In this document: one piece after another, positions 1 to 47,925 of the stretch
How the letters are laid out: each line of letters opens with the position of its first letter
Position numbering within the stretch: the first letter of the stretch is position 1
Origin: a virus
Lineage: Duplodnaviria > Heunggongvirae > Uroviricota > Caudoviricetes
DNA length: 47,925 bases
Reading direction: 5' to 3' (one strand)
Virus record (IMG/VR): IMGVR_UViG_3300045988_143263
Position numbers and translations under genes: made by a program
The notes under the pieces: generated by a model
Database searches by the model: none
Told to the model about the DNA's origin: nothing
What the model saw: the letters and a program-made list of their open reading frames with translations, nothing else

Positions 1-60
1 TAGGAAATTTTTTCCCACCTGTAAAGCACTTTTTATATAAATCTATAATTATATAAGCAC
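1..60 (-). promoter_or_regulatory. 3' half of repeated promoter-leader cassette (partial copy at window start; continues from window end if circular)
   Basis: Near-identical to 38578..38636 and 32196..32253; contains TTTACA -35-like box (reverse strand) and TATATAATTATAGATTTATATAA motif. Confidence 0.5.
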
Positions 61-86
61 AAAAAAGCCCCTTTGCAACAGGGGCT
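61..86 (-). terminator. rho-independent terminator downstream of antitoxin gene
   Basis: Minus-strand hairpin (GCCCCU / AGGGGC stem) followed by a U6 run, ~16 nt past the stop of 102..401. Confidence 0.5.
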
Positions 87-101
87 TATCATTCGTTCTG
101 A

Positions 102-401
102 TCAGATGTTAAACGCTATTCGTTTTCCTGTGGGAAGCTCAACATCCAGGCTTAATTTGCCTCCCATAGCTTCAACGTAACGCTTTAATGTCGCCAGCTT
201 TAAATCATTTCCGCGCTGCTCCAGCTTTGTTACTGCTGGCTGGCTTATACCCATCGCCTCAGCAACCTGTTTTTGTGATAACTGGAGTTCTTCACGCATC
301 ATCTGCAAGCCGACCTCAAGAATCATCTCATCTGCCATTTCTTTAATTCGCGCCTGGCTTTCCGGTGAACGGCTGGCAATCGCCTCATCTAATGTTCTCA
401 T
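102..401 (-). CDS. higA: HigA-like antitoxin (HTH XRE-family DNA-binding protein)
   Basis: 99 aa; HTH segment SQKQVAEAMGISQPAVTKLEQ; immediately downstream of and overlapping a RelE/HigB-like toxin gene. Confidence 0.65.
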   Translation of the reverse strand: MRTLDEAIASRSPESQARIKEMADEMILEVGLQMMREELQLSQKQVAEAMGISQPAVTKLEQRGNDLKLATLKRYVEAMGGKLSLDVELPTGKRIAFNI

Positions 402-754
402 TACTTGCTCTCCAGTGTGTTCAGATGTGCTGCAAACTCATCCTCAGCTATACGCACCAGTTTTTCATAAAACCGCTTATCGTTACTTTTGTCTCCTGCA
501 CAAAGAACGATGGCCCGGCGAATCGGATCGAACGCATAAAAGGCTCTTATCGGACGGCCAGAAAACTGAACGCGAAGCTCTTTCATATTTTTGTACCGAG
601 AACCTTTTACGGTATCGGCATATGGCCTGGGTAACTCAGGTCCGTAAACCTGTAGCTTTTTCAAATCAGCCAAAACCTTTTCCTGAAGAGCGTCTTCTTG
701 CTCATTTAGCCAGTCGTCAAATCGCTGGCTAAAAAGTACCGTCCACATGCTCAA
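401..754 (-). CDS. higB: HigB/RelE-family toxin (Gp49-like addiction-module killer protein)
   Basis: 117 aa; N-terminus MWTVLFSQRFDDWL and overall pattern typical of phage Gp49/HigB-like toxins; toxin-first operon with HTH antitoxin. Confidence 0.65.
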   Translation of the reverse strand: MSMWTVLFSQRFDDWLNEQEDALQEKVLADLKKLQVYGPELPRPYADTVKGSRYKNMKELRVQFSGRPIRAFYAFDPIRRAIVLCAGDKSNDKRFYEKLVRIAEDEFAAHLNTLESK

Positions 755-757
755 TCC

Positions 758-803
758 TATAACCTGTAGTTTATATCACTAACTATATAACCTGTGAGTT
801 ATA
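758..803. promoter_or_regulatory. tandem operator-like repeats upstream of the TA operon
   Basis: Two copies of TATAACCTGT(A/G)GTT(T)ATA, each with internal dyad symmetry, directly upstream of the toxin start. Confidence 0.4.
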
Positions 804-992
804 ATTTCAAGAAAAACGGGGCTATTTAACATAATGGACGTTATCGGCACCACCGGATCACCGTTCATTGTCGGATCTAAAAAATCCGCTCAAAAGATCA
901 TGTTTTCCTAGGCGTTTTCCACCGTTTTTTATGTTGCTTATTTGTTAATGAAATCTCGTTTTCAGTTTCGCCTCATTTTCGACGCGAAAGCC

Positions 993-1283
993 CTATTTTT
1001 GTGACTTTACTCCTGGCATATGGACTTCCCAGCGACGAATCCCCATAGCTGCGCAAAAATCAGCCACATAATTCAATCCCGCCCATTCGCGGATACCACC
1101 ACGGGCTTTTTCAATGAAAACGGCAATCCCTTTTTTATTGAGAGCAAAAAGCCGCCAGCTTTTTGTCACTTCGTCCTGGGTAGCCACAACACAAGTGAAA
1201 GCTCCCATGCGATACAGGTCCAAGAACTCTTTGCGTGTTTTGCGTACAAGTTCCATAACAAACCTCATATTTGCATGTTTCAA
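993..1283 (-). CDS. hypothetical protein
   Basis: 96-aa ORF, codirectional with neighbours; no family recognised by eye. Confidence 0.35.
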   Translation of the reverse strand: MKHANMRFVMELVRKTRKEFLDLYRMGAFTCVVATQDEVTKSWRLFALNKKGIAVFIEKARGGIREWAGLNYVADFCAAMGIRRWEVHMPGVKSQK

Positions 1284-1579
1284 ACATCTGTTTTGTTATC
1301 AATGAAGATTAACCCTAACCCAGCGAAGTAACACAGCAGCGCCCAGGCTGCATACGGAATGCTGGATCTGGATGTGGACTCCTTTAACATCTGCCAGTTG
1401 CGAACATTGCGACTATCTTTTAAGCCTAGTTTTTTGGCCAACTGCGAGCCGCTCATTCCGGTCAGGCCAATGACTGCCCGAACTTCTCCACATGTAGGAG
1501 ATTCCCATTCATCCGCTTTTTTTAAACAAGCCGGATTCAACATTTTTAAAACAGTATCTTTATCCATAACCATCTCCAT
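1280..1579 (-). CDS. putative HTH DNA-binding protein (start may be an internal Met near 1567)
   Basis: 99-aa ORF with HTH-like segment GMSGSQLAKKLGLKDSRNVRNW. Confidence 0.35.
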   Translation of the reverse strand: MEMVMDKDTVLKMLNPACLKKADEWESPTCGEVRAVIGLTGMSGSQLAKKLGLKDSRNVRNWQMLKESTSRSSIPYAAWALLCYFAGLGLIFIDNKTDV

Positions 1580-1765
1580 TTATTATATCTACGATGGTAG
1601 GAAATCTTTTCCTATGTGGCAATAGAAATTTACTACATTGCGTATAAGACAAGTTTTCTATGTCTAATAGGAAATGATGTTTCTTACGTTTTATCGCGTT
1701 CTGATGGCTACTGTGTGCGTATTTATCGACGTTTATTGATAAGGCTCGCCCCTTCCTCCTGCAAA

Positions 1766-1926
1766 GCCCGGCCGTAGGCCTTATTTCGGCCTTATATAAA
1801 TTGATTTTGTATAGTTCGAAACGCGCCGTTTCGAAAAGGATGATCAGGCTGCTCCATGCCTCCGGCAAGTGCCGGAGGAGGTATATTTGAGCGTAGCGAC
1901 TCGAACCGGCGCGAGCTTTAGCTCGC
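1766..1926. repeat. cluster of GC-rich perfect palindromes
   Basis: ttcgaaacg-cgc-cgtttcgaa (1815..1835), cctccggca-ag-tgccggagg (1859..1878), gcgagc-ttta-gctcgc (1911..1926), plus ggcc-rich dyads at 1766..1800. Confidence 0.5.
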
Positions 1927-1959
1927 TGCAAGGGCGAACATATTCACAGGCAAAGCCTG

Positions 1960-2200
1960 CGTAAGTTAAATAAAGAAAGTCTTAATAAAAGAAAGTGATT
2001 TTGCATTTATTTGTTTAGTGCATCTATTATAAAAAACCATTTGCATATACATATCAAAACTGTGGATAACTTTATTAGCCGATGCCTGTAAAGGCGATAT
2101 TTTTGCTGTGTTCCGGTTTAGAGAAAATTAATTTAGATTGTTTTTTGAACAGATATTTTATTGCGACGTAGATAATCCTCCGGTAAAACCGGATTCATCA
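1960..2200. other. putative plasmid-type replication origin (AT-rich region with DnaA box) downstream of repA
   Basis: AT-rich tract 1960..2160 containing a perfect DnaA box TGTGGATAA at 2061..2069; lies 3' of the RepA gene as in IncFII oriR. Confidence 0.45.
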
Positions 2201-2210
2201 TTCAGGTGGG

Positions 2211-3059
2211 TTAATGTTGGAGTGATTTCCAGGTCTTTCTTAACCTGTTATAACGCTGCTCAACGAGGGATCGTAAATATGCAAGGTCAGCTCCAGGATA
2301 CATGCCATCAGCAAATTCCTGGCTAACCTCTCTAGTGATTTGATGACGAAGTTCGGCCTCTCCCTTTTCCCGAACAAGACGCGCAGCTCTCTCCGCTGCT
2401 TTCTGTTTTGCCTTTATCTCTCTGGCCGTCTTCCTCTGACGCCATACATTCTCCATCTGCTCCTGAATAACAATACGCTTATAATCAGCCTCCGTTATCG
2501 CTTTTTTAAGCCGTTCGCTATTCTTCGCATTGAAGTAATTAAGTTTCTGACTAACCGCACGTCTCCATGCTTGTTCAGTAATACCAACGGTTTCCAGCAG
2601 TTGATCACGAATCTCTATTTTCGCTGGCCAATACTGTTTATTCACCCGATCCCAGCGACGTTCATAATCAATAAAACCTAACGCTTTCAGTTGCGACAAC
2701 GCCCTTGTACAGCGCGTTATAGACTTGTTCCCAGCTTCGGATACGGTAGACAGGCCGCAAAAATCAGCCAACGCCTCAGCACTAGCCAGAACCCGCTTAG
2801 AAATGATGTTTACATGGTGCAAAATCGCAGCGATCACAGCATTAATCGCCCGACGACGATGCTCGTTTATCCGGCGCTTCCGCTCTGACGGTTGATTAAC
2901 GTAGAACGCAACCTCACACGTAAGATCACGCCCATTAATGCGCTGTAAAGCATCAGATAACACCAGCGGCAGCTTGTGCGTATGGTGCTTTGGAGGCTGG
3001 AACTCCGGCGACAAATTACAAACGTAAGCTGAACGTAGAGACGGCATTGGTCTATCCAT
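2211..3059 (-). CDS. repA: plasmid replication initiator RepA (IncFII RepA1-like)
   Basis: Segment GNKSITRCTRALSQLKALGFIDYE resembles the IncFII RepA1 core (…SITRATRAL…); start placed at internal MDRPMP (3059) rather than the ORF-track start at 3188, giving ~283 aa. Confidence 0.65.
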   Translation of the reverse strand: MDRPMPSLRSAYVCNLSPEFQPPKHHTHKLPLVLSDALQRINGRDLTCEVAFYVNQPSERKRRINEHRRRAINAVIAAILHHVNIISKRVLASAEALADFCGLSTVSEAGNKSITRCTRALSQLKALGFIDYERRWDRVNKQYWPAKIEIRDQLLETVGITEQAWRRAVSQKLNYFNAKNSERLKKAITEADYKRIVIQEQMENVWRQRKTAREIKAKQKAAERAARLVREKGEAELRHQITREVSQEFADGMYPGADLAYLRSLVEQRYNRLRKTWKSLQH

Positions 3060-3072
3060 ATGTTCGCTCTTG

Positions 3073-3185
3073 CGTCCACGGAAAACCAACGTATAATGGG
3101 AGTTGTCGAGGCGCCCATGGTTAATTGTTGGTTTTCCGTGGATGTCGCAAGAAGCCCGCAGATTTATCTGCGGGCTTTTTGTTTC
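3073..3185 (+). ncRNA. CopA-like antisense RNA in the repA leader (long imperfect hairpin plus terminator)
   Basis: Plus-strand inverted repeat 3074..3090 / 3127..3143 (16/17 bp), then a 12-bp perfect stem 3152..3177 followed by T5; antisense to the repA 5' region. Confidence 0.4.
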
Positions 3186-3369
3186 CATATCTGGTCACTT
3201 TCCAACCAGACACCCACAATCATAACCACGTTACGTGGTTTTAAGAGAACTCTACCACAACACTTTCGGTCATGCACGAAGTCTCTCACTGATCGAACGA
3301 TAATCCACCAGTAAAAGGATCTAAATTGGATCTCGTTTTGCGAGCATCATACTACTGGCCTAACTCCAG

Positions 3370-3924
3370 TCAATGATTCCCAGCCGGAAACCTGCGGTAA
3401 AGCGTGGATAAGGTAACATCGAAGATAATCGCTATCCGCTTACGTGAAACACCATTCGCAATAAGCCTTCCGATCTGTTCCCATTGCTCTGGTGCCAGCT
3501 TTGAGCGGCGTCCTCCTATCCTGCCGTTAGCCCTTGCCACCGCCAATCCTGCACGCGTTCTTTCAATCATATTTTCCCGCTCCATCTCTGCGACTGCACT
3601 CAGCATCGTGTAGGCAAAGCGGCCAATTGAAGTGCTAATTTTTATTCCTTCCGTAATCGAAATGAACTCAATGTTGTTTGATAAAAAATGGTTAAGTAAA
3701 TCAACAAGATGAATCAGAGAACGCCCCATTCGGTCCAGCTTCCAGACAATAACCGTATCGCCCGGTCGTAACACCTTCAGTAGCTTATCAAGTCCTGGTC
3801 GTTTTGATTTAGCACCGGATATTTTATCTTCAAAAATTCGGTCACATCCTGAACTCCTGAGCGCCTCCAGTTGTAATTCCAAATTCTGGTCAAAAGTTGA
3901 CACCCTCGCATAACCATATTGCAT
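3370..3924 (-). CDS. serine DNA invertase (Gin/Cin/Hin/Pin family)
   Basis: 184 aa; N-terminus MQYGYARVSTFDQNLELQ, resolvase catalytic domain and C-terminal HTH; adjacent to invertible tail-fibre segment. Confidence 0.85.
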   Translation of the reverse strand: MQYGYARVSTFDQNLELQLEALRSSGCDRIFEDKISGAKSKRPGLDKLLKVLRPGDTVIVWKLDRMGRSLIHLVDLLNHFLSNNIEFISITEGIKISTSIGRFAYTMLSAVAEMERENMIERTRAGLAVARANGRIGGRRSKLAPEQWEQIGRLIANGVSRKRIAIIFDVTLSTLYRRFPAGNH

Positions 3925-3988
3925 ACTTTCTAAACCGCGATTGTTGCTAAAAGCGGAAAAAAATATCGTTCAGACGACACAGAGGCAA

Positions 3989-4014
3989 TTCGCAAAAACC
4001 TCGGTTTACAGGAA
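3989..4014. other. gix-like inversion crossover site (left)
   Basis: Reverse complement reads TTCCTGTAAACCGAGGTTTTTGCGAA, closely matching the Mu gix consensus TTCCTGTAAACCGAGGTTTTGGATAA. Confidence 0.7.
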
Positions 4015-4038
4015 ACGGTAAACAGGGCTGGTAACGCC

Positions 4039-4875
4039 GTGCAAAAAAATGGCGATACCTTGTCCGGTGGGCTTACTTTTGAAAATGACTCAATCCTTGC
4101 CTGGATTCGAAATACTGACTGGGCGAAGATTGGATTTAAAAATGATGCCGATGGTGACACTGATTCATACATGTGGTTTGAAACAGGCGACAACGGCAAT
4201 GAATATTTCAAATGGAGAAGCCGCCAGAGCACCACAACAAAAGACCTGATGACGCTGAAATGGGATGCACTAAATATTCTGGTAAATGCCGTCATTAATG
4301 GCAGTCTTGGAGTTGGTACGACGAATGCGTTAGGTGGTAGCTCTATTGTTCTTGGTGATAATGACACCGGATTTAAACAGAATGGAGACGGTATTCTGGA
4401 TGTTTATGCTAATAGTCAGCGTGTATTCCGCTTTCAGAATGGAGTGGCTATTGCTTTTAAAAATATTCAGGCCGGGGATGGTAAAAAATTCACGCTATCC
4501 AGCTCCAACACCTCCACAAAGAATGCAACGTTTAATTTATGGGGTGCTTCAACCCGTCCAGTAGTTGCAGAGTTAGGCGATGAGGCAGGATGGCATTTCT
4601 ATAGCCAGCGAAATACAGATAACTCGGTAATATTTTCTGTTAACGGTCAGATACAGCCCAGCAACTGGGGGAATTTTGATTCACGCTATGTAAAAGATGT
4701 TCGCCTGGGTACGCGTGTTGTTCAATTGATGGCGCGTGGTGGTCGTTATGAAAAAGCCGGACACGCAATTACCGGATTAAGAATCATTGGTGAAGTAGAT
4801 GGCGATGATGAAGCCATCTTCAGACCAATACAAAAATACATCAATGGCACATGGTATAACGTAGCACAGGTGTAA
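4039..4875 (+). CDS. alternative tail-fibre C-terminal variable segment (silent orientation; would fuse to the constant region after inversion)
   Basis: In-frame upstream peptide …LGLQETVN… matches the junction in the active fibre gene; C-terminus RPIQKYINGTWYNVAQV parallels the active fibre's [17 protein letters not shown]. Confidence 0.6.
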   Translation: MQKNGDTLSGGLTFENDSILAWIRNTDWAKIGFKNDADGDTDSYMWFETGDNGNEYFKWRSRQSTTTKDLMTLKWDALNILVNAVINGSLGVGTTNALGGSSIVLGDNDTGFKQNGDGILDVYANSQRVFRFQNGVAIAFKNIQAGDGKKFTLSSSNTSTKNATFNLWGASTRPVVAELGDEAGWHFYSQRNTDNSVIFSVNGQIQPSNWGNFDSRYVKDVRLGTRVVQLMARGGRYEKAGHAITGLRIIGEVDGDDEAIFRPIQKYINGTWYNVAQV

Positions 4876-4878
4876 ATT

Positions 4879-5406
4879 ATGCAGCATTTAAAAAATATTA
4901 AGTCAGGAAATCCAAAAACAAAAGAACAATATCAGCTAACAAAAAATTTTGATGTTATCTGGTTATGGTCCGAAGACGGTAAAAACTGGTATGAGGAAGT
5001 AAATAACTTTCAGGACGACACCATAAAGATTGTATACGACGAGAATAATATTATTGTCGCCATCACCAAAGATGCCTCCACGCTTAACCCTGAAGGCTAT
5101 AGCGTCGTTGAGATTCCAGATATAACAGCCAATCGTCGTGCCGATGATTCAGGGAAGTGGATGTTTAAGGACGGAACTGTGGTTAAGCGGATTTATACAG
5201 CAGACGAACAGCAACAACAGGCCGAATCACAAAAGGCCGTGTTGCTTTCTGAAGCTGAAAGCGTTATTCAGCCACTGGAACGTGCTGTCAGGCTGAATAT
5301 GGCGACGGATGAGGAACGCACACGACTGGAGTCATGGGAACGCTACAGCGTTCTGGTCAGCCGTGTGGATACAGCAAAGCCCGAATGGCCACAAAAGCCT
5401 GAGTAA
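4879..5406 (+). CDS. tail-fibre assembly protein (alternative copy, U'-like)
   Basis: 175 aa, paralogous to 5435..5974 ([18 protein letters not shown] vs [17 protein letters not shown]). Confidence 0.7.
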
Positions 5407-5411
5407 AAATT

Positions 5412-5430
5412 AAGGCCCAATATTGGGCCT
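5412..5430. terminator. bidirectional hairpin between convergent tail-fibre assembly genes
   Basis: aaggcccaatattgggcctt perfect hairpin between the stops at 5406 and 5435. Confidence 0.4.
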
Positions 5431-5434
5431 TCTC

Positions 5435-5974
5435 TCATTCTGGTTGTTCGGGAAACGTTACTGGCAGGCTGGAGGTGTCTGTAGATTCGACTTTCTGCGC
5501 ATAGAGCATCCACTCGGTTAATTTTTGTTTATTCTCGTCGGAAATGATGCCCAGCCGTAGCTGTGAGTCCCATAGCTGGGTTTTGTCCCTGACAAGTTGC
5601 AACAGGCTTTGTTTTTCATTTTCCGCTTGTTGTCGCTGCTCTTCCTCGGTATAAGTTCGCTTTATCACCGCGCCATCTTTGAACATCCAGTTACCCGAAA
5701 TATCAGCCCGTCTATTGGCTGTTATATCAGGCAACTCAACAACGCTTAAACCTTCTGGATTAATTACCGATACATCCTTATCAATAGCAACAATAATTCC
5801 CTCTGCTGTGTAAGCTAGCTTTATTGTGTCTTCCTGAAAGTTCTTTTGTTCTTCATACCAGTTTTTACCGTCTTCGGACCATAACCAGACAACGCCTGAG
5901 TTTTTAGTTAACAGGTACTGCTCTTTGGTTTTTGGATTGCCGGGTTTTATATTTTTTAAATGCATCATATTCAA
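5435..5974 (-). CDS. tail-fibre assembly protein (active orientation, U-like)
   Basis: 179 aa; overlaps the tail-fibre stop by 4 nt; paralogue of 4879..5406. Confidence 0.7.
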
Positions 5975-8466
5975 ACACTCGATATGTTATACCATGTACC
6001 ATTGATATTTTTTTGAATTGGTCTGTAATAAACGCCACCAATATTATCAGCAGAGTTAGAGCCTGTATCCTGAACGATAATCCCGGTATATGCGCAACCA
6101 GATGGAGCCTGATGTGTCCATGTTGTACCATTATTGGCTGGTTTATATGATGATGCACCACCAAGCCGGATATCCCGGACATAGCGTGAATCAAAATTAC
6201 CGTAATCTGATGGGTTAACACGTCCAGTAACATTTAATCCATGCCCAATTGAAACAGCACCATTGGCGTTGTTAATAGTAAGTGGTCTTAAATTATTCCA
6301 TGAGCCAAATCTGTCACCAGATGCAGTCAGCATAAAATAAGAATCTTTGCCGTCATTTCTGATAAAGAAACCATAATTGCCATAAGCAACGCGCAGACCA
6401 TTGGCATAGAGCGATGTAATTTCACCTCTTGAACGAAGACCATAAGCAGAGCTGAGTGATAATTCTTCCTGAGCATCAGTATTACCGGTCGCCCAGCGAA
6501 TTACCCCGCCCTGTACTGTTTCATGCCAGATAGTGTCTCCTTCTCCACCACGAAACTTTCTGAGATATTTTTTGCCGCCTCTGGTGCCGTAACATAAGGC
6601 CGTAGACATATAGGCATTCTGGCTTCCACTATCCTGATTAATAGTTCCAGACATAGAATCGCCATAACGGTTCCAGTCACGCCGCCAGCCAGGAGCATAG
6701 TTGTCCCCGTGGTTAATATAAGTAAATTGCGCGCTTGTAGCGCCCCCACCGCTTGATGTTGTTGGTGTGGTAATACGAATAGTCATTGCAGACTTTATTC
6801 CCATTACCTCAATAACAGCGCCAGCAAGATGAATATTGCCACAGCCCGTATCGGTAATAAGTTTATTATTGGCATATGACCAGGAGCCTTTGCACATCCA
6901 GTATGGATGATTAAAAGCGCCTACCGAATCAAGCCACTCAATAAACTGAGCTGTAGTCCAGTTTCCACCTTCTGTGCTGTAAGAGCCGCTAAAAGCACGA
7001 GCTGCACTAATATTTTTTGCAAAAGTGTCTTTACTTGGAATATCTGCGCCGTTCTGGTTTTTCTGCAACGCGCCAGAAGCCTGATTTACCGTTTCCTGCA
7101 AACCGAGGTATTCGATAACGGCGGCAACGGTCGATTTCGCAAGAATATCCCGCCCGACTTTTGTCAGAGTTGCCAGGCTGGCGACATCATTCCCCGTAAA
7201 ATACGGAAACCTGTCTGCCGCAGTAGCAAGCCCGGCCAGCGCCGTCAGGGTGGCATCTTTCGGTTGCTTACCCGCAAGCGCGTTAGTCATGGTGGTCGCA
7301 AAATTCGGGTCATTGCCCAACGCCGCAGCCAGCTCGTTCAGCGTATTCAGTGCGTCAGGCGACGAGTCCACGAGGGCAGCGATCGCAGCCATAACATAAG
7401 CCGTGCTTGCGATCTGAGTATTGTTAGTACCTTTTGGCGCAGTTGGTGTTGTTGGTGTTCCGGTCAGCGCCGGACTGTTCAGGGGCGCTTTCTTGTTCGT
7501 TTCATCCATTACCACCTTTACAGCTTTCGATGTCGCGGCCAGTGTTTCAGACGTGCTGTTGGTGGCACTACTGAGCTGAGTTATTCCCCTTACAGTCAGT
7601 GAAGCTACAGGCACATTTGTTATCTGCTCCCACGAATGCGTGTGATTGGACGGAGCCTTTCCGGCCGCAAGATCATACGCTGCCTTAACAGCCTTTGGTG
7701 TTGCTGCCAGCGTTTCAGACGTGCTGTTGGTGGCACTACTGAGCTGAACAATCCCTTTTCGCGCTGTGGTAGCGTCCTGTGCGGTGTATTTAGCGTTAGC
7801 CAGGTCATATGCTGCCTTAACAGCCTTAGGCGTCGCAGCAAGCGTTTCAGACGTGCTATTGGTGGCGCTGCTAAGTTGAACAAAGCCTTTTAAGGTTAAA
7901 GTTGCATCAGGATGATTACGTGATTGCTCATGTTTCACAATGGCTTGCTTAAGCCGCTTTGCTGAAACAGCAAGGGAATCATCTGTACCTGCATCAATTT
8001 CTTGTTCATTAGCAAATCTTGCCACCCCAACAACAGTTTCGGTCGCGGGAGGATTAATAAACTCAATATCACCAAATGTAATATTTTTAGTATCAAGAGT
8101 TTTAATTGCTATATCACTTGATATTAAAGCGATAGTAGATGATGCTTTATTTATTATTGCTTGTTCTTGTGAGTATACAGCAAACAACGTACCCTTATTC
8201 GTATACAATCCTATTGTATGGACAACGTACTCATCTTTACTATCATCCTTCGCTGTTACATGAATTGTATCAGGGGAAACAACTTTGCCACCTATTGTGG
8301 TAAGTCGTTTTATTTCGTTTGTTATATTTGTTTGTGAAGTTGACGTGACATAATATCTACTACCTAAACCAACAGAAACAATCTCAACTTTATTTGTTCC
8401 TGTTTTGTTGGCATTAACCAGCTCCTGACGCCCGGCGTCAGTCATCGTAAATAATAATTTACTCAC
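5971..8466 (-). CDS. tail fibre protein (constant N-terminal region ~7106..8466 plus invertible C-terminal region)
   Basis: 831 aa; three internal repeats of [30 protein letters not shown]; C-terminal receptor-binding module shared with the alternative segment. Confidence 0.8.
7093..7118. other. gix-like inversion crossover site (right, inside tail-fibre gene)
   Basis: TTCCTGCAAACCGAGGTATTCGATAA, inverted relative to the left site; coincides with the LGLQETVN junction of the fibre protein. Confidence 0.7.
7540..7880. repeat. intragenic ~132-bp tandem repeats (three 44-aa repeat units in tail fibre)
   Basis: Near-identical blocks cgtttcagacgtgctgttggtggcactactgagctga at ~7540, ~7708 and ~7840. 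Confidence 0.6.
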
Positions 8467-8496
8467 GCTTAATTCCTTGAATTAACAAATTGCGAA

Positions 8497-9078
8497 TTAG
8501 CACTCGCCAATTAATCGTACATAAGACACAGGCTGACAAGCACCAACAATACCGACACCACCAGAAACATTGGCTGCTTGCGAAAATGTAAATAATGTTC
8601 TTGCCGACTTTGCGCTCTTGATACTTCTTAACGTATCTTCCAACATCTCTTTCGAAGGAACGGCACCATCAAAAGAGTTAATCGAAGCAACAATTGAGGC
8701 TGTATATGGTTCGCCAGGTGGTGATGTTTCAAACCATTCTGTTATGTTTACCTCTCCACCCAAGCTATTTACTACATCTTCAACCGCTGCCCTTGTACCC
8801 TTTATTCGCTTTGTTCGTATTATTGATTTAAAAACAGAGCGCTTTAACGATACAGGCCAACTATCCCTCCATGTATCAGCATTCCATTGCCAGGCTAAAT
8901 GATCGAGAACAACTGAATCCAGGTTATCAACAACGCTATATATTTCTGTCTTATATATTAAATTGTTAATTGCTTGTAGTTCATCATCGATAGCTTTCGA
9001 CATAGCTATCACGTTGGGATCTCTAGCTAAGTTAGGAGGTAAAACATCCAACAAGCTAACATTAAAGATATCAGCCAT
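8497..9078 (-). CDS. baseplate/tail protein (P2 gpI-like)
   Basis: 193 aa; position between baseplate J-like gene and tail fibre; gpI-like sequence character. Confidence 0.55.
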   Translation of the reverse strand: MADIFNVSLLDVLPPNLARDPNVIAMSKAIDDELQAINNLIYKTEIYSVVDNLDSVVLDHLAWQWNADTWRDSWPVSLKRSVFKSIIRTKRIKGTRAAVEDVVNSLGGEVNITEWFETSPPGEPYTASIVASINSFDGAVPSKEMLEDTLRSIKSAKSARTLFTFSQAANVSGGVGIVGACQPVSYVRLIGEC

Positions 9079-10195
9079 CCTCTAACCCCGCATACTGGCA
9101 ATTTATATTTCTCTCTCTGGCGACCTGCGTCTCTCCAACCACAGTAAATACAGGACTTGATATTTCTAATCTTTTAGCCCCGGCATTTTTTAAACGTTGA
9201 ATAATTTCATCTGGATTTATATCTCTTCCCATAACCGAACGTTGCCATTGTTTATACTCATCAATAGCTTTCTCAACCTCACTTTGAATTAAAGTTGTTC
9301 TGTTTTTGTCCGATGAGTTAATCCAGTATTTAATTATTATATCGTATTCAATGCTCTCTGGTTTCTTAACAAGAACTTTATCTGTGAATGGTCGAATATT
9401 AGTTGCAGAGAGAACGCTATTTATCTGCTCTAATAATTCATCAGAAGGTATATCTCCGTTCTCTAACAAAGAACGGATTTCTACAGTTCCGGGCGATGGT
9501 GTATATACATTCACATCTTTTATATTCTGATTGGCTGTTCTTGTCCAATATTTATAAGAATCCTCCGGCCCTGCTGTAGATAGTTTTTCCGGCGAAAGTT
9601 TTATTCTTTCAGCATAATTATCATCTGACTCTGTATCAGCACCAGAATTAGATGTTGTTAGATTCCTTACGCTGGAAACATACGGCAACGGAGTCACCAA
9701 CTCATTTATTTGCCCTGGTAAAAATCCATTCCCCGATAAACCAGGTATAACAGCATATCCTGAGACTGTACCAACTGTTTTCCCAGCTGGTATTTCCAAC
9801 AAAACATCTGTTTGGAAAATAACACTATTTCCAGTTGAAATTTGAGTGCCAGCAGGTATTGTATATATCCCCGATAATTTTGTTGACAGATTAAACTCAA
9901 ATGTAGTCAAGGCAGATTGAGCTTCCAGCCTAGGCGTATCCGTCAGATAGCCTATATGGTCGAGATATTCACCTTCACCATATGTAAGAAGGTTTTGTTT
10001 TGCAGAAAAATCGATAGCTTTTCTTTGCTGTATAATAATCTCACACAATGATAAGATGAATAATCTACGTGGATCAGCAGGTGCTAATGTTTCACCTGTT
10101 ATACTCTCAAAAGCCCTGATTGAACGAGTTGTTATATCAGTCGGGTTAGAATCTGCGAAAGTAATATCTGGCAAACCACCGCGCGGCAACGTCAT
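9071..10195 (-). CDS. baseplate protein J-like
   Basis: 374 aa; size and position between the gp25/W-like and I-like genes, conserved myovirus baseplate order. Confidence 0.65.
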   Translation of the reverse strand: MTLPRGGLPDITFADSNPTDITTRSIRAFESITGETLAPADPRRLFILSLCEIIIQQRKAIDFSAKQNLLTYGEGEYLDHIGYLTDTPRLEAQSALTTFEFNLSTKLSGIYTIPAGTQISTGNSVIFQTDVLLEIPAGKTVGTVSGYAVIPGLSGNGFLPGQINELVTPLPYVSSVRNLTTSNSGADTESDDNYAERIKLSPEKLSTAGPEDSYKYWTRTANQNIKDVNVYTPSPGTVEIRSLLENGDIPSDELLEQINSVLSATNIRPFTDKVLVKKPESIEYDIIIKYWINSSDKNRTTLIQSEVEKAIDEYKQWQRSVMGRDINPDEIIQRLKNAGAKRLEISSPVFTVVGETQVARERNINCQYAGLEDG

Positions 10196-10512
10196 TCTCT
10201 AACTCCTATCACAAGTTTTGGCCTAATAAAACCATCAGAAACGTCCGTTCTTTCAAAAGTAACAGAATGGATAATCGCTCTAGGCTCAAACTCACTAATT
10301 TTTTGAATTATTTCTCGTGTTGCTGTAGCAATAAAAATTGGGCTGGGGCTATCAACAAGACTTGAATTAACTCCTAATTTTCTGGCATATGGTACAGTGC
10401 CAATCTGAGTATTAATAATAGTAGAGACATTTTGCAAAACTTCTTCTACAACTGTTTTGGGCGACCAATCAATCGAGTAAGAAGGTGATGATATGGTAAA
10501 CGTATTATTCAT
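10192..10512 (-). CDS. baseplate protein GPW/gp25-like
   Basis: 106 aa; typical size and position for the gp25-like wedge protein. Confidence 0.55.
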   Translation of the reverse strand: MNNTFTISSPSYSIDWSPKTVVEEVLQNVSTIINTQIGTVPYARKLGVNSSLVDSPSPIFIATATREIIQKISEFEPRAIIHSVTFERTDVSDGFIRPKLVIGVRE

Positions 10513-10976
10513 AATAATTTACCTAACGCACTTCTAGTTTTTGACTCTATATTGCCAGCAATATCAACTAATGCTTCTTTCAGAGAGGTCTGTCCGACTT
10601 CCTGTAATTTAATGCCGACGATTATCACTCGTGGATTCCCAGTTGGACCGAAATAAGTCCATGATTCCTCTATATCTGTAATTATAAAATTACCAAAATA
10701 CTGAATACCAATTACAACAGGATTTACTTCCTGAATTGATTGCATTGTCCTAAGTAATGAAAGCGCAGCCAATGGAACAATGCCAAGTGTTGTATCCAAC
10801 CGCATATTAAAACTAACTTCATCCAGATCTGGACCTATATCCTCCAGAACAGGTTTAAGCCCAATAACATCATGGCGCGCTACACGACGCTTTGACGTCC
10901 TTTTAAAATTGTTGAACGTATTCACCACTATTGATGAGGCAACAAAAGGCATTGTACCAAGCATACCCACAATCAT
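10509..10976 (-). CDS. hypothetical baseplate-associated protein
   Basis: 155-aa ORF translationally coupled between the V-like and W-like baseplate genes. Confidence 0.3.
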   Translation of the reverse strand: MIVGMLGTMPFVASSIVVNTFNNFKRTSKRRVARHDVIGLKPVLEDIGPDLDEVSFNMRLDTTLGIVPLAALSLLRTMQSIQEVNPVVIGIQYFGNFIITDIEESWTYFGPTGNPRVIIVGIKLQEVGQTSLKEALVDIAGNIESKTRSALGKLL

Positions 10977-11593
10977 GCCTGAGCCTCCGTTGTCGGAGCG
11001 TATTCCCCCTGAGCTGTGTGATGGTGGCCTTTAGATTTAATCCCATCAACATCTATATCACCACCAACAACCTTAACATCCCCAGAAATTGTAGCTGCAA
11101 CACCTCCAGCAGAAGATCCTTTCATTCCACCTTTGAAGGTTAGTAATCCTTCAACTGTAGCATTTCCGGTAATGATGGTTTCTGGAGCATCAATAGTTAC
11201 GGTTCCTGTAGCCTTAACGGTTACATCTCCGACAGCATCAACAAGGAGTAAATTAGATTCTCTGTCTACCTCAATACGAGTTCCGTTATTAAATCTAATG
11301 ACGCGTTTATTAACCGTATTAGATGGCGGCTTCTGTGTTTCATCATAAAAACTACCAAGAATAAAACCTTGTTGCGGCCCTGCGGGATGAAAGATACACA
11401 AAACTTGCTCACCAATATCTGGCATCCAGTAATCAGCATTCTTATCCGTATTTTTCACAATAACTGATAACTTTGCCGAAGTGACGTTATCCTGATCATC
11501 GAAAGTAACTCTTGCTGTAACATCACCATCATCAATATCAGAAACAACGCCAACTCTTATAGTCTGACGTAATAATGTTTCTAAATCATTCAT
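10973..11593 (-). CDS. baseplate assembly protein V-like (central spike)
   Basis: 206 aa; N-terminal OB-fold-like region and C-terminal Gly-rich beta-helix-like repeats (TVKATGTVTIDAP… VEGLLTFKGG). Confidence 0.55.
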   Translation of the reverse strand: MNDLETLLRQTIRVGVVSDIDDGDVTARVTFDDQDNVTSAKLSVIVKNTDKNADYWMPDIGEQVLCIFHPAGPQQGFILGSFYDETQKPPSNTVNKRVIRFNNGTRIEVDRESNLLLVDAVGDVTVKATGTVTIDAPETIITGNATVEGLLTFKGGMKGSSAGGVAATISGDVKVVGGDIDVDGIKSKGHHHTAQGEYAPTTEAQA

Positions 11594-11595
11594 AA

Positions 11596-12597
11596 TTAAT
11601 ACCCATTAATTACTCTTCGGACATCAATCGAGGTGGTATAACCACTAGCCCCAATTGAATGCACAGCTTTCGATATAAGATATTTTCCAGAAAATGAACC
11701 GAATCCGTCTAGATTTATAGTTACACCAGCAACCAATCTGGTGTCTCCAACCAATACTAAAGATCCTGTATTTTGATATCTATTTTTAAGCCGCAAAGCA
11801 GCCTTTGCCTTACGTTTTGCTTCATCTAAATTAGCTACCAGTTTTCTTATCTTAAGATTCGACCCTTCTTCTACGGATGGATCTACCCAAGTATACGAAA
11901 GCGACTTTCTTTTTTTAGGTACGCGATATTTGCACGTGCAACTTTTATACAAATCTGTAGATTGTGTGCTAAAGCTATATCTGATTATCTCATCAATACC
12001 TAACGTAAGCGTAGCGATAGGATCTTTTTGCTCAAACATCTCTTGAGCAAATATTATTAATTGGCTATCAGTGACCTTTAACGACAACCCTTCATCCTGG
12101 CAAAGTCGATGGAGAAATTTTAAATCGCTTTCCTCCATTTGATCTTCACGCGCATAATATGGATTACTATCACCATCAATAAGAAACAACAGTTCAAGGT
12201 TAGCTAATTTAGCTATAGAAGTTGCTATATCTTTAAGAGTTGTTTTTTCCCATGCATTACTTTTTAAATCACGTCTAATGCCTGATGAAACAGGAACAGA
12301 AACAGCAGTCACCTCAACAACAGAAGGTGGTCCAGAGCAAGTTATGCCATCCACCTGGAATTTCCCGCACTCAAGGACGATTTGATTTATAGGCTTAAAG
12401 CTCAAATCAATAAAATCACCCTTTTTAGGTGTCCAGTCTCCAGACCATTTCCCATCATCATTTTTTAATATAATAGAAATATCATCGACCTGACCATCTT
12501 CATTATCTGTATAAGACATTGACAAAACATCAGGTGACATATGAGCGGTAATATTTACATTCTGATATATAACATCAAAAATCGTTTTACGTAACAC
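11596..12597 (-). CDS. tail protein D-like (late control D / baseplate hub family)
   Basis: 333 aa; position after tape measure and X-like gene; gpD-like composition. Confidence 0.55.
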   Translation of the reverse strand: MLRKTIFDVIYQNVNITAHMSPDVLSMSYTDNEDGQVDDISIILKNDDGKWSGDWTPKKGDFIDLSFKPINQIVLECGKFQVDGITCSGPPSVVEVTAVSVPVSSGIRRDLKSNAWEKTTLKDIATSIAKLANLELLFLIDGDSNPYYAREDQMEESDLKFLHRLCQDEGLSLKVTDSQLIIFAQEMFEQKDPIATLTLGIDEIIRYSFSTQSTDLYKSCTCKYRVPKKRKSLSYTWVDPSVEEGSNLKIRKLVANLDEAKRKAKAALRLKNRYQNTGSLVLVGDTRLVAGVTINLDGFGSFSGKYLISKAVHSIGASGYTTSIDVRRVINGY

Positions 12598-12805
12598 TAT
12601 TGCGTCTCCACGGAGGCAAATTGTTTACTGATATTGGCATAACCGGAGCATCAGGAACTTTAAGAATAATTCCCGCAGAAAAAAGCACCGTAAAGCGGTG
12701 CTCAGTATTAGCATCAATAAGAAGATAAGACAGGTACTCATTACCATACAACTTTAACGCGATACTATCCCATGAGTCCCCTTGAACCGTTCTATAATCA
12801 TCCAA
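12587..12805 (-). CDS. tail protein X-like (LysM-type small tail protein)
   Basis: 72 aa; MDDYRTVQGDSWDSIALKLYGNEYL resembles the LysM-like N-terminus of P2 gpX-family proteins. Confidence 0.5.
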   Translation of the reverse strand: MDDYRTVQGDSWDSIALKLYGNEYLSYLLIDANTEHRFTVLFSAGIILKVPDAPVMPISVNNLPPWRRNSVT

Positions 12806-15590
12806 AACTTAATCTCCGTTGTTGGAACATATGAGCACTCAATTTCTTCTCAAAATCAGAATATCCCGCATCTAATGCTCTTTTAGCTGCCGCCTCAGTT
12901 TCCTTTGGTGAACCAGCCGGAAGATTGATTACAGGTGAATAGGTTATTCCACCAGTCACAGCGTTAACGTTCTGGCGAGGTCCAGAAGCCCCGGCGGCAG
13001 ATATCCCGTGAGGTGATAAATTTGATTGCCCGAACTTGGTTGCTATTGCATTCTGTAAGCTGTTATTCCTGCTAACACCTGATGCCAGAGTAGTCATTAT
13101 TGCACCACCTGACTTTGTTAGCTGTGAGAATGGACCTTTTTTCGCGTCAGAGAACGGTAAATACTCACGTACAGAAGAAAAAACGCCTTTCACTTCATTA
13201 ATTAAAGCATTTGCTTTTGATTTTATCCCAATGATTAACGTCTCAATTATTTTTGCACCTGACTCACTCCAGTTTATTCCAGATAAATAAGCCGTTACAG
13301 ATTGGAATGCTCTTATAAAGAGTCCAACTGGCGAAAAACGCATAAAAACAGATACCAGTGTATCTATGATTTTCTTTCCTGTTTCGCTCCAGTTAATGCC
13401 AGAAAGGTAATTTGTTGTAAGTTTAAATGCTTTAATTAAGAACGGAAGCGGAGACATCAATTTAAAAGCACTAATTAATGTACTGTAAATTCTTACTCCT
13501 GCCGAACTCCAGTTTATGTTGGAAAGATAATCCCATGCTTTACCAAACATAGATATAATCCATCCATTGAGATCAAAGTTTAAGATAAAGTTTTTTATAG
13601 CCTCAAACGATTTAACTGTATATTCCTTAACAGAAGGCCAAACTCTGACAGCATAATCTCTGATCTTATCCCAGTTCTGATAGAGCAATATTCCTGCGGC
13701 AACCAGCGCAGATATAGCCATCTGAATCCACCCGAAGGGTGTTAGCTTTGTCGCTACAGATAAAGCCAGCATAGCTACCCTACACGCTATAACCACACTT
13801 TTCATGGTTAGAAACGCACCTGCCGCCATCACTATCTGAGACACAAAATTGGGGTTGTTAGCTACAAATTCACTAATTTTTGTAATCAGCGGAACCAAAA
13901 CACTAAGCGCGGCATTCAAAGCAGGTTGCAAGGCCTGACCAAAACTTAATGATGCATTGCTAGCCTGAATACGTAATTGTTTCAATCGCTCCGCATTATC
14001 TTTCGTTATGTTGGCAAAATCGCGGTCAATAACAGCACTTCCAGCTCCAAGAGATGTTGCTTTGATTCTCTGGTATTCCTTCCAGTTTTGAATCATCGGA
14101 CGAACAAAGTTCTGAACCTGCATATCGCCAAATAGTTCACCAAGTAACTTCTGATCTCCGTTCTTAGTCATTTTCATGACAGAATGCATTGCAGCTTCGA
14201 ATGGATTCTTCCCTTTTTTCTGCGCTGTTGTGACAATTTTATATAAATCTACACCGAAATTTTTCTTTGCTTTTTTTAGTGTTTCAGGGGAAAGTATTTT
14301 TGCCAAAAAGTTGTTCATATTATTAGCAGCCTCATCCGAAGTTGCAGCACCTTTGCGAGCTATCTGCAAAGCTGCCCCCATCGTCGCGGCGGCTTCTTTA
14401 CCTCCCATTTTTAATGCCTGGAACTGAGCACCAAGCACAGGAAGATTTTTGGCCATATCTTTAAATTCAAAGTTTCCCTCTTTCCCTGCCTGAACCAGAA
14501 TCCCCATTGCAGACTTCATTTGAGATGGATCAATCTTCAATGAGTCACTTAATGTAAATGATGCTTTCGAGACATCGAGGATATCAGAGCCAGTAGCTGT
14601 AGCTGTTCGCCCAATAGTTAGTAGATTCGCCTGAGCCTCTTTATAATCCTGCCCAGCAGCGACGAGAAAACCCTGAGCGGCCTGAATATCAGATGCAAAC
14701 TGGTTGGTGGCCGTTCCGGTAACAAGCATCGCCTGCCCCATCGCCTGAACTTCTTCCGGCTTCATATCTGCCGTAAGACCAATCATTTTGTTTTCACGAT
14801 TGAAATTTGCTGCATTGTTAGCAGCAGCAAATGCACCAGCCGCTACAGCACCAGTTTGTAATCCTGACCTTACAAGTTGACTCTTTGCCTCACCAAGATG
14901 CTCTCGCTTCAATTCACGCTGCCTTTCCAACGCGCGGTTTAACTCCTCCTGAGCACGTTTTACTGCAAGAACATTTTTCCGTGCTTCAGCCAACGCATTT
15001 TTATAGCTGTTAATTTTATCAATACGTTGTTTTTCTAATGCCCGGTTAAGTTCCTCCTGCTGTTTTTTCACTTGCTGAACATTTGCTCTGGCTAAAGCCA
15101 AAGCCGTTCTGTAGCGGTTAACCTGCTCAACGCTACGGGCCTGAGCCTCACGATTACGATCAATGCTTGCTTTAAGCTCTTTCTCTCTTGAGGCCAAAGC
15201 TCTGGCAGATGTATCAGCTCCCTGATACGCAGACTTTAAAGCGGCCAGTTCTTCACGCTGAGAACGTAGTGATGCTCGTAAATTTGATGAATGTGTTTTT
15301 GCCTTCTCAAAGTCACGAAGCATCGCTCTGGTTGGATTGGCCGTGTTTTTTATTTGCTTCTGTAACTCTTCAACGCGAGCGGCAGCTTTATGATATTCGA
15401 GGGCAGTCTGTCCAACCTTTACTTTTACAGATTGTAGCTTTTGAATTTCCCCATGTTCTTTCGTTAATCCAGCAAGCTCGGCATTTAATTTAGCAACAGC
15501 CTGATTAGCTGTAGTAAAACTTTTGGGGAGAGAGGCGGCAACTTTGCCGCCAATTTCAAAAGCCAGCTTAAAGTTCTTATTGCTGGCCAT
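12798..15590 (-). CDS. tail tape measure protein
   Basis: 930 aa; long Ala/Gln/Lys-rich coiled-coil N-terminal region, hydrophobic segments and C-terminal repeats; follows the chaperone pair. Confidence 0.8.
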   Translation of the reverse strand: MASNKNFKLAFEIGGKVAASLPKSFTTANQAVAKLNAELAGLTKEHGEIQKLQSVKVKVGQTALEYHKAAARVEELQKQIKNTANPTRAMLRDFEKAKTHSSNLRASLRSQREELAALKSAYQGADTSARALASREKELKASIDRNREAQARSVEQVNRYRTALALARANVQQVKKQQEELNRALEKQRIDKINSYKNALAEARKNVLAVKRAQEELNRALERQRELKREHLGEAKSQLVRSGLQTGAVAAGAFAAANNAANFNRENKMIGLTADMKPEEVQAMGQAMLVTGTATNQFASDIQAAQGFLVAAGQDYKEAQANLLTIGRTATATGSDILDVSKASFTLSDSLKIDPSQMKSAMGILVQAGKEGNFEFKDMAKNLPVLGAQFQALKMGGKEAAATMGAALQIARKGAATSDEAANNMNNFLAKILSPETLKKAKKNFGVDLYKIVTTAQKKGKNPFEAAMHSVMKMTKNGDQKLLGELFGDMQVQNFVRPMIQNWKEYQRIKATSLGAGSAVIDRDFANITKDNAERLKQLRIQASNASLSFGQALQPALNAALSVLVPLITKISEFVANNPNFVSQIVMAAGAFLTMKSVVIACRVAMLALSVATKLTPFGWIQMAISALVAAGILLYQNWDKIRDYAVRVWPSVKEYTVKSFEAIKNFILNFDLNGWIISMFGKAWDYLSNINWSSAGVRIYSTLISAFKLMSPLPFLIKAFKLTTNYLSGINWSETGKKIIDTLVSVFMRFSPVGLFIRAFQSVTAYLSGINWSESGAKIIETLIIGIKSKANALINEVKGVFSSVREYLPFSDAKKGPFSQLTKSGGAIMTTLASGVSRNNSLQNAIATKFGQSNLSPHGISAAGASGPRQNVNAVTGGITYSPVINLPAGSPKETEAAAKRALDAGYSDFEKKLSAHMFQQRRLSFG

Positions 15591-15595
15591 TAGTA

Positions 15596-15778
15596 TTAAT
15601 CCTCATTAAACACATCAATCCATGCGACGATTCGCCTCAACCGAAGCGAAAGCCAGTAGGATATAGGTGTTGATTGAGATGATTGAGATAGAGAACTCGC
15701 GGCCCTCATTATTTGCTTATCAATAGGTTTTTGCTCATCAAAACCTACGAGAGCAAAAAATTCTGTACCTTTTGACAA
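15596..15778 (-). CDS. tail assembly chaperone frameshift extension (-1 frame ORF)
   Basis: Overlaps the 3' end of 15745..16026 in the -1 frame; slippery-like TTTTTTG at 15754..15760 (minus strand). Confidence 0.4.
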   Translation of the reverse strand: MSKGTEFFALVGFDEQKPIDKQIMRAASSLSQSSQSTPISYWLSLRLRRIVAWIDVFNED

Positions 15779-16026
15779 ACTTTAACAAAGTCTTTCGCTG
15801 GCAATCCATTCAGATACTCTATTGGACGGCCAATACAGCGAGCAGCCAAGGCTGCATGGACTTTATTATCAAGTGATGTTTGAACTGAAACATGCCCTTG
15901 AGATTGCAGTAAGTCCGATACCTCTAAAATATCACTGCCTTTTAGGCTGTCTAAATCAAGGTTGAGTTCAGTCACCGGCTCAAAGTCTTCAAAACGATAT
16001 TCTTTACTTAATTTAACGGTTTCCAT
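15745..16026 (-). CDS. tail assembly chaperone
   Basis: 93-aa acidic protein between tail tube and tape measure genes. Confidence 0.5.
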   Translation of the reverse strand: METVKLSKEYRFEDFEPVTELNLDLDSLKGSDILEVSDLLQSQGHVSVQTSLDNKVHAALAARCIGRPIEYLNGLPAKDFVKVCQKVQNFLLS

Positions 16027-16035
16027 TTTGTCACC

Positions 16036-16557
16036 TTATAAACCTAAATCATCACGAACGCTTTTTAATATATCTTCACCATCAAAGATACAAATAAAGT
16101 TCAACTTATCAATTTCCAAGACTTCTTTTCCATCAATAAATAATTTGATATAGAGAACTTCAAATTCATTCTCTGAATCAGTAGCCTTTGCCACCTGTAG
16201 CGAACCTAAATCCAGTTTTTTAGGGTTTAGCTTCATTGAAGCCCGAATAGGAACCGTTTTATATTTTCCTGTTCCTGCATCATAAACCTGCTGGCTACCG
16301 CGAAAATCTACCTGATGAGATGAGGATAGAAATAATTTTGTACCAGCAGAGGTCAGAGTTCGCCATTTAAGAGAGACGGTCATTGGTTTGAAATGCCCCA
16401 GCGTTCCGCTCTCAAGCTCTCCAGCGATACCTGCACCACTAACTGTCTCTGTCATCATCTCAATTGATGGCAGCTTTGCGTCAGCAACACCGATAATACG
16501 GTTTCCTTCACCGTATACTGTAAAGTTAATAAGTCTCTCAGGAATTTGATTGCTCAA
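16036..16557 (-). CDS. tail tube protein
   Basis: 173 aa, immediately downstream of the sheath gene. Confidence 0.6.
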   Translation of the reverse strand: MSNQIPERLINFTVYGEGNRIIGVADAKLPSIEMMTETVSGAGIAGELESGTLGHFKPMTVSLKWRTLTSAGTKLFLSSSHQVDFRGSQQVYDAGTGKYKTVPIRASMKLNPKKLDLGSLQVAKATDSENEFEVLYIKLFIDGKEVLEIDKLNFICIFDGEDILKSVRDDLGL

Positions 16558-16573
16558 AGCAACCTCCTATTAT

Positions 16574-18037
16574 TTATTCAGAAAACAAGTTCAGCAGATA
16601 ATCAGGATTATATTCCATGACGAACTCAATATCTCTGGCAGGTGAGAATGGTGTCATTTTTACATGGAATTTAACAATCCCGTCCATTAATGACGTAATC
16701 GTGTTTTCAGACTGATCAAAGGTAACAACACCACCTGCAATATCCTGATTACCTGTGAGGCCGTTAAGCCAAATATTCGCACTTGTAACAATCGATTCAA
16801 TTAATCGACGGTTTGCAGGATTGTCTATTTTTGACCAATGCGAAAGAATTAACGTATTACCCACCCAGTTAAACATACGTCGGCAAACACGAAATGCGTC
16901 TTTGGGGTCTGTAGATGTTGGATAAATAGCATTACGGTTTCCCCATGATTTCCAACCATCAAAATTAAGGCTTGTTACAATCCCCTGTCCATTTAAGTAG
17001 TTTGCCTGGCTAATGTTAAGCCATACTTCACTGCCATCTTTACGTACAGCACCGTCCATCTGTAGTTTTATATTTGACGGAGAACGTGATGGAATATCAC
17101 CATACTGACTATCCAGCAAGCATGTTGCGGCCGCTAAATGGGTTGAGTGATGGTAAATATTGTCACCAAGTTTCACCATCGGCCAGCACACTGTCTGGTT
17201 AGCGGCCATGTGATTATTGTTCTGTTTCCATTCAGGAACAGCCGAGTAATCACTGATAGTAGATTTATCGGTCGGCGCATCCGTTATAGCTTCTGCTTTG
17301 AACAATTCACTAATCAGCGCGGCTTTAGCCGCCATTAGCTGACCAACTTCACTATCAGAACTAAATCCAGGTGCAATCACTTGTCCAGGAACTAACTTGA
17401 AGCGGGGATACACATCTGACAGTAACTCAAGCCCTGTATTGGCTTTAGTGTTGGAATCCACACCACCGATAATGTCATTTTTAGTTACGGCACCGGGATC
17501 AAGATGCGTATAACTAACCTTAAGAGTAGCGTCTTTTTCGGTAATTTTTCCTCCGCTAATAGCTGTAATGACCGTATAGCCATTATCATCCAGCGCCAGC
17601 ACATAATCGGTATCAACCGTTAACCCAGGCGAATCACCATCTGCTTTTTTCACAACAACAGATTTATATAAGACACCATCGTTAGAGAGCGTACCTTTCC
17701 CGCCAGAAAGTTTTACTAACTCATCAGTAACGTCTTTCTTATGCTTTGCTGGATCAAGCACATTGATAAATACAACTGGCGCAACACCATATATTCCAAA
17801 TGCGACTTTAATTACTTCGCTTAAAGTATATTTCTCGAAGTTTGTGCTATATCCTATTTTAGATACGGCCTCTGCGTATGTATAAGCAATGATAGGTTTA
17901 TTTACCGCTGAGGCTGGATCTTCTAACTGATTAACAGGAGCCGTACCAAATGCGACAATCAACCCAGCACTAACTTGCACTGGAGGAGTTATAGATGTAG
18001 CCAGTTCAGATATATAAATACCGTGGCGATATCCCAT
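16574..18037 (-). CDS. contractile tail sheath protein
   Basis: 487 aa; sheath-like size and sequence character; followed by tube gene. Confidence 0.8.
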   Translation of the reverse strand: MGYRHGIYISELATSITPPVQVSAGLIVAFGTAPVNQLEDPASAVNKPIIAYTYAEAVSKIGYSTNFEKYTLSEVIKVAFGIYGVAPVVFINVLDPAKHKKDVTDELVKLSGGKGTLSNDGVLYKSVVVKKADGDSPGLTVDTDYVLALDDNGYTVITAISGGKITEKDATLKVSYTHLDPGAVTKNDIIGGVDSNTKANTGLELLSDVYPRFKLVPGQVIAPGFSSDSEVGQLMAAKAALISELFKAEAITDAPTDKSTISDYSAVPEWKQNNNHMAANQTVCWPMVKLGDNIYHHSTHLAAATCLLDSQYGDIPSRSPSNIKLQMDGAVRKDGSEVWLNISQANYLNGQGIVTSLNFDGWKSWGNRNAIYPTSTDPKDAFRVCRRMFNWVGNTLILSHWSKIDNPANRRLIESIVTSANIWLNGLTGNQDIAGGVVTFDQSENTITSLMDGIVKFHVKMTPFSPARDIEFVMEYNPDYLLNLFSE

Positions 18038-18327
18038 TATTTAATCTCCATGATAGAAGAAGAAACTCTAGAGTACATTACATACTCGACACTGGTTTTA
18101 TCAGAAAGTCTTTTCTCTGCATCTGCAAAATCACTGGTTGCCACAAACAAACACTTTGCACCAGGAATATGTGATATTAATTTTTTACACTCTGGAGATA
18201 AGCCATTCTTAAATAGTTTATGCTTCAAAATTGAGAGTTGAGGGATTGTTGGTCCTATATATACAAATGTTTGAGCAACATCTTCCTTCTTTTCTATATC
18301 TTCTTTACTACTTTTCTTATTAGCCAT
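18037..18327 (-). CDS. hypothetical protein (head-tail region)
   Basis: 96-aa ORF coupled to the sheath gene. Confidence 0.3.
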   Translation of the reverse strand: MANKKSSKEDIEKKEDVAQTFVYIGPTIPQLSILKHKLFKNGLSPECKKLISHIPGAKCLFVATSDFADAEKRLSDKTSVEYVMYSRVSSSIMEIK

Positions 18328-18813
18328 TTAGATAAACTCCTGAGACTGAATATTCTGAGGCTTTAATACTATCCACGTTCCAGTTGCTTCCGTTATCCAA
18401 TATGGATACGGTTGATCATCAAACATTCGCCATCTGATATCGCCCTGAAAGAGAAATTTCTCTTCAAGTAAAGGCTTCTCCTGAAAATGAAACATCATCC
18501 TTTCAAGAAGAGCCATTACCCATTCATATCCAGTATGGTCCTCACAAAAACCACCTAGAAGAAACTTAACCTTAACTTCATCCGTTTCAGGCTGCATTCC
18601 TCCTTCCGTGGGCCTGATAATCACATGAGGAAATTCTGGCGGTTTATCTGGAGATGGTTGTGATTTAGGAGGCAAGTACCCTTTAAATATTGTTGGAACA
18701 AACAATTTAATATCGCTGTCTGTTTCATCATAAGGAGGTCCCTGCACTAATAAATCATGGAAAACCTCATGTTCCAACCGATTTTTTATTGCATCTATCA
18801 AAAGATTAATCAA
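18328..18813 (-). CDS. hypothetical protein, possible neck/tail completion protein
   Basis: 161-aa ORF between head and tail modules. Confidence 0.3.
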   Translation of the reverse strand: MINLLIDAIKNRLEHEVFHDLLVQGPPYDETDSDIKLFVPTIFKGYLPPKSQPSPDKPPEFPHVIIRPTEGGMQPETDEVKVKFLLGGFCEDHTGYEWVMALLERMMFHFQEKPLLEEKFLFQGDIRWRMFDDQPYPYWITEATGTWIVLKPQNIQSQEFI

Positions 18814-19154
18814 ATCGGCATTCCTCTGTTAGTATTAACAGTGAGAGTTATTTCCAATACACCAACATTATCTGATACTTCATCAACAATATAATTTTTA
18901 CCGTTGATTTTCATTGACTGGTCTTTGACAGGGAGAACAGGAAAATCTTTTCTTGAAACAAATAATATTATTTGCCCCTGATTTATTCCCTCTGCAAACT
19001 CAGCATATGAGCGTTTATTCCGCTCATGAATAAGGTCTGTATCAATAACGGCAAGGATATCCTTGCCGTCTATGTTATATGTATCGGCAAACTCTTTTTC
19101 ATTGAGGAATATTGCAGAAATATCTTGCGCTATAACCTCTTTGAAGGAGTTCAT
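18810..19154 (-). CDS. hypothetical protein, possible head-tail connector
   Basis: 114-aa ORF overlapping neighbours by 4 nt. Confidence 0.3.
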   Translation of the reverse strand: MNSFKEVIAQDISAIFLNEKEFADTYNIDGKDILAVIDTDLIHERNKRSYAEFAEGINQGQIILFVSRKDFPVLPVKDQSMKINGKNYIVDEVSDNVGVLEITLTVNTNRGMPI

Positions 19155-19546
19155 TACTTCTTATTACCTTTTTTTTGCGTTGATTTTTTCGCATTACTGG
19201 TATCAGAAGTAGCTACAGATTCAGATGAATCATCAGCAACCGTTTCCTCATTGCCGCCATCATCCTCAAACTCAACCTCGAATACACAGCTACCCGCCTC
19301 CGTTCGCGTAATCAACCCCGCGTCCACAGCATCATTAACAGCAGATGCGTATCCATGCTCAAAAGCTAACTTAGCAGCATCATAGCCCCCAGCCGATGCC
19401 AAATCACCATCCTCTTCGGTGGCAATAGCATGTCCTGACGCAATCAGTTCGGCAATTCTGGAGTTATCCATTAGCCCATTAAGCAAACGGCCCGCTTTTA
19501 GCGAGCCGTGGCTTATCGTATCAATGTTTTTAATCAGTCTGGCCAT
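19154..19546 (-). CDS. hypothetical head-associated protein (acidic C-terminus)
   Basis: 130-aa ORF directly downstream of the major capsid gene. Confidence 0.3.
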   Translation of the reverse strand: MARLIKNIDTISHGSLKAGRLLNGLMDNSRIAELIASGHAIATEEDGDLASAGGYDAAKLAFEHGYASAVNDAVDAGLITRTEAGSCVFEVEFEDDGGNEETVADDSSESVATSDTSNAKKSTQKKGNKK

Positions 19547-20590
19547 TTAAACCACCTTAGCCACCAGATAGGCATCAGCCACACCAGGATTAGGCAGTGG
19601 AGATGACTTCATGGCAACATAACGGCCAGCCGGCTTACGAGTTACCCAGGTGTCTGGAACTCGTGGTGACTCAACAATCGTTAGAGTCTTTTCGGCGTCA
19701 TCTACAAGCTCTACAGCACCATACAGCATCGTTCCTCGACCAGGAGAGCCAAAGAGGATCTTATCTTCCGGTACTAATGGTTCTGGTTTTCCTGTTTTAT
19801 CATTGCGAATAAGTTCGTCGTAACCATAAAAATCGACACCTTCAAGATTGCCATAATGAGTTACGCCTTCTTCTAACTCCTTAGGCTCAATATACCCAAG
19901 CTCTTTTCGGCGATTATCAAGATATTTAGTTACTGCTTCATTTTTAACGAAAGCATCAACAACTTTTGCGCCCATTACGGCAACACGAGGTGTAAAACCT
20001 GAAGTTAGTGATACCCGACGTTTCCAGTTGCGAACATTGACCAACGGATCTGATTTTGCTGCACTCCATAAATCATCACCTGTCAGTTCAAGATATGGTT
20101 TATCTCCTTCCTCTTCAGGCCAAAAATAAACTGTGTCATCCACACCTTCACCAACAATATCAACCTGCCCCGTAAACAAGACTTGTGCACACATCCATTC
20201 TTCACGGCGGTTAACCATTTCATCAAGCTCAAGCAAATCTTTACCTAATTGCTCGGCAGCTCGTTCTGCTGGCGATTTTGCGTTGTAAATATTCTCACCC
20301 GGAAGCCTGTTTAAAAGCAGCTCTGCTGTTGTTACCAAATCAGGTGCAACAAGTGGTGGCTCCAGAGTTCTCGTTACAAAGCCGCGTCGCTCAACGGTTT
20401 TTGAGCCAAAACCTTTACCAACAAACGGAGCCATAGTACGGCCACCGCGAACAAAATCCAGATCAACTTTCTTTGTATTAAAGGTCTGAACACCAGGAAA
20501 AAAGGTACGAAGAAGAAAACGACGAGCCTTGAAATTCTGAATAACAGGCTCAAGCATTGTACGTCGTTCAAAAATATCAATATTCGGCAT
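19547..20590 (-). CDS. major capsid protein (lambda gpE-like)
   Basis: 347 aa; follows a decoration-protein-like gene in lambda head order. Confidence 0.7.
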   Translation of the reverse strand: MPNIDIFERRTMLEPVIQNFKARRFLLRTFFPGVQTFNTKKVDLDFVRGGRTMAPFVGKGFGSKTVERRGFVTRTLEPPLVAPDLVTTAELLLNRLPGENIYNAKSPAERAAEQLGKDLLELDEMVNRREEWMCAQVLFTGQVDIVGEGVDDTVYFWPEEEGDKPYLELTGDDLWSAAKSDPLVNVRNWKRRVSLTSGFTPRVAVMGAKVVDAFVKNEAVTKYLDNRRKELGYIEPKELEEGVTHYGNLEGVDFYGYDELIRNDKTGKPEPLVPEDKILFGSPGRGTMLYGAVELVDDAEKTLTIVESPRVPDTWVTRKPAGRYVAMKSSPLPNPGVADAYLVAKVV

Positions 20591-20610
20591 AAAAATACGA
20601 CCTCTTTATA

Positions 20611-20994
20611 TTATGCAGATGGATTTTGTTGTGCGGTGTTAAGGAATATCCCAACCTTCCGGCAAGCCAGATATACATCGGCAATCTTTGCTGATTCAGG
20701 AAGGATAACCGCATGTGCATTGAACATTCCGGTCAGCCATGCTGTTCCAACTTGCGCTGAATCAGTCGCATCAATACTGTGTTGAGCGATACAATACGGT
20801 TCTTTTGCCACCCCCTCACCAGAGAGATTTATTGGTGCTACAGTGACAACATTTGTTGTCTGATCAATACTGACAAAAGCAAGCAACTCACCTCGATTTA
20901 CTTTACCGCTGGCAAGTTTAATACTTGTTGTAATTGCTGGCATACCACCAGAAATAATCAGATTATCTGGTTCAAATGAAAAAGACTCTCGCAT
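20611..20994 (-). CDS. head decoration protein (lambda gpD-like)
   Basis: 127 aa; located between protease/scaffold and major capsid genes. Confidence 0.55.
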   Translation of the reverse strand: MRESFSFEPDNLIISGGMPAITTSIKLASGKVNRGELLAFVSIDQTTNVVTVAPINLSGEGVAKEPYCIAQHSIDATDSAQVGTAWLTGMFNAHAVILPESAKIADVYLACRKVGIFLNTAQQNPSA

Positions 20995-21003
20995 AAACTC
21001 ACC

Positions 21004-22092
21004 TTAATTTTTATCGCGGTTTTTAAATACTGACCCAATAACATTTTTTACTACTTCAGCTTGTTTATCGCCGTTGTTTTCTGGTTGATTAACATCAACT
21101 GAATCATTCACCTCATTTGCGTCTTCTTGCCGTTGATTAAGAAAGTTTTTGTTACGCGCTCGCTCTGCATTCATAATTTCCAAAGCAAGTTCAGCCGCAG
21201 AAACTCCCGTTTTGAATTTTGCATTCTTAACCAGGTCGTCATGACCTGGAATCACGCTATTCTCGATTGTTTCAATGCGCTCACGTTCTGATTTAACGCC
21301 CTCGTCTTTACCAGCATTAAAAACCTGATTGTATAATTCTGGATGTTTATTTTTTAATTCATCAAGAGTCACAACATCGTCCTCGGTTTGTTCATTTAAT
21401 TCAGTAGATAATTCATTTTTATTTTGTGGCAACTTTGCGAGCGAATCAGGTAATTTTGAAAACCTTGATGCTTCAAAAGTTATTCCATTGAGCGAAAGCA
21501 TCCCTTCCTTTATAGAAGCGGATAAACGCATTGGTTTTTCAACTTCGTCAGCAAACCCAAGCTCAACAGCTTCTTCTGCATTTAGCCAAGTTTCCTGATC
21601 CATTAGTTCAATTAACTTATCTTCAGAAAGTCCTGTCTTCTCCTTATATGCAGATAAAATACTATTTCGTATCTTATCCATCATCTCAGCAATATCACGC
21701 AATTCATCCGCATCCCCCATTGCCCATGTCCACGGATTATGGATCATCATCATAGCATTAGATGGGATAACAACTTTATCACCTGCCATTGCAATAATGG
21801 TTGCAGCCGATGCAGCAATACCATCAATATAAACTGTAATATTAGCCTTATGACGTTTTAATGAAGAAAGAATAGCTTGAGCTGTAAAAACAGAACCACC
21901 ATAACTATTAATTTTTACGTTGATAGCATTTGATGAAATATCCTTTAATTTATTAACTATATCAGAAGAAGAAACCTCATCAAATTCACCAATATACCCG
22001 TATATTAAAAGCTCAGCCGGAGTGTCATCTTCACCCGTGCTATTTTTTATTTCCCACCAATTAGGCATCATCAGTCTCCATATTTTGTTCAT
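21004..22092 (-). CDS. head maturation protease / scaffold (ClpP/S49-type peptidase, lambda gpC-like)
   Basis: 362 aa; ClpP-like core (…KINSYGGSVFTAQAI… IDGIAASAATIIAMAGD…) with a C-terminal charged scaffold-like region. Confidence 0.7.
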   Translation of the reverse strand: MNKIWRLMMPNWWEIKNSTGEDDTPAELLIYGYIGEFDEVSSSDIVNKLKDISSNAINVKINSYGGSVFTAQAILSSLKRHKANITVYIDGIAASAATIIAMAGDKVVIPSNAMMMIHNPWTWAMGDADELRDIAEMMDKIRNSILSAYKEKTGLSEDKLIELMDQETWLNAEEAVELGFADEVEKPMRLSASIKEGMLSLNGITFEASRFSKLPDSLAKLPQNKNELSTELNEQTEDDVVTLDELKNKHPELYNQVFNAGKDEGVKSERERIETIENSVIPGHDDLVKNAKFKTGVSAAELALEIMNAERARNKNFLNQRQEDANEVNDSVDVNQPENNGDKQAEVVKNVIGSVFKNRDKN

Positions 22093-23635
22093 TTACCTCA
22101 GAAACAGGAGGATTAATAAGCCCCAACTCACGGCGAGCATTCTCTTCTCTGCCACAAATTTGTGCGGTTTCTTCCCAGTTAAGACCTGACATTTCAGCCG
22201 CTTCCTTTTCACGGGTAGAGAATGTTTCCTCAACACGCAGTTTTGCAGCTTTGACTTCTTTAAGGGGATCTAATTGGCCTTGTGATGGGCCATACCATTG
22301 AGCGCCACTCCATGCAGCGCGATATTCAGGCCCATAAAAAAAACCAGGGGCAATAACACGACCTTTAGCCACGGCTTCGGCCAACCATTCCTCATAGATC
22401 GGTTGGCAAAATGACTGAACCATCCAGTCACGTCGCATACGGAACATTTTCCAGGCTTCAAGTAATGCGGCCCTGCTTGCGCTATAACTTGCTGTAAAAT
22501 GCTTTACCAAGAGTTCGTAAGGGAGTTCTAAAGCAGCCCCAATTTGACGGCATATGGCGACAACAAAACCATCAAATGCCGTATTTGGTCGCCCGGGATT
22601 TGCTGTATCTATCGACTCACCTTCACCCAAACTTACTATGGAGCCATTCCCCATTTCTTGGGTGTTATCATCATGGTTATCGATCTGCTCGTACTGAGGG
22701 ATACCCGATTCACCGACTGGTCCATCAGGAGCGTCTGTTTTAATAAAGACAGTAAACATCCCTGACACAACCGCAGCAACCAATTCAGCATCGGTGTATC
22801 GTCCTAACTGCTTCAATGCTTCAATTACAGGAGCAAGGACAGGAACGCCACGGCGTTGACCAGGCCTTTCAAAATCCTGCATGACATGCAGAATATTTCT
22901 TCTTCCTGTTTTACTCCCATATGCGGGAATACGTTCCCACTTGCGGGTTACAAAACCAGAAGTCCCGGCTGGGTGATGTTTTGCAACCCAGTACGCCACA
23001 GGCTCGCTAAATTCACCAACCTCTACGCCACCGTAAAGATTTGGTATAAAACGATCCTCTGGATTGCAAACACGATCACCTTCAATTAAATAGACGCACA
23101 AATCATATATAACACCCTTACGCTTAATAACTGGTAGCGCAGCAAATATATCGCCAGATGTTAACGCAGATATTTGGACCAATGATTGCAATTGTCCAAA
23201 AGTACACATTCTTGATGCATCACAATTTGGAGAATCAGCCCATAATCTAAACTCACGCTCAACATGCTTTTCCCATGCTCGCGCTTCTTCCTGCGTCATC
23301 CCCAAGAAATCGGCATCAATGTTCGCATTTAGTTTTAAACCGGAACCAACAACGTTTGTCCTGATAGTTTTTATTGCGCCAACCGATAGCGGGTTTCCCA
23401 TGAAGAGATCACGAGAACGCTCACGCAATTTATCTATATTTTTAACAATATCATCATCAGGAGAACCAGCTTTACTAAACCAACCCCTTAATGATTTTTT
23501 ATGAGTGCTTGCACCATGACGTGAATATCCAAGGTTATTAATACCTTCAAGTGCCTCTAACCGTTTTCTTGCCAAAGCTCGATTTAATGCCCTCTGAGGT
23601 GAAAACGGCGCAATAACTCGATCAAGAATATTCAT
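22061..23635 (-). CDS. portal protein (lambda gpB-like)
   Basis: 524 aa between the W-like gene and the protease. Confidence 0.75.
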   Translation of the reverse strand: MNILDRVIAPFSPQRALNRALARKRLEALEGINNLGYSRHGASTHKKSLRGWFSKAGSPDDDIVKNIDKLRERSRDLFMGNPLSVGAIKTIRTNVVGSGLKLNANIDADFLGMTQEEARAWEKHVEREFRLWADSPNCDASRMCTFGQLQSLVQISALTSGDIFAALPVIKRKGVIYDLCVYLIEGDRVCNPEDRFIPNLYGGVEVGEFSEPVAYWVAKHHPAGTSGFVTRKWERIPAYGSKTGRRNILHVMQDFERPGQRRGVPVLAPVIEALKQLGRYTDAELVAAVVSGMFTVFIKTDAPDGPVGESGIPQYEQIDNHDDNTQEMGNGSIVSLGEGESIDTANPGRPNTAFDGFVVAICRQIGAALELPYELLVKHFTASYSASRAALLEAWKMFRMRRDWMVQSFCQPIYEEWLAEAVAKGRVIAPGFFYGPEYRAAWSGAQWYGPSQGQLDPLKEVKAAKLRVEETFSTREKEAAEMSGLNWEETAQICGREENARRELGLINPPVSEVNEQNMETDDA

Positions 23636-23871
23636 AAATCTCTTATCACCACTCGTTTAATTCGTGGGCCTCGGCGTATACCTGCTGATAATCTTTCTAC
23701 TTCATTACGCCAGTAATCCATCTCTTTTCTGACTTCTGATAAATCCGCACGAGTTAACTGCCGCGTACCAAATTTATATGACTGACCGCCAATAGCAATA
23801 GCGCGATATGCTTCCCGCCAGACAGATAACATCTCTCTGGCTTCAGTCAGAGAAAATGCTTCATTGTTCAT
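23632..23871 (-). CDS. head-tail joining protein (lambda gpW-like)
   Basis: 79 aa; position between terminase large subunit and portal. Confidence 0.5.
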   Translation of the reverse strand: MNNEAFSLTEAREMLSVWREAYRAIAIGGQSYKFGTRQLTRADLSEVRKEMDYWRNEVERLSAGIRRGPRIKRVVIRDL

Positions 23872-23882
23872 TTATATTTCCT

Positions 23883-25739
23883 CTATATGGTTACGCCTTT
23901 ACTTATAACTCTACGGCGTCTTCTACGTATACCTGACGAGTTCTGCACATACACATTACCTCGCATTTCCTGTTCGGCAAGCCAGTTAAAATTAGGGTTC
24001 AGAATTTCCATCGCGGCAGTTGCATAGTTACGGCAATCAAGAGGCTCGTTACGCTCGTAGACTTTCACCCACTTTTCTTTTGTCTGCCCATTTTTATATT
24101 CAAATATTTTTTTCTCTGATAATAATCCTTTAAAGTATTCGGTATCATATCCTCTGTCAGAATCTAATGGGAAATGCATATAACCAGGACCAGGATCATG
24201 TAGTTTAATTCTTGCCATGATGGTCCCTTTACCATCATCAACCCCCAAATTAAACAACATAGCCCCCACACGGTTATTATTACTTGGCTTTCCTATAAAT
24301 GGTAAACCTACCCCACCACGCCCCCTGATAGAGTATATTCGCCTTGATTCTCTCGGCTTAGTAAAGCGATATACTTCTGTCGTAAAATGCCCACCAGAGT
24401 CAATACAAACGGAAGAAATCTGTAATTTTCGACCGTCACGGAATGACCAGCTACGGAGTAAGTATTCATCAAGTTGTTTCCAGACAACATCTTGTGCGGG
24501 ATCACCTGGGAATATTTTATATTCTATCCCCCATGACTCCTTACCTTTTCCCCAACCGACCAATTCACAAACTAAATACGTGTCCTGTACGTCAACACCA
24601 GCACTTAACAATAAAACATCATCTGGTAAAAACTCTTCAAACCTTATTCTGCGTTGCAACAAGTATTCAGGATCGATATCGTCTTTAGCATCCTCTTTCC
24701 ATGGCTCACCCAGCTTAAGGTTAATAAACTCCATTAATCCATTTTTATCGCGGTTTCTGGTTGCTTCCGTAAATTCTTCAACCAGCTCTGACAATGCAAC
24801 CCACGGGGAGTAAAGACTGTTAATATGAAAACCAACAATACCTTTAACTCCAGTATGTTCAGCTATCCATACCCCCTTCGCCAACCAATCAACGTCTGGT
24901 TTACCAGATCCGCGCATAATCCCGCCGCACTCACAGCACTCATATCTGGCCGTTTCCGGTAACGCCTCACCTGAATCGCTCTTATCCCATCTGACTTGCG
25001 ACCATTTCATCACCTGCATGGTGCCACAACATGGGCAAGGAACATGGTAGTAACGCTGATCGGAGAGCTTAAACCACTTGTGGATTTTGCTCGTTTCCTC
25101 CAAAACAGGAGTAGAAACAAAAACTTTCTTACGATTATGAAAGTTGGTAGTACGCTGAATACCTAGTTTTAGTGGGTCGCCCTCCTGCGTCACACCGTAA
25201 CGATCAATCTCATCAGCTAACAGTATTCGAATTGGCCTGGATGCAAGACCTGCTGGGGAATTAGCACCAACAAGTGCTATATATCCACCAGCGTAATGCT
25301 TCATACGTATAGTCGTGCTGGACTTTTTGGCTGCACCGCGCCCCTCTTTCCCTTCATGCAGCTTGTGTTTCAAACCAGGGGAATATTTGAACGTCGGATC
25401 AATACGCTCTTTTGAAAAAGCCTCAGCCGCCTCTACCGTTGGATAAATCATCAACTGAGGAGATGGCTCCTGATCTGCAAAGTAACCCATAACATTTAGC
25501 TGTAATTCGGATTTACCAATTTGCGAGCTACATTGCATCACTACTGTTTCTGTATCAGCGTCACCAATAACATCCATTGGTTCACGCAAATATGGCACTC
25601 GGCTTGTACGCCACGGCCCTGGCTCTGGAGACGTTCCCGGCGCTACATGACGATACTTATCAGCCCATTCGGAAACAGTTAGCCGTGATTTAGGGCGAAG
25701 CGCACGGAAAAAAGCGGTGCTCCATACTGTTTCGCCCAT
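23883..25739 (-). CDS. terminase large subunit (lambda gpA-like)
   Basis: 618 aa; terminase-like ATPase/nuclease character; follows the small-subunit gene. Confidence 0.85.
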   Translation of the reverse strand: MGETVWSTAFFRALRPKSRLTVSEWADKYRHVAPGTSPEPGPWRTSRVPYLREPMDVIGDADTETVVMQCSSQIGKSELQLNVMGYFADQEPSPQLMIYPTVEAAEAFSKERIDPTFKYSPGLKHKLHEGKEGRGAAKKSSTTIRMKHYAGGYIALVGANSPAGLASRPIRILLADEIDRYGVTQEGDPLKLGIQRTTNFHNRKKVFVSTPVLEETSKIHKWFKLSDQRYYHVPCPCCGTMQVMKWSQVRWDKSDSGEALPETARYECCECGGIMRGSGKPDVDWLAKGVWIAEHTGVKGIVGFHINSLYSPWVALSELVEEFTEATRNRDKNGLMEFINLKLGEPWKEDAKDDIDPEYLLQRRIRFEEFLPDDVLLLSAGVDVQDTYLVCELVGWGKGKESWGIEYKIFPGDPAQDVVWKQLDEYLLRSWSFRDGRKLQISSVCIDSGGHFTTEVYRFTKPRESRRIYSIRGRGGVGLPFIGKPSNNNRVGAMLFNLGVDDGKGTIMARIKLHDPGPGYMHFPLDSDRGYDTEYFKGLLSEKKIFEYKNGQTKEKWVKVYERNEPLDCRNYATAAMEILNPNFNWLAEQEMRGNVYVQNSSGIRRRRRRVISKGVTI

Positions 25740-25744
25740 GAGGT

Positions 25745-26305
25745 TTATTCTTCCTGCTTAATAAATCGGGATTCCTGGAGCGCCTGAAGCGCAAAATTAA
25801 TCTCGTCTTCAATAATGCGTTCGATCTCCCTGGCTGTTTTACCTTCACAACGGGGAGCTGCTCTTGGAGCAATACTAAATAAGCGGCTACGCAATTCATT
25901 AGCTGCCAGAAATGCATCATCCCTGACCGCATCTTTAGCGATGAGAGAGCCTTCCTTTTCTTCAAATTCAAGGCGTTTCAGCTTTGCCTGATAAATTTTT
26001 TCTGCGGTCTTAGCCTTGTTGAATTGCACCGCAACACCGGAAGTACCACCAGCTAATCCGGCATCATCAGCGGGTAACTCTGGTTGTTCCGAAGATATCC
26101 CATGCCCTCTTTTTCCGTTTTCAGCAGATACCTCACGACCAACCTGTCGGCTCGCTTCATAAGCCGCACTTGCTTTATCAAAATCCAGCTTGCCGCTTTT
26201 CAGCACTGGAATGCGACCGGAACGACAGAGCTTCGTAACCATTGCCGGAGAAATACCTTTCCGGCGGGCAAACTCTGACTTACTGACGATGGCCATTACT
26301 TGCAA
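25745..26305 (-). CDS. terminase small subunit (Nu1-like, N-terminal HTH)
   Basis: 186 aa; N-terminus SKSEFARRKGISPAMVTKLCRSGRIPV resembles the Nu1 HTH. Confidence 0.5.
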   Translation of the reverse strand: MQVMAIVSKSEFARRKGISPAMVTKLCRSGRIPVLKSGKLDFDKASAAYEASRQVGREVSAENGKRGHGISSEQPELPADDAGLAGGTSGVAVQFNKAKTAEKIYQAKLKRLEFEEKEGSLIAKDAVRDDAFLAANELRSRLFSIAPRAAPRCEGKTAREIERIIEDEINFALQALQESRFIKQEE

Positions 26306-26886
26306 CCATTAGCAAGATACTGAACAAATCCCTCATGCGTTTCATGCGCGTCGTGGTACTGACGATAAACATCCAGCAACAATGCAATTTCCATATCCGT
26401 CGCGGGAATACGTTCTTTATCAATAGCCAGGTACTTAATTTGAACAACAGGGGAAGAATTATCGTCTTCTTCCTGCGGCTGTTCATCGCTTAACATTTCG
26501 TCAAGCTCTGCATCATTAAACCCAAGCAGATCAATATCAAAATCATCATCCATTAACTCTTTGACTTCTTCGGCCAGAAGCTGCATATCCCAGCCAGCAT
26601 TTAAGGCCAGCTTGTTATCTGCAATCCTGTAAGCCTTCTTCTGTTTTTCAGAAAGGTTACTCAACCGAATCGCCGGAACTTTATCCATTTCCAGAATTTC
26701 GGCTGCTGCAAGCCGACCATGCCCCGCAATCAGTTCATTCTTTTCATCGATCAGCACAGGATTAGTGAAACCGAACTCACGGATACTGTTCACCAACTGT
26801 TCAACTTGCTCATCTGAATGAGTCCGTGAATTTTTGGCATATCTGAGCAGCTTACCGACTGGTAAATATTCGATTTTTAGAGCCAT
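26296..26886 (-). CDS. ParB-like nuclease domain protein
   Basis: 196 aa; ParB N-terminal motif NPVLIDEKNELIAGHGR; paralogue of 29553..30176. Confidence 0.7.
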   Translation of the reverse strand: MALKIEYLPVGKLLRYAKNSRTHSDEQVEQLVNSIREFGFTNPVLIDEKNELIAGHGRLAAAEILEMDKVPAIRLSNLSEKQKKAYRIADNKLALNAGWDMQLLAEEVKELMDDDFDIDLLGFNDAELDEMLSDEQPQEEDDNSSPVVQIKYLAIDKERIPATDMEIALLLDVYRQYHDAHETHEGFVQYLANGCK

Positions 26887-27443
26887 TTTTTAACCGCCAT
26901 AACACAACAGGTTAAAGAAAACTGTTTAACTTATTGATACTAAAAGAGAAAAATGACGATCTTTTTACTCATAAAAAATCACACAAACCAGCATAATTAT
27001 CTGATTTTATTAAGTTTTTATAAGTAAAAAGGATCTTGCGATGGTGTTTTGGTTAAAAGATTGGATGTATTTGCATGATTTATAACGATTTTTATCAGAA
27101 CAACATCACATTGGTTAAAGATCTGCGCGTATCTTGATGATCTAAAAGAAAATTTTCTACTTTCTTTTTACCAGCACAAATACAGCAAAAAATCACGTTT
27201 TCCCGATATTTTTCAATGAGATGAGTAAATTTCTTTTACCGCAACTTTTAACCTAACTTTTTTCACGTTTAGCTAGCCGAACATCGGGGTTCGAATGACC
27301 CGCATCCAACGCTTTTGGCCAGAAGGACCCAATTCTGCCGGACGATGAAACGATGCTCGTGCTCCCCCACAGACAGCCAGCGAGCGACGCTACAGAACAC
27401 AGTGAATACACTCTGCATAACAACACCATCAACCACACGATGA

Positions 27444-28163
27444 TTAACGAGAGAAGGTCTTAGAAAGAATGTCATCAATAGCCTTTGTGACTTCATCAGC
27501 AAACGCATCCTCACCAGCACGCAGCGCCACGCCATGCCAATCAAGACGCTGCGAATAGTTAGGTTGCTGGATAAACGTAAGGATCAACGTAGGACGCCGC
27601 CCAACGCGCTGCCAGACACCTGGTTGAAGCGGGTTACTTGTACCAGGTCGAACAACAAAAAACTCCGTAGGCTTGCCCTGACGGCGATTTTGATGCGCAT
27701 CTCGCTGAACTCTTAGGCCAGATAAGACCTGCTGTAATTGCCCCCGCGAAATATTCCCATATTTGTCCAGCTTTGCGCCGGGACCAGGAGCAAGCTGCCA
27801 GCCGTTAGGCAAATATCCACCAGCCCTTAGCGCCCCTTCTGAGCGTTTGTACTGTCGTTGGCCACCTTCGATTTGCGGGGTCAACGTTACAGGGGCTGGC
27901 GTTCCTCCCCATTCACGAGCATACACAATGGCTGTAGGATCGCTCTTCTTTGCGGCCAAAACGTAAGTAGAGTTCTGAATCCACGGCGTGGGCCTGTCAA
28001 ATACCCGATTAATTTCATTCTTAATCGCAGCCTGAGAAGCCTTTGCCGTTCTGGTTGCCGCAAGCGCCATTGCGAACGGCAATTCGCGTTCTTCAAGGCG
28101 CTGGAGTTGTCGTTGAATATCCTGAGAAGAAAAATCCATCTTTATCTCAATTCTGTCAGCCAC
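27444..28163 (-). CDS. hypothetical protein
   Basis: 239-aa ORF between two ParB-domain genes; Gly/Pro/Gln-rich, no family recognised. Confidence 0.35.
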   Translation of the reverse strand: MADRIEIKMDFSSQDIQRQLQRLEERELPFAMALAATRTAKASQAAIKNEINRVFDRPTPWIQNSTYVLAAKKSDPTAIVYAREWGGTPAPVTLTPQIEGGQRQYKRSEGALRAGGYLPNGWQLAPGPGAKLDKYGNISRGQLQQVLSGLRVQRDAHQNRRQGKPTEFFVVRPGTSNPLQPGVWQRVGRRPTLILTFIQQPNYSQRLDWHGVALRAGEDAFADEVTKAIDDILSKTFSR

Positions 28164-28179
28164 CAGCGCCTCCTACAGA

Positions 28180-29559
28180 CTACTTAATCAACGGCCGGAA
28201 AGCCGCCAGCACATCATCAGATCGTCCGATTGTTGAACCACCAGGCAACGGCAACTCAAACTCAAAACGAACAGCTTTCTCCAGACTCGCCCAACTAAGG
28301 GAATCATCGTTAATGACGTGCAAATACCAGCTCTTACAGTTGAATATTGACCGCTTAATCCTGAAACCATGTACACGGCACAACTGCTTCACTTCATCAT
28401 CAGAGTGAAACTTCTGGTAAAACCAGTGCCCCTTCCGGTACAACGCGGTAAAACCGTTATGATCAATAAAATAAAGCCGGCTTTTGGAACTCGCCGCTTG
28501 TGTTTGCTTCAGGACTGTTTCCAGCTCTCCACGGCTACGACCAGAAAAGAATATTGACCCACCAGCTTTACACAGGCCTTTCAGAACCGTCAGAACGGAC
28601 CATTCAGCCTCGACACTATCGACCGAGTTCAAAACGCTATCGCAAATCACGTAGTCGTAACGCCCTCGCGTTTTTAAGTCGTCCACCAGCGTATCAATCA
28701 TCCGGTTTGTTGCGGTCCTATCCAGAGTGTTTCCAGCGCCCTTACGGCGAAAAAGCTCGAGATCATGCAGGTTATATCCCTTTGCCCTGAGCATTCGCGC
28801 GTAGTCTCCCTGCCCCGAACCAAAATCAATTCCTCTTGGCGTCTTGGCAATGATCGGGAGGATCAACGACTCATACAGATTTGATTTCAGGCTGCCACCA
28901 TTACGCAACCGCATAAGCTGCGCATACGTCTGGATATATGTTGTTTTCTCCAGATGAGAATACTCAAATACACCATAAGTTTTATTCAGATAACTTTGGT
29001 ATTTTTCCTTCTCAACATCAGGGATCACAAACACCGTTAGCGGTGTGCGCGTCATTTTCGCTGCTAATGCATACTGAGCACAGTGAATAACCTCACCAGA
29101 CTGAGTAGCAACACAACCACCCCACGGACCATACTTGATAACCAGTTCCGCTATGTTCTTTCGAACATATGCCATTTTCGCGCGCATATTGCCTGAGATC
29201 TGGCTTGCCGATACCTGAACAAAACCATGCTTATCTTCCAGACCGGACACCCTGCAACGCTCATCTCCGCTATCAAAATCCGTTCCGTTATGCAGTTGGT
29301 TAAACCGTACTTCATCGTATACCGTCGTTTCACAGGGCAACACATACACCGCAGCACGCGTTATTCCCAACTTACGTAGCGCCTTCGTCCTTTGGTGTCC
29401 CGCCACCAGCAAATCGCCGCGCACTATCAATGGCTTCACAAGCCCCAGCTCCCTGACGCTTTCCGCCAGCCTCGCAAGATCATCCTCACCGATAAAACGC
29501 GGGTTATATTCCGCGCCGCGTAGGTGCGTTATGTCGTAATTCAGGTGAAGCATCAGCAC
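28180..29559 (-). CDS. ParB-like N-terminal domain fused to a class I SAM-dependent methyltransferase (putative DNA methyltransferase)
   Basis: 459 aa; N-terminal ParB-like segment (…LIVRGDLLVAGHQR…) and methyltransferase motif I IDFGSGQGDY. Confidence 0.6.
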   Translation of the reverse strand: MLMLHLNYDITHLRGAEYNPRFIGEDDLARLAESVRELGLVKPLIVRGDLLVAGHQRTKALRKLGITRAAVYVLPCETTVYDEVRFNQLHNGTDFDSGDERCRVSGLEDKHGFVQVSASQISGNMRAKMAYVRKNIAELVIKYGPWGGCVATQSGEVIHCAQYALAAKMTRTPLTVFVIPDVEKEKYQSYLNKTYGVFEYSHLEKTTYIQTYAQLMRLRNGGSLKSNLYESLILPIIAKTPRGIDFGSGQGDYARMLRAKGYNLHDLELFRRKGAGNTLDRTATNRMIDTLVDDLKTRGRYDYVICDSVLNSVDSVEAEWSVLTVLKGLCKAGGSIFFSGRSRGELETVLKQTQAASSKSRLYFIDHNGFTALYRKGHWFYQKFHSDDEVKQLCRVHGFRIKRSIFNCKSWYLHVINDDSLSWASLEKAVRFEFELPLPGGSTIGRSDDVLAAFRPLIK

Positions 29560-30176
29560 ACCTCCCCAGCCAGCAATGCGGATACAAATCCGATATAGCT
29601 GCCATTATCATCAACATAACGAGACACCGCGCAGTCAAAACGATCCGCTTCCTCATCCGTTGCCGGGATTTTATGACCTCCAAATGACAGGTACTGAACT
29701 TTTACGCCTGATTTGGCCTCATCCTTCTCAAATGGGATATCCATACCCTCTGTGTCATCGTAGACCGCCGCACTCAATAAGTTATCCAGTTCGCGCTGAG
29801 TAAAACCAATTGAGTCCAGAGCAAAATCATCGGCCGCAAGATCTGCAAGCTCCGCGCTTAACAACTCTTCATCCCAACCAGCATTCAGCGGAATACGGTT
29901 GTCGGCCAGACGATATGCCTTCTTCTGATTCTCCGTTAGCCCTTCCAGAACAATGCAGGGAACGTCATCCATCCCCAACTGAGTGGCCGCAGCAATTCGA
30001 CCATGACCAGCAATTACAACGTTGTTCTCGTCTATCAGGATCGGATTAGTCCATCCGTACTCCTGTATGCTGGCAACAATCTGATCTACCTGCTCCACGG
30101 AGTGTGTGCGAGCGTTCTTTTCATAACCAATCAACACAGAAAGTGGTAAAGAAACCACATTAAGATGTTTTGTCAT
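29553..30176 (-). CDS. ParB-like nuclease domain protein
   Basis: 207 aa; NPILIDENNVVIAGHGR motif; paralogue of 26296..26886. Confidence 0.7.
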   Translation of the reverse strand: MTKHLNVVSLPLSVLIGYEKNARTHSVEQVDQIVASIQEYGWTNPILIDENNVVIAGHGRIAAATQLGMDDVPCIVLEGLTENQKKAYRLADNRIPLNAGWDEELLSAELADLAADDFALDSIGFTQRELDNLLSAAVYDDTEGMDIPFEKDEAKSGVKVQYLSFGGHKIPATDEEADRFDCAVSRYVDDNGSYIGFVSALLAGEVC

Positions 30177-30421
30177 GCCGTTTATCCGCTAAAATCCCCT
30201 CGCTTGTGCAAGCAAGTGGGCCTCGGTTTGTATCCACGGCACCCTGTGGGTATGAATGACTGTCGTCAGGTCGCAACTGACGGCGGTCGCCCACCTTCCA
30301 GTAATAAAAAAGCCACCAGCATTAACTCCACAGCGAGCTGGAGTTAATGAGGCAGCTTTGGTTTGCGCATTATCGCAGCCCCTGATTAGCACAAGAGCTG
30401 CTGTAATGCGTTACGCAGGGA

Positions 30422-30739
30422 TCAAACGGAGGCAGCCGTTTCGTCGTCTTCAAGTACCGCGCCTTCTGGCAAATCAACACAGGCAAAAACAGGGCAGCCA
30501 GGATAACGATCATCTTCCATCGCAATCAGCATCGACTCACCGAACCACTCTGTGGTAGCACGGCCATCAGCCGCCTGATAGTGAATCAGATACTGGTTTT
30601 CGCCATTTGCATACTGAGCACGGGCTTGAACTTCTCCCCACTCTTCACTGATACGCATTGTTACCAGTTGGGATAATTCAAACTTAAACGGAACAGACTC
30701 TGCACCAATGGCAATCGGTTTATCTTCTTTCTTTTCCAT
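30422..30739 (-). CDS. hypothetical protein (start trimmed to MEKKEDK)
   Basis: Internal ATG at 30739 preceded by an AGGTGA RBS and an upstream terminator; ORF-track start at 30808 would run through that terminator. Confidence 0.35.
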   Translation of the reverse strand: MEKKEDKPIAIGAESVPFKFELSQLVTMRISEEWGEVQARAQYANGENQYLIHYQAADGRATTEWFGESMLIAMEDDRYPGCPVFACVDLPEGAVLEDDETAASV

Positions 30740-30750
30740 AACATCACCTG

Positions 30751-30780
30751 AAAATAAAAAGCCCCGCGACACCGCGAGGC
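30751..30780 (-). terminator. rho-independent terminator
   Basis: Minus-strand hairpin gcctcgcg-gtgt-cgcggggc followed by UUUUUAUUUU. Confidence 0.45.
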
Positions 30781-30937
30781 TGTAAGAGTTACTTTCGATA
30801 TAAATCAAGGCGCATTTGCTCCCGCTTAAGCCGAAAAGCTCTCTGCGCCACTAAGATGCGCCACAAGACACCAGCAATAACCACCAGCGAGATACAAAAA
30901 CACACGGCCACAACCATCAGAAAAATGCCAAGACCAT

Positions 30938-31144
30938 TCATGAAACTATCCATTCTTCAATGAATATCTCCAGTAATGTCAAGAGATACGCCGTCCCCAG
31001 CGCGGTTCCTACCGATATAGCTAAGACAAACCTCAAAGATAACGAGGTGTCTTTCGCTTTTCTCCAGACGTAAGCGCCAGCCAGAAATACCAACAAATCT
31101 CTTATTGGAAGCGGAAACCAGAACAAATCACTCGGCAAGTCCAC
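30938..31144 (-). CDS. small putative membrane protein
   Basis: 68-aa ORF with two hydrophobic segments. Confidence 0.3.
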   Translation of the reverse strand: MDLPSDLFWFPLPIRDLLVFLAGAYVWRKAKDTSLSLRFVLAISVGTALGTAYLLTLLEIFIEEWIVS

Positions 31145-31146
31145 GG

Positions 31147-31602
31147 TTATATCCTTCCATTCATTTTTATCGGATGACCAGATAGCCTTACGCAGTTGAG
31201 CTGTAAAGCTCCGGTATCAACTAAATAATCAACTAACATGATTAGAGATTCATATTCAGCCAGATAGCTAACCTGACGCATTCGACCGCCGTTGTTCTCC
31301 AGAATGTCGGCCACCTTTGCAGCCAACTCGCTTAGACAGGAGAACTTATTCCCATATATCGTTTTATACTCGCGCTTCTGGCATTCTTCGGCTTGCGGCT
31401 GGTTATCGAGAACTATCAGCGACCGATAACTATCAAGGAAGTCCACAATCTCATTCAGGCACTCTTTGGCTGCCTCATCGTGACTTTTTCCGTATGCTTC
31501 ATGGAGGACTTTCATCCTCATCATTGCTCCGTCACATATAGTCGAAAGCGCGTAAAGCACATCACTAACCGCCATTTCTTTTTCGGTGCTTGTCGAAGGC
31601 AT
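31147..31602 (-). CDS. hypothetical protein
   Basis: 151-aa ORF co-oriented in an operon-like array. Confidence 0.35.
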   Translation of the reverse strand: MPSTSTEKEMAVSDVLYALSTICDGAMMRMKVLHEAYGKSHDEAAKECLNEIVDFLDSYRSLIVLDNQPQAEECQKREYKTIYGNKFSCLSELAAKVADILENNGGRMRQVSYLAEYESLIMLVDYLVDTGALQLNCVRLSGHPIKMNGRI

Positions 31603-31676
31603 CCCATGTTCTCCTTTGTCTGGATGTAAAAAAGCCCCGGCAATTGCCGAGGCTCGTTGTTCGTTATCGTTACGGT

Positions 31677-31877
31677 TTAATGCTCGCGTCGTCCGGCGAC
31701 AACTTCGGATTTGTATTTCAGGTCGCCCAGCAAGAATTGCAGTTTAAGCATCTTTGCCGCTGTGTAGTTCCCTGATTCCACAACCTCTTTCATGAGGTCA
31801 TAAACGGTCGCTACATCATCAGCCAGGAACTCTTTGCGTTGCTGCTCAGTCGCACGTTTGAAGGAAATACGCATCAC
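31677..31877 (-). CDS. hypothetical protein
   Basis: 66-aa ORF overlapping the upstream gene by 4 nt. Confidence 0.3.
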   Translation of the reverse strand: MMRISFKRATEQQRKEFLADDVATVYDLMKEVVESGNYTAAKMLKLQFLLGDLKYKSEVVAGRREH

Positions 31878-32143
31878 TCATCATCTCCTGCCGCACATAC
31901 AACCTCACAAAAAACATCAGCGGAATGTTTCTCCTTGAACGAATGACGCTCAAAACCGCACTCAATATCAGGCGCAAAAACATCCACCACATACGGTCTT
32001 TCAGAATGTTTGTTTTCCCAACGATAAACCGTAGTGACGTTGAAATGTTTTAACGCTTCACGGAACTCAACGCTGCCCGTCAGGTTTTTTGAGGTCAGGT
32101 ATTGCAGGAGGTTTTTTACTACTTCACGGTCTTGTACTTTCAT
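31874..32143 (-). CDS. hypothetical protein (first gene downstream of a repeated promoter-leader cassette)
   Basis: 89-aa ORF; ATG at 32141..32143 directly follows the conserved leader …ccggagataacccg. Confidence 0.4.
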   Translation of the reverse strand: MKVQDREVVKNLLQYLTSKNLTGSVEFREALKHFNVTTVYRWENKHSERPYVVDVFAPDIECGFERHSFKEKHSADVFCEVVCAAGDDE

Positions 32144-32255
32144 CGGGTTATCTCCGGTTTAACCAGGGCGGGTATCGCTCGGTTTCGGGTATAACCATAG
32201 GAAATTTTTTCCCATCCGTAAAGCACTTTTTATATAAATCTATAATTATATAATT
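32144..32255 (-). promoter_or_regulatory. repeated promoter-leader cassette, copy A
   Basis: Near-identical to 38527..38645 and to window end plus start; minus strand reads TATATAATTATAGATTTATATAAAAAGTGC-TTTACG-17 nt-TATGGT-leader with GGAGA RBS. Confidence 0.5.
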
Positions 32256-32843
32256 CTATGACACTTGCCAGAGAGCATCATGCAACTGGATACCTCCGTT
32301 GCACTGGTTGCCCCAGCCATGCCAGCCATCAGGTAAATCACCGCGAGCAAACAGCTCAATACGAGGAACATCGCCTAACAGCTTTACCAGCTTGTCACGG
32401 ACCACATCAGGCTTCCGAGAATGCTCCAGACGAGGCGATGTAAACGACTGAATGATCCCCGCATCAAGACGTGTCGGTAGTTTGCCTTTCACTGCAAACA
32501 AGCAATCTTCACTGTTTGCACGAGTCATATGCCCCATCCCCATCACCAGCTTATCTGGTTGTCGGCTACCACATTTGTTCCATGTGAAGCCCTTCATGGT
32601 CATCAGCCTGAATCCCCATGCTTTCACCACCAGCAACGCTTCTTCTGGCTGAGTCGGAACCCACCACATGGCCAACAAACACGATTCAGGATTAGCAAGC
32701 TGCCAGACAGGAATACGAGCAATATCCTCAGCTTTCATCGTTGGATACTTAAAACCAGCGCCACGATTCCCATCCTTACACTTGTCTTTGTATTCCCAGG
32801 GGGGATCTGCATAAATCAGATTAAACAATGCAATTGCCTCCAT
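32256..32843 (-). CDS. MT-A70 family N6-adenine DNA methyltransferase
   Basis: 195 aa; catalytic DPPW motif (LIYADPPWEY). Confidence 0.75.
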   Translation of the reverse strand: MEAIALFNLIYADPPWEYKDKCKDGNRGAGFKYPTMKAEDIARIPVWQLANPESCLLAMWWVPTQPEEALLVVKAWGFRLMTMKGFTWNKCGSRQPDKLVMGMGHMTRANSEDCLFAVKGKLPTRLDAGIIQSFTSPRLEHSRKPDVVRDKLVKLLGDVPRIELFARGDLPDGWHGWGNQCNGGIQLHDALWQVS

Positions 32844-33151
32844 GTTAGTTGTGTCTCCGGCGCTTATCTCCGGCAGTCATAACGCTGGCCAGCTCTACAG
32901 CAAACACAACGAAAAGGGCACTAACCAGACTGATTAATGCCCTTGCCTGTTGTGTGCCGGATATCGCCCGACAACGCTGTTTTGGTAACACGGCTACAGT
33001 TCCGTGCCGCTCCAGCTTTTACCCCTTTGCGGATAACAGGCCCTGCCTGTAACTTAGCCCCACGTTCGCCCGAAATGCGCACCAGGCACGCATAAAGATG
33101 AGCACGAAGGAAGTAACTCCACCGCGCTTATCTTTATGTGTGAGAGTGAAT

Positions 33152-33227
33152 TGGTGGCCCCTACCGGATTTGAACCGATGACCGTGCGATTATGAGTCGC
33201 CTGCTCTAACCACTGAGCTAAGGGGCC
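33152..33227 (-). tRNA. tRNA with CAU anticodon (tRNA-Ile2/Met-like)
   Basis: 76 nt; cloverleaf with acceptor GGCCCCU/AGGGGCC, GCUC/GAGC D-stem, anticodon loop CUCAUAA, GGUUCAAAUCC T-arm and 3' CCA; 5' half resembles E. coli ileX from memory. Confidence 0.8.
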
Positions 33228-33396
33228 ATATTTGATCTGTTTGTCTGGTGTGGCGCCGCGCACGAAAATCCCAGCCAATAAATTCAGGATTTTTGGGCGC
33301 GGCGGCATATCAGACAAACATGGTTGATGCGTGCGCTAATGAGAAAAGCGCATAGAATGTTGTAACTATATATTTATATAATTATAGAAATATATA

Positions 33397-33606
33397 TTAC
33401 TTTGGACAGTTGATTTCCCATGCCCTGTTATGAGCCAGAATATCTTTCTTTGTCTGGCGGTCCATAACATCGATATCGTGATCAGTCAGGTAGATGGGCT
33501 TTACCCAATCACAGGCGGTATCAACCACCACCGGGACGCTTCCACGACTCCCGCAGCTCGCGATCAACATCGTCATCAGCCATATGGTTAACACTCTGCT
33601 GTACAT
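33397..33606 (-). CDS. Rz1-like outer-membrane lipoprotein spanin (o-spanin)
   Basis: 69 aa; signal peptide with lipobox LIASC; overlaps the 3' end of the Rz-like gene in another frame. Confidence 0.55.
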   Translation of the reverse strand: MYSRVLTIWLMTMLIASCGSRGSVPVVVDTACDWVKPIYLTDHDIDVMDRQTKKDILAHNRAWEINCPK

Positions 33607-33799
33607 TGCCCACCTCTTTTGTCACTTCTATACGCCGCTCCGCAGTGGCTTTTACGGCGGCTGCATTCTCATTAATGCGCTGCTTTTCAGCTTCATCTTC
33701 GGCCTTTTCTCGCCCCTTCATACGACCAAAACCAAACGCGCCGAATGCAACCAATATAATTGTGCCAATAAATGACAAAACGGCCTTCAAACCAGTCAT
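33521..33799 (-). CDS. Rz-like inner-membrane spanin (i-spanin)
   Basis: 92 aa; N-terminal TM helix followed by a charged coiled-coil region; directly downstream of the endolysin. Confidence 0.55.
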   Translation of the reverse strand: MTGLKAVLSFIGTIILVAFGAFGFGRMKGREKAEDEAEKQRINENAAAVKATAERRIEVTKEVGNVQQSVNHMADDDVDRELRESWKRPGGG

Positions 33800-34338
33800 A
33801 CCACCACTCGCTCTTTCATCCAGCCGTAGACAAACGACTCATTCGCCTCGCGCTTCTCCGCCAACTCCAGATAGCGTTCGCCCTGCGTACAGTTCAGCGA
33901 CGTCAGCATCACCCGTTCGCCGTCTTTTCCCCGATTCCCAAGATAAGCACGCAGCGCATTAATGGTACGTGGACCGATTCGTCCATCTGCATCCAAATCG
34001 GGATACAGCTTCCCACGCAGATTGAACACATTCAGCCAGCGTTGAAGCATTTTGGACGCCACTGTTGGCCCCATATTCACACCGGTATCACACAGCTCTG
34101 CGGCAATATCAGAGGATAATGCGGCCACCTGATCAAAGCGTGGTCCGTACCAGTAATCAGCCTCAAGGATTTCTAGTGCCTGTTCGCGGGTTAAATCGCG
34201 CATATCGCCACGGTATCCATGAGCACGGGCAGTGTTCTGAGTAATGCCCCACTTTGTTGGGCCTCCCTTGTCGTCAGGGTGATCCACATAGCCGCCCTCT
34301 TTTCCAAGAATGCTGTTAAAAATCTCATCTTTGGTCAT
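33796..34338 (-). CDS. endolysin (GH108-type N-terminal domain with peptidoglycan-binding C-terminal domain)
   Basis: 180 aa; N-terminus MTKDEIFNSILGKEGGYVDHPDDKGGPTKWGIT typical of GH108 lysins. Confidence 0.75.
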   Translation of the reverse strand: MTKDEIFNSILGKEGGYVDHPDDKGGPTKWGITQNTARAHGYRGDMRDLTREQALEILEADYWYGPRFDQVAALSSDIAAELCDTGVNMGPTVASKMLQRWLNVFNLRGKLYPDLDADGRIGPRTINALRAYLGNRGKDGERVMLTSLNCTQGERYLELAEKREANESFVYGWMKERVVV

Positions 34339-34621
34339 GATTAAATCCTAATGCGTCAACTATCCGCGCCAGATTGCCCCTGAAATACAGAACAACGATG
34401 CAGATAATCAGATTTCCAATAACCACCAGCCAGTGGGATTCTTGATAAAGACCGAACACATAACGGAAGGGAACATTGGCGTATACAATGACGTAGATAT
34501 AAGCCAGAAAGGAAACAAATGGACGATGCCTGGAGTCTTTCCGTCGATAAAGCATCAGCGCCATTACTATTACTGTGCAAAGCACCGCATTAATCAGTGC
34601 TGACGGGTCACTGCTTACCAT
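34325..34621 (-). CDS. lysis-associated membrane protein (possible second holin/antiholin)
   Basis: ~98 aa from internal Met; three hydrophobic segments; between holin and endolysin. Confidence 0.35.
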   Translation of the reverse strand: MVSSDPSALINAVLCTVIVMALMLYRRKDSRHRPFVSFLAYIYVIVYANVPFRYVFGLYQESHWLVVIGNLIICIVVLYFRGNLARIVDALGFNHDQR

Positions 34622-35003
34622 TTGAACCCCCTCCACGTAAGCGGGAAAGCATTCCAAAGATGCTACCGAGATCCTGGCTGTTTACGAACGTGAGGATTTT
34701 AATTGTCAATGCAGCCACAATAACCGCACCAAGCGCATCAAGAGGTCGATCGTTGTAGCTGGTCCATTTGGCAAGAAATGAGCCAACTAACGGCGCTCCA
34801 ATCACTCCAACAATGAACGATGTAAAGAAATAGCCAATCAGCTTGAGACGGCTAATATTCACCGCTGTAGCAACATAGAAAACAGCGCCAGCAAATGCCC
34901 CGAATACAACGCCGTAATCAATACCAGTTGCAATACCAAAAACGCTGGCACCCATCAGGCCACCAGCAGCAACGGCCGTACCGGAAATTGGTTCTGCTGA
35001 CAT
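34608..35003 (-). CDS. putative holin (start trimmed to MSAEP)
   Basis: ~131 aa, Gly/Ala-rich TM helices; ATG at 35001..35003 has a GAGGA RBS and sits 12 nt after a terminator, so the ORF-track start at 35051 is rejected. Confidence 0.5.
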   Translation of the reverse strand: MSAEPISGTAVAAGGLMGASVFGIATGIDYGVVFGAFAGAVFYVATAVNISRLKLIGYFFTSFIVGVIGAPLVGSFLAKWTSYNDRPLDALGAVIVAALTIKILTFVNSQDLGSIFGMLSRLRGGGSNGKQ

Positions 35004-35015
35004 TGAAATCCTCGT

Positions 35016-35047
35016 TAAAAAAAAGCCCCGCCGAAAAAGGCAGGGCT
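35016..35047 (-). terminator. rho-independent terminator immediately upstream of the lysis cassette (tR'-like)
   Basis: Minus-strand hairpin AGCCCUGCC-UUUUUC-GGCGGGGCU followed by U8. Confidence 0.55.
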
Positions 35048-35553
35048 TCATAAAGCAACAAATTACGCGGTAATCGCTTAACGCAGTTTTACTACGTTAA
35101 ATGAAACACTACACCCAGTTACCACCTAAAACAAGGTTTTCCCATAAAAAAACCTTCATATCGTGGTTAATCGATCAATAAAAAAGCAATGTTCAACTTT
35201 TTACCAACCGAACATCCCGACCAGGACTTCCATAATATTCGCCGATATGCCACTGCTTAAGTTGAGTAATCTTCTCCAACTTAACTCCCATAGAGTCCAG
35301 TTTCTGCCATGTTTTCGGTTGTATGTGCTTCATTACCCGCTCTGAATATCTGAATACTGCTCGTAAGCGCATGGTTTCTCACTACAGCTTATATAAGTGG
35401 TTTTTCCAGCGGTTTTGCGCCGCGCTGCGCTTATCTTTGATTCCCTCTCTGGCAATTCCAGAATATAAGTACAACACCACACGGCGATTGCTAACTCTCA
35501 ACCACTGGCTGGGATAGCAACGTCTGTATACACGGGAAATAAGCATCTTTGCT

Positions 35554-35841
35554 TTACGGTTTTTCATCGTTTGCCCCCTGCTTTTCTGCCCTTAACACCA
35601 TGTGAGAACCATCATCCAGCTCCCAATTGATTTCACCGCCTTCTGCCATGACAAGATGCCAAACGAGTTGTGCGGCCTCGTTGGTTACATCACGACCGCG
35701 ATCATTGCCTACACGGCGTTTTGTTCCGTCACCTAAATCGCGCATTTTGGCCAACACGATGGTTTTTGATAGCGGTGAAAAACCAAGCTGTAGCCGTGCG
35801 GAATTACTCACTGGTTGCCCCCTGAATACGTTTAAACTCAA
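35554..35841 (-). CDS. hypothetical protein
   Basis: 95-aa ORF in a co-oriented accessory array. Confidence 0.3.
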   Translation of the reverse strand: MSLNVFRGQPVSNSARLQLGFSPLSKTIVLAKMRDLGDGTKRRVGNDRGRDVTNEAAQLVWHLVMAEGGEINWELDDGSHMVLRAEKQGANDEKP

Positions 35842-36481
35842 TTACCCATACCCACGGGTTAGATAGCCAGTTCTCTTGCCCGTAAATACCGCGCCAGATA
35901 TCACCAAAGCCAACGCGATAAACAGCTTCAGGTGGCGTAATCTTGTACGTCGCCGGAGTTGCGCCTTCTGCTTTAGCATCTGCCTCGCTCATGTCATGCA
36001 GCCGTTCCACACGCACGTCGGTAATTTCCAGCAAAATACGCGAAGCCCAGCGCGGCATGTGAATTGATGGACACCACCCGCCATCAAACTTTTCATTCAC
36101 AGTGTGAGGTTTCCAGTCAGTATCATCGGGTATCGACCACAGGCCGTAATCACCAGGCTTTTGCTCGCAACTGGCCCGATAAATCCTTGCTGCGTTCTTC
36201 TCATCGCCACGACAAAGGTTGTCGTTCCAGTCCACACTGCAACCATCCTCATTGCCTAATATCGCCCACGCTTCACGGACCCATATGCGATCACCAACGT
36301 TACCGAACGGGCATAAACCATGTTCCGGTGCATCCATAACGTGGGTATAGACACCATTGCGTTTCTTTGTCGGTTTACGGATAACCAGGCAGTTATCGGC
36401 CCTGACATTTTTTACAGGTCGGCGAGTCTGCGTTTTCCTTCCTTCGAGGATGGCCCGGACCATCTCATCGTTAAAAATCAT
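35804..36481 (-). CDS. hypothetical protein with ASCH-like N-terminal motif
   Basis: Start placed at MIFNDEMVRAILEGRKTQTRRP (the GRKT.T.R signature resembles ASCH/PUA-like domains); Cys/His-rich C-terminal region. Confidence 0.35.
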   Translation of the reverse strand: MIFNDEMVRAILEGRKTQTRRPVKNVRADNCLVIRKPTKKRNGVYTHVMDAPEHGLCPFGNVGDRIWVREAWAILGNEDGCSVDWNDNLCRGDEKNAARIYRASCEQKPGDYGLWSIPDDTDWKPHTVNEKFDGGWCPSIHMPRWASRILLEITDVRVERLHDMSEADAKAEGATPATYKITPPEAVYRVGFGDIWRGIYGQENWLSNPWVWVIEFKRIQGATSE

Positions 36482-36492
36482 GCCGCGCTCTT

Positions 36493-36804
36493 TCACTCTC
36501 CCTCCCACGTTTTCAGACTTTCACCACAAAACGGGCAAAATGAGACTCGAATAGGTGATTTAGAAAACTCACCGGAACGCAACATCACCAAATCAGGTCC
36601 ACGGGTTAAACTCTCATTCCAGATTTTGTATAGCAGTAAGCCTTTTCTTACTGAGCATTCAGCATCGTGCTCAAGAGACTTTGCCAATGCAGCACACGGC
36701 TCTATTCGATTGCCATTAATTCGACAATTTGATCCACTCACTTCAACTCCTCCCGACGACGTTCCTGAAGCTCTAGCATTGCGGCTCGGAAATCCTGCCA
36801 CCAT
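36493..36804 (-). CDS. hypothetical protein with C-terminal CxxC zinc-ribbon-like motif
   Basis: 103-aa ORF ending …SFCPFCGESLKTWEGE. Confidence 0.3.
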   Translation of the reverse strand: MVAGFPSRNARASGTSSGGVEVSGSNCRINGNRIEPCAALAKSLEHDAECSVRKGLLLYKIWNESLTRGPDLVMLRSGEFSKSPIRVSFCPFCGESLKTWEGE

Positions 36805-37103
36805 TCCTCATCTGCAACGGGGGTGTTCCGCTCCAGCACCTTGCCCGCATCGGCGATCAGGTTTGCCAGACTCTTGTCTGAAATCTTCGTTACCGGAGTC
36901 GTTGGTGGCTCAACCTGCCCGATAGGTTTTATCGTGCTCAAAAGGAGGCGACGGCGGGAAAGTGGTGCCCCACAACGACGGCCATCTTCCTTGCGATATG
37001 TTTCTTTCGGACCAACACACCAGGTTGTCGGCGTTTCGCGCAACTTCACTCTTTTCTCACCATCATTGGTAATGATTATTCCGGTATGGGTTTTGATGCT
37101 CAT
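36738..37103 (-). CDS. hypothetical protein
   Basis: 121-aa ORF. Confidence 0.3.
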   Translation of the reverse strand: MSIKTHTGIIITNDGEKRVKLRETPTTWCVGPKETYRKEDGRRCGAPLSRRRLLLSTIKPIGQVEPPTTPVTKISDKSLANLIADAGKVLERNTPVADEEWWQDFRAAMLELQERRREELK

Positions 37104-37381
37104 GCCACAGCCCCTCTCAACGGCTTAACTTTGGCTAATAAGGTGTTAAACAACATGGAGTTAGGATTCATGCCAAATGGCAATTCCGGTTTAGCGGAGT
37201 AGTACAGGCAACCATTTATTTTCCTGGTTGTTATCTGTCCTTCGGCAACCATGCTTCTCAGTCTGCAACGCATAGAGTTCTGCGACACACCAATGTGCTC
37301 CGCGATTACGTCCACTTTTGAACATGGGTGATCGGTCAGGAAATTAATCACATCTTGGGGGTTAATAATTTTGCGTTTCAT
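37100..37381 (-). CDS. putative winged-helix DNA-binding protein
   Basis: ~93 aa from MKRKIINPQD; wHTH-like segment VDVIAEHIGVSQNSMRCRLRSMVAEGQI. Confidence 0.35.
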   Translation of the reverse strand: MKRKIINPQDVINFLTDHPCSKVDVIAEHIGVSQNSMRCRLRSMVAEGQITTRKINGCLYYSAKPELPFGMNPNSMLFNTLLAKVKPLRGAVA

Positions 37382-37420
37382 TGTCGAGGCGTCCTTATAC
37401 ATTTATATAAATATATAATT

Positions 37421-37440
37421 CTATATACGGCGGGAGACGT
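37421..37440. terminator. GC-rich hairpin downstream of 37459..38526 (possible terminator/attenuator)
   Basis: cggcggga-gacg-tcccgccg, 8-bp perfect stem; no clean U-tract. Confidence 0.3.
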
Positions 37441-37458
37441 CCCGCCGTAGGCTTACTG

Positions 37459-38526
37459 TCAGGCTTTCAATAGCGATTCTTTTAAATATCGGGCATCAGC
37501 CAGGGCGTTTGGAGTAATCTTGCGAACCCATGCATTACGGGTTGGACTCCACTTAAAGGCGCGTGATTTAAGCAGCGAACGAATGTTTGCCTCTGGTTTG
37601 CCAGGGAAATAAAACAGGATGCGGTTATCCTCTGGATCTATCTCCATAGAAAAGCCGTCGTATTCTTCGCGCTGTGCTCCTGTTACAGACTTGACCGATT
37701 CAAGCTCCTTAATACGGCTCTGTAGTCGTTTGATTTCGGCGTTATTGTTGCTCAGTGCGTATGAAGGGAATCCGATGCGCCCACAGAAATCTCCGGCCAG
37801 TAACTCTTTGGCTTCGCTTTCTGTAAACCTGAGATCGATTAATGCAGAAAGCTGCTGTATTTGGTCTTTTTTGTATTTGCGAATGGCCTTATTTGCGGCC
37901 TTCATTTTGACGTGTGACTTCATGCAGCCTTGCAGCTTACGAAGCAACTTAAATAGCGCATCAGGATCATCAGACGAAATTCCATTACGCCCAACACCTG
38001 CGGCTTTGCTCTCGTAGTGTGATGCTTTACTTTCGCATTCAACAAACGCTTTTCTGAATAACGCATCAGCTTTAGACAAACGGCGGCGATGGCCTTTCGC
38101 GCTATAATGGTCAACTAAAATCGGCTGGCCTAACGGGATCACATCCAACAGGTCATGCGCTCGCTTATGCGCTACCGCACCTTCTTTTCTGGCTTTTTCT
38201 GCACGAGCAATATATCGGGCAAGACGCGCGTTCTGGCGTTCCTGATAGGTGTTTACGTAATCATCTCCGCGCTGCTGCTGTTCAAGCCATGCTTTGCGCA
38301 GATCTTCTGTTACGTCCACCAGCTCCGCAGGGATACAACCTGTTTGGGCTTCATAAGAGTAACCATCCTCATAGATGCGCCCATCGTCTTCAACAAAGAA
38401 AAAGGTTTCGTGCTCATCGCTTTTGACCATACGACCATTAACATGGCGTAATAGGTAGCCAGTATCAGTGCTCAACAGGCTGTTAGGGTTGTTGATCCAG
38501 TCAGAAATAATTACTTGTTTATTCAT
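37459..38526 (-). CDS. DUF3560-like phage protein (start trimmed to MNKQVIISD)
   Basis: ~355 aa; ATG at 38524..38526 directly follows the conserved leader of the repeated cassette, which the ORF-track N-terminal extension would read through. Confidence 0.45.
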   Translation of the reverse strand: MNKQVIISDWINNPNSLLSTDTGYLLRHVNGRMVKSDEHETFFFVEDDGRIYEDGYSYEAQTGCIPAELVDVTEDLRKAWLEQQQRGDDYVNTYQERQNARLARYIARAEKARKEGAVAHKRAHDLLDVIPLGQPILVDHYSAKGHRRRLSKADALFRKAFVECESKASHYESKAAGVGRNGISSDDPDALFKLLRKLQGCMKSHVKMKAANKAIRKYKKDQIQQLSALIDLRFTESEAKELLAGDFCGRIGFPSYALSNNNAEIKRLQSRIKELESVKSVTGAQREEYDGFSMEIDPEDNRILFYFPGKPEANIRSLLKSRAFKWSPTRNAWVRKITPNALADARYLKESLLKA

Positions 38527-38647
38527 CAGATTTCTCCGGTTTAACCAGGGCGGGTATCGCTCGGTTTCGGGTATAACCTTAGGAAATTTTTTCCCACCTG
38601 TAAAGCACTTTTTATATAAATCTATAATTATATATTTATAGATTTTC
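38527..38647 (-). promoter_or_regulatory. repeated promoter-leader cassette, copy B (immediately downstream of Q-like gene)
   Basis: -35 TTTACA (rc of 38599..38604), 17-nt spacer, -10 TAAGGT (rc of 38576..38581), AT-rich upstream motif, ~45-nt leader with GGAGA RBS. Confidence 0.5.
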
Positions 38648-38696
38648 CGATGTTCCCGATGCCTACAAATCACCAAAACAGCTCAAAATGACACTT

Positions 38697-39074
38697 TCAC
38701 TCTCTTCGTTTTTTCAAATAGTCGACAACATACGCCCTGGCTTTTGCCAGCTTCCGGCGATACTGTCTGAGACTAAGAGAAAGGGCGTGGGCTTTATCAA
38801 TATGCGGTGCATTTATGTCGAGGCCCCGAATCTCCCACGCCCCGTATTCAATTCTGACAACCAGCGCCGCAGTCTCATCAACTACCGTGAGGGCCGTCAC
38901 CGCTCCCTCGATACTGGTTTCCAGTGAGTCATTTGGTGCGCCGCCCCCTCCGGTAAACTGGCAGCGCGTAACCATCATCATTTCTAACATCGACGCGAAA
39001 CCGCTACGGGCGTTGCAGCCATTGCGCACCCACAGCGCCCATAGCTCAAACAAGCTATCCAGATCGCGTCTCAC
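38697..39074 (-). CDS. putative antitermination protein Q-like (small Q family)
   Basis: 125 aa; N-terminal pattern LFELWALWVRNG…SGFASML resembles small phage Q-type antiterminators (from memory); position in a nin-like region. Confidence 0.4.
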   Translation of the reverse strand: MRRDLDSLFELWALWVRNGCNARSGFASMLEMMMVTRCQFTGGGGAPNDSLETSIEGAVTALTVVDETAALVVRIEYGAWEIRGLDINAPHIDKAHALSLSLRQYRRKLAKARAYVVDYLKKRRE

Positions 39075-39077
39075 TGT

Positions 39078-39410
39078 TCAGATCTCCCGTATCGTGACGG
39101 GATAAAGCGCCTCTACCTGCTTTTTCTTCATGATGTAGACGTCTGTTCGTACACCTTTAGTGTCGACACAATCAATCGTCCCATCGTCATAAAACACCAT
39201 GAAATCAAGTTTATAAACGACACCACCTGGCAGATGAAAAGGCACCTGCATAAGAAACGTCACAACGCGGCCAGCTTTTCTCAGTAGCTTCAGTTCGCAG
39301 TAGTAATCAGCCTCTTTTTTGCTATCAAAAGCGATATCATCGACAACCGTTTTTTTATTGCCGTATTTGCTTTTCCTTGTCGCTGGTTTGCGAAAGCCGG
39401 TATATCTCAT
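39078..39410 (-). CDS. DUF1064-like phage protein
   Basis: 110 aa; N-terminus …SKYGNKKTVVDDIAFDSKKEADYYCELK typical of DUF1064 nin-region proteins. Confidence 0.5.
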   Translation of the reverse strand: MRYTGFRKPATRKSKYGNKKTVVDDIAFDSKKEADYYCELKLLRKAGRVVTFLMQVPFHLPGGVVYKLDFMVFYDDGTIDCVDTKGVRTDVYIMKKKQVEALYPVTIREI

Positions 39411-39811
39411 TTGGTATCCCCTGGTACTTCACCAAGACTAAGATCAAACCCAATTTCGTCTTTAACTGACTGCGGCAACAGCTCCCACGTCTGCGCACAC
39501 AAAAATTCATCTGTGCCATAACGCTCAACAAAGCGAGCACAATTACTCAGGGGAGGGTGACGAACGGCAATATGCGGAGGCACGCGCCCACCACCAGGCA
39601 CAACACCGCGATGATGTGGTGCGCACAGCCCAAAGCTATGGAAGTGGCAATTCTCATCAACGCTGCCGTAATCAGGATCGTGATGCAGCTCCGTCCACAG
39701 CTCTGGATTCTCAATTTCACGGCCATCAATAATGCAAGCTATGCAACCCACGTGAGTGAGCACCGCTTGTATATAAAGTTTCTCTTTCTTCGTTGGTGTA
39801 CGTCCGTTCAT
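39407..39811 (-). CDS. Ref-like HNH nuclease (recombination enhancement function family)
   Basis: 134 aa; N-terminus MNGRTPTKKEKLYIQAVLTHVGCIACIIDG and His/Cys-rich core resemble P1 Ref-family proteins. Confidence 0.45.
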   Translation of the reverse strand: MNGRTPTKKEKLYIQAVLTHVGCIACIIDGREIENPELWTELHHDPDYGSVDENCHFHSFGLCAPHHRGVVPGGGRVPPHIAVRHPPLSNCARFVERYGTDEFLCAQTWELLPQSVKDEIGFDLSLGEVPGDTK

Positions 39812-40044
39812 CAGCGCCCCTTACCATTGATAAAGAGGTTGAACTCGTTGATTAACTGGACATACATGCTTCTGGCCGCGTAGTTCTTTGCCAGCTCTTT
39901 ACGTGATGAGATCCCGCAAAACTCACGCAGAATCACAGAGGCCTCAGAACTGTTCGAAACGTTCTTCCCTGTTTTACTGGTCAGAAAGCGCCAGAATTGG
40001 GGATTCTGGCAATGCATCGCAGCACCGCGAACATAACTACTCAT
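39811..40044 (-). CDS. hypothetical protein
   Basis: 77-aa ORF, translationally coupled. Confidence 0.3.
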   Translation of the reverse strand: MSSYVRGAAMHCQNPQFWRFLTSKTGKNVSNSSEASVILREFCGISSRKELAKNYAARSMYVQLINEFNLFINGKGR

Positions 40045-40556
40045 TGATGGCCCCCGTCATTTCTGGTGCTTTTCACCGTGCGGCTGATTAAAAATCTGCC
40101 ATCACGAGAAACAGACACATCTCGTTTACCCAACCTCATTTCACGGCGGTAACATTCAGAAAATGCCTCGTCCGGCAGCATATAAATGCGGCGTTTCGCC
40201 TCCGTATCCAGAAGAGAACGGCTTGGGGTTACATATAAAAACGACTCATCAATAGGGACAAAACCACGAGCAAGAATTGCTGGCAGAATGCCAGGAAGAA
40301 CGCAGAAAACAGCTCCACGATGCAGCAACATCTGGTACTCCATGACCTCCGTTATCCCCGTGACTACTGTTACGGTGTCACGTCTGTTACGGCTGGCAAC
40401 CAGTCGCTGCACACGTCCAATTTTCTGATCTACAGATAGATGTTTGCTATCGTTATCAATATGATCGATAACAAATCCTTTAATCGTTTGATCAAGGTAG
40501 TGCACCACCTGCGATTGAATCTGGTGATTATCACCAAAGAAGGCCAGAATCATCAT
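40041..40556 (-). CDS. hypothetical protein
   Basis: 171-aa ORF downstream of the Cro-like gene. Confidence 0.3.
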   Translation of the reverse strand: MMILAFFGDNHQIQSQVVHYLDQTIKGFVIDHIDNDSKHLSVDQKIGRVQRLVASRNRRDTVTVVTGITEVMEYQMLLHRGAVFCVLPGILPAILARGFVPIDESFLYVTPSRSLLDTEAKRRIYMLPDEAFSECYRREMRLGKRDVSVSRDGRFLISRTVKSTRNDGGHQ

Positions 40557-41047
40557 TCCTCAAGCCTCCCAAGTGCTGAACGCCGGGCGTTGCTAATCTC
40601 CTTATGAATCAGCTCGATATCGCTGGAATCTTTATTCTTAAACTCCAGCATGGCAATCGCATCACGAACCTCTGAAACGGTTACGTGTGAGTGTTTCCAG
40701 CGAGCAATGAATCGCGGACCGCGTAGATTGCAACGCTCCGCAGGCATCCCCAGCTCAGAGAAAACCGCTTTCAACCTTGATAAGCAGTTAACAGGGAGAT
40801 TCCCTTTGATCTTGTTCTGCCGAACCGATGTGCCATCGCTACGCTGGCGCTGACGTTCGGCAAAATCTGCCGCCCATTGCTGGACGTTAATCCGGCCTTC
40901 CGAATACGCTACCAGCAGCGTCAGGTTATCCGCACGAGGGAATCTCTCGAAGCGATACCAGGCACCAATCAGTGATGACGTAAAGCCAAACTTTCTGGCA
41001 ACACCAATTTGGCCTCCATTTTCGTCAACCCACTCCTGAAAGGTCAT
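40553..41047 (-). CDS. Cro/CII-like early regulatory protein
   Basis: 164 aa; N-terminal HTH-like segment ENGGQIGVARKFGFTSSLIGAWYRF; divergent from the CI-like repressor gene. Confidence 0.45.
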   Translation of the reverse strand: MTFQEWVDENGGQIGVARKFGFTSSLIGAWYRFERFPRADNLTLLVAYSEGRINVQQWAADFAERQRQRSDGTSVRQNKIKGNLPVNCLSRLKAVFSELGMPAERCNLRGPRFIARWKHSHVTVSEVRDAIAMLEFKNKDSSDIELIHKEISNARRSALGRLEE

Positions 41048-41065
41048 TTAACGAACTCCAGTTAA

Positions 41066-41183
41066 ACCACGATATGTGGTATTAAAACCACATATCGTGA
41101 GTTTTTCAATGGGCGAAACAAAAAATAACCTTCTATTTGTGGTCCACCTCTCGTCTTACCATGTGAAAACCACTAAATGTGGT
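41066..41183. promoter_or_regulatory. immunity operator/promoter region with ACCAC-N5-GTGGT sites
   Basis: ACCACGATATGTGGT (41066..41080), ACCACATATCGTGAG (41087..41101), ACCACTAAATGTGGT (41169..41183); TATAAAT -10-like box at 41188..41194. Confidence 0.5.
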
Positions 41184-41220
41184 AATGTATAAATAACCCA
41201 CCATTCACGATTGATGAGAC

Positions 41221-41877
41221 ATGAAAAGCAACGACGAGAACATCAAGAAAGAAATAGGTCTGCGCATTCAGACTCTACGGAAACAATCCGGCATGACTGC
41301 CGGAGATCTCCAGCAAGTCACTGGAATAGGCTTAAGCACCTTGCAGAACTATGAGGCCGGATTAAGACAACCATCTATACCTGCCATCAAGAAAATCGCG
41401 CACGCCCTGAAAGCATCAGCGCCTTATATCGCGTGCTTAACAGATAACCCGTTCCCACCCCAGAATACTAACGCTCCTGTTATTCCTGGGCTTGTAGCTA
41501 TAAAAAATGACATAGCATCGCACGCCGGAGAAAAGCCAGTGCTGGCGATAGAACAGGAGATTCTACGAAGCAAGAACATCAACCCATCGTCTCTGTCAGT
41601 TCTCCAGAGCAACGATGAGTTAATGTCACCAACAATATCCCCTGGCTCCCAAGTCCTGATTGATACAGACGATACAGAGATTCATGAGGGGATCTATGCC
41701 CTTGAAGACAGAAATGGCCTGGTTGTTTTGAGGCACTGTAGAGTCATACCGGGTGACAATGCTGTTATGCTGTCAACCGAAAGGGATGCTGAAATGAACA
41801 CTAAGCATCTGAATAACGAGGAATTTAAGCGTTATAAAGTTCTTGGCCGCGTAGTTAGTGTTGTCAACTGGTTATGA
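41221..41877 (+). CDS. CI-like prophage repressor (N-terminal HTH, C-terminal S24 LexA-type peptidase domain)
   Basis: 218 aa; HTH TAGDLQQVTGIGLSTLQNYEAG and C-terminal S24-like fold. Confidence 0.75.
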   Translation: MKSNDENIKKEIGLRIQTLRKQSGMTAGDLQQVTGIGLSTLQNYEAGLRQPSIPAIKKIAHALKASAPYIACLTDNPFPPQNTNAPVIPGLVAIKNDIASHAGEKPVLAIEQEILRSKNINPSSLSVLQSNDELMSPTISPGSQVLIDTDDTEIHEGIYALEDRNGLVVLRHCRVIPGDNAVMLSTERDAEMNTKHLNNEEFKRYKVLGRVVSVVNWL

Positions 41878-41969
41878 TACACAGCACGGCGAAAGCCGTG
41901 CATTTCTACGCTCAAAAAAACCACATTTTGTGGTTTTGACAACATGTAAAAGTATAAAAGAGGCTACGC

Positions 41970-42344
41970 ATGGAATTACATACAGCCAATAAAAACGAAA
42001 CTCTGATCACTGCTGGAATCGAAATCCAAGCGTTGAACATAGCGATTGAGTGTATGTTATGCCAAATCATTGATAATGAGAAAGATATCGACTGGATAGA
42101 ATCTATCCTTCATCTGGCATCAGAACAAAAAGTCTGCCTCAAAACGGCCTTACAATACGATGTGCCAGCGGTATCGAAGCTGTGCCAGCCATTGATGGCA
42201 TATAACAGGGCTATTATTTCTGTATGCCTCATGATTCTTGATGAAAACACCCCTCTTAGCGACCGCTCAGAAGCTGCTCTAACCCTCTCACGTAAACAGC
42301 GACAGCTAGCAAATCAACTGATATCAACGATAGCTGACCTCTGA
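41970..42344 (+). CDS. hypothetical protein downstream of repressor
   Basis: 124-aa ORF with AAGAGG RBS. Confidence 0.4.
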   Translation: MELHTANKNETLITAGIEIQALNIAIECMLCQIIDNEKDIDWIESILHLASEQKVCLKTALQYDVPAVSKLCQPLMAYNRAIISVCLMILDENTPLSDRSEAALTLSRKQRQLANQLISTIADL

Positions 42345-42360
42345 CTGCAAGCGGGCTAAC

Positions 42361-42475
42361 GCCCGCTTATATGATTATAGATTTATATAATTATATAAAA
42401 CGCTTTCCATCCGCCAAAAAGTTGGTTATGCTTACCTCGTTCTATAAATATAGATTTATAGAATTATATAACCAA
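42361..42475. repeat. AT-rich iteron cluster upstream of parA (candidate centromere/operator)
   Basis: ATGATTATAGATTTATATAATTATATAA and ATAAATATAGATTTATAGAATTATATAA blocks. Confidence 0.5.
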
Positions 42476-42494
42476 ACACATGGAGTCTCGACAA

Positions 42495-43148
42495 ATGACT
42501 ATCTCTGTAGGTATTTTCAACGGAAAAGGCGGCGTAACCAAATCAACAATTGCCCGTGCTTTAGCAGTTGCTTATGCAAAGGCTGGCTGGAATGTATGCC
42601 TGATCGATATGGATGTGCTTAACGGAACGGTAACACGTTGGGTACAACGCAGAATGGCCAACAATATCGAACCAGCAATCGCGGCGCAGCCGTGCGGCAC
42701 ACCATCACAAGTCCAGAAAATCATCGAATCAGAAGTATACGACCTGGTTATCGTCGATGGCGGTGCCTACGCATCTGAATCAGTACCGAAGCTCTCTGAA
42801 TTTCTGGATATGGTTATTTTGCCAACCAGATTCTCTACCGATGACCTGGAAACCACCGTTAACACAGCTCACGGCATCGTTAAAAAGGGTGTACCAATCA
42901 AGAAAATTTGCATGGTGTTTTCCGGCGCGGCTGAAAACGAAGCTGACTATATTGAAGCCCAAGAGTACCTGGCTAATACGCCATACTTTGTTGTCGATAA
43001 GTACATTCCCCACAAGCCAGCTCTGAGCAAAGCTCAGGATAAGGGCTTAAGCCTCATTGAGTGCTCATACGTTGCGCCACGCAAAAAGGCAGACGACGTT
43101 ATTCAGGGGATTATCAACCAGCTTGAGGCTCTGACTACTGCCGCGTAA
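42495..43148 (+). CDS. parA: ParA-family partition ATPase
   Basis: Deviant Walker A box NGKGGVTKST ten residues from the chosen start; start set at the second ATG (GGAG RBS). Confidence 0.8.
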   Translation: MTISVGIFNGKGGVTKSTIARALAVAYAKAGWNVCLIDMDVLNGTVTRWVQRRMANNIEPAIAAQPCGTPSQVQKIIESEVYDLVIVDGGAYASESVPKLSEFLDMVILPTRFSTDDLETTVNTAHGIVKKGVPIKKICMVFSGAAENEADYIEAQEYLANTPYFVVDKYIPHKPALSKAQDKGLSLIECSYVAPRKKADDVIQGIINQLEALTTAA

Positions 43149-43180
43149 TATATAATTATAGTTTTATAGATTTATATAAG
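43147..43180. repeat. AT-rich iteron block between parA and the ParG-like gene
   Basis: ATATATAATTATAGTTTTATAGATTTATATAA. Confidence 0.45.
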
Positions 43181-43191
43181 AGGGGATACAC

Positions 43192-43440
43192 ATGGCCGCA
43201 CCATCAAAACCACCAAAGAAGAACAGCAAAGGCGTACCGCCATCGATCGAACAACCGCAGGTTTTCGACCCGACTGAAACGCCAACCAGAACCAAATCAG
43301 GTGGGGCACAAATGGCGTTTAACGTCGACCCTGAATTTAAACGCGAGTACAAAACGTTCGCCAGCTCAATGGATATGTCATTGAAAGAAGTGCTGACAAA
43401 GTCTTTTGAGTTACTCAAGGCTCAATACAACCAGAAGTAA
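43192..43440 (+). CDS. ParG-like ribbon-helix-helix centromere-binding protein
   Basis: 82 aa; disordered basic N-terminus and C-terminal RHH-like segment MAFNVDPEFKREYKTFASSMDMSLKEVL; directly downstream of parA. Confidence 0.5.
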   Translation: MAAPSKPPKKNSKGVPPSIEQPQVFDPTETPTRTKSGGAQMAFNVDPEFKREYKTFASSMDMSLKEVLTKSFELLKAQYNQK

Positions 43441-43502
43441 GAGAAGGTGACGGCCTCCAGCGCCAACTGTTGGCCGTCGCGACACAACAAGGGGAATTTG
43501 TT

Positions 43503-43652
43503 ATGTCCGAGCAACAATATACACGGTTACTGAAAACTCGTCTAACCGACCTCAAACGGCTGCAAGCTGGCTGCTTATTTGCCCTGCTATCCACCAGGCC
43601 AGAATGGGTACGTGAAGCAGTTCTGAAAGGCTTAATGCGCTCCAGCGTTTAA
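43503..43652 (+). CDS. small hypothetical protein
   Basis: 49 aa from ATG at 43503. Confidence 0.25.
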   Translation: MSEQQYTRLLKTRLTDLKRLQAGCLFALLSTRPEWVREAVLKGLMRSSV

Positions 43653-43662
43653 ATTCAGCCAT

Positions 43663-43686
43663 AAAAAAAGGCCCCCGAAGGGGCCT
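43663..43686 (-). terminator. rho-independent terminator (minus strand; hairpin shared with plus-strand gene end)
   Basis: ggcccc-cgaa-ggggcc 7-bp stem; A7 run on plus strand gives a U7 tail on the minus strand. Confidence 0.5.
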
Positions 43687-43691
43687 AATCG

Positions 43692-43814
43692 CTACTTGCT
43701 GCTAATGTTTATCGTCACATTCAGAGCGTTATCAGTAATCTTCCAACCCTCCCCATGTGGCGTAAACAAAGCTCCAGTAACAACGATAAAAATACACATG
43801 TAGTATTTTTTCAT
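43692..43814 (-). CDS. small hydrophobic peptide (signal-peptide or membrane-like)
   Basis: 41 aa MKKYYMCIFIVVTGALFTPHGEGWKITDNALNVTINISSK; followed by a terminator; ~170-nt structured upstream leader. Confidence 0.3.
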   Translation of the reverse strand: MKKYYMCIFIVVTGALFTPHGEGWKITDNALNVTINISSK

Positions 43815-44231
43815 TGTGTGGCCCTTACAGGCCGTTTCACGGCATCCCCACCGACGAAAATGACGCGAGAGCAAGCACGCTGTTTGTGCCTGCGTGGTAC
43901 GGCAAGTGGATAATCCTTTCCTGAAAGTCGGTGCCCGGTTGCGAATCGGCGAAAAGGCCCCGCGTAATGTTACACCGCAGCCCCTTCATAATGAAGGGAT
44001 AAAAATGTATTGTTTTTCATTAAGTTAAATACACACCACAAAAATCACTCGCTTTTGTGCTCTAACAAACCAAATTTATTTGGACAATTTTATTCAGTTA
44101 GGTAAGAATATGATTGCTGTTTGTGCTTGCGTGGTTGTATTTATACAACAACGTAATGCTGAAAGGACCGCGAATCCGATCAGCACGAAAGAACCGTCCT
44201 CAATAGGGCGGTTTTTTTGTTTCTTCACTCA

Positions 44232-44771
44232 TTAAAACAGTCCAAGACCTGTTAATGGCTTCTGATAATCTCGATTATTCATATCAGCGCCGTTATCGAC
44301 CCAATTTCTATATGCTTCATCGCAACAATACATTACAGCAGTTGGAGTAACAGGGATGCCCCCCCCAAATGAGAACCCCATTGAGCTTATGCTAATTCTT
44401 TCGAATGGCCTATTTCTCAATGCTTCAAACCCCTTGCTATTAAAGTAACGCAGCATCAGAGGCAAAAGACTATCTTCTTCCAGAGGAATGGTTCCTGGAT
44501 GGAAGTGGTAACCATAACGGTTAAATTCGGAAATAAGATTTTCTGCCAATGACATGAAATTCACTGGAGTAATATTAAGGGCTGTGAAAGCACCAAAAAG
44601 GGCGTCAACTGTTAATACAGACTGCCCGTTCTCTATCTTTGTCCATGCGTTCGGTGTTTTACCAGCAGCTTGAGCTAGCATCCCTTGATGCACACCTCTT
44701 TCTAGCCTAAGTTCTTTTATGATCATTAGGTGAATTGTTGAAAAACATGAGTTTTTTGACGGTTCAATCAT
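44232..44771 (-). CDS. HTH (XRE-like) domain protein with C-terminal domain of unknown function
   Basis: 179-aa ORF; HTH-like segment GMLAQAAGKTPNAWTKIENGQSVLTVDALF; true start may be the internal Met near 44726. Confidence 0.4.
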   Translation of the reverse strand: MIEPSKNSCFSTIHLMIIKELRLERGVHQGMLAQAAGKTPNAWTKIENGQSVLTVDALFGAFTALNITPVNFMSLAENLISEFNRYGYHFHPGTIPLEEDSLLPLMLRYFNSKGFEALRNRPFERISISSMGFSFGGGIPVTPTAVMYCCDEAYRNWVDNGADMNNRDYQKPLTGLGLF

Positions 44772-44959
44772 TTTTTATCCCCATACTGGATTTTTTTCTT
44801 GTTCCCGACTTTAACAAAACACTACAACTCAAGACTGATTAATTCCTTACAGGAACTATACATTCCCGTTTTCAGCATATCAAGAAAATTAAAAGCCCCG
44901 AATTCAAACCCACACTATGTGGTTTAGTCTGTTAAAATCCCTCTGTATTGACATGAATG

Positions 44960-45056
44960 CGCCATTGGTGGACACTTTCCGAGCCGTAGCAAAATCTACG
45001 GCCGGGATTGGAACCCCGTAGACACAATGGCGCATACCGCGTTAGCGGTTTTTTTA
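44960..45056 (+). ncRNA. candidate c4-like regulatory small RNA
   Basis: Three predicted hairpins (44984..45001, 45002..45018, 45036..45048) ending in T7; two blocks are complementary to the downstream leader at 45128..45148. Confidence 0.35.
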
Positions 45057-45221
45057 TGCGTAAAGCACTGCTACACCCAAATTATGGTGGGGCGTGCGGG
45101 GGAGTCGTAAGACTCGCCGGTTCGTCATTGTGTCCGGTAGTTCCAACCCTGCACGTCTCACCACCCAATGATTGGAACCTGACGGTGGTGAGTATCCTTA
45201 ACCTTTAAGGGAATCATCACA

Positions 45222-45413
45222 ATGACAAACCTACCCCATGACTATTACGTCAACCTCGTAAAGATCCTTCTCAAGAAAGCCTCATACGCCGATAAATTAC
45301 GCCTGGCTGAAATCATCGAGCGCGAAGCTATGCGCATCGCCAGCAACGATAACGCTGTTTCTGACGCAAAAATCTCCCTCGTAACCAAAGTAGTTATGGG
45401 AGGTGCAAAATGA
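45222..45413 (+). CDS. small protein translationally coupled to antirepressor gene (Icd-like position)
   Basis: 63 aa; AAGGGA RBS; stop overlaps the antirepressor start (ATGA). Confidence 0.35.
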   Translation: MTNLPHDYYVNLVKILLKKASYADKLRLAEIIEREAMRIASNDNAVSDAKISLVTKVVMGGAK

Positions 45414-46552
45414 AAACGCTTCCGACCGTTAACACCCTACAGCCTATCCTGCATAACCAGATCCCCGTTATCACTAGTGAACTTCTGGCGCAGTTATACG
45501 GAACAAAAATCAAAAACATTTCTGATAATTTTCTGAACAACACGACGCGATTCGTAGCCGGAAAGCATTACTTTAAAATTGAAAAAAACGAATTACGCGA
45601 GTTCAAGAACAGACCCGAAACAATCGGGTTAGTTGGTAAAAATGCCCGCTCCCTAATTCTCTGGACCGAACGCGGGGCTGCACGTCACGCTAAAATGCTC
45701 GAAACCGATCAGGCGTGGGATGTATTCGAACGGCTGGAAGACTGCTATTTCAACCAGAACGCGCAAACGGCCGCGACCGTAACCGTCTCGCCAAACAATG
45801 CTCGTGAGGTTGTCGATACGCTCAACGCCAAACCGATGTTTTACATTAAGGTGTGCAATAACGAGCCACTCACAACCTCAGCCGATGTTGCCCAGGCATT
45901 CAGCACCACAAACAATTCCATCGTTATGGCCATCGATGCGTTACGCATTCCTCGCACAGCTGCGGCGCGTCACTTCTTTAAAGAACAACGACCGCTGGAA
46001 GGAAGCGACCGCGAAATAACAATCTATCGCATGACAAAAGACGGATTTACCTTGCTCATGGAAAGTATCGACGGTCCAGGCGTGAAGGATATCAAGCTGG
46101 CCTACATTGAAGCCTTTAACGCTATCAGCAGCGTGTTAAAAACACAGTACGAGCGCGATCTGGCTAAACGACTGTACCAGGAAAAAACGATTATCCGCGC
46201 GGCAACAGAGCATAATCGGCTATTAACGGAACCGAACTACAGGAAGGAACTAATCAAGGAGTTTGACAAGGCAACAGGGAAAACCAAAGCGGCGCTAAAT
46301 CTGCCAGCAATGACTCAGGAAAATGTGATATCAGCCTTACTTCTTGATCTGCTCAGAAACGCCAGAGCACTGATCAGCTTTGACGAAAACCTGAATCCTC
46401 AGCTCAAGCTACTACCACCGACAGGCAAAGTAGTCGACCAGGCAGATCACAACAGCATACTCAGCGTACTGGATGCAAACCTGCCAGCCAGGACACTACA
46501 GGAGCTGATAAAAACATGTGCTGATAAGCTCGCACAGAAAAGCAGACCATAA
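45410..46552 (+). CDS. phage antirepressor (Ant-like, ORF6N/Rha-type domains)
   Basis: 380 aa; N-terminal segment ITSELLAQLYGTKIKNISDNF…FKIEKNEL and a second Rha-like region LTTSADVAQAFSTTNNSIVMAIDAL. Confidence 0.5.
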   Translation: MKTLPTVNTLQPILHNQIPVITSELLAQLYGTKIKNISDNFLNNTTRFVAGKHYFKIEKNELREFKNRPETIGLVGKNARSLILWTERGAARHAKMLETDQAWDVFERLEDCYFNQNAQTAATVTVSPNNAREVVDTLNAKPMFYIKVCNNEPLTTSADVAQAFSTTNNSIVMAIDALRIPRTAAARHFFKEQRPLEGSDREITIYRMTKDGFTLLMESIDGPGVKDIKLAYIEAFNAISSVLKTQYERDLAKRLYQEKTIIRAATEHNRLLTEPNYRKELIKEFDKATGKTKAALNLPAMTQENVISALLLDLLRNARALISFDENLNPQLKLLPPTGKVVDQADHNSILSVLDANLPARTLQELIKTCADKLAQKSRP

Positions 46553-47087
46553 CAACAAAGGGGCTACGGCCCCTTTAAGACACACCCCCCCTCCCCCCAT
46601 ACAGGGTGCCCTTTACCGGAGTTCCGGCCCCTTCTCAAAAGCATCAAAAAAAGCTCGAGATAGAGTACCGGAACTCATGCCACCAGATAGCTCCACATCG
46701 TTTCCAATGCTTCGCCGCCGTGTGCGCCCTGTGGCCCACAATCATGCCATTGGTCGTCTGATATACCTTCTTCTGCTCATAGAGCACAGGCGAGTTGTCG
46801 CACTCCTGCCTTTCTCAGACTCGACTTAGTTTAGATCGCTGTTCCTGGCTTGCGTCAGCACACTTTCCCCTTGTACGCATACCCGCGCGCCACTTCGCCC
46901 AAAAACACCGAACCCAACGAAGTGGCAAAGACAACGACGCGAGCGTGAGTCTGAAATGGGCACCAGTAAAAAAGGGGTTGCAGGCGCAAAAAGATTTGAT
47001 TATCTTTAGACGCAAGAAAGCCGCCCCAATCAAGAGGTGTCTTTTTAAATCCAGCCTACCAAGCAAGATTTAAATTTCAGACTGAAA

Positions 47088-47109
47088 ACCGCCCGGCAAG
47101 GCGGTTTTT
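47088..47109. terminator. bidirectional rho-independent terminator
   Basis: accgcc-cggcaa-ggcggt hairpin followed by T5 on plus strand; ~50 nt past the stop of the minus-strand HTH gene. Confidence 0.45.
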
Positions 47110-47157
47110 GTCTTTCTGGCGCTTACATTACACCACCATAAAACGATCCGTAAAGGA

Positions 47158-47430
47158 TCATTTGATCCCTTGTTCCAATTCTGCCGACACTTTAACCTTT
47201 TCCCATACAAGGGTTTGCAGCCTTAACAGAATCGCATCTTTATCAAGGTGTGAAAGATCCTTCACCATATCGTCAAACGACAGAACGCGAATGGCCATCT
47301 CAATGACCCTCGGCGGCTCCCCCTTCTCATATCGCTTATATGTAGCCAACGATATCCCAAATTCTTCGGCGGCTCGCTCCTGCGTCCAGTTCATCCCACG
47401 ACGCCATAATTTCAATTCATAACCCGTCAT
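47158..47430 (-). CDS. HTH XRE-family regulator (start trimmed to MTGYELK)
   Basis: ~90 aa; HTH GMNWTQERAAEEFGISLATYKRYEKG; strong GAGGAGG RBS upstream of ATG 47430; ORF-track start at 47463 is a TTG. Confidence 0.5.
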   Translation of the reverse strand: MTGYELKLWRRGMNWTQERAAEEFGISLATYKRYEKGEPPRVIEMAIRVLSFDDMVKDLSHLDKDAILLRLQTLVWEKVKVSAELEQGIK

Positions 47431-47458
47431 AGCACCCTCCTCGCACAATATTAACACT

Positions 47459-47485
47459 CGCAAAGTGTCAAAATGACACTTTGCG
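47459..47485. promoter_or_regulatory. 27-bp perfect palindrome operator overlapping a TTGACA -35 box
   Basis: cgcaaagtgtca-aaa-tgacactttgcg; the minus strand reads TTGACA within the left arm; ~30 nt upstream of the HTH gene. Confidence 0.5.
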
Positions 47486-47493
47486 CATTGTGT

Positions 47494-47874
47494 TTACTTA
47501 ACGAGGAATAAAAATGGTTTATTGTTCGGCGGTGTAATCGGGGCTGGCTCGCTTTTGCTCATGCGATCAGTGTACCAGGCCAACTCCTTGTCAAAGTAAG
47601 CCTGATTAAAATAGGCCATGAATGTAGTTTCAAATCCATAACGACCGCTAATACGCAGCATCTGATTGCCGTTCTCTGTTTCCAGATATACCTGGGCACG
47701 TTCCTGATTCTCCTTCAGCCAGGTTAAAGCCTCATCGCATGAGGACACACGATACTCATCATCGTAGCAGTCATCGATGCGGCTTGAGGAAGAACGGCAA
47801 ATCACGCCAACAGAACCAGCCAGGATAGTTTGAATTTTAAGGAAAGCGTTTTTGCGGATTTTAATCATGCTCAT
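47494..47874 (-). CDS. hypothetical protein (first gene downstream of a repeated promoter-leader cassette)
   Basis: 126-aa ORF; ATG at 47872..47874 directly follows the conserved leader …ccggagataacccg. Confidence 0.4.
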   Translation of the reverse strand: MSMIKIRKNAFLKIQTILAGSVGVICRSSSSRIDDCYDDEYRVSSCDEALTWLKENQERAQVYLETENGNQMLRISGRYGFETTFMAYFNQAYFDKELAWYTDRMSKSEPAPITPPNNKPFLFLVK

Positions 47875-47925
47875 CGGGTTATCTCCGGTTTAACCAGGGC
47901 GGGTATCGCTCGGTTTCGGGTATAA
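47875..47925 (-). promoter_or_regulatory. 5' half of repeated promoter-leader cassette (partial copy at window end)
   Basis: Identical to 32144..32194 and near-identical to 38527..38578; continues into window positions 1..60 if the replicon is circular. Confidence 0.5.

Follow-up and report, generated by a model that had tools for sequence, protein, structure and literature searches.

The window, that is the whole stretch of 47,925 nucleotides analysed here, is very probably the complete genome of a temperate myovirus of gut bacteria, circularly permuted and about 3 nt short, which would be kept in its lysogen as a free circular plasmid; it carries a repeated promoter cassette. It combines a virion and lysis gene set, a RepA of the IncFII/L-M type, a partition locus with a small ParA and a HigBA pair, without an integrase, and its relatives are plasmids of E. 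coli and Salmonella and phages of Yersinia. The evidence from the junction, the family and the gene content therefore supports the earlier interpretation, given in a preliminary description, of a phage-plasmid. What is new is the cassette: a phage-plasmid element related to the kil promoters of IncP-1 plasmids, in a genome that also encodes a KorC homologue. It seems to have been taken over from the regulatory circuit of conjugative plasmids with a broad host range.

The repeated cassette and its candidate regulators

The elements considered here are the following.

32140..32258, minus strand: cassette copy 1 (palindrome 32198-32214, boxes 32230-32253)
38522..38643, minus strand: cassette copy 2 (palindrome 38580-38596, boxes 38612-38643)
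47871..47925, minus strand: cassette copy 3, left (downstream) half, with leader hairpin, Shine-Dalgarno GGAGA and ATG 47874-47872
1..56, minus strand: cassette copy 3, right (upstream) half, from the palindrome scan and box arrays (KorC-type palindrome 1-17, -35 TTTACA 20-25, three 8-bp AT boxes 33-56)
1598..1614, minus strand: fourth KorC-type palindrome, TAGGAAAAGATTTCCTA, in the -35/-10 spacer of the korC-like gene promoter
1283..1579, minus strand: KorC homologue, 99 aa (pairwise comparison, tblastn)
42367-42398 and 42440-42471, plus strand: AT-box arrays flanking the parA promoter
43148-43179, plus strand: AT-box array between parA and the ParG-like ORF (box scan)

The cassette is a sigma-70 promoter with a structured leader. 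Judged by alignment, it is homologous to the klcA/kleA "kil" promoter-leader of IncP-1: copy 2 aligns colinearly with klcAp/kleAp, and a typed IncP-1 plasmid has a matching promoter-leader beside its annotated korC, klcA and kleA genes, with the 17-bp motif at both klcAp and kleAp. The leader hairpin is kept across 18 variants, with two compensatory pairs. Copy 1 precedes an 89-aa ORF (31874-32143), further downstream of which we find genes for ParB_N-domain proteins and a ParB_N-methyltransferase; copy 2 precedes a DUF3560 gene (37459-38526) and copy 3 the ORF 47494-47874.

There are four or five KorC-type palindromes in the window, compared with a mean of 1.6 in shuffled sequences, and the palindrome occurs exactly at four promoters per genome in all three of the three lineages. 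Compared with the annotated KorC of an IncP-typed plasmid, the KorC homologue shows 51% identity over 80 aa (E = 1e-23). Furthermore, a tblastn search with this protein gave many matches to plasmid genes annotated as korC, and in metagenome loci KorC homologues adjoin cassettes. Most likely, the KorC homologue, which would itself be expressed from the fourth of them, represses all four palindrome promoters by way of the 17-bp palindrome in their spacers.

The 8-bp AT boxes are common to the cassettes and the parA promoter, and no such array was found in 100 shuffles. The arrays are most likely bound by a second protein, the ParG-like partition protein, because they also flank the promoter of its own operon; it would then sit just upstream of the cassette promoters. 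A relative from Serratia has another box sequence with a matching distribution, and its ParG-like protein is only 38% identical. The link between protein and boxes is drawn from their position and from this comparison of two lineages, in which every protein differs.

Potentially, the cassettes could be late or middle promoters that are activated through the AT-box arrays upstream of -35, rather than repressed establishment promoters. The boxes are placed at about -38 to -62, where activators classically bind, the cassettes have weak -10 hexamers (TAAGGT, TATGGT), and copy 1 heads a long leftward run of genes into packaging and morphogenesis. A simple promoter scan did not call the cassette promoters. 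We nevertheless consider activation rather unlikely: in its layout, the cassette matches base for base the homologous IncP-1 promoters, on which KorC and KorA act as repressors (PMC7314908), the window encodes a KorC homologue with its own operator, and boxes stand on either side of the parA promoter, as is usual for autorepression. When RP4 enters a cell, the klcA and kle genes repressed by KorA and KorC are strongly induced (PMC7314908). If the cassettes are repressed establishment promoters, as we prefer, then, by analogy with RP4, they would be active for a short time upon entry of the DNA into a new cell and would be shut off thereafter.

Relatives and gene content

The preliminary description had proposed a whole-genome comparison with phage-plasmids. 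The family covers 63 PLSDB plasmids and 72 of 5,426 complete E. coli genomes. About 60-70 circular plasmids of 46-52 kb are 97-99% identical to the window, among them the 48,488-bp plasmid of E. coli ATCC 25922 (NZ_CP009073.1), and three Yersinia phages isolated on Y. pestis EV76 (vB_YpM_39/41/44) reach 97-99% identity over 96% of the window. Across the ATCC 25922 plasmid, pESBL3215, pRHB16-C19_3, pAR-0407-1 of Salmonella and these phages, identity is 97-99% over 80-96% of the length. This Escherichia/Salmonella family of about 48 kb has the gene order of the window, three cassettes at equivalent places and the same RepA, ParA, ParG-like, KorC-like and CI-like genes. The window differs from it by small accessory indels (e.g. 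43952-44905 and 35396-35541), divergent tail-fibre tips and the way in which the invertible segment is turned; there is also a difference of a 90-nt insertion in the putative cos region, and the join is 3 nt shorter. The family also has shorter records of 28-39 kb, and one 94-kb record carries two copies of the element. One member has already been labelled a "phage plasmid" (PMC7822866). In summary, the family exists, is abundant in public databases and has been little described, it lies outside the ten named phage-plasmid types, and the window is one more member.

The virion, packaging and lysis gene set is complete.

5971..18037, minus strand: P2-type contractile tail module (Pfam Baseplate_J, Phage_base_V, Phage_GPD, Phage_tube; relatives' annotations), with genes for fibre, I, J, W, V, D, X, tape measure, chaperone, tube and sheath
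18037..26305, minus strand: connectors and lambda-type head module (Pfam Phage_cap_E, CLP_protease, Phage_portal_2, GpA_ATPase, GpA_nuclease), with major capsid protein E, decoration protein, ClpP-type protease, lambda-family portal, gpW-like protein, GpA terminase (cos-type) and a small-subunit candidate
26887..27443, no strand: non-coding region, probable packaging (cos) site (vB_YpM_44 ends)
33521..35051, minus strand: lysis cassette of two holins, a GH108 endolysin and a small ORF (relatives' annotations)
3370..3924, minus strand: serine DNA invertase of the Hin/Gin/Cin type (Pfam Resolvase 3e-44 and HTH_7)
3995..7112, no strand: invertible tail-fibre segment (inverted repeats 3995-4049 and 7058-7112; I1-I4, I6)

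The lambda-like head, Mu/P2-like tail and invertase named in the preliminary description are recovered as a lambda-type head, a P2-type tail and a Hin/Gin-type enzyme with its invertible tail-fibre segment. This segment has alternative fibre tips and chaperones on both strands, is 84-94% identical to the G and C segments of Mu, D108, P1 and P7, and has the opposite orientation in vB_YpM_44; the Gin-type invertase would switch the fibre tips. The deposited ends of vB_YpM_44 map to 27287/27288, within the dyad CGAAC-N6-GTTCG. They are probably true termini with the cos site there, and the GpA-type terminase would package from this site near 27.3 kb.

The genes for replication and maintenance are as follows.

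2211..3188, minus strand: replication initiator gene repA, longest ORF (Pfam IncFII_repA (PF02387) 1e-43)
1960..2110, minus strand: probable replication origin, downstream of repA as in IncFII replicons (read from the sequence)
42367..43440, plus strand: partition locus (parA 42495-43148; ParG-like ORF 43192-43440)
401-748, minus strand: HigB/Gp49-family toxin (Pfam Gp49 5e-23)
102-401, minus strand: HTH antitoxin (HigA) of the type II TA pair (Pfam HTH_3 4e-10)
61..90, minus strand: intrinsic terminator at the end of the higBA operon, directly adjoining cassette copy 3 on its upstream side (read from the sequence)

RepA scores 231.5 bits with NCBIfam RepA_IncFII_LM (NF040977; cut-off 70), and the IncFII family profile matches it from residue 57. 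In the probable origin, which RepA would fire, an AT-rich stretch comes after a perfect DnaA box (TTATCCACA, 2069-2061). We were not able to find an Rfam match for a CopA-like antisense RNA; a terminator-like hairpin lies on the strand opposite to repA, at 3148-3181. ParA is of the small Walker type (217 aa; Pfam CbiA/ParA and NCBIfam ParA_partition matches) and is directly followed by the 82-aa ParG-like ORF, whose predicted structure has a disordered N-terminus and then two helices (pLDDT 77-84). For this protein, Pfam, NCBIfam, a PDB sequence search and Foldseek gave no match to ParG, omega or any solved structure; together with ParA it would segregate the plasmid copies. Neither a multimer-resolution site nor a recombinase for it was found in the window. 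The repA gene, the parA/parG pair (parG as a candidate) and the TA pair reported previously are therefore all present.

Immunity and early functions were assigned to these features.

41048..41877, plus strand: immunity switch (operators ACCAC-N5-GTGGT at 41066-41080 and 41169-41183)
41221-41877, plus strand: CI/LexA-like repressor gene (HTH_3 4e-11, weak Peptidase_S24 match)
3225..3239, no strand: CI-type operator ACCACGTTACGTGGT upstream of repA (operator scan)
44983..46552, plus strand: P1 immI-like anti-immunity unit (Rfam, Pfam)
44983-45055, plus strand: isrK RNA (Rfam 70 bits, gathering score 50)
45080-45168, plus strand: C4 antisense RNA (Rfam RF01695 77.8 bits, gathering score 45)
45222-45413, plus strand: 63-aa ORF between C4 and the antirepressor (candidate counterpart of Icd)
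45410-46552, plus strand: ORF6N/Rha antirepressor (Pfam ORF6N and Phage_pRha)
38697..41047, minus strand: early leftward operon (Pfam, PHROGs)
39407-39811, minus strand: Ref-like RecA-dependent nuclease (Pfam RecA_dep_nuc 2e-11)
39078-39410, minus strand: DUF1064 protein (Pfam DUF1064 7e-19)

The Ref protein and the c4/icd/ant-like region of the preliminary description are found again here, the latter as C4, a small ORF and an antirepressor. The operator scan gave four perfect CI-type sites, with 0.8 matches expected at up to one mismatch, and the site upstream of repA is kept at the equivalent place in the Salmonella relative. The CI/LexA-like repressor would bind the operators of the immunity switch, the one upstream of repA and, probably, upstream of the c4-ant unit, while the C4 antisense RNA would restrain the antirepressor as in P1 and N15.

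Alternatively, the window could be a domesticated or defective, phage-derived plasmid that still replicates and segregates without forming infectious particles. Phage-plasmid families do include defective members (PMC12977533), and the 28-39 kb records of this family could be read in the same way. Against this, the ORFs for head, tail, terminase and lysis all have their full length and share 97-99% identity with their counterparts in the Y. pestis phages, and 96% of such a phage genome is covered by the window, every structural gene included. We give a defective element little credence and keep the reading as a complete temperate phage.

Window ends and circularity

The preliminary description had proposed that the window boundaries cut one promoter cassette. 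This is confirmed: its halves lie at the two ends and are contiguous in relatives. Positions 47871-47925 match the left half of the copy at 32140-32194 with 100% identity, and positions 1-55 match the right half at 38580-38634 equally well; the window contains each half three times and no more, with none expected from 100 shuffles. The further claim, that the ends rebuild one full cassette, holds for the halves but not for the middle. The cassette of about 110 bp has 3 nt (CCA or CCT) between its halves in both intact copies (32140-32258 and 38522-38640), and these (CCT) are absent at the end-to-start join, so that the join restores the cassette minus 3 nt and not a perfect copy.

The relatives have the junction copy with the bases that the window lacks. 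All 72 of the 72 complete E. coli plasmids with a junction copy have extra bases there (118-120 record bases aligned to 116 query bases), and the exact 3-nt-short junction was in no contig of the species-representative genome collection. As the join is 3 nt shorter than in all relatives, either the record was trimmed or misassembled at the repeat, or the window has a private deletion.

At least six independent relatives cross from the window end to its start unbroken, with small gaps only: the circular plasmid CP057727.1, the Yersinia phage vB_YpM_44 and the IMG/VR contigs L003, L006, L007 and L008. The ends are neighbours in these relatives, and the molecule itself may close in the same way. 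The claim of a complete, probably circular phage-plasmid of about 48 kb is supported as far as adjoining ends in relatives and gene content go, with the reservation that the join is 3 nt short.

Both ends lie inside a sequence that is repeated three times, the identical runs at both are exactly 55 nt, which is typical of assembly breaks, and the join is short. One could thus suspect a contig that was broken at the repeat and misses more than 3 nt, or, given the 94-kb two-copy record and three cassette places on chromosomes, a part of a dimer, cointegrate or chromosome. We find this very improbable, as the six relatives pass through the join, the length of 47,925 lies inside the family range of 46-52 kb and nothing that the family conserves is missing.

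The phage-plasmid reading also agrees with the state of the relatives: in complete genomes, those close to the window occur as circular replicons of their own, and 214 of 217 cassette places fall on plasmid records. A prophage that integrates, or a linear one of the N15 type, is hardly conceivable, since the only point in its favour is the remaining 3 of 217 places, on chromosomal records, whereas the relatives are circular plasmid records and no tyrosine or large serine integrase, protelomerase or transposase was found among the window ORFs. As the preliminary description had stated, no integrase is evident: all 14 of the 14 ORFs of at least 250 aa could be assigned, none of them to these enzymes, and the sole recombinase is the 184-aa invertase.

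Comparison with known systems

The layout had been described as not that of a classic P1, N15 or SSU5, and size, tail type and replicon genes indeed differ. Like P1 and P7 (Punavirus, type P1_1), the window is probably a circular plasmid prophage. It shares with them a C4 antisense RNA with small ORF and antirepressor, a tail-fibre segment that is invertible and of the Cin type, a Ref nuclease and pmgT (92% nucleotide identity over 0.5 kb). P1-like sequence is confined to short segments. On the other hand, the window is half the size and has a lambda-type head with GpA terminase, an IncFII-type RepA instead of the P1 RepA, a CI/LexA-like repressor instead of C1, and a small ParA with an 82-aa partner instead of ParA/ParB/parS, without Cre/lox. 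The P1_1 type, for which 72-125 kb, Cre/lox, P1 RepA, ParAB-parS and C1 are expected, was rejected, as the window has 47.9 kb and none of these.

N15 is likewise a plasmid prophage with an antirepressor under the control of a small processed RNA, and it also has dispersed partition sites that influence phage gene expression. It is a linear siphovirus with a protelomerase, whereas the window has no protelomerase ORF and a contractile tail, and the N15-like type was rejected. The SSU5-related type was rejected by size and tail type, its members being siphoviruses of 85-134 kb.

ParF/ParG of TP228 and delta/omega of pSM19035 are type Ib partition systems, in which the small DNA-binding partner is also a regulator. 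As in the window, a small protein comes after a Walker ParA of about 217 aa; its N-terminus is disordered and its C-terminal part has two helices (predicted in the window). Arrays of short phased repeats lie on both sides of the promoter of the operon and are found again at other promoters. In contrast, sequence and fold searches with the ParG-like protein gave no similarity to these partners.

The Serratia plasmid pJSRIV006_2 (NZ_CP074139.1) shares with the window the order repressor, orf, parA, parG-like, Rha, TA, repA, the early operon with Ref and DUF1064, and the KorC-type palindrome at four promoters with three cassette copies. It differs in its lambda-like non-contractile tail and protease-capsid fusion, in ParA (53% identical), the ParG-like protein and the AT-box sequence, and its cassette-driven genes are unrelated.

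The kil-kor regulon of IncP-1 (RK2/RP4) belongs to a conjugative plasmid, whereas the window is a tailed phage. It drives klcA/kle, while the window cassettes drive DUF3560, small ORFs and ParB_N/methyltransferase genes; the KorA/KorB operator positions are occupied by 8-bp AT-box arrays in the window, where korC, unlike in IncP-1, has its own promoter. They share, however, a spacer with the 17-bp TAGG-N9-CCTA palindrome, the sequence AAAGTGCTTxAC around -35, the leader hairpin, the ACCGGAGA-N5-7-ATG spacing and, just upstream, operators for a partition or global regulator, which in the window are the AT boxes as predicted here.

Junction of the window ends and the family of the element

The final bases of the window are ...CCGGTTTAACCAGGGCGGGTATCGCTCGGTTTCGGGTATAA and the initial ones are TAGGAAATTTTTTCCCACCTGTAAAGCACTTTTTATATAAATCTATAATTATATA; both strings are halves of a promoter-leader unit of about 110 bp (the cassette), which is found whole at 32140-32258 (copy 1) and 38522-38640 (copy 2). 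Each cassette half occurs exactly three times in the window, while none is expected in shuffled sequences. The terminal 55 nt are identical to the sequence of copy 1 and the initial 55 nt to that of copy 2. In both internal copies CCA or CCT separates the halves, and the end-to-start join lacks these 3 bases. The preliminary description had stated that the window boundary cuts one cassette in two; this is what we found, with a join that is 3 nt short.

Several relatives run across the join. In the circular plasmid CP057727.1 the homologue of the last 1.35 kb of the window continues directly into the homologue of its first 56 nt, with the CCT present. The Yersinia phage vB_YpM_44 and four IMG/VR contigs (L003, L006, L007 and L008) can be followed from the window end into at least 0.6-1.5 kb of the window start with no break in the alignment. 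A 120-nt junction probe matched 74 of 5,426 complete E. coli genomes; the whole probe was covered in 72 of these 74, always with 2-4 additional central bases, and 214 of the 217 matched places in the complete E. coli genomes are on plasmid records. Because relatives run across the join and the probe finds these matches, the window ends are, judging from the alignments, neighbours, and the missing piece should be no larger than about 3 nt. An exact search of the species-representative genome collection gave no contig with the 3-nt-short join. Potentially, the absent 3 nt could be a private deletion, which would make the -10 read TATTAT, or they may have been lost in assembly or trimming. Both terminal identical runs are exactly 55 nt long, which hints at an assembly break.

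Next to the junction-spanning relatives, the presence of both virion and plasmid gene sets and the absence of an integrase support the reading of the element as a phage-plasmid. Among phage records (megablast), its relatives are the Yersinia phages vB_YpM_39, 41 and 44, which are 49 kb long, 97-99% identical and come from isolations on Y. pestis EV76; one of them, vB_YpM_44, aligns colinearly with 96% of the window. A comparison with PLSDB and the complete E. coli genomes gave dozens of circular plasmids that are 46-52 kb long, non-mobilizable and 97-99% identical. These plasmids, one of which is the 48,488-bp plasmid of E. coli ATCC 25922, have E. coli, E. fergusonii, E. albertii, Klebsiella aerogenes and Salmonella as hosts. 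The family occurs in about 1.3% of the complete E. coli genomes. One plasmid record of ATCC 25922 (NZ_CP032086.1, 94,204 bp) has six cassette places, that is, two copies of the element, and may represent a dimer or an assembly artefact.

A literature search of incomplete coverage found no paper characterising this 48-kb family; searches with the Yersinia phage names, or with ATCC 25922 and phage-plasmid, returned nothing, and the accession numbers of five family members were absent from the searched supplements of phage-plasmid papers. The family member pESBL3215 has been termed just "phage plasmid" (PMC7822866). A current typing tool covers ten phage-plasmid types, namely P1_1, P1_2, N15, AB_1, cp32 and five SSU5-related groups, which differ from the family of the window in size and tail (PMC12977533). 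Since the family is outside all ten types, current typing tools will miss such elements. In summary, the element is one more member of a common, poorly described phage-plasmid family and not a new kind. As such the genome is ordinary: it is another copy of a widespread plasmid-phage that is also present in the quality-control strain ATCC 25922.

Phage genes, plasmid functions and proposed control of replication

Profile and Rfam matches agree with every item of the gene inventory that had been drawn up from the sequence alone. The head and packaging genes encode a GpA-type large terminase, a lambda-family portal, a ClpP-type protease, a decoration protein and a major capsid protein E; the tail genes encode the FII tube, sheath, tape measure and the gpD, V and J baseplate proteins; lysis is represented by two holins and a GH108 endolysin. 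In-frame tandem repeats, which are ordinary in such proteins, are seen in the tape-measure gene (13249-13533, 120-nt period) and in the tail-fibre gene (7499-7891, ~130-170 nt). No integrase, protelomerase or transposase is present; every ORF of at least 250 aa was identified and none is an integrase, in line with the preliminary description.

A Hin/Gin-type invertase adjoins a 3-kb segment (3995-7112) that is bounded by inverted repeats and 84-94% identical to the invertible segments of Mu, D108, P1 and P7. This segment has the opposite orientation in vB_YpM_44 and pRHB16-C19_3, which is consistent with an active tail-fibre switch. The early operon includes a Ref-like nuclease and a DUF1064 protein, and Rfam places a C4 antisense RNA and an isrK RNA just 5' of a 63-aa ORF and an ORF6N/Rha antirepressor. 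There is a separate MT-A70 methylase, and one of three ParB_N-domain proteins is fused to a methyltransferase. These three and the only tRNA are as follows:

26296-26886, ParB/Srx N-terminal-domain protein, between cassette 1 and the terminase genes
28180-29559, ParB/Srx N-terminal-domain protein, between cassette 1 and the terminase genes
29553-30176, ParB/Srx N-terminal-domain protein, between cassette 1 and the terminase genes
33152-33227, minus strand, tRNA with anticodon CAT (Met by ARAGORN)

None of the three ParB/Srx proteins is the partition protein. The copy of the tRNA in the ATCC 25922 plasmid is annotated as tRNA-Ile by NCBI, in contrast to the Met assigned by ARAGORN in the window.

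The deposited ends of vB_YpM_44 correspond to 27287/27288 and fall within a dyad, CGAAC-CCCGAT-GTTCG, in the 560-nt gap (26887-27443) upstream of the ParB_N, small-terminase and terminase genes. If the deposited ends are taken as termini, this region fits a putative cos site for the GpA terminase. Near the dyad, the window has a 90-nt insertion with ATCTTTAACCA-like repeats that is absent from the phage record.

Among the plasmid functions we find a RepA of the IncFII/L-M family (Pfam, 1e-43; NCBIfam equivalog, 231 bits against a cut-off of 70), a 217-aa ParA with an 82-aa ORF behind it, and a HigB(Gp49)/HTH toxin-antitoxin pair. On the 3' side of repA there is a perfect DnaA box and then an AT-rich stretch; the origin of IncFII-type replicons is usually located downstream of repA. 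The window contains no replication genes besides repA, no CopA-like RNA was found, and a search with a single spacing gave no cer/dif-like XerCD site. Directly after the par operon, and sharing a bidirectional terminator with it, lies a ryfA-family RNA (Rfam RF00126, 43664-43962, minus strand; 136.6 bits against a gathering score of 80), which may act for the plasmid as an addiction module of the type I toxin-antitoxin kind.

ACCAC-N5-GTGGT palindromes lie where the early operon and the CI/LexA-like repressor gene diverge. Perfect copies are found in four places only: two in this switch, one past the repressor gene (41920-41934) and one upstream of repA (3225-3239); a copy with one mismatch (44909-44923) lies ahead of the isrK/C4 unit. 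Because a CI-type operator precedes repA and is conserved in the Salmonella plasmid pAR-0407-1, the sequence suggests that the immunity repressor also limits RepA expression and controls plasmid replication, in which case the copy number would rise if the repressor were lost.

The cassette and its IncP counterpart

The cassette reads on the minus strand. Its upstream part consists of three to five 8-bp AT boxes (TTATATAA/TTATAGAT), followed by AAAGTGC, a -35 element TTTACA, a 17-bp spacer with the palindrome T(G/A)GGA-N7-TCCTA, a -10 element TAAGGT or TATGGT, a 45-nt leader, ACCGGAGA and ATG. The palindrome is found in the three cassettes and in a promoter at 1598-1614, but nowhere else in the window, and there are likewise four in the Salmonella relative and in the Serratia relative pJSRIV006_2 (L009, NZ_CP074139.1). 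The fourth promoter precedes the gene of a 99-aa KorC homologue (1283-1579), which in tblastn hits korC-annotated genes on IncP plasmids and on many further ones and is 51% identical (E = 1e-23) to KorC of an IncP-typed Cupriavidus plasmid. KorC homologues also adjoin multi-copy cassettes on unrelated metagenome contigs. As another candidate for the shared regulator we considered the 90-101-aa HTH protein on the 3' side of cassette 3 (47158-47463), and rejected it because the Serratia relative lacks it, while the KorC homologue accompanies the cassettes everywhere.

The klcA and kleA promoters of the Cupriavidus IncP plasmid consist of a KorB operator, a KorA operator, AAAGTGCTTGAC, TAGGGCATTTTGCCCTA, TAATAT, a leader hairpin GGCCGGGC...GCCCAGGTC, ACCGGAGA, N7 and ATG, and can be aligned colinearly with the cassette of the window. 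RNAalifold independently recovered the leader hairpin from 18 variants, with two compensatory pairs. Folding of single leaders gave z values of -0.9 to -3.0, not significant alone, so that the predicted hairpin is supported by comparative analysis only; no Rfam family matches it. Pairing of the leader with the C4 RNA was dropped on inspection of the sequence. We conclude that the cassette is, by alignment, the IncP kil promoter-leader in a phage-plasmid form, with a predicted KorC operator.

In metagenomes the same cassette is spread across many unrelated mobile elements. Two to three cassettes per contig are seen at loci L033, L050, L065, L084, L085, L094, L099, L114, L126, L130 and L142. Metagenome cassettes combine palindrome, hairpin and ACCGGAGA in many unrelated lineages, several with upstream KorA/KorB operators.

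The Serratia plasmid pJSRIV006_2 shares the repressor, parA, korC, repA and early-operon backbone with the window, but combines it with a siphovirus tail of the lambda-like type and a fusion of protease and capsid; whole tail modules appear to be exchanged within the family. The genes driven by the cassettes also differ between the lineages, and because they are not conserved, the cassettes are best described, from this comparison, as portable control units for variable cargo.

A possible establishment programme

Arrays of at least three phased AT boxes occur seven times in the window and never in 100 shuffles. They are located at the three cassettes, at 37395, to either side of the parA promoter, and in the interval that separates parA from the 82-aa ORF. 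In pJSRIV006_2, whose ParA is 53% and whose small partner is 38% identical to those of the window, the arrays are built from another AT motif; they stand on both sides of the parA promoter and ahead of all three cassettes and of a Lar gene. This cross-lineage comparison comprises two independent points only (E. coli-type and Serratia). Most simply, the AT boxes would be bound by the 82-aa partition partner, which would co-regulate the cassettes. The predicted shape of this protein is that of a ribbon-helix-helix protein in monomer form, with a disordered N-terminus and two helices after it. Neither its single sequence nor a profile matched anything in Pfam, NCBIfam or PDB, and a Foldseek search with its model was uninformative and gave no supporting fold match. 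A search for related loci with a ParA alignment returned unrelated ParA genes only.

Taken jointly, these observations allow a tentative reading, about which we are slightly more doubtful than confident: the phage-plasmid may have taken over the global kil-kor circuit known from conjugative plasmids of broad host range, in which case KorC and the partition protein would silence the cassettes in the lysogen and permit a burst on entry. The KorC repressor would act jointly with the element's own partition protein, whose AT-box arrays would replace the KorA/KorB operators. The three identical promoter-leader cassettes would be held silent in the lysogen and would fire as a burst on arrival of the DNA in a new cell. 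Their cargo would be swappable: in the window it is DUF3560 plus the ParB_N-methyltransferase operon, and in Serratia it is other genes. The box arrays may double as extra centromeres. If this is true, there is a plasmid-style establishment programme inside a virus.

In IncP plasmids KorB is the partition protein, and the AT boxes here fill the place of the KorA/KorB operators. The repeated cassette suggests that an entry-specific burst of genes is timed by partition proteins together with KorC. The part worth pursuing is the homology of the cassette to the IncP kil-kor system, with the possible role of the partition protein; it offers a concrete, testable case of phage-plasmids borrowing plasmid establishment logic, with a ready-made promoter/operator pair. 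In RP4, KorA and KorC repress klcA/kleA-type promoters, and entry of the plasmid into a new cell induces the genes of such promoters more strongly than any others (PMC7314908). The cassette ties a tailed phage to this IncP kil-kor regulon.

Follow-up and report, generated by a model that had tools for sequence, protein, structure and literature searches.

The 47,925-nt stretch of viral DNA analysed here (the window) probably holds, at about 1740-3373, the plasmid-maintenance replicon of a 48-kb E. coli phage-plasmid, in which an antisense RNA would operate a switch at the start site of the initiator gene repA. A search of 5,426 complete E. coli genomes located the module in 71 of them (~1.3%, ATCC 25922 with its plasmid NZ_CP117232.1 included) at 82 places, all of which are on plasmids and none on a chromosome. 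The module is carried by 63 circular plasmid records, mostly of 46-52 kb, and over 1600-3400 the window shares 99% identity with the Yersinia phages vB_YpM_39, 41 and 44. Tail and head genes are shared as well, and the phage-plasmid family is also present in Salmonella and Klebsiella. These locations support the claim of the earlier note that the element lives as a plasmid prophage. That note had also relied on a parA/parG cassette, of which the ParA-like gene was confirmed but parG was not, the small ORF after the ParA-like gene having no Pfam match. Neither relatives of RepA nor a 27-nt box were found in the search of species-representative genomes, and the matches of a metagenome scan to GC-rich soil contigs (L028, L034 and L035) were left out as chance. 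The plasmid pSLy3, considered as a possible group-mate, belongs to the SSU5 supergroup and is unrelated. Literature searches, including for this phage-plasmid family, returned no description of the replicon.

The initiator gene repA lies on the minus strand (2211..3047) and encodes 278 aa from a conserved ATG at 3047. The longer ORF 3188..2211 matches the Pfam family PF02387 (IncFII_repA) with an E value of 1.3e-43 and 149.8 bits against a cut-off of 22.9, and the NCBIfam model NF040977 (RepA_IncFII_LM), the best model in that collection, with 232 bits against a cut-off of 70 and the full profile covered, so the curated cut-offs of both family models place it in the IncFII_repA superfamily. 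The equivalog model of IncFII RepA1, TIGR03474, gave 79 bits against its cut-off of 446.9. BLASTP against a true IncFII RepA1, the comparison proposed in the earlier note, showed 39% identity over 105 aa only, with KSITRCTRAL aligned to LSITRATRAL, that is, the SITR.TRAL core on which the RepA-like assignment had been based. Judged from these matches, RepA is an initiator of the IncFII/I-complex/IncL-M RepA superfamily and a distant relative of IncFII RepA, and the description of the module as IncFII-type holds at the superfamily level but not for IncFII proper. Relatives with 81-85% and ~60% RepA identity have proteins of 277 aa that start at the equivalent methionine; a second in-frame ATG is present at 3059. 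The conserved start is hence likely to be the ATG at 3047, and the RefSeq-annotated start at 3188 is unlikely. It may be noted that, with the start mostly used for this protein in RefSeq, the coding region extends across the gene of the predicted control RNA. The bounds 1940-3190 given earlier for the module are too small, since the repA promoter (3373..3346) falls outside them and hairpins conserved beside the origin extend down to ~1740.

In a genuine IncFII replicon, translation of repA would be coupled to that of a leader peptide, Tap; CopA would prevent Tap synthesis, and the repA promoter would be repressed by CopB. The PF02387 membership with its shared core, the DnaA box downstream of repA and the antisense-type layout upstream of it are all as such a replicon would have them. 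But the CopA family (RF00042) gave no match at E<=1 over 6 kb, nor at E<=10 over 411 nt, in a search that scored 98.2 bits on the leader of the true IncFII replicon L007 used as positive control. CopB and Tap from L007 had only chance matches elsewhere in the window by tblastn (E>1), there is no short ORF with its end at the start of repA, and neither the control region nor the origin of IncFII gave a match by blastn. MOB-suite assigned no replicon type to either of the two carrier plasmid records inspected. We therefore regard a genuine IncFII replicon as highly improbable, and on the sequence evidence IncFII proper is already refuted at the level of membership. What the window has in common with R1/R100 is the initiator superfamily, the order of control region, repA and origin, and the principle of an antisense transcript directed at the repA leader. 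It differs, beyond the missing components, in that its predicted RNA has a separate terminator hairpin and a promoter at the apex of the mRNA hairpin. Of the CopA-like antisense structure described previously, the countertranscript layout stands (a plus-strand terminator that no gene needs, and a conserved promoter) and the assignment to the CopA family does not.

Downstream of repA the elements of an origin are present. A perfect DnaA box (TTATCCACA, 2061..2069, minus strand) lies 142 bp past the repA stop and is the sole perfect box in the 47.9-kb window. At least one such box occurs in 34 of 100 shuffles, so a single box is not rare, and its weight comes from its conserved position: it is found at the same place in three lineages of relatives (A, B and C, defined below) and in L005, and in the IncFII replicon L007 a DnaA box lies 176 bp past the repA stop. 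Next to the box is an AT-rich core (1962..2060) with three copies of TGCAT (2002-2006, 2019-2023, 2042-2046) and direct repeats at 1966-1980 and 1982-1996. The GC content falls to 22-25% across 1960-2079, and the core is the best-conserved stretch downstream of repA, out to relatives with 60% RepA identity. Both the box and the AT-rich tract noted earlier 3' of repA are thus present, and the arrangement follows that of the IncFII oriR (a DnaA box 140-180 bp past repA, then an AT-rich tract) as an architectural match only. Adjoining the core is a GC-rich cluster of hairpins (1740..1961) that has perfect inverted repeats at 1815-1835 and 1859-1878; its hairpin GCGAGC-TAAA-GCTCGC covaries in relatives (GCGGAC/GTCCGC, GCGGCG/CGCCGC and GCGACG/CGTCGC), and the cluster may hold single-strand initiation (priming) sites. 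Another conserved hairpin (TCCGGTTTTACCGGA, 2176..2200, minus strand) immediately follows the repA stop; five relatives retain it, with compensatory substitutions such as CCAG/CTGG in L006, and it could act, e.g., as a terminator or as a CIS-like element. RepA would act on the origin just downstream of its gene through the DnaA box, the TGCAT repeats, the AT-rich unwinding region and the hairpins. Taken together, a plasmid-type theta replicon with its origin 3' of repA is supported.

The control region upstream of repA was compared in 24 leader variants from three lineages, with RepA identities of 100% (lineage A), ~83% (B) and ~60% (C). The probable promoter of the repA mRNA (3346..3373, minus strand; TTGACT-16-TATGAT, predicted start near 3339) matches 10 of the 12 consensus positions in a promoter scan, and TTGAC[T/G]-N16-TA..AT is found at equal distance in all three lineages despite a diverged spacer. 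Transcription of repA would begin here and pass through a structured leader of ~290 nt. Just 3' of the promoter is a cluster of GATC sites, two of them exactly 11 bp apart (3329-3332 and 3318-3321) and a third at 3291-3294; pairs or triplets at 11-bp steps are kept in all three lineages, and a Dam/SeqA role might be suggested for them. The minimum-energy fold of the leader also has, on the minus strand, a hairpin at 3190-3210, in which near-identical relatives differ at the loop positions 3197, 3198 and 3202, and the dyad AACCACG-N3-CGTGGTT at 3224-3240. Around this dyad a second promoter was considered, but its -10 is not conserved.

The long imperfect hairpin reported earlier in the repA leader was confirmed at 3074..3143 (minus strand; 5' arm 3143..3126, 3' arm 3091..3074), with an apical mini-hairpin and an invariant loop. 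The plus-strand fold of 3060-3190 consists of this hairpin of 18-20 bp followed by a terminator hairpin, and its energy of -69.5 kcal/mol (z = -9.3) was reached by none of 200 shuffles; each hairpin alone gives z of -6 to -8 (-6.5 for the long one), and the mRNA hairpin by itself has a high stability (-31 kcal/mol). The hairpin is kept in 24/24 variants. For lineages A and B 95.6% of the alignment cells are paired and two pairs are changed on both sides (G-C to A-U and A-U to U-A), and in lineage C the arm sequences are entirely different. In the apex, the plus-strand sequence TATAAT-GGAGTTGTCGAGGC is invariant in all 24 variants, the 15-nt box GGAGTTGTCGAGGC (3098..3112) showing no change between lineages A, B and C in spite of the diverged stems on either side. 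In the mRNA hairpin the box makes up the apical loop, and in the predicted antisense RNA it falls in the 5' tail. It is unpaired in the minimum-energy folds of both, and we propose it as the nucleation site for RNA pairing. Two other readings of the hairpin were dropped. A pseudoknot of the apical loop with repA codons of the window (GGAGUU/UUGUCG) is absent in lineage B and was treated as coincidence, and a role as an invertase crossover site was rejected since a cix-like site is found near 3994-4019 and L004 lacks the invertase.

The invariant TATAAT is also the -10 (3092-3097) of a predicted plus-strand promoter inside the hairpin (3070..3097), with TTGCGT as -35 (3070-3075) and a spacer of 16 bp. 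TTGC[G/A]T is found 16-18 bp upstream of TATAAT in all 24 variants, though this -35 matches the consensus at only 3 of 6 positions and the promoter was not listed by a simple promoter scan. The simple scan missed the terminator too, the T-run of which pairs with an upstream A-run. This intrinsic terminator (3147..3186, plus strand; core stem 3154-3162/3167-3175, -26.9 kcal/mol, z = -8.3) has compensatory changes at three stem pairs across 18 sequences. The strong terminator given earlier as 3152..3180 was found, extending over 3152-3184 with the T-run at 3176-3184. Between promoter and terminator, a countertranscript of ~80 nt (3104..3184, plus strand) is predicted, with a single-stranded 5' tail (UGUCGA), a stem-loop SL1 (~3110-3146) and the terminator stem-loop SL2, a fold that was recovered in every lineage. 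MAFFT and RNAalifold across the three lineages recovered the terminator alone. As SL1 cannot be aligned between lineages, its support consists of the folds per lineage and of the count in lineages A and B, where 97.5% is paired but the single compensatory pair falls short of significance (a score as high was obtained with 143 of 500 shuffles). Since the conserved promoter lies inside the long hairpin, the RNA would take in one arm of it only and would be ~80 nt long. The hairpin as a whole is thus probably not part of the antisense RNA, as had been assumed, and the size of 90-110 nt suggested before is revised. No plus-strand ORF ends at the predicted RNA, and Rfam models gave only sub-threshold matches in the window (Thr_leader, CsrC and similar), which were set aside as chance, since any hairpin with a terminator behind it looks much the same.

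It is also conceivable that no antisense RNA is made, and that the hairpin and terminator end transcription of the invertase gene (3924..3370), or form a protein-binding inverted repeat, or act as a translational structure in cis. The invertase gene is indeed just upstream of repA on the same strand, the inverted repeat is perfect and the antisense -35 is weak; but L004, which has no invertase gene, keeps all the elements. The T-run behind the terminator stem belongs to the plus strand and, for lineage C, exclusively to it. In every lineage the terminator is downstream of the repA promoter, so that a full stop at the terminator would silence repA. Also, the arms are wholly replaced although neither TATAAT nor the box changes at all, which is hard to fit with a protein operator made by the arms. 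We consider it improbable that the region works without an antisense RNA. With a promoter, weak in its -35, and a covarying terminator opposite the rep leader in all three lineages, it is probable from conservation that an ~80-nt antisense RNA controls repA, and that it is outside all described antisense families.

How such an RNA would act is suggested by the region of the repA start (CAUAUGGAUAGACCAAUG, 3043..3064, minus strand), which mimics the 5' arm of the hairpin and can pair with the 3' arm. In the proposed mechanism, the countertranscript (~3104-3184) would start from the promoter within the leader hairpin. Its invariant 5' tail is the complement of the equally invariant apical loop in the mRNA, and the two RNAs would begin to pair there and continue into the 5' arm. 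Given the stability of the hairpin, the invasion would occur during transcription or begin at the loop. The freed 3' arm would then pair with the arm-mimicking sequence over the repA start codons and turn RepA translation off; without the RNA, the hairpin would retain its 3' arm and leave the start site open, and the dosage of the RNA would set the copy number. When the antisense target was masked in the folding calculations, the probability of the start region being unpaired fell from 0.57 to 0.22 in the window and from 0.55-0.62 to 0.08-0.39 in lineage B. The energy of the duplex between the 3' arm and the start region, compared with shuffles, gave p = 0.03, 0.07, 0.01 and 0.18 in lineages A and B, and was not significant in lineage C, whose hairpin is followed by an ORF of 162 aa. 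Sequestration of the start site thus has modest in-silico support, and we infer that the RNA may be expressed, may nucleate between tail and loop and may close the start site in the way described.

The modest statistics for the switch leave some room for a different action of the same RNA, by RNase III cleavage and decay of the leader duplex, or by enhanced termination of the repA mRNA at the two-way hairpin 3154-3175, with no sequestration by the 3' arm. The complementarity of ~80 nt is perfect, and the UUCUUG that lineages A and B have on the minus strand after the terminator stem might weakly terminate the mRNA. On the minus strand of lineage C, however, no U-tract follows the stem, and termination of the mRNA is therefore not conserved in that lineage. 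A mimic of the 5' arm is also seen in the start regions of the window, L003 and L004, each time with another sequence, which speaks for the pairing with the 3' arm. We hold this action to be rather unlikely, though the strongest competitor of the start-site switch.

Control of the I-complex or IncL/M type has to be weighed as well, in which a single-hairpin RNAI blocks a leader peptide and a pseudoknot between the loop and the ribosome-binding site activates repA translation (IncB pMU720, ColIb-P9 and pMU604, with RNAI, RepB/RepY and the pseudoknot). RepA_IncFII_LM as the best model is a likeness to these plasmids. Two relatives of the window, L005 (63% RepA identity) and L008 (37%), match the pseudoknot family PK-repBA (RF01089) at 49.3 and 56.7 bits, above its gathering score of 45; L005, a user of this type of control, has a 15-aa leader peptide overlapping its repA start, and its origin core is conserved with that of the window. 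However, neither PK-repBA nor PK-repZ (RF01087) is matched in the window even at E<=10, the UUGGCG/CGCCAA pair is lacking and no conserved loop-complementary sequence is seen near the repA start. A leader peptide with its stop overlapping the repA start was not found. The sole candidate, the ORF from ATG 3118 that runs through the 3' arm, was rejected: it has no Shine-Dalgarno sequence, its end differs between lineages (83 aa in the window and 32 aa in L004 and L017, read directly from the sequences), and in lineage C, despite the invariant box, its start codon is missing. This type of control is accordingly improbable for the window, which, as far as the sequences go, carries a different control cassette from that of L005 on a related RepA and origin.

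The switch at the repA start, as proposed, has parallels in other antisense systems. In pT181 and pIP501/pAMbeta1, Gram-positive plasmids with unrelated Rep proteins, the antisense RNA binds one strand of a leader helix and the partner forms an alternative inhibitory helix, which is a transcription terminator. The logic of a freed helix partner is the same, but the alternative helix of the window would lie over the site of translation initiation, and an attenuator is not seen. IS10 RNA-IN/RNA-OUT and hok/sok control a transposase and a toxin, and are similar in that a single-stranded 5' end nucleates on a loop or open region and pairing then propagates; the systems are unrelated, and the resemblance to what we suggest for the window would be mechanistic only.

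A further property of the predicted RNA is a hypervariable, indel-rich stretch of CAA-type repeats (3121..3132) in the apical loop of SL1, which is an internal loop in the mRNA hairpin. Among 12 otherwise near-identical leaders, seven alleles were found at 3121-3124 and one variant has a separate 5-nt insertion at 3132, while the other 250 nt have only ~7 SNP columns. The variable stretch is within the SL1 loop in lineages B and C too. Neutral repeat slippage, not selection on specificity, could explain it. Tentatively, the region might represent an undescribed class of control cassette for initiators of the IncFII superfamily. Such a cassette would combine an antisense RNA from the hairpin apex, nucleation between tail and loop, a start codon covered by the freed 3' arm, a slippage-prone loop serving as a fast-evolving incompatibility 'barcode' and Dam/SeqA gating after replication through the GATC pairs, and it would be exchangeable with the I-complex-type cassette on the same RepA/origin backbone. 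The known understanding of antisense control is not overturned by any of this. Once defined, the replicon, its origin and the control RNA would provide a typing marker and fill a typing gap for a family that is common and is present even in a quality-control strain (ATCC 25922). Variants of the loop could account for incompatibility or coexistence among members of the family, which would also be a compact example of the swapping of control cassettes on one RepA and origin backbone.

The replicon at 1940-3190 had been described in an earlier note as an IncFII-type module with CopA-like antisense control in a plasmid prophage, and this proved right in kind: a plasmid prophage carries a plasmid replicon with a RepA of the IncFII superfamily, and antisense control is probable, while the family and the RNA anatomy have to be revised. 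The minus-strand ORF 3188..2211 matches Pfam IncFII_repA from residue 52 on (E 1.3e-43) and lies above the cut-off of NCBIfam NF040977 (RepA_IncFII_LM; 232 bits, cut-off 70), but below that of the IncFII equivalog TIGR03474 (79 vs 447 bits). Against RepA1 of a bona fide IncFII reference locus (L007) we found 39% identity over a 105-aa core that contains the SITR.TRAL signature, as the note had read it. By these scores RepA is a superfamily member outside IncFII itself; the similarity to RepA1 holds and the equivalog assignment does not. It may be added that in relatives with 81-85% and ~60% RepA identity the protein has 277 aa and its first Met is the equivalent of ATG 3047, and therefore the 5′ 140 nt of the RefSeq-annotated ORF are non-coding leader. 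The RefSeq (PGAP) protein of 325-326 aa starts at ATG 3188 and crosses the terminator hairpin and the predicted antisense gene; this long form is carried by a protein cluster of 525 members.

The IncFII reference has the textbook order copB, CopA (RF00042, 98 bits), tap, repA. A search of 411 nt of the window at thresholds as loose as E<=10 gave no CopA match. Homologues of CopB and Tap were likewise not found, and neither the control region nor the origin of IncFII shows nucleotide similarity to the window; with TIGR03474 also failing, the IncFII-type, CopA-like assignment falls. An I-complex-type leader (PK-repBA above gathering score) is present in two compared loci, L005 (63% RepA identity) and L008 (37%). 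In L005 it lies at 2863-3003 (PK-repBA 49 bits), with a 15-aa leader peptide, MRTFQPLFTAISGGQ, overlapping a GTG start; the window, unlike L005, has neither the PK-repBA leader nor the leader-peptide elements, and its control cassette matched no Rfam family. The neighbours of L005 include conjugation-type genes (TrbC). Different control cassettes thus occur in RepA lineages no further apart than 63% (L005, which has an origin core conserved with that of the window), an arrangement that points to modular exchange. No description of the replicon was found in the searchable literature.

The long hairpin and strong terminator noted opposite repA are both borne out. On the plus strand, 3074-3143 forms a hairpin of 18-20 bp and 3147-3184 a GC-rich terminator hairpin with a T-run, which no plus-strand ORF needs; jointly they fold at -69.5 kcal/mol, far below shuffles (z = -9.3; -6 to -8 for each on its own). 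We collected 24 distinct leader variants from pattern scans of viral and metagenome contigs and from homologue-encoding contigs; they fall into three lineages: A (window-like), B (RepA 81-85% identical) and C (RepA ~60% identical). Common to all, in mRNA order, are a promoter, the complement of the terminator hairpin, the long hairpin and the start region. When A is compared with B, two pairs of the long hairpin differ on both sides, with 95.6% of cells still paired; in lineage C the arm sequences are entirely different and pairing is kept. The terminator stem shows three compensatory pairs, and in lineage C the T-run is on the plus strand only. The promoter, TTGAC[T/G]-N16-TA..AT, keeps a fixed distance across lineages with a diverged spacer and is followed by GATC sites at exact 11-bp steps. 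In the window two of them, 3318-3321 and 3329-3332, are spaced by exactly 11 bp and fall at ~+8 to +21 relative to the predicted repA promoter, and 3291-3294 is a third GATC; the spacing is conserved in lineages A, B and C, the last having three consecutive sites, and suggests that repA transcription may be under Dam/SeqA control. The leader also holds a second hairpin (3190-3210), whose loop varies among near-identical relatives, and a perfect dyad, AACCACG-N3-CGTGGTT (3224-3240).

Despite the turnover of the stem, a 21-nt apical box is invariant, reading GCCTCGACAACTCC[C/G]ATTATA on the mRNA strand. On the plus strand it gives TATAAT followed by GGAGTTGTCGAGGC, with TTGC[G/A]T 16-18 bp upstream, and the simplest reading of this would be a plus-strand promoter inside the leader hairpin. 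The transcript would run from near 3104 to the terminator, a length of ~80 nt, and of the hairpin it would contain only the sequence complementary to the 5′ arm. Antisense control probably stands, though not with the anatomy first described, in which the hairpin lay inside the antisense RNA. The fold predicted for the RNA is alike in every lineage: a free 5′ tail, a stem-loop (SL1) and the terminator stem-loop (SL2). The -35 of its promoter matches at 3/6 positions, the promoter is unlisted by a generic scan, and within lineages A and B the covariation of SL1 does not reach significance. We consider it quite likely that an antisense RNA gene exists, with its expression being predicted. In a comparison of 12 near-identical leaders from lineage A, the stretch 3121-3124 shows 7 alleles of CAA-type repeats, and one variant has a separate 5-nt insertion at 3132, set against about seven SNP columns in the remaining 250 nt. 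In lineage A this stretch forms the apical loop of SL1, and in B and C the variable stretch again falls in the SL1 loop. Such variation is consistent with a specificity (incompatibility) loop that is diversifying; neutral slippage in a loop free of constraint is equally possible.

The 5′ tail of the RNA and the apical loop of the mRNA hairpin are complementary and both invariant, and the loop is unpaired, which makes it a plausible nucleation site. Pairing would begin there, and the released 3′ arm (CGUUGGUUUUCCGUGG) would then pair with CAUAUGGAUAGACCAAUG, hiding the repA start; CAUAUGGAUAGACCAAUG is similar to the 5′ arm and takes in both in-frame AUGs. On masking the antisense target in folding, P(unpaired) of the start region drops both in the window (0.57 to 0.22) and in lineage B (0.55-0.62 to 0.08-0.39). 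The pairing of 3′ arm and start region involves different sequences in each sub-lineage, and at one position, which is U in lineage A and A in lineage B, the 5′ arm and its mimic match. Against shuffled start regions the 3′ arm duplex is better (p = 0.03, 0.07, 0.01, 0.18), and in lineage C, where a 162-aa ORF separates hairpin and repA, it is not significant. We put forward start-site sequestration only tentatively, the alternatives being that the antisense RNA acts by RNase III-mediated decay or by enhanced termination. The 162-aa ORF (L006, a lineage C locus, 2516-3004; also L018-L024, L039) has weak winged-helix matches. It ends in an ATGA overlap with the repA start codon, and in that lineage the hairpin would thus control a two-gene operon.

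Downstream of repA, the predicted DnaA box and AT-rich tract were confirmed: the perfect box TTATCCACA at 2069..2061 is the sole one in the window, and GC content goes down to 22-25% over 1960-2079. Five elements are conserved here in relatives down to 60% RepA identity and in the I-complex-controlled L005, namely a hairpin just past the repA stop codon, the DnaA box, three TGCAT repeats, an AT-rich block with two 15-nt direct repeats, and a group of GC-rich hairpins that covary. The IncFII reference shows a parallel arrangement, in which repA is followed by the DnaA box, the AT-rich tract and then GC-rich hairpins, but no sequence similarity; RepA binding and priming sites would be expected within this part of the window.

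The 47.9-kb window is a complete phage-plasmid. Over 1600-3400 it shares 95-99.7% identity with 60 plasmids of Escherichia, Salmonella and Klebsiella, which are circular, non-mobilizable and for the most part 46-52 kb, and 99% with the genomes of three Yersinia phages (vB_YpM_39, 41, 44). With these phages, and with induced E. coli phages, the window has structural genes in common. MOB-suite gave no replicon type for the two carrier records inspected. Of the supposed parA/parG cassette, a ParA-like ATPase is present (42480-43148); parG is not upheld, the 82-aa ORF placed like it (43192-43440) having no Pfam match at E<=0.01. A toxin-antitoxin pair consists of an HTH antitoxin (102-401) and a HigB/RelE-like protein of the Gp49 family (401-754). 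A Cin/Hin-type invertase (3370-3924) adjoins an invertible tail-fibre segment (3990-8466) with a cix-like site near 3994-4019, alternative fibre C-termini on the plus strand (4039-4875) and the minus strand (3′ part of 5971-8466), and two tail-fibre assembly genes in opposite orientations (4879-5406 and 5435-5974). Elsewhere we observed a ParB_N-methyltransferase fusion (28180-29559), an MT-A70 methyltransferase (32256-32843) and a CI-like repressor (HTH_3 plus Peptidase_S24; 41221-41877). Among 5,426 complete E. coli genomes, 71 carry the module; it lies at 82 places in them, every one on a plasmid and 0 chromosomal, which with the 99% match of 1600-3400 to the Yersinia phage genomes bears out the plasmid prophage lifestyle. 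One carrier is ATCC 25922, the standard quality-control E. coli strain, whose 48.5-kb plasmid NZ_CP117232.1 (hit H165) is a member of the phage-plasmid family, and public transcriptome data could be used to probe the antisense RNA.

Follow-up and report, generated by a model that had tools for sequence, protein, structure and literature searches.

The question raised by this locus is whether an invertase gene, the inverted recombination sites beside it and two sets of tail-fibre genes together form a switch, and whether that switch still works. The analysis covered the whole stretch of 47,925 nucleotides, referred to here as the window, and the features found are collected in Table 1. The locus is explained, with high confidence, as a host-range switch that has two states and is driven by the invertase, of the Mu G or P1 C type and carried on a phage-plasmid of ~48 kb. 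The tail-fibre switch is real and very probably active. The mechanism of Gin, Cin, Hin and Pin has been understood for decades; the Mu/P1-type DNA switch is a well-known one, and the tail-fibre switch described here is a further example of it that implies no new mechanism.

Table 1. Coordinates of the invertase, the recombination sites, the invertible segment and the neighbouring genes in the window
Feature	Position	Strand	Remarks
repA ORF, IncFII-type RepA	2211-3188	-	
Serine DNA invertase, 184 aa, Gin/Cin/Hin-type small serine recombinase	3370-3924	-	Resolvase + HTH_7
Putative Fis-dependent recombinational enhancer	3839-3906	.	Invertase gene nt 19-86, 5' end; predicted
Left gix-like site, invertase-proximal	3989-4014		TTCGCAAAAACCTCGGTTTACAGGAA; central dinucleotide 4001-4002; 3/26 mismatches to Mu gix
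Alternative fibre tip, silent (Sv', tip A)	4003-4875	+	Frame open from crossover point; Pfam Gp34_trimer match
Chaperone a for tail-fibre assembly (Mu U-like), paired with tip A	4879-5406	+	Pfam Caudo_TAP, E 1.2e-35
Chaperone b for tail-fibre assembly (Mu U'-like), paired with tip B	5435-5974	-	Pfam Caudo_TAP, E 2.6e-35
Fibre tip now expressed (Sv, tip B)	5971-7104	-	Last 370 residues of the 831-aa fibre
Right (distal) gix-like site, within the fibre gene	7093-7118		TTCCTGCAAACCGAGGTATTCGATAA; central dinucleotide 7105-7106; 3/26 mismatches
Constant N-terminal fibre part (Sc)	7105-8466	-	Phage_fiber_2 repeats; 461 residues common to both orientations

The recombinase belongs with the DNA invertases. 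It matches the Pfam families Resolvase (E 2.6e-44) and HTH_7 (E 2.9e-13), its best match among solved structures is Gin (3UJ3) with 211 bits compared with 110 bits for gamma-delta resolvase and 99 bits for Tn3 resolvase, and its C-terminus matches the HTH domain of Hin (1HCR, E 3e-6). The amino acid identity is 51% to Gin and 55% to P7 Cin, while Gin and Cin are 72% identical to each other. The reading frame is intact and Ser9 is aligned with Ser9 of Gin, the residue described as catalytic in that enzyme (PMC3575834). Met114, the position at which a change to valine (M114V) abolishes the Fis requirement of Gin (PMC3575834), is also conserved, and His106 of Gin is replaced by Thr. When species-representative genomes were scanned with the invertase, just distant recombinases with at most 49% identity and no informative context were found.

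The two gix-like sites are inverted, lying on opposite strands. With Mu gix (TTCCTGTAAACCGAGGTTTTGGATAA) as reference, matches with 3 mismatches were found at these two positions only in the 47,925 bases; 100 shuffles gave 0 matches and none is expected by chance. No further good site was found in the window by a looser core-pattern search. A multiple-inversion system such as p15B Min or the R64 shufflon was considered and rejected, since more than two sites are needed for it and the window holds two. Both sites have the gix-type central dinucleotide GA/TC, in inverted arrangement, and the inner half of the left site is the Mu inner half without change. Around the sites the inverted repeat reaches 55 nt (3995-4049 against 7058-7112, 78% complementary).

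The segment measures 3,130 bp between the site edges and 3,106 bp between the crossover points, and the two cassettes, each of a tip and a chaperone, converge between the sites. In the deposited orientation tip B is fused to the constant part, which is located downstream of P2 I/J-like baseplate genes (8497-10195), and the gene reaches 8466 on the minus strand. Tip A lacks a start codon of its own and becomes readable after inversion only; both this silent tip and its chaperone a are intact ORFs. The true start of chaperone b is likely the ATG at 5968. The fibre reading frame runs through the right site, which encodes part of the common ...YLGLQETVN, of which LGLQETVN corresponds to fibre residues 454-461. 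An in silico flip of 4001-7106 replaced the 831-aa fibre by one of 744 aa with the ORF still open, and the two versions are identical over residues 1-461 and split from residue 462.

The original prediction, a Gin/Cin-type invertible fibre switch, therefore agrees with what was found, as all structural elements are present and intact. The invertase that it placed next to the segment scores far higher against Gin than against resolvases and lies 64 bp from the left site. The predicted inverted 26-bp sites were confirmed, with 3 mismatches in each and no match by chance, and the alignment with gix that had been proposed gave agreement at 23 of 26 positions for each of them. The alternative C-terminal modules do diverge at the right site, after LGLQETVN and from residue 462, and a segment of ~3.1 kb with two tips and two chaperones in opposite orientation is seen in both the ORFs and the Pfam matches.

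In the proposed mechanism the 184-aa serine invertase would bind, as dimers, to both inverted 26-bp gix-like sites, and the sites would be brought into synapsis, probably with host Fis on an enhancer in the 5' end of the invertase gene. Ser9 would then cut all four strands at the central 2-bp GA/TC, one dimer pair would turn 180 degrees and the strands would be rejoined, leaving the 3,106-bp stretch from 4001 to 7106 inverted. Because the distal site is in frame within the fibre gene, inversion would fuse the constant 461 residues to either tip, and each alternative tip would be followed by its own chaperone. In the present orientation the late operon would read the Mu S'-like tip and the U'-like chaperone, giving the 831-aa fibre; in the flipped orientation it would read the Mu S-like tip and the U-like chaperone, giving the 744-aa fibre. 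Homology to Mu and P1 suggests that the inversion may change host range; the tips are 45-54% identical to those of Mu and P7. The switch would let a widespread phage-plasmid family show two receptor-binding tips.

The candidate enhancer was placed by likeness to known systems. In the Gin/Cin/Hin/Pin family the enhancer acts in cis and has two Fis sites ~48 bp apart near the start of the invertase gene, and recombination relies on host Fis and on DNA supercoiling. Fis-like 15-mers begin at nt 22/23 and 71 of the invertase gene, just as they do in Mu gin, and the position matches that of the P7 cin enhancer, annotated at nt 19-86. Synonymous variation among 18 related invertase genes was 0.29 in codons 7-35 against 0.47, which is rank 3 of 146 blocks from the low end; the bases of the candidate Fis sites also encode conserved amino acids, which partly account for their conservation. 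Together these likenesses point to an inversion that may depend on Fis and the enhancer.

Inversion was observed in a sibling element, the 48,488-bp plasmid of E. coli ATCC 25922. The recombination sites of this plasmid are identical to those of the window and its invertase is identical at 183 of 184 residues, S25L being the sole difference. Independent assemblies of the plasmid hold the segment in both orientations. In the comparisons of NZ_CP009073 with NZ_CP158444 and with p25POL-A, the assemblies differ by a clean inversion, with 99.97% identity in the segment and 99.9% in the flanks, and the junctions carry hybrid outer/inner half-sites. The inner half-sites of the relatives differ at one base (TTTACAGGAA versus TTTGCAGGAA), and this marker changes sides among them while the outer halves are fixed; between the two ATCC 25922 assemblies of the same strain it travelled with the segment. 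Since the inner marker moves and the outer halves do not, the exchange is located within ~11 bp that include the central dinucleotide. The segment of the ATCC 25922 plasmid thus inverts with exchange at the site centre.

The ~48-kb phage-plasmid family to which both elements belong is found in E. coli (including ATCC 25922), E. fergusonii, E. albertii and Klebsiella, and it includes phages isolated on Yersinia pestis. No paper on this family or its switch was found in the literature search. The pSLy3 group is a separate family within the SSU5 supergroup, whose members are ~100 kb in size; Yersinia phage HQ103 is P2-like and measures 32 kb, and a paper on ETEC phage-plasmids covers P1 and SSU5 types. 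Assemblies of the same plasmid disagree in the segment, and one tip has been annotated as a truncated pseudogene. For annotation and comparative work the two orientations are to be regarded as one element.

Two of the Yersinia phages bear on the number of states. The invertase of vB_YpM_39 is 100% identical to that of the window, but the phage was rejected as a simple flipped copy as its tips differ. Phage vB_YpM_44 has the same two tips, with the chaperone pair not flipped together with them, and an inner inverted repeat of 216 nt (95%) runs across the 3' ends of its tips and the 5' ends of its chaperones. Either homologous recombination or action of the invertase at cryptic sites could produce a nested inversion of this kind. 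That the segment has more than two states in this way, with tips and chaperones re-paired into four combinations, is improbable.

A two-state switch is preferred, and it may be asked whether it still operates. A frozen relic, in which a Mu/P1-like ancestral switch no longer inverts in this element and the current fibre is the sole product, is very unlikely. In the collections of plasmids, phages and E. coli genomes no record has the window's exact tip pair at near identity in either orientation, a flipped copy of the exact segment included, and the invertase lineage is divergent, with 51-55% identity to Gin and Cin. Decay would however be hard to reconcile with an intact invertase ORF with catalytic Ser9, with a gix core and matching central dinucleotides kept in both sites, and with a silent tip and chaperone that are intact ORFs, the chaperone being 96% identical to Mu U. 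Both orientations are moreover known for the plasmid with identical sites and a nearly identical invertase. Because the exact tip pair has no flipped record, the case for activity in the window molecule rests on this sibling plasmid, from which we infer that the switch is active here as well.

There is very little chance that the orientation differences reflect RecA-dependent homologous recombination between inverted repeats of 55-83 nt and not the invertase. Longer inverted repeats (55 nt and 78% in the window, 83 nt and 93% in the ATCC 25922 plasmid) do have the sites at their outer edge, and vB_YpM_44 has apparently been rearranged, in a nested manner, between other inverted repeats without a gix-like site. 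The exchange point in the ATCC 25922 plasmid nevertheless falls between the single-base difference of the inner half-site and the differences of the outer half-sites, an interval of ~11 bp at the edge of the repeat that has the crossover dinucleotide at its centre. Homologous exchange would not be efficient over so few bases, and the interval coincides with the cut point of a serine invertase.

The invertase-driven switch is also preferred over a role in plasmid maintenance. That the recombinase mainly serves the plasmid, by multimer resolution or control of repA expression, with fibre inversion as a secondary effect, is barely credible: the two genes share a strand, the interval between them showed no terminator-like site, the invertase stop codon is overlapped by a promoter-like site and the adjacency is kept in the close family, but the protein groups with invertases and not resolvases, the repA leader and the rest of the window are without an additional gix-like site or half-site, and invertases of 77-88% identity have no adjacent repA wherever the fetched locus extends past the gene. 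Replication as the main role of the invertase was rejected on the same grounds.

The placement directly upstream of the repA leader had been called unusual in the original prediction. The adjacency is real, and 181 bp separate the invertase stop codon from the annotated repA ORF downstream of it, but a mechanistic meaning is not supported; nothing ties inversion to replication. In IncFII (R1-type) replicons this spot is occupied by copB. Conserved within the close ~48-kb family only, the adjacency looks like a juxtaposition of modules. A CopA-type RNA in the repA leader was rejected, as Rfam gave just a weak sub-threshold likeness to a hairpin or terminator (Thr_leader, 31.9 bits with a cut-off of 55). 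A P1-type C4 antisense RNA is also present in the window.

The closest structural parallel is the G segment of Mu, which has the same order of constant fibre part, site, tip with chaperone, convergent chaperone with tip, site and invertase. The length is ~3.1 kb in both. In DNA comparisons the segment is ~84-85% identical to Mu G and P7 C, and the Mu match, of ~85%, covers a third of the query. The sites of the window share the central dinucleotide and the inner half with Mu gix and depart from it at 3 of 26 positions. Chaperone a is 96% identical to U and chaperone b 85% to U', tip A is 46% identical to S (G+) and tip B 45% to S' (G-), so that the Mu pairing of S with U and S' with U' is mirrored in the tip-chaperone pairs of the window. 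The invertase, in contrast, is just 51% identical to Gin. Mu is a transposable phage with com/mom after the invertase, whereas the present element, a circular phage-plasmid, combines an IncFII-type RepA with a P2-like baseplate and has repA in that place.

P1 and P7 are likewise plasmid prophages with an invertase beside an invertible tail-fibre segment. The invertase of the window is 55% identical to P7 Cin, and the annotated enhancer at cin nt 19-86 is placed like the candidate enhancer. Of the P7 tips, Sv' has 54% identity to tip A and Sv 45% to tip B. The cix sites differ in their TT/AA centre and in both outer and inner halves, the C segment is ~4 kb with longer tips, and the P1 and P7 elements are 94-100 kb compared with ~48 kb.

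After the Yersinia vB_YpM phages, the closest named invertases are those of Salmonella phage SJ46 (annotated as pin, 88%) and Escherichia phage Eeyore (82%), and those of P2-like prophages of Fels-2 type are ~60% identical. In an SJ46-like contig (L011) inverted sites flank fibre and chaperone genes as in the window, but the centre of the SJ46-type sites is AA/TT, like that of cix and unlike GA/TC, and no IncFII-type repA adjoins the invertase in those elements as far as the fetched loci extend. The Hin system of Salmonella shares the enzyme family and the logic of two sites and an enhancer; Hin inverts the H segment and thereby flips a promoter of flagellin genes, whereas the segment in the window is an in-frame coding part of the tail fibre.

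A Gin-like inversion that swaps a fibre tip and chaperone cassette is, with high confidence, the best explanation of the locus. The feature order obtained from the ORF list and a Pfam scan shows two tips and two chaperones in opposite orientation between the recombination sites, as the original prediction had it.

Features of the invertible locus and its flanks, in window coordinates
Feature	Position	Strand	Basis
Serine recombinase, 184-aa invertase gene	3370-3924	-	Pfam Resolvase + HTH_7
Left site	3989-4014	.	gix match
Silent tip, open frame	4003-4875	+	Gp34_trimer match
Chaperone	4879-5406	+	Caudo_TAP
Second chaperone	5435-5974	-	Caudo_TAP
Tail-fibre gene, 831 aa, right site inside	5971-8466	-	ORF
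P2 I/J-like baseplate genes, upstream of fibre gene	8497-10195	-	ORF list/Pfam

The two 26-bp sites, read directly from the sequence, lie where they had been predicted, the left one being TTCGCAAAAACCTCGGTTTACAGGAA and the right one (7093-7118) TTCCTGCAAACCGAGGTATTCGATAA. A search of the window with Mu gix, allowing at most 3 mismatches, gave exactly two matches, on opposite strands, which are these two sites, and 0 matches were obtained in 100 shuffles. No further convincing site was found with a looser core pattern across the 47,925 bases. The central dinucleotide is asymmetric in each of them, as in gix (TC at 4001-4002, GA at 7105-7106), and the pair was detected by the repeat finder as a 55-nt inverted repeat. 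Compared with Mu, the segment-facing half of each site and 15 bases beyond it are identical.

Inversion of 4001-7106 in silico keeps the fibre frame open and changes the product from 831 to 744 residues. Residues 1-461 are the same, up to ...YLGLQETVN, and the C-terminus differs, in agreement with the claim that the right site is placed inside the fibre gene at a shared LGLQETVN junction after which the tips diverge. The segment DNA is approximately 84-85% identical to the Mu G, D108 and P7 C segments. One chaperone is 96% identical to Mu U and the other 85% to Mu U', while the silent tip, read only after inversion, is 46-54% identical to Mu S and P7 Sv' and the expressed tip 45% to Mu S' and P7 Sv. 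By identity the tips are thus S-like and S'-like and the chaperones U-like and U'-like, and the tip-chaperone pairing is therefore canonical. The constant fibre part includes three Phage_fiber_2 repeats, to which three diverged 93-nt direct repeats at 7499-7891 (-) correspond. Fibre length varies at these repeats among relatives, which suggests that the number of units varies.

The relatives of the window are circular phage-plasmids of about 48 kb, a family found in E. coli, E. fergusonii, E. albertii and Klebsiella that also includes phages isolated on Yersinia pestis. The exact tip pair of the window was found in no record of the phage, plasmid or E. coli collections searched. The 48,488-bp plasmid of E. 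coli ATCC 25922 has both 26-bp sites identical to those of the window and an invertase with one residue different (S25L). With its locus as query against the E. coli genome collection, six records matched at full length, in one orientation, and three matched the segment alone (query 500-3570 in one; 503-3573 or 503-3576 in two), with 100% identity in two of these and 98.6% in the third. Aligned directly, NZ_CP009073 differs by a clean inversion from NZ_CP158444, another ATCC 25922 record, and from p25POL-A, with 99.9% identity in the flanks and 99.97% in the segment, which matches on the opposite strand. That the switch is a frozen relic which no longer inverts is accordingly very improbable, the parts being intact and a sibling plasmid flipping. 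In a further ATCC 25922 assembly, NZ_CP032086.1, the 48-kb phage-plasmid sequence is part of a 94,204-bp replicon and matches at 10 places, which could reflect a dimer, a cointegrate or an artefact of assembly.

The junction sites of the inverted pair are hybrids, with the outer half of one site and the inner half of the other. A one-base difference in the inner half-site (TTTACAGGAA versus TTTGCAGGAA) moves with the segment in the ATCC 25922 pair, and in vB_YpM_44 and pP136-7 it is on the other side than in the window. Together with the outer-half differences, this marker narrows the exchange down to some 11 bp surrounding the central dinucleotide. This interval is where a serine invertase cuts, and at such a length homologous recombination would be inefficient, so that the breakpoint mapping argues against recombination between the inverted repeats, which has little probability left. 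In the Gin-like reaction, invertase dimers would bind both sites and Fis and the enhancer would assist synapsis. Ser9-mediated cleavage at the central dinucleotide, subunit rotation and strand rejoining would then change which tip and chaperone cassette comes after the constant fibre part in the late operon.

The gene is already annotated as a DNA invertase in database records. The top solved-structure match of the protein is Gin (3UJ3, 211 bits), compared with 110 bits for gamma-delta resolvase and 99 bits for Tn3 resolvase. The identity is 51% to Gin and 55% to P7 Cin, with 72% between Gin and Cin, and by sequence comparison the invertase is assigned to a separate lineage. The nearest relatives are found in Yersinia phages vB_YpM_39, 41 and 44 (99-100%), followed by Salmonella phage SJ46 (88%), Escherichia phage Eeyore (82%) and P2-like prophages (about 60%). 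Ser9, the nucleophile of Gin, and Met114, which when changed to Val abolishes the Fis requirement of Gin (PMC3575834), are both kept; Gin His106 is replaced by Thr.

The P7 record annotates an enhancer at cin nt 19-86. Fis-like 15-mers occur at the same codon positions in the window's invertase gene (GTGTCAACTTTTGAC from nt 22, GTTCAGGATGTGACC from nt 71) and at the corresponding positions in Mu gin. In a set of 18 distinct related invertase genes, codons 7-35 show few synonymous differences (0.29 versus 0.47 elsewhere), the third lowest of 146 sliding blocks. This would fit a putative embedded cis element, but conserved residues are encoded by the same region.

The invertase gene had also been described as lying directly upstream of the repA leader. 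The adjacency is real (stop at 3370, 181 bp from the annotated repA start at 3188) and conserved in the close family, but is not supported as anything mechanistic; it is absent in relatives with 77-88% invertase identity, in all loci compared that extend past the gene. A primary role of the invertase in plasmid biology, which the adjacency might suggest, is for the same reason most unlikely; moreover, the window has no extra sites and the protein is of the invertase and not the resolvase type. The arrangement looks like a late operon whose end meets the replication module. There is also a promoter-like TTGACT-16-TATGAT at 3373-3346 (-), overlapping the stop codon of the invertase gene. As annotated, the repA ORF probably extends too far in the 5' direction, given that family models start only at residue 52-57. 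In the repA leader (3060-3373), plus strand 3074-3184 contains hairpins ending in a strong terminator; they are antisense to the repA mRNA and overlap about the first 40 codons of the ORF as annotated. These would suit a CopA/Inc-type antisense RNA; Rfam gave no family at threshold for this hairpin region. Next to the replication region, at 102-754 (-), are two overlapping small ORFs whose annotations in sibling records describe a plasmid addiction module: a toxin of the RelE/ParE or HigB type with an HTH antitoxin. Elsewhere, Rfam matches above gathering score were a C4 antisense RNA of the P1/P7 immunity type at 45080-45168 (+), isrK at 44983-45055 (+) and ryfA at 43664-43962 (-), which suggests a P1-like immunity region in the phage-plasmid. 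The element also has a tRNA-Met (CAT) gene, at 33152-33227 (-).

Two related records show a different arrangement. In Yersinia phage vB_YpM_44 (3999-7115; window 4821-6025) both window tips are present (99.7% and 98.6% aa) with positions swapped and the chaperone pair keeps the window's orientation, placing the S'-like tip beside the U-like chaperone and the S-like tip beside the U'-like. In that phage an inner inverted repeat of 216 nt (95%) spans the 3' ends of the tips and the 5' ends of the chaperones; the window has repeats of 43 nt (88%) and 160 nt (81%). Possible origins are a nested inversion, gene conversion, or a mixed population assembled as a chimera. The record IMGVR_UViG_2579778982_000025 (1035-6488) has an invertase 100% and a RepA 99% identical to those of the window. 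At its far segment end, the place of the constant fibre part is taken by a Mu-type outer half-site, TTATCTAAAACC, and another invertase gene, which is 56% identical. The structure resembles a cointegrate, in which two elements exchanged site by site, or else a chimeric assembly.

A literature search found no paper on the switch in this phage-plasmid family. With its gix-type sites and its chaperones of the Mu type, the system is of the kind known from Mu Gin/G and P1/P7 Cin/C, and differs from them in its distinct invertase lineage, its new tips and its host replicon.

Follow-up and report, generated by a model that had tools for sequence, protein, structure and literature searches.

Three genes close to the terminase genes of an E. 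coli phage-plasmid encode ParB-fold proteins, one of them fused to a SAM methyltransferase. What do these proteins do beside the packaging genes, and do they belong to one DNA-modification or anti-restriction module, as a sequence-only reading had proposed? The window analysed (the whole stretch of DNA, 47,925 nucleotides) is an entire E. coli phage-plasmid of ~48 kb with 99% identity to the plasmid of strain ATCC 25922 and to Yersinia phages vB_YpM_39/41/44. The element was plasmid-borne in 80 of 83 occurrences in E. coli genomes.

Gene order around the predicted cos site

The features of the region are as follows.

23883..25739, minus strand: TerL, lambda gpA type (GpA_ATPase, E 1e-76; GpA_nuclease, E 1e-84)
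25745..26296, minus strand: TerS, terminase small subunit (phrog_57), from a PHROG match and the RefSeq annotation of the ATCC 25922 plasmid
26296..26886, minus strand: ParB196, second small ParB/Srx-fold paralogue (ParB_N, phrog_620), first gene past the predicted cos
26887..27443, minus strand: non-coding gap of 557 nt, AT-rich in part, separating ParB196 from the other three genes
27289..27300, minus strand: predicted 12-nt cohesive end (cosN), GGTCATTCGAAC, from GenBank record termini and a conserved core
27444..28163, minus strand: 239-aa protein with a putative HK97 gp10-like fold (phrog_1924 "minor tail protein"), last gene before the predicted cos
28180..29559, minus strand: ParB/Srx-fold::class I SAM methyltransferase fusion (phrog_5475), a 459-aa ORF, from Pfam, PHROG and AlphaFold2
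29553..30176, minus strand: ParB207, orphan small ParB/Srx-fold protein of 207 aa (ParB_N, phrog_620), upstream partner of the fusion
32139..32258, minus strand: promoter-like element with structured leader, ~115 nt, one of three copies, between MT-A70 and the ParB-ward transcription unit
32256..32843, minus strand: MT-A70 methyltransferase (82.6 bits, DPPW motif IV; phrog_359; PADLOC type II methyltransferase matches)

The four ORFs outlined in the sequence-only reading (two small ParBs, the fusion and the 239-aa protein) were recovered with exactly its coordinates, all on the minus strand. Their adjacency to the terminase genes also held, with TerS (25745-26296) and TerL (23883-25739) directly downstream of ParB196. 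The ParB196 stop overlaps the TerS ATG as TAATG, and this overlap makes the ATG at 26296 the probable TerS start.

The gap contains a cosB-like cluster of five TTTAACC motifs (26889-27253), and its most conserved island is the core GGGTCATTCG(A/T)ACCCCG. Related lineages also have the conserved island, together with multiple GTTAACC-type motifs. The GenBank record of vB_YpM_41 opens with the 12-nt GGTCATTCGAAC and that of vB_YpM_44 closes with the same 12 nt, so the two record termini differ by exactly 12 nt. From these termini, the conserved core and the gpA-type TerL, we infer a cos site at 27289-27300. With cos at this position, the virion DNA would begin with ParB196, TerS and TerL and end with the genes for ParB207, the fusion and the 239-aa protein; ParB196 is gene 1 in the Yersinia phage records. 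The three ParB genes had been described as one block, but they appear not to form one unit, being split by the predicted cos in the 557-nt gap.

Two neighbours had also been assigned to the module. The 239-aa protein probably lies outside it, because it has a putative gp10-like virion-protein fold and its gene follows gpA-type terminases rather than the ParB cassette. It differs from HK97 gp10-family neck/tail-completion proteins by extra helices and the absence of a Pfam match, and its gene, immediately ahead of the predicted cos, is remote from the other head-tail genes. The MT-A70 protein is likely a genuine and conventional N6-adenine DNA methyltransferase, as its domain score and DPPW motif suggest, but one that is separate from the conserved cassette: within 6-kb flanks of the cassette it occurs only in E. 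coli-lineage loci, and here the promoter/leader element intervenes. The three copies of this element in the window were aligned and gave a predicted leader structure with a z-score of -3.8.

ParB-fold domains and the fused methyltransferase

ParB196 scores 33.7 bits against Pfam ParB_N (PF02195), above the gathering cut-off of 26.3, whereas ParB207 scores 24.8 bits (E 2e-5), slightly below it, and matches the "ParB-like" phrog_620 at E 3e-74. The designation "ParB nuclease" is simply Pfam's former label for PF02195. The paralogy proposed for the two proteins is borne out by 48% identity over ~200 aa (E 1e-61). Each has a GHGR P-motif (box II); 44 small-ParB homologues retain G-H-G-R in the P-motif as well as a DN resembling box III, with G, R and DN at 90% or more. 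The small ParBs also match the first ~150 aa of type II DNA methyltransferases that carry a fused ParB domain (phrog_498, E 1e-50 to 4e-52; PADLOC PDLC03229, E 2e-40). A domain search of ParB196, ParB207 and the fusion detected no HTH or other DNA-binding domain.

The fusion was found to carry both of the domains expected of it. Residues 1-100 form a ParB_N domain with the motif AGHQR, residues 100-230 a conserved middle domain, and residues 233-400 a Methyltransf_23 domain (PF13489; 32.6 bits, exceeding the cut-off of 27). The ParB_N match over residues 9-70 (24.3 bits, E 3e-5) is slightly below the cut-off of 26.3, and this domain is only ~28% identical to ParB196 and ParB207. Searched against the PDB, the family profile matched Spo0J (E 4.5e-8) and UbiG (E 4e-6), and the AlphaFold2 model is compact and confident (pLDDT 93, pTM 0.89). 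The ATG at 29553, which overlaps the ParB207 stop as TGATG, is the probable start and would give a protein of 457 aa. Conservation was assessed in 50 homologues that are 45–73% identical to the window protein. The NTP-pocket residues G54 and R57 (GHQR, a GxxR P-motif), the SAM motif I/II residues D245, F246, G247, G249 and E268, and an FNQLHNGTD loop in the middle domain are invariant in this set.

Assignment to the class I SAM methyltransferases rests on the domain match, motif I (GIDFGSGQGDY, which includes the IDFGSGQGDY noted earlier) and the acidic motif II residue E268, with structural matches to SAM methyltransferases at E values down to 6e-9. The best fold matches are small-molecule and tRNA methyltransferases (TM-score 0.5–0.68). 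Among the enzymes it resembles, UbiG (an O-methyltransferase), Trm9 and glycine N-methyltransferase, UbiG is the best by sequence profile, and by profile and fold the fused methyltransferase is UbiG/Methyltransf_23-like. The protein has no (D/N/S)PP(Y/F/W) motif IV and no C5 motifs, and the PP dipeptide is absent throughout its sequence; no DNA methyltransferase was present among its Pfam, PDB-profile or top-50 fold matches. Since the (D/N/S)PP(Y/F/W) motif is missing, we can only infer that the fusion methylates DNA.

Distribution of the small ParB and fusion pair

Judged from gene order and start-stop overlaps, the small ParB and the fusion are a conserved, translationally coupled and widespread phage pair. 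We identified 716 homologues. In 43 of 52 distinct IMG/VR loci the gene directly before the fusion, on the same strand, encodes a small ParB, and this arrangement is also seen in Serratia, Bradyrhizobium and a Bacteroides phage; in 47 of 49 pairs the stop of the small ParB and the ATG of the fusion overlap. In phages of Proteobacteria and Bacteroides the cassette lies a short way upstream of terminase genes from at least four families, and in most of 54 loci the next large ORF downstream encodes a terminase (GpA 19, Terminase_6 ~19, Terminase_3 5, TerL_ATPase 3). In related phages, this position ahead of TerS and TerL is taken by DNA methyltransferases.

Most related phages have a small ParB coupled to the fusion only, with no TerS-coupled copy, and similar extra copies were found in two other lineages (L046 and L070). 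The combination and copy number had been called unusual. This does not apply to the small ParB and fusion, which are common, and it holds for the extra TerS-coupled copy, which alone is lineage-specific. The three-gene set is a lineage-specific elaboration of a catalogued pair, and the ParB cassette here is an ordinary phage accessory module.

Several known systems resemble the pair. ParB-CTPase::Methyltransf_23 proteins were catalogued as a phage-enriched fusion by Kaljevic et al. (PNAS 2025; PMC12704722), and they share with the window fusion the two Pfam domains, their order, the enrichment in phages and prophages and the GxxR pocket arginine. That survey gives no function, and the available text mentions neither an adjacent small ParB nor terminase synteny. 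The phage/prophage ParB::N6_N4 adenine methyltransferases (phrog_498, PDLC03229), whose N-terminal ~150 aa are matched by the small ParBs at E 1e-40 to 1e-52, include the B. cereus ParB-methylase cited in PMC5512222. Many of the sampled phage matches are at the start or end of genome records, the position of the terminase-adjacent genes in this phage. In contrast to that family, the ParB module here is a separate 200-aa protein, and the fused methyltransferase is UbiG-like and lacks a DPPY-type motif. Canonical ParB/Noc CTP-gated clamps (ParABS) share the N-terminal fold, the GxxR P-motif and the box III-like asparagine, and local alignments extend to Spo0J and Noc; the window proteins, however, have no HTH, C-terminal dimerisation domain, ParA partner or parS, and score below the TIGR00180 cut-off.

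Proposed modification before packaging and alternative roles

Our best explanation, tentative as a whole, is that the block comprises late accessory genes of a cos-packaging phage-plasmid and that a complex of ParB207 and the fusion methylates phage DNA before packaging, thereby protecting the progeny. Each ParB fold would bind a nucleotide triphosphate, presumably as ParB-CTPase folds do. By analogy with ParB N-gate closure, the N-domains of the small protein and of the fusion would engage in an NTP-dependent way, so pairing the two ParB folds. The resulting heterodimer would ride newly replicated phage DNA non-specifically, and the methyltransferase, if DNA is its substrate, would modify the phage genome just before terminase packages it. 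Modified progeny genomes might then be shielded from host defences. ParB196, whose gene opens the packaging operon and is translated together with TerS, would probably bring an equivalent ParB-fold activity to the terminase-cos complex.

A DNA-modification or anti-restriction role is plausible and agrees with published speculation (PMC12704722; PMC8256090, citing Iyer et al. 2013). The latter includes the proposal that ParB proteins steer DNA-modifying enzymes during packaging, and PMC12704722 reports that a SAM-methyltransferase fusion among the relatives bound ATP. The matches of the small ParBs to ParB-fused DNA methyltransferases speak for a link to DNA methylation; the likeness of the fused domain to small-molecule and tRNA methyltransferases and the failure to detect a DNA-binding domain in the three proteins speak against it. 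The methylome of the ATCC 25922 lysogen has only GATC, CCWGG, RTACN4GTG and GAGACC/GGTCTC (PMC12679398). Late genes are possibly silent in the lysogen; if so, the absence of a further motif is expected and says nothing about late genes. Terminase adjacency may also reflect merely a permissive slot for accessory genes.

Alternatively, the small ParBs could be packaging accessory factors, that is, NTP-dependent and possibly nicking terminase cofactors at cos/pac, with the fusion as an add-on and with the cosB-like TTTAACC sites as the place where ParB196 and TerS act together. In favour of this, ParB196 directly follows the predicted cos and is coupled to TerS, a terminase adjoins the cassette in most loci, and among 398 phage records with a ParB207 relative many of the 40 hits sampled are at one extreme end of the record, its very beginning or its very end. 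Non-specific DNA nicking by the ParB domain of a ParB-methylase is also reported (PMC5512222). The cassette nevertheless accompanies four unrelated terminase families, with both cos and headful packaging, and the TerS-coupled small ParB is missing from most related phages. A domain for sequence-specific DNA binding is lacking in the ParBs, while the N-terminus of TerS is HTH-like. Kala et al. in 2014 are said to have identified the HK97 gp74 HNH endonuclease, encoded beside cos, as a terminase cofactor, and HK97-type phages reportedly require this additional nuclease, which we count in favour of a packaging role. Gp74 is likewise encoded by an accessory gene that adjoins cos and terminase at the end of the genome, but its fold is unrelated to the ParB fold, and the gpA-type TerL here carries its own nuclease domain. 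We consider this explanation unlikely. Specific cos/pac recognition by the duplicated ParBs, as had been suggested, is itself unlikely given the four terminase families and the lack of an HTH. A packaging-linked role for ParB196 is possible.

It is similarly doubtful that the fusion is not a DNA enzyme. Here, as in Srx and SerK, the nucleotide bound by the ParB/Srx fold would be a substrate or a regulator, and the UbiG-like methyltransferase would act on a nucleotide, a nucleotide-derived signal, RNA or protein in counter-defence or host takeover. Its fold and profile are nearest to small-molecule, tRNA and protein methyltransferases, the domain search of the three ParB-fold proteins returned no DNA-binding domain, and the invariant FNQLHNGTD loop lies in a middle domain with no known function. 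The discussion in PMC12704722 adds that ParB folds can be enzymes or scaffolds without clamp function and suggests unusual ligands. Against this, the ParB fold is repeatedly fused to genuine DNA methyltransferases in the same phage context (N6_N4, and MT-A70 in phrog_21315), the strict late-operon site beside terminase fits DNA maturation better than early counter-defence, and nucleotide-signalling genes were not noted beside the cassette in the annotated contexts examined.

A role as centromere-binding partition proteins, suggested by the plasmid maintenance of the element and by the partition-protein fold of ParB_N, is very improbable: TIGR00180, with its cut-off of 58.45 bits, gives scores of only 40.1, 31.0 and 16.4 bits, all from alignments confined to the N-domain, the HTH and dimerisation domain are absent, ParA (42495-43145) and an 82-aa adaptor (43246-43437) are >12 kb away, and homologues also occur in chromosomal prophages and free phage isolates.

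To one further reading we give only slender probability. The small ParB and the fusion may constitute an NTP-gated, heterodimeric, DNA-riding complex whose UbiG-like methyltransferase would mark phage DNA, irrespective of sequence, with a non-canonical modification during its passage into terminase, or would methylate a nucleotide. If true, either activity would define a new class of enzymes that protect phage genomes, overlooked because it lacks DNA-methyltransferase motifs.

Genes of the block and their replicon

The window is a complete phage-plasmid of ~48 kb. A 4.7-kb segment (25700-30400) has 99.3-99.5% identity to ~70 E. coli replicons, with a plasmid location in 80 of 83 matching places. 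One of these replicons is the 48,488-bp plasmid of E. coli ATCC 25922; further matches to the segment are Escherichia phage vB_EcoM-613R2 and the Yersinia phages vB_YpM_39, vB_YpM_41, and vB_YpM_44. The ATCC 25922 plasmid is collinear with the window over the window's entire length, and its RefSeq annotation includes RepA, a ParA locus, a RelE-type toxin-antitoxin pair, a P2-like contractile tail, a lambda-like head and terminase module, lysis genes, and one tRNA. The genes considered here are all on the minus strand:

23883-25739, minus strand: large terminase subunit (TerL), lambda gpA type
25745-26296, minus strand: small terminase subunit (TerS)
26296-26886, minus strand: small ParB-fold protein ParB196
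27444-28163, minus strand: 239-aa protein
28180-29559, minus strand: fusion of a ParB fold and a class I SAM methyltransferase, 459 aa
29553-30176, minus strand: small ParB-fold protein ParB207
32256-32843, minus strand: MT-A70 methylase

A sequence-only reading had joined the three ParB genes, the 239-aa gene, and the MT-A70 gene in one DNA-modification or anti-restriction module. The coordinates of its four ORFs agree exactly with ours, and its domain calls hold. ParB196 clears the gathering score of Pfam ParB_N. ParB207 falls just under the cut-off (E ~1e-5), and PHROG ParB families (E 1e-74) back the call and place the ParB assignment of the small proteins beyond doubt. The two are paralogous over their full length (48% identity, E 1e-61). 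In the fusion, residues 9-70 also match ParB_N just under the cut-off (E ~1e-5), and a profile built from 50 sequences of its family matches Bacillus subtilis Spo0J (E 4.5e-8). Residues 233-400 match Methyltransf_23 above the cut-off, and GIDFGSGQGDY is present. The MT-A70 match is strong and DPPW is present. TerS (phrog_57) and the gpA-type TerL follow directly. The proposed module is nonetheless a mixture of three different things, and the feature set elaborates, in a lineage-specific way, on a phage cassette that is common, catalogued, and functionally uncharacterized.

Several other features of the replicon were recorded. The tail-fibre region (4821-7579) has 85-87% identity to the ATCC 25922 plasmid, compared with 97-99% for the remainder, and adjoins a gene of the recombinase family (3373-3924); this fits a host-range segment that is variable or invertible. 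The window's single tRNA (33152-33227, minus strand, anticodon CAT) is flanked by the lysis genes and the MT-A70 gene; ARAGORN calls it tRNA-Met, whereas RefSeq gives the ATCC 25922 copy as tRNA-Ile. Near the ParA locus and an ORF6N-domain gene, Rfam gave matches to ryfA (43664-43962, minus strand), isrK (44983-45055, plus strand), and C4 antisense RNA (45080-45168, plus strand); these suggest P1/P7-type antisense-RNA immunity control.

Conservation of the small ParB and fusion gene pair

The fusion is a member of phrog_5475 (E 1e-265), a family without an assigned function. It has at least 716 homologues of ~460 aa with 45-70% identity, from Serratia, Pantoea, Klebsiella, Bradyrhizobium, Xanthobacteraceae, and many metagenomes. 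Three of these neighborhoods were looked up. A small ParB_N protein of ~200 aa was directly upstream in two and one gene upstream in Bradyrhizobium, and a terminase was downstream in all three.

A scan of IMG/VR yielded 77 loci with 60 distinct full-length fusions, 52 of which had upstream sequence long enough to judge. In 43 of the 52, the neighboring upstream gene was a same-strand small ParB homologue, and in four others such a homologue was no more than four genes away. The small ParB stop codon overlaps the presumed fusion ATG in 47 of 49 pairs; in the window, GGGGAGG precedes a TGATG junction. Downstream, the first ORF to reach 390 aa was a large terminase in most of 54 loci checked, with four families represented (GpA, 19; Terminase_6, ~19; Terminase_3, 5; TerL_ATPase, 3). 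Bacteroides phage BS-TP3, with 36% identity, keeps the order ParB-like protein, methyltransferase-domain protein, TerS, and TerL. The pair is therefore a widespread module, and its position beside the terminase is independent of packaging mechanism.

The combination had been described as unusual, which is true of the extra ParB copy and not of the common pair. A second small ParB after the fusion was found only in the E. coli/Yersinia phage-plasmid lineage (IMG/VR loci L015-L020), with independent extra copies in two other loci (L046 and L070). ParB196 differs from ParB207 to roughly the same degree as from small ParBs in other phages, so this duplication is not recent. Within the 6-kb flanks, the MT-A70 gene was found in the E. 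coli lineage only, and it is rejected as a member of the conserved cassette. A conserved Cys/His-rich protein of ~145 aa (HCARCL...CGV...TCRNFQFG) directly follows the fusion in 27 of the 60 distinct loci (e.g., 2210-2644 of locus L007) and had no matches in Pfam, PHROG, or the PDB. No homologue was found in the window, where the 239-aa gene occupies that position. It may act as a third member of the cassette, one that the phage-plasmid lacks.

A putative cos site and the organization of the late genes

The 557-nt gap between the 239-aa gene and ParB196 contains no credible ORF. The GenBank record of vB_YpM_41 starts with GGTCATTCGAAC followed directly by CCCGATG, and that of vB_YpM_44 starts with CCCGATG and has GGTCATTCGAAC as its last bases. 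These two independent record termini are offset by exactly 12 nt, as a 12-nt cohesive end is expected to yield. The gap has diverged in related lineages (fusion proteins 69-90% identical to the one here), and its best-kept island is the core GGGTCATTCG(A/T)ACCCCG. From the record termini, the lambda gpA type of TerL, and this core, we infer a cosN at 27289-27300. Virion gene order would then place ParB207, the fusion, and the 239-aa gene last and ParB196, TerS, and TerL first; the Yersinia phage records number ParB196 as gene 1. The one block of the sequence-only reading thus stands as to its genes and location and fails as a single unit, since the putative cos splits ParB196 from the other three genes.

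The 239-aa gene has its own synteny with gpA-type terminases and a probable gp10-like fold, and its inclusion in a modification module is rejected. The protein has no match in Pfam or NCBIfam and matches phrog_1924, labeled "minor tail protein"; its AlphaFold2 model, from 51 homologues, has a pLDDT of 86.5. The homologue in Pseudomonas phage MD8 is the last gene before the genome end, those in Sinorhizobium phage phi2LM21 and two metagenomic contigs are just upstream of a Nu1-like TerS and gpA TerL, and one homologue is 49 nt away from the end of its contig. The best reading of the 239-aa protein is a virion component or assembly factor that accompanies gpA-type terminases. This gene family (the window and loci L011, L012, and L090-L092) is consistently last before the putative cos or genome end and just upstream of a Nu1-like TerS and gpA TerL, apart from other head-tail genes.

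Candidate transcription signals were also present. An element of ~115 nt occurs three times on the minus strand (32139-32258, 38522-38639, and 47870-47925 joined to 1-56). Its first part is AT-rich and promoter-like and is followed by a conserved leader with a predicted stable fold (-22.3 kcal/mol, z -3.8); every copy runs right up to an ATG. Three operons, including one that leads into the ParB207 unit, may share it as a regulated promoter and leader. Three strong terminator-like hairpins with T-tracts (30760-30781, 31632-31655, and 35022-35049, minus strand) sit within the same-strand late gene run upstream of ParB207, which points to a need for antitermination if transcripts are to reach the ParB and terminase genes. 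A sigma-70 promoter scan of 25500-36000 was uninformative, with fewer sites than in shuffled sequence.

Possible functions of the cassette

The GxxR nucleotide-pocket motif is intact in the ParB-fold proteins (GHGR in the small proteins and GHQR in the fusion), and this motif and a box III-like asparagine are invariant or nearly so among homologues. Both small proteins match the N-terminal 150 aa of ParB-fused type II DNA methyltransferases (phrog_498, E 1e-50 to 4e-52), much more strongly than does the ParB fold of the fusion (E 1e-11). They also match PDLC03229 (E 2e-40), and a methyltransferase-associated ParB module was the sole kind of match in PADLOC. A ParB fold is combined with MT-A70 in phrog_21315. 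Relatives of ParB207 occur in 398 GenBank phage records; among the sampled matches, many sit at one extremity of the record (start or end) and carry the label of a ParB-like protein or of a DNA methyltransferase.

A survey of the ParB-CTPase fold (Kaljevic et al., PNAS 2025; PMC12704722) places Methyltransf_23 and N6_N4 methyltransferase among phage- or prophage-enriched fusions, "perhaps in anti-defense," and reports that a ParB-fold::SAM-methyltransferase fusion binds ATP. Its construct list has Methyltransferase23 fusions of bacterial-MAG and gut-phage origin, the gut-phage one also as a pocket mutant. Burke et al. (PMC8256090) credit Iyer et al. 2013 with the idea that DNA-modifying enzymes are guided by ParB proteins as DNA is packaged. 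Iyer et al. 2017 (PMC5512222) describe reports of nuclease and NTPase activities for ParB domains, including a ParB-methylase that nicks non-specifically. The methylome of ATCC 25922 (PMC12679398) contains host motifs only and no extra motif; the sample was a lysogen, so it says little about a cassette of late genes. A literature search found no paper assigning or testing a function for the cassette or for terminase-adjacent ParB proteins.

Our best explanation, tentative and at somewhat less than even chances, is that the cassette is a late, NTP-regulated accessory that modifies nucleic acid. The small ParB would pair with the fusion's ParB fold, on the model of the NTP-driven engagement between ParB N-domains, and the complex would engage replicated phage DNA with no sequence specificity. 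The methyltransferase would then modify this DNA just ahead of packaging, and ParB196 would supply a related activity at the TerS-cos complex.

A role as packaging cofactor, which we consider unlikely, is the strongest rival reading for ParB196. The ParB196 stop codon overlaps the TerS start codon (TAATG), which suggests co-translation. Between the putative cosN and the ParB196 start codon, TTTAACC occurs five times in both orientations within 365 nt (26889-27253); TTWAACC has 28 matches in the whole window, and related lineages have many GTTAACC-type repeats at the equivalent position. The cluster resembles a cosB-type array of candidate protein-binding sites, for which TerS, with its HTH-like N-terminus, is the more likely binder.

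Equally improbable in our estimate is a methyltransferase target other than DNA, whether nucleotide, RNA, or protein, a reading favored by the UbiG-like fold. The AlphaFold2 model of the fusion is compact and confident (pLDDT 93.3, pTM 0.89). Foldseek matches it only to generic class I small-molecule or tRNA methyltransferases in the PDB (10-18% identity, TM-score 0.5-0.68), including structural-genomics proteins, Trm9, glycine N-methyltransferase, CcbJ, METTL6, and AzeJ, with no DNA methyltransferase fold in the top 50. The family profile matches UbiG among PDB sequences and otherwise generic class I methyltransferases and ParB, and Foldseek against BFVD viral structure models gave nothing beyond these last two. 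The fusion contains no PP dipeptide and thus lacks a (D/N/S)PP(Y/F/W) motif. D245, G247, G249, and E268 are invariant SAM-binding residues in the family, and the fusion is almost certainly an active SAM-dependent transferase. That DNA is the methyl acceptor we infer from context. The middle domain (~100-230) has many invariant residues, including the loop FNQLHNGTD, and in the model its secondary-structure order repeats that of the ParB fold. A second ParB-like domain is hinted at and not established, as hhalign of residues 1-95 against 100-200 was not significant (E 0.11).

Plasmid partition is rejected as very improbable: none of the three proteins reached the cut-off of TIGR00180 (canonical ParB), with matches confined to the N-domain; searches of all three found no HTH or dimerization domain; the plasmid has its own ParA (42495-43145) and 82-aa adaptor partner (43246-43437) far from the ParB-fold genes; and homologues occur in chromosomal prophages and free phage isolates. 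The probability that remains goes to functions other than these.

ParB-fold genes adjoining the terminase are common in tailed phages, and the finding will not surprise a specialist; its value is as a convenient experimental system. The inducible plasmid-prophage of E. coli ATCC 25922, with close Yersinia relatives isolated as free phages, is a tractable model. It is suited to asking what a non-partition ParB/Srx NTP-binding fold does next to the terminase and whether phage DNA is modified by a methyltransferase that lacks DNA-methyltransferase motifs. If the cassette is not protective, the result would be routine annotation of accessory late genes; if it protects DNA, it would add a class of anti-restriction enzyme missed by present methyltransferase annotation.

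What the first reader, a model, noticed from the sequence alone, without database searches (positions are those of the whole stretch)
30422..32143. Array of five small co-oriented ORFs between the ParB gene and MT-A70 methylase, headed by a promoter cassette
Five minus-strand ORFs of about 66-151 aa (31874..32143, 31677..31877, 31147..31602, 30938..31144 membrane-like, 30422..30739) are driven by cassette copy A and separated from the last gene by an internal terminator (30751..30780). None is recognisable by eye. Small, tightly packed, promoter-proximal ORFs next to DNA-modification genes are the typical form of phage anti-defence or host-takeover loci.
Basis: inference. Interest (0 to 1): 0.5.

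Follow-up and report, generated by a model that had tools for sequence, protein, structure and literature searches.

The report
Orphan accessory gene block in phage-plasmid
A block of six (not five) small, real but uncharacterised genes sits in a swap-prone cargo slot between the lysis and DNA-packaging genes of a 48-kb E. coli phage-plasmid; it may counter bacterial defences, but the only support for that is its position.

Summary
All five ORFs are at the stated coordinates, but the array has six genes. A 54-aa membrane protein (30789..30953) was missed. There are three hairpin terminators, not one. The window is a ~48-kb myovirus-type phage-plasmid found in 74 of 5,426 complete E. coli genomes, including the ATCC 25922 plasmid.

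All six genes show coding signal against diverged relatives, which keep the same order, promoter cassette and terminator positions. The array diverges much faster than its flanks (28-49% vs 76-81% amino-acid identity) and is mosaic among near-identical plasmids. Plaque-forming Yersinia phages lack ORF1 or ORF5.

No gene matches Pfam, NCBIfam, PADLOC or PDB sequences; PHROGs matches are all "unknown function". AlphaFold models were unusable (pLDDT 48-50). ORF5 belongs to the phiP27 L33 family, which usually sits after the lysis cassette in temperate phages.

One more distant relative carries an Acb2 (anti-CBASS sponge) homologue in the same slot. This is the only positive evidence for anti-defence.

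Verdict: a real accessory (moron-type) cluster. The anti-defence reading is plausible but unproven (about 0.3-0.4). Superinfection exclusion, lysis or virion accessory roles remain open. Interest is moderate to low.

The parts
32141..32258 (-). Promoter cassette copy A. It contains AT-rich octads (32226-32258, overlapping the MT-A70 stop), -35 TTTACG (32222-32217), a 17-nt spacer holding the palindrome GGGAAAAAATTTCC (32213-32200), -10 TATGGT (32199-32194), a leader of about 50 nt, SD GGAG (32155-32152) and the ORF1 ATG (32143).
   Evidence: Three near-identical copies in the window. Coordinates. The same promoter and leader stand upstream of the ORF1 homologue in L012 and L013, at 88% identity. 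The leader folds at -13 kcal/mol, z -3.35. Promoter activity is inferred, not shown.
31874..32143 (-). ORF1, 89 aa, soluble, pI 5.5. Orphan (phrog_6143, unknown function). Its N-terminal ~80 aa resemble the N-terminus of a 227-aa protein of Erwinia phages Pavtok and PEp14.
   Evidence: pN 0.17 vs pS 0.67 against L012. Absent from L007 and from Yersinia phages vB_YpM_41/44.
31677..31874 (-). ORF2, 65 aa from the ATG that overlaps the ORF1 stop (translational coupling). Basic (pI 9.0). Found only in this phage-plasmid family (phrog_6621).
   Evidence: pN 0.17 vs pS 0.83 against L012. Present in every array-bearing relative examined; L014 and more distant relatives carry other genes in the slot.
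31628..31655 (-). Intrinsic terminator T1 between ORF2 and ORF3 (10-bp stem, 7 GC pairs, T-run).
   Evidence: dG -18.8 kcal/mol, z -5.35. A terminator with a different sequence occupies the same position in L012 and L013.
31147..31602 (-). ORF3, 151 aa, acidic. N-terminal helical hairpin domain plus a C-terminal domain of about 65 aa. An extremely rare family.
   Evidence: Exhaustive HMMER gave 9 hits in 1.84 billion representatives, three of them repeat-protein artefacts. Modular variants of 99, 123, 251, 260 and 323 aa exist. pN 0.39 vs pS 0.67. AF2 pLDDT 49.6.
30938..31144 (-). ORF4, 68 aa, GTG start with a good RBS. Hydrophobic: one clear TM segment at residues 37-58 and a less hydrophobic N-terminal stretch.
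   Evidence: Not annotated by RefSeq, but a 67-aa ATG-start homologue sits at the same place in L013, with pN 0.38 vs pS 0.98.
30789..30953 (-). ORF4b, 54 aa: N-terminal TM helix plus a basic C-terminal tail. It overlaps the ORF4 stop.
   Evidence: 50-aa homologues of the same architecture, starting MDY-, occur in L012 and L013. It has the weakest coding signal of the six: pN 0.47 vs pS 0.63-0.68.
30751..30781 (-). Intrinsic terminator T2 between ORF4b and ORF5.
   Evidence: dG -16.6 kcal/mol, z -5.2. Position is conserved in L012 and L013 with different sequences.
30422..30739 (-). ORF5, 105 aa, very acidic (pI 4.2, net charge -13). Member of the phiP27 L33 family (phrog_1935), with a predicted beta-rich core at residues 19-56.
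   Evidence: pN 0.12 vs pS 0.63 against phiP27. In 79 IMG/VR loci the gene sits directly after the lysis cassette in most phiP27-like/lambdoid loci.
30303..30403 (-). Region 3' of ORF5. Hairpin at 30374-30403, whose flanks and stem arms recur after phiP27 L33. Then hairpin plus T-run T3 at 30303-30347, ahead of the ParB gene.
   Evidence: A terminator-like site lies at the same place in L013.

Best explanation
The region is a six-gene accessory (moron-type) cargo cluster. It fills the variable slot between the lysis/tRNA/MT-A70 block and the ParB-methylase/packaging block of an ATCC 25922-type E. coli phage-plasmid.

It is built as three units. The sigma-70-like cassette promoter PA drives ORF1 and ORF2, which are translationally coupled. 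Terminator T1 follows. Next come ORF3, ORF4 and ORF4b (ORF4/4b overlap), then terminator T2, then ORF5, then hairpin and T3. Transcription from PA should therefore fall off stepwise along the array. Anything reaching ORF3-ORF5 and the ParB genes needs terminator read-through. This step is inferred, not shown.

The products are four small soluble proteins and two small inner-membrane proteins. None belongs to a known family. They are not needed to make infectious virions. They therefore most likely act on the host cell or on competitors.

The single most probable role for the soluble members is counter-defence, acting alongside the flanking orphan methyltransferases. The ORF4/ORF4b pair may act at the membrane. 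The architecture, coding status and accessory status are shown. The anti-defence function is inference from position only.
For: - Genes are real: pN is well below pS for all six against relatives with saturated synonymous sites.
- The same order of genes, promoter and terminators is kept in L013, L012 and L145.
- The promoter cassette occurs three times and is more conserved than synonymous sites.
- The terminators are strong and conserved in position but not in sequence.
- Accessory status: amino-acid identity to L013 is 28-49% for the array against 76-81% for ParB and MT-A70.
- There are at least five structural variants among plasmids 95-99% identical in DNA: ORF1 loss, ORF3 C-terminal swap, loss of ORF4b and ORF5, ORF5 replacement, and a Tfa::ORF5 fusion. 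The adjacent 2-kb ParB module is single-piece and at least 99% identical in 62 of 71 records.
- Plaque-forming Yersinia phages vB_YpM_41/44 lack ORF1. vB_YpM_39 lacks ORF5 and the ORF3 C-domain.
- The slot holds other cargo in further relatives: an Acb2 homologue in L014 (Pfam 64.5 bits; PDB 7UQ2 Vs.4 at 3e-8 and 8H2J p26 at 4.5e-7), and unknown ORFs in Lelliottia and Pantoea.
- The flanks are DNA methyltransferases.
- ORF5 is strongly acidic.
- Homologues of the ORF3 C-domain and of ORF5, plus a small TM ORF, lie side by side in the same lysis-to-terminase slot of an unrelated lambda-like phage, L142.
Against: - No similarity to any validated anti-defence protein, or to anything else, in Pfam, NCBIfam, PADLOC, PDB sequences or PDB profiles.
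- Structure prediction failed (pLDDT 48 and 50), so fold-level tests were impossible. Foldseek gave nothing below E = 1.
- The array lies after the lysis genes and next to packaging genes. The ORF5 family elsewhere has no promoter of its own and rides the late transcript. This position is atypical for anti-defence proteins that must act early.
- All six genes are kept in order across about 50% protein divergence (L013). That looks more like a conserved functional module than fast-turnover cargo.
- Two of the six are membrane proteins.
- No dedicated anti-defence HMM library was available.
- Promoter activity, timing and terminator efficiency are unmeasured.
Confidence: 0.4

Rival explanations
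1. Lysogen-benefit cargo. The cluster, especially the small membrane proteins ORF4 and ORF4b, is expressed from PA in the plasmid-prophage state. It protects the carrier cell by superinfection exclusion or a new abortive-infection or defence function, or it otherwise changes the host's phenotype.
For: - The slot between lysis and packaging is the classical lambdoid moron slot, and ORF5/L33 relatives sit there in dozens of prophages.
- PA looks like a housekeeping sigma-70 promoter that needs no obvious late activator.
- T1-T3 would keep packaging genes silent while still allowing expression of the promoter-proximal genes.
- ORF4 and ORF4b are small TM proteins, like known exclusion proteins (own knowledge: HK97 gp15, T4 Imm, P22 SieA).
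- The genes are dispensable for plaque formation.
Against: - No PADLOC hit.
- No lipoprotein or signal-peptide features typical of Bor- or Cor-type conversion genes.
- AT-rich repeats and a palindrome inside the promoter suggest PA is a repressed promoter, not a constitutive one.
- ORF5 homologues lack a promoter of their own in phiP27.
Confidence: 0.2
2. Late-stage helper module. The proteins assist lysis timing, packaging or the virion. For example, they could be cytoplasmic or membrane regulators of the holins, or small proteins that are packaged or attached to fibres and delivered into the next host (P1 Dar-like logic). On this reading they belong to the late programme and are not free cargo.
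For: - The ORF5/L33 family is tied to the 3' end of lysis cassettes in most of 79 loci, whichever packaging module follows.
- It lies between the small terminase and head-completion genes in P2-like ESSI2 phages.
- Homologues of the ORF3 C-domain and ORF5, plus a small TM ORF, recur together after a holin in L142.
- In one plasmid lineage and in Yersinia phages vB_YpM_41/44, the ORF5 domain is fused in frame behind a tail-fibre-assembly N-domain as an intact 237-aa protein.
- Some ORF3 variants end in beta-helix-like ITISAP/VTI repeats.
- All six genes are syntenic across deep divergence.
Against: - In the window the array is separated from the lysis genes by a tRNA, a terminator, MT-A70 and its own promoter.
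- The phage already has two holins, an endolysin and spanin-like genes.
- Functional phages lack ORF1 or ORF5.
- No match to holin, antiholin, spanin, scaffold or Tfa families for the window's own ORFs.
- The Phage_spike hit is not significant (E = 0.15).
Confidence: 0.2
3. Regulatory pair. ORF1 and ORF2, the coupled genes just downstream of the shared promoter cassette, are regulators. ORF2 is small and basic. They could control terminator read-through or cassette promoter activity, and so the transition to packaging and structural gene expression.
For: - ORF2 is present in every array-bearing relative examined, and ORF1-ORF2 coupling is conserved.
- Three conserved terminators stand between PA and the packaging genes. 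This implies some read-through mechanism.
- ORF2 has pI 9.0.
Against: - No HTH or other DNA- or RNA-binding domain was detected.
- ORF1 is dispensable.
- The more distant relative L014 has neither gene but keeps the ParB/packaging module.
- This reading says nothing about ORF3-ORF5.
Confidence: 0.1
4. Chance ORFs: the array is non-coding spacer with accidental reading frames.
For: RefSeq skips ORF4. ORF4b has the weakest selection signal.
Against: Orthologues share order, length, start context and architecture, with pN well below pS. Most are annotated in more than 60 plasmids. PHROG families exist for ORF1, ORF2, ORF3 and ORF5.
Confidence: 0.02

Closest known systems
Lambdoid 'morons' in the lysis-to-packaging slot (lambda bor, HK97 gp15 type; own knowledge of Hendrix/Juhala work)
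   Same: Extra small genes lie between conserved late modules. They are present or absent among close relatives, are bounded by hairpin terminators, and are not needed for virion production. ORF5/L33 occupies exactly this slot in phiP27-like and lambda-like prophages.
   Different: Here six genes form a block that keeps its order across about 50% protein divergence. Only the first unit has a recognisable promoter. GC content (0.44-0.48) differs little from the flanks (about 0.50). No function such as serum resistance or exclusion is known.
Phage anti-defence gene clusters, e.g. loci with Acb2/Tad1 sponges or the P1 Dar anti-restriction system (Acb2/Tad1 papers listed by title and abstract; P1 Dar as summarised in bioRxiv 10.1101/2025.09.12.675607)
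   Same: Small genes are tightly packed in a variable region next to DNA-modification genes. The equivalent slot in relative L014 encodes an Acb2 homologue. One member is acidic.
   Different: No gene of the window matches any validated anti-defence family. Expression timing is unknown. The location is late-proximal. Two members are membrane proteins.
phiP27 L33 / PHROG 1935 family (ORF5 only)
   Same: 80% amino-acid identity to phiP27 L33. PHROG E = 5e-60 over the full length. The same downstream hairpin is present.
   Different: The family itself has no known function. The window's copy has a different, short C-terminus. Sister plasmids carry a 136-aa form or a 237-aa Tfa-fused form.
Variable cargo hotspots of P2-like phages and satellites (own knowledge: old, tin, Z/fun loci)
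   Same: A fixed position between conserved genes where different cargo is found in different relatives.
   Different: Those hotspots mostly hold recognisable defence systems. PADLOC finds none here or in the relatives' cargo.

Membership tests
Anti-defence locus | At least one gene is homologous to an experimentally validated anti-defence protein. | tested here: not met
   No hit for any of the six ORFs in Pfam (which includes Acb2_Tad1, Ocr, ArdA and similar), NCBIfam, or PDB sequence and profile searches. The feature is met only by the positional counterpart in relative L014. No dedicated anti-defence HMM set was available.
Anti-defence locus | Small genes clustered in a variable region flanked by conserved genes. 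| tested here: met
   Mosaic variants occur on a 95-99% identical DNA background, while the ParB flank is collinear. The array also diverges faster than its flanks.
Anti-defence locus | Expressed early or immediately on entry, or packaged into the virion. | not testable with these tools
   Only a sigma-70-like promoter consensus is available. There are no expression data.
Anti-defence locus | Inhibits a defined defence system. | not testable with these tools
   Needs experiments.
Moron | A gene or genes present between conserved neighbours in some relatives and absent or replaced in others. | tested here: met
   ORF1 is absent in L007 and vB_YpM_41/44. ORF5 is replaced in vB_YpM_39. ORF4b and ORF5 are absent in L009. 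The slot is filled differently in L014, L040 and L041.
Moron | Own promoter and own terminator. | tested here: inconclusive
   Terminators follow each unit. Only the first unit has a promoter-like site. ORF5 and its phiP27 homologue have none.
Moron | Base composition distinct from the surroundings. | tested here: not met
   GC is 0.44-0.48 in the array against about 0.50 in the flanks, with no sharp break.
PHROG 1935 / phiP27 L33 (ORF5) | Full-length sequence match to the family profile. | tested here: met
   E = 5.1e-60 over residues 1-101 of a 116-position profile. 80% identity to phiP27 L33.
Tail fibre assembly protein (Caudo_TAP) (ORF5) | Tfa N-terminal domain is present. | tested here: not met
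   The window's ORF5 has no Caudo_TAP match. Only the 237-aa fused variant in L052 and L002 does (25.1 bits).
Known defence systems (PADLOC) | Match to a defence-system protein model. | tested here: not met
   Zero hits at E <= 1 for all six ORFs.
Type II toxin-antitoxin pair (ORF1-ORF2) | Two small coupled genes with homology to toxin or antitoxin families. | tested here: not met
   Coupling is present (TGATG overlap), but there are no Pfam, NCBIfam or PADLOC hits. ORF1 can be lost while ORF2 stays.
Holin / antiholin / spanin (ORF4, ORF4b) | Match to a lysis-protein family, or spanin architecture (lipobox or periplasmic domain). | tested here: not met
   No holin or spanin family hit. No lipobox. 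TM helices only.

The most novel reading that the evidence does not exclude
One or more of these orphan families is a new anti-defence protein family. The best candidates are the acidic ORF5/L33 family, which is present in a large number of E. coli, Salmonella, Citrobacter and Enterobacter prophages and in Burkholderia phages, and its recurrent partner, the ORF3 C-domain. The lysis-to-packaging slot of the ATCC 25922-type phage-plasmids would then be an anti-defence island. Its contents could be delivered late or packaged, as with P1 Dar, rather than expressed early.
Probability: 0.25. Interest if true: 0.65.

Novelty: new member of a known kind. Interest (0 to 1): 0.35.

Why it matters
If any of these proteins blocks a bacterial immune system, it would add new anti-defence families. 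One of them, L33/ORF5, is widespread in enterobacterial prophages.

It would also mark a fixed, easily located slot in a phage-plasmid carried by the reference strain ATCC 25922. That slot could then be mined across relatives, one of which already holds an Acb2 homologue there.

If instead the block controls exclusion, lysis or virion loading, it would annotate a recurrent but ignored passenger of the lysis-packaging junction. As it stands, the region is a well-delimited set of candidates, not a discovery.

Tried and rejected
- Family scans of all six ORFs against Pfam, NCBIfam and PADLOC gave nothing. PHROGs gave only 'unknown function' families.
- PDB sequence searches with single sequences and with profiles for ORF1, ORF2, ORF3 and ORF5 gave nothing below E = 0.03. 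The top hits were designed helical bundles.
- AlphaFold2 on ORF5 (24-sequence alignment) gave pLDDT 48.2, and on ORF3 (14 sequences) gave 49.6. Both are unusable.
- Foldseek of the ORF5 model against PDB gave a best E of 1.7, with Tudor/SH3-like hits at chance level. The ORF3 model and the other fold libraries were not searched, because low-confidence models give meaningless matches.
- Exhaustive HMMER of ORF3 gave nine hits. Three (ankyrin, TPR and repeat proteins) were rejected as repeat or low-complexity artefacts.
- Weak leads were not accepted: DUF1804 for the ORF3 N-domain (E = 0.003-0.007, below cut-off); DUF7343 (E = 0.04); Phage_spike (E = 0.15); DUF2513 for the vB_YpM_39 replacement gene (E = 0.0015, below cut-off). 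An HTH guess for ORF1 made by eye got no Pfam support.
- Rfam found only the tRNA above threshold.
- No paralogues of the six ORFs exist elsewhere in the window.
- Literature searches for the protein accessions, phiP27 L33 and the phage-plasmid family returned nothing relevant. vB_YpM_HQ103 turned out to be an unrelated 32-kb phage, and pSLy3 belongs to the SSU5 group.
- The identity of L014 could not be established from PLSDB.
Full report
**Context**

The window is a circularly permuted, ~48-kb myovirus-type phage-plasmid. It is 98.7% identical over the region to E. coli plasmid NZ_CP062206.1. It matches 62 PLSDB plasmids and three plaque-forming Yersinia pestis phages, vB_YpM_39, 41 and 44. 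The array region matches 74 of 5,426 complete E. coli genomes, almost always on a plasmid of about 48 kb (215 of 218 places). One of these is the 48,488-bp plasmid of ATCC 25922.

On the minus strand the gene order is: two holins, a GH108 endolysin, spanin-like genes, tRNA(CAT), a terminator, the MT-A70 methyltransferase, the array, ParB, a ParB-methyltransferase fusion, a hypothetical gene, ParB/Srx, a further hypothetical gene, the large terminase subunit and the structural genes.

**The observation**

Three corrections are needed.

- **There are six genes.** A 54-aa ORF at 30789..30953 has one TM helix and a basic tail, and overlaps the stop codon of ORF4. RefSeq annotates a 50-aa version of it but skips ORF4. 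Both are conserved in diverged relatives.
- **ORF2 probably starts at the ATG at 31874.** This ATG overlaps the ORF1 stop.
- **There are three terminators.** T1 lies at 31628-31655 (dG -18.8 kcal/mol, z -5.35). T2 lies at 30751-30781 (dG -16.6, z -5.2). A weaker hairpin with a T-run, T3, lies at 30303-30347.

The promoter cassette is real.
- It has three copies of about 118 nt at 96-100% identity.
- Each copy contains -35 TTTACR, a 17-nt spacer that holds a palindrome, -10 TATGGT/TAAGGT/TATTAT, a conserved leader of about 50 nt, an SD and the start codon.
- Copy A keeps 104-105 of 118 nt in relatives L012 and L013. The flanking genes in those relatives are saturated at synonymous sites.
- The promoter scan independently flags TTTACA-17-TATGGT in both relatives.

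**Are these genes real?**

Yes. Relatives L012 and L013 (ParB 79-81% identical) carry the same layout between MT-A70 and ParB: PA, ORF1, ORF2, T1, ORF3, ORF4b, T2 and ORF5. L013 (as does L145) also has ORF4 and a T3-like site; L012 lacks ORF4 and carries an extra 97-aa ORF after ORF5.

Nonsynonymous differences are far below synonymous ones:

| Gene | pN / pS | Compared with |
|---|---|---|
| ORF1 | 0.17 / 0.67 | L012 |
| ORF2 | 0.17 / 0.83 | L012 |
| ORF3 | 0.39 / 0.67 | L013 |
| ORF4 | 0.38 / 0.98 | L013 |
| ORF5 | 0.12 / 0.63 | phiP27 |
| ORF4b | 0.47 / 0.63-0.68 | L012, L013 |

ORF4b is the weakest, but it keeps its TM-plus-basic-tail architecture. The terminators sit at the same positions with unrelated sequences, which argues that they are functional.

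**Are they accessory?**

Yes, on three lines of evidence.

1. *Faster divergence.* Amino-acid identity to L013 is 28-49% for the array, against 76-81% for the flanking MT-A70 and ParB.
2. *Mosaicism among near-identical plasmids.* Among plasmids 95-99% identical in DNA, most records cover only 82-93% of the array, in two or three pieces. The adjacent 2-kb ParB/ParB-MTase module is a single piece and at least 99% identical in 62 of 71 records. The variants seen are:
   - ORF1 deleted (L007, vB_YpM_41/44).
   - ORF3 C-domain replaced, giving a 99-aa form (ATCC 25922, L053, L008).
   - ORF4 truncated, and ORF4b and ORF5 lost (L009).
   - ORF5 with a 36-aa C-terminal extension (136 aa).
   - ORF5 replaced by a weakly DUF2513-like 135-aa gene (vB_YpM_39).
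   - ORF5 fused in frame behind a tail-fibre-assembly N-domain, giving a 237-aa protein.

   Because vB_YpM_39, 41 and 44 are plaque-forming phages, ORF1, ORF5 and the ORF3 C-domain are dispensable for lytic growth.
3. *Other cargo in more distant relatives.* Relatives that keep the ParB/ParB-MTase pair fill the slot differently:
   - L014 has a Cys-rich 165-aa ORF, a 91-aa Acb2 homologue and a 62-aa ORF.
   - Lelliottia has a 103-aa orphan.
   - Pantoea has five orphans.
   - Alphaproteobacterial relatives have small ORFs or a GNAT.

   The Acb2 homologue scores 64.5 bits on Pfam Acb2_Tad1_hairpin, against a cut-off of 27. It matches PDB 7UQ2 (T4 Vs.4) at 3e-8 and 8H2J (p26) at 4.5e-7.

**What are the proteins?**

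All are unknown.
- Pfam, NCBIfam and PADLOC give nothing. PHROGs place ORF1, ORF2, ORF3 and ORF5 in families of unknown function.
- ORF2, ORF3, ORF4 and ORF4b are confined to this phage-plasmid family. ORF1 is too, apart from 40% identity of its N-terminal 80 aa to the start of a 227-aa protein of Erwinia phages.
- An exhaustive HMMER search with ORF3 found only six true relatives among 1.84 billion representatives. They show a modular build: an N-terminal helical hairpin, one to three copies of a domain of about 65 aa, and in some a beta-helix-like tail.
- ORF5 (pI 4.2, net charge -13) belongs to the phiP27 L33 family. The family occurs in E. coli, Salmonella, Citrobacter and Enterobacter prophages, in P2-like ESSI2 phages and in Burkholderia phages.
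- Of 79 IMG/VR loci, three are copies of this phage-plasmid, three show only the L33 match, and in about 70 of the rest the L33 gene sits after the holin, endolysin and small-lipoprotein genes. The gene lies before whichever packaging module follows: HNH-TerS, lambda Nu1-A or ParB. No sigma-70 promoter of its own was found in phiP27.
- In an unrelated lambda-like contig, L142, three genes lie side by side in that same slot, each bounded by an identical GC-rich palindrome. They are a 94-aa homologue of the ORF3 C-domain, a 119-aa ORF5 homologue and a small TM ORF. This hints that ORF3, ORF5 and a small membrane protein work together.
- AlphaFold2 models of ORF5 and ORF3 had pLDDT 48 and 50, so fold comparison was not informative.

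**How it most likely works**

*Shown:* a conserved promoter-like cassette, three units separated by conserved terminators, coding genes, and accessory status.

*Inferred:*
- PA drives ORF1-ORF2 most strongly.
- T1-T3 attenuate transcription stepwise.
- Expression of ORF3-ORF5 and the ParB/packaging genes from this direction needs read-through.
- AT-rich octads upstream of the cassette and a palindrome in its spacer suggest the promoter is regulated.

*Function:* the products are not needed for virion production, so they probably act on the host or on competitors.
- Counter-defence is my leading guess at about 0.3-0.4. It rests on the flanking orphan methyltransferases, the Acb2 homologue in the same slot of a relative, the fast divergence and mosaicism, and the acidic ORF5.
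- Three rivals remain open: lysogen-benefit or exclusion functions (the two membrane proteins, the moron slot); late-stage lysis or virion helpers (linkage of L33 to lysis cassettes, the Tfa fusion, conserved synteny); and a regulatory role for ORF1-ORF2.
Coding signal is present, and the window's ORFs do not map to well-known structural families.

**Novelty and score**

This is an ordinary kind of feature: an accessory or moron cluster of orphans in a temperate phage. It is well delimited, sits in a tractable host, and has one positional link to a known anti-defence family. I rate it as a new member of a known kind, with interest 0.35. The most novel reading not excluded is that L33/ORF5, possibly with the ORF3 C-domain, is a new and widespread anti-defence family (probability about 0.25).

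Noticed in passing
window 33-64, 32230-32261, 33358-33405, 37387-37426, 38612-38643, 42367-42479, 43148-43187: AT-rich motifs with 8-bp periodicity (TTATATAA / TTATAGAT / TCTATAAT) lie upstream of all three promoter cassettes and of the tRNA. They also flank both ends of the 42480-43148 (+) ORF, which by position corresponds to the ParA gene annotated in the sister plasmid (not checked by alignment). They look like iterated sites for one small DNA-binding protein, perhaps a centromere-binding protein that also acts as a global repressor.
   Followed up: no
window 32200-32213 and the equivalent positions in cassette copies B and C; L012 3745-3760; L013 3493-3508: A palindrome, AGGAAAAWATTTCCT, sits in the -35/-10 spacer of every cassette copy, including those of the diverged relatives. 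It is followed by a conserved leader of about 50 nt that folds at -13 kcal/mol (z -3.35) and partly covers the SD.
   Followed up: partly
L052 412-1125 (-); L002 3111-3824 (-): In one plasmid lineage and in Yersinia phages vB_YpM_41/44, the ORF5 domain is fused in frame behind a tail-fibre-assembly N-domain. That domain is 37-43% identical to the window's own Tfa genes at 4879-5349 (+) and 5534-5968 (-). The fusion also has a 36-aa C-terminal extension, giving 237 aa. RefSeq names it 'tail fiber assembly protein'.
   Followed up: partly
L142 4925-6140: In an unrelated lambda-like contig, three genes are each bounded by the same perfect palindrome AAGTGGGCCCGYGGGCCCACTT. It occurs four times between the holin region and the Nu1-like terminase gene. 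The genes are an ORF3 C-domain homologue, an ORF5 homologue and a 56-aa TM ORF.
   Followed up: partly
L014 5233-5505 (+): A 91-aa Acb2/Vs.4-family (anti-CBASS sponge) homologue sits immediately upstream of ParB in a relative of about 47 kb. It scores 64.5 bits on Pfam and matches PDB 7UQ2 at 3e-8. The source organism could not be identified.
   Followed up: partly
ORF3 variants: L053 1211-1510 (-), L012 4602-4973, P0115, P0116: Several ORF3-family variants end in short beta-strand repeats (ITISAPVINISVTA, SITINAPAVTIVG, TVTIKASKVIVDAPEIVITS). These recall spike or needle beta-helices, but the Pfam Phage_spike hit is only E = 0.15.
   Followed up: no
L004 (phiP27) 4640-4830: The annotated phiP27 gene L32 appears to be in the wrong frame. 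Another frame encodes a 60-aa lipoprotein with a lipobox (…LVPFFLVGC…). A similar lipoprotein is present in Lelliottia locus L040 at 5397-5603.
   Followed up: no
window 33152-33227 (-): A tRNA with anticodon CAT. ARAGORN calls it tRNA-Met. RefSeq calls the ATCC 25922 plasmid copy tRNA-Ile, and GenBank calls the Yersinia phage copy tRNA-Met.
   Followed up: no
window 31628-31655 and 30751-30781: Terminators T1 and T2 share their stem arms (AGCCTCG…CGGGGCT followed by a T-run). They may be copies of one hairpin element.
   Followed up: no
L054 470-877 (-): In Yersinia phage vB_YpM_39 the ORF5 position is occupied by an unrelated 135-aa ORF. It has a weak full-length resemblance to DUF2513 (E = 0.0015, below cut-off).
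   Followed up: partly
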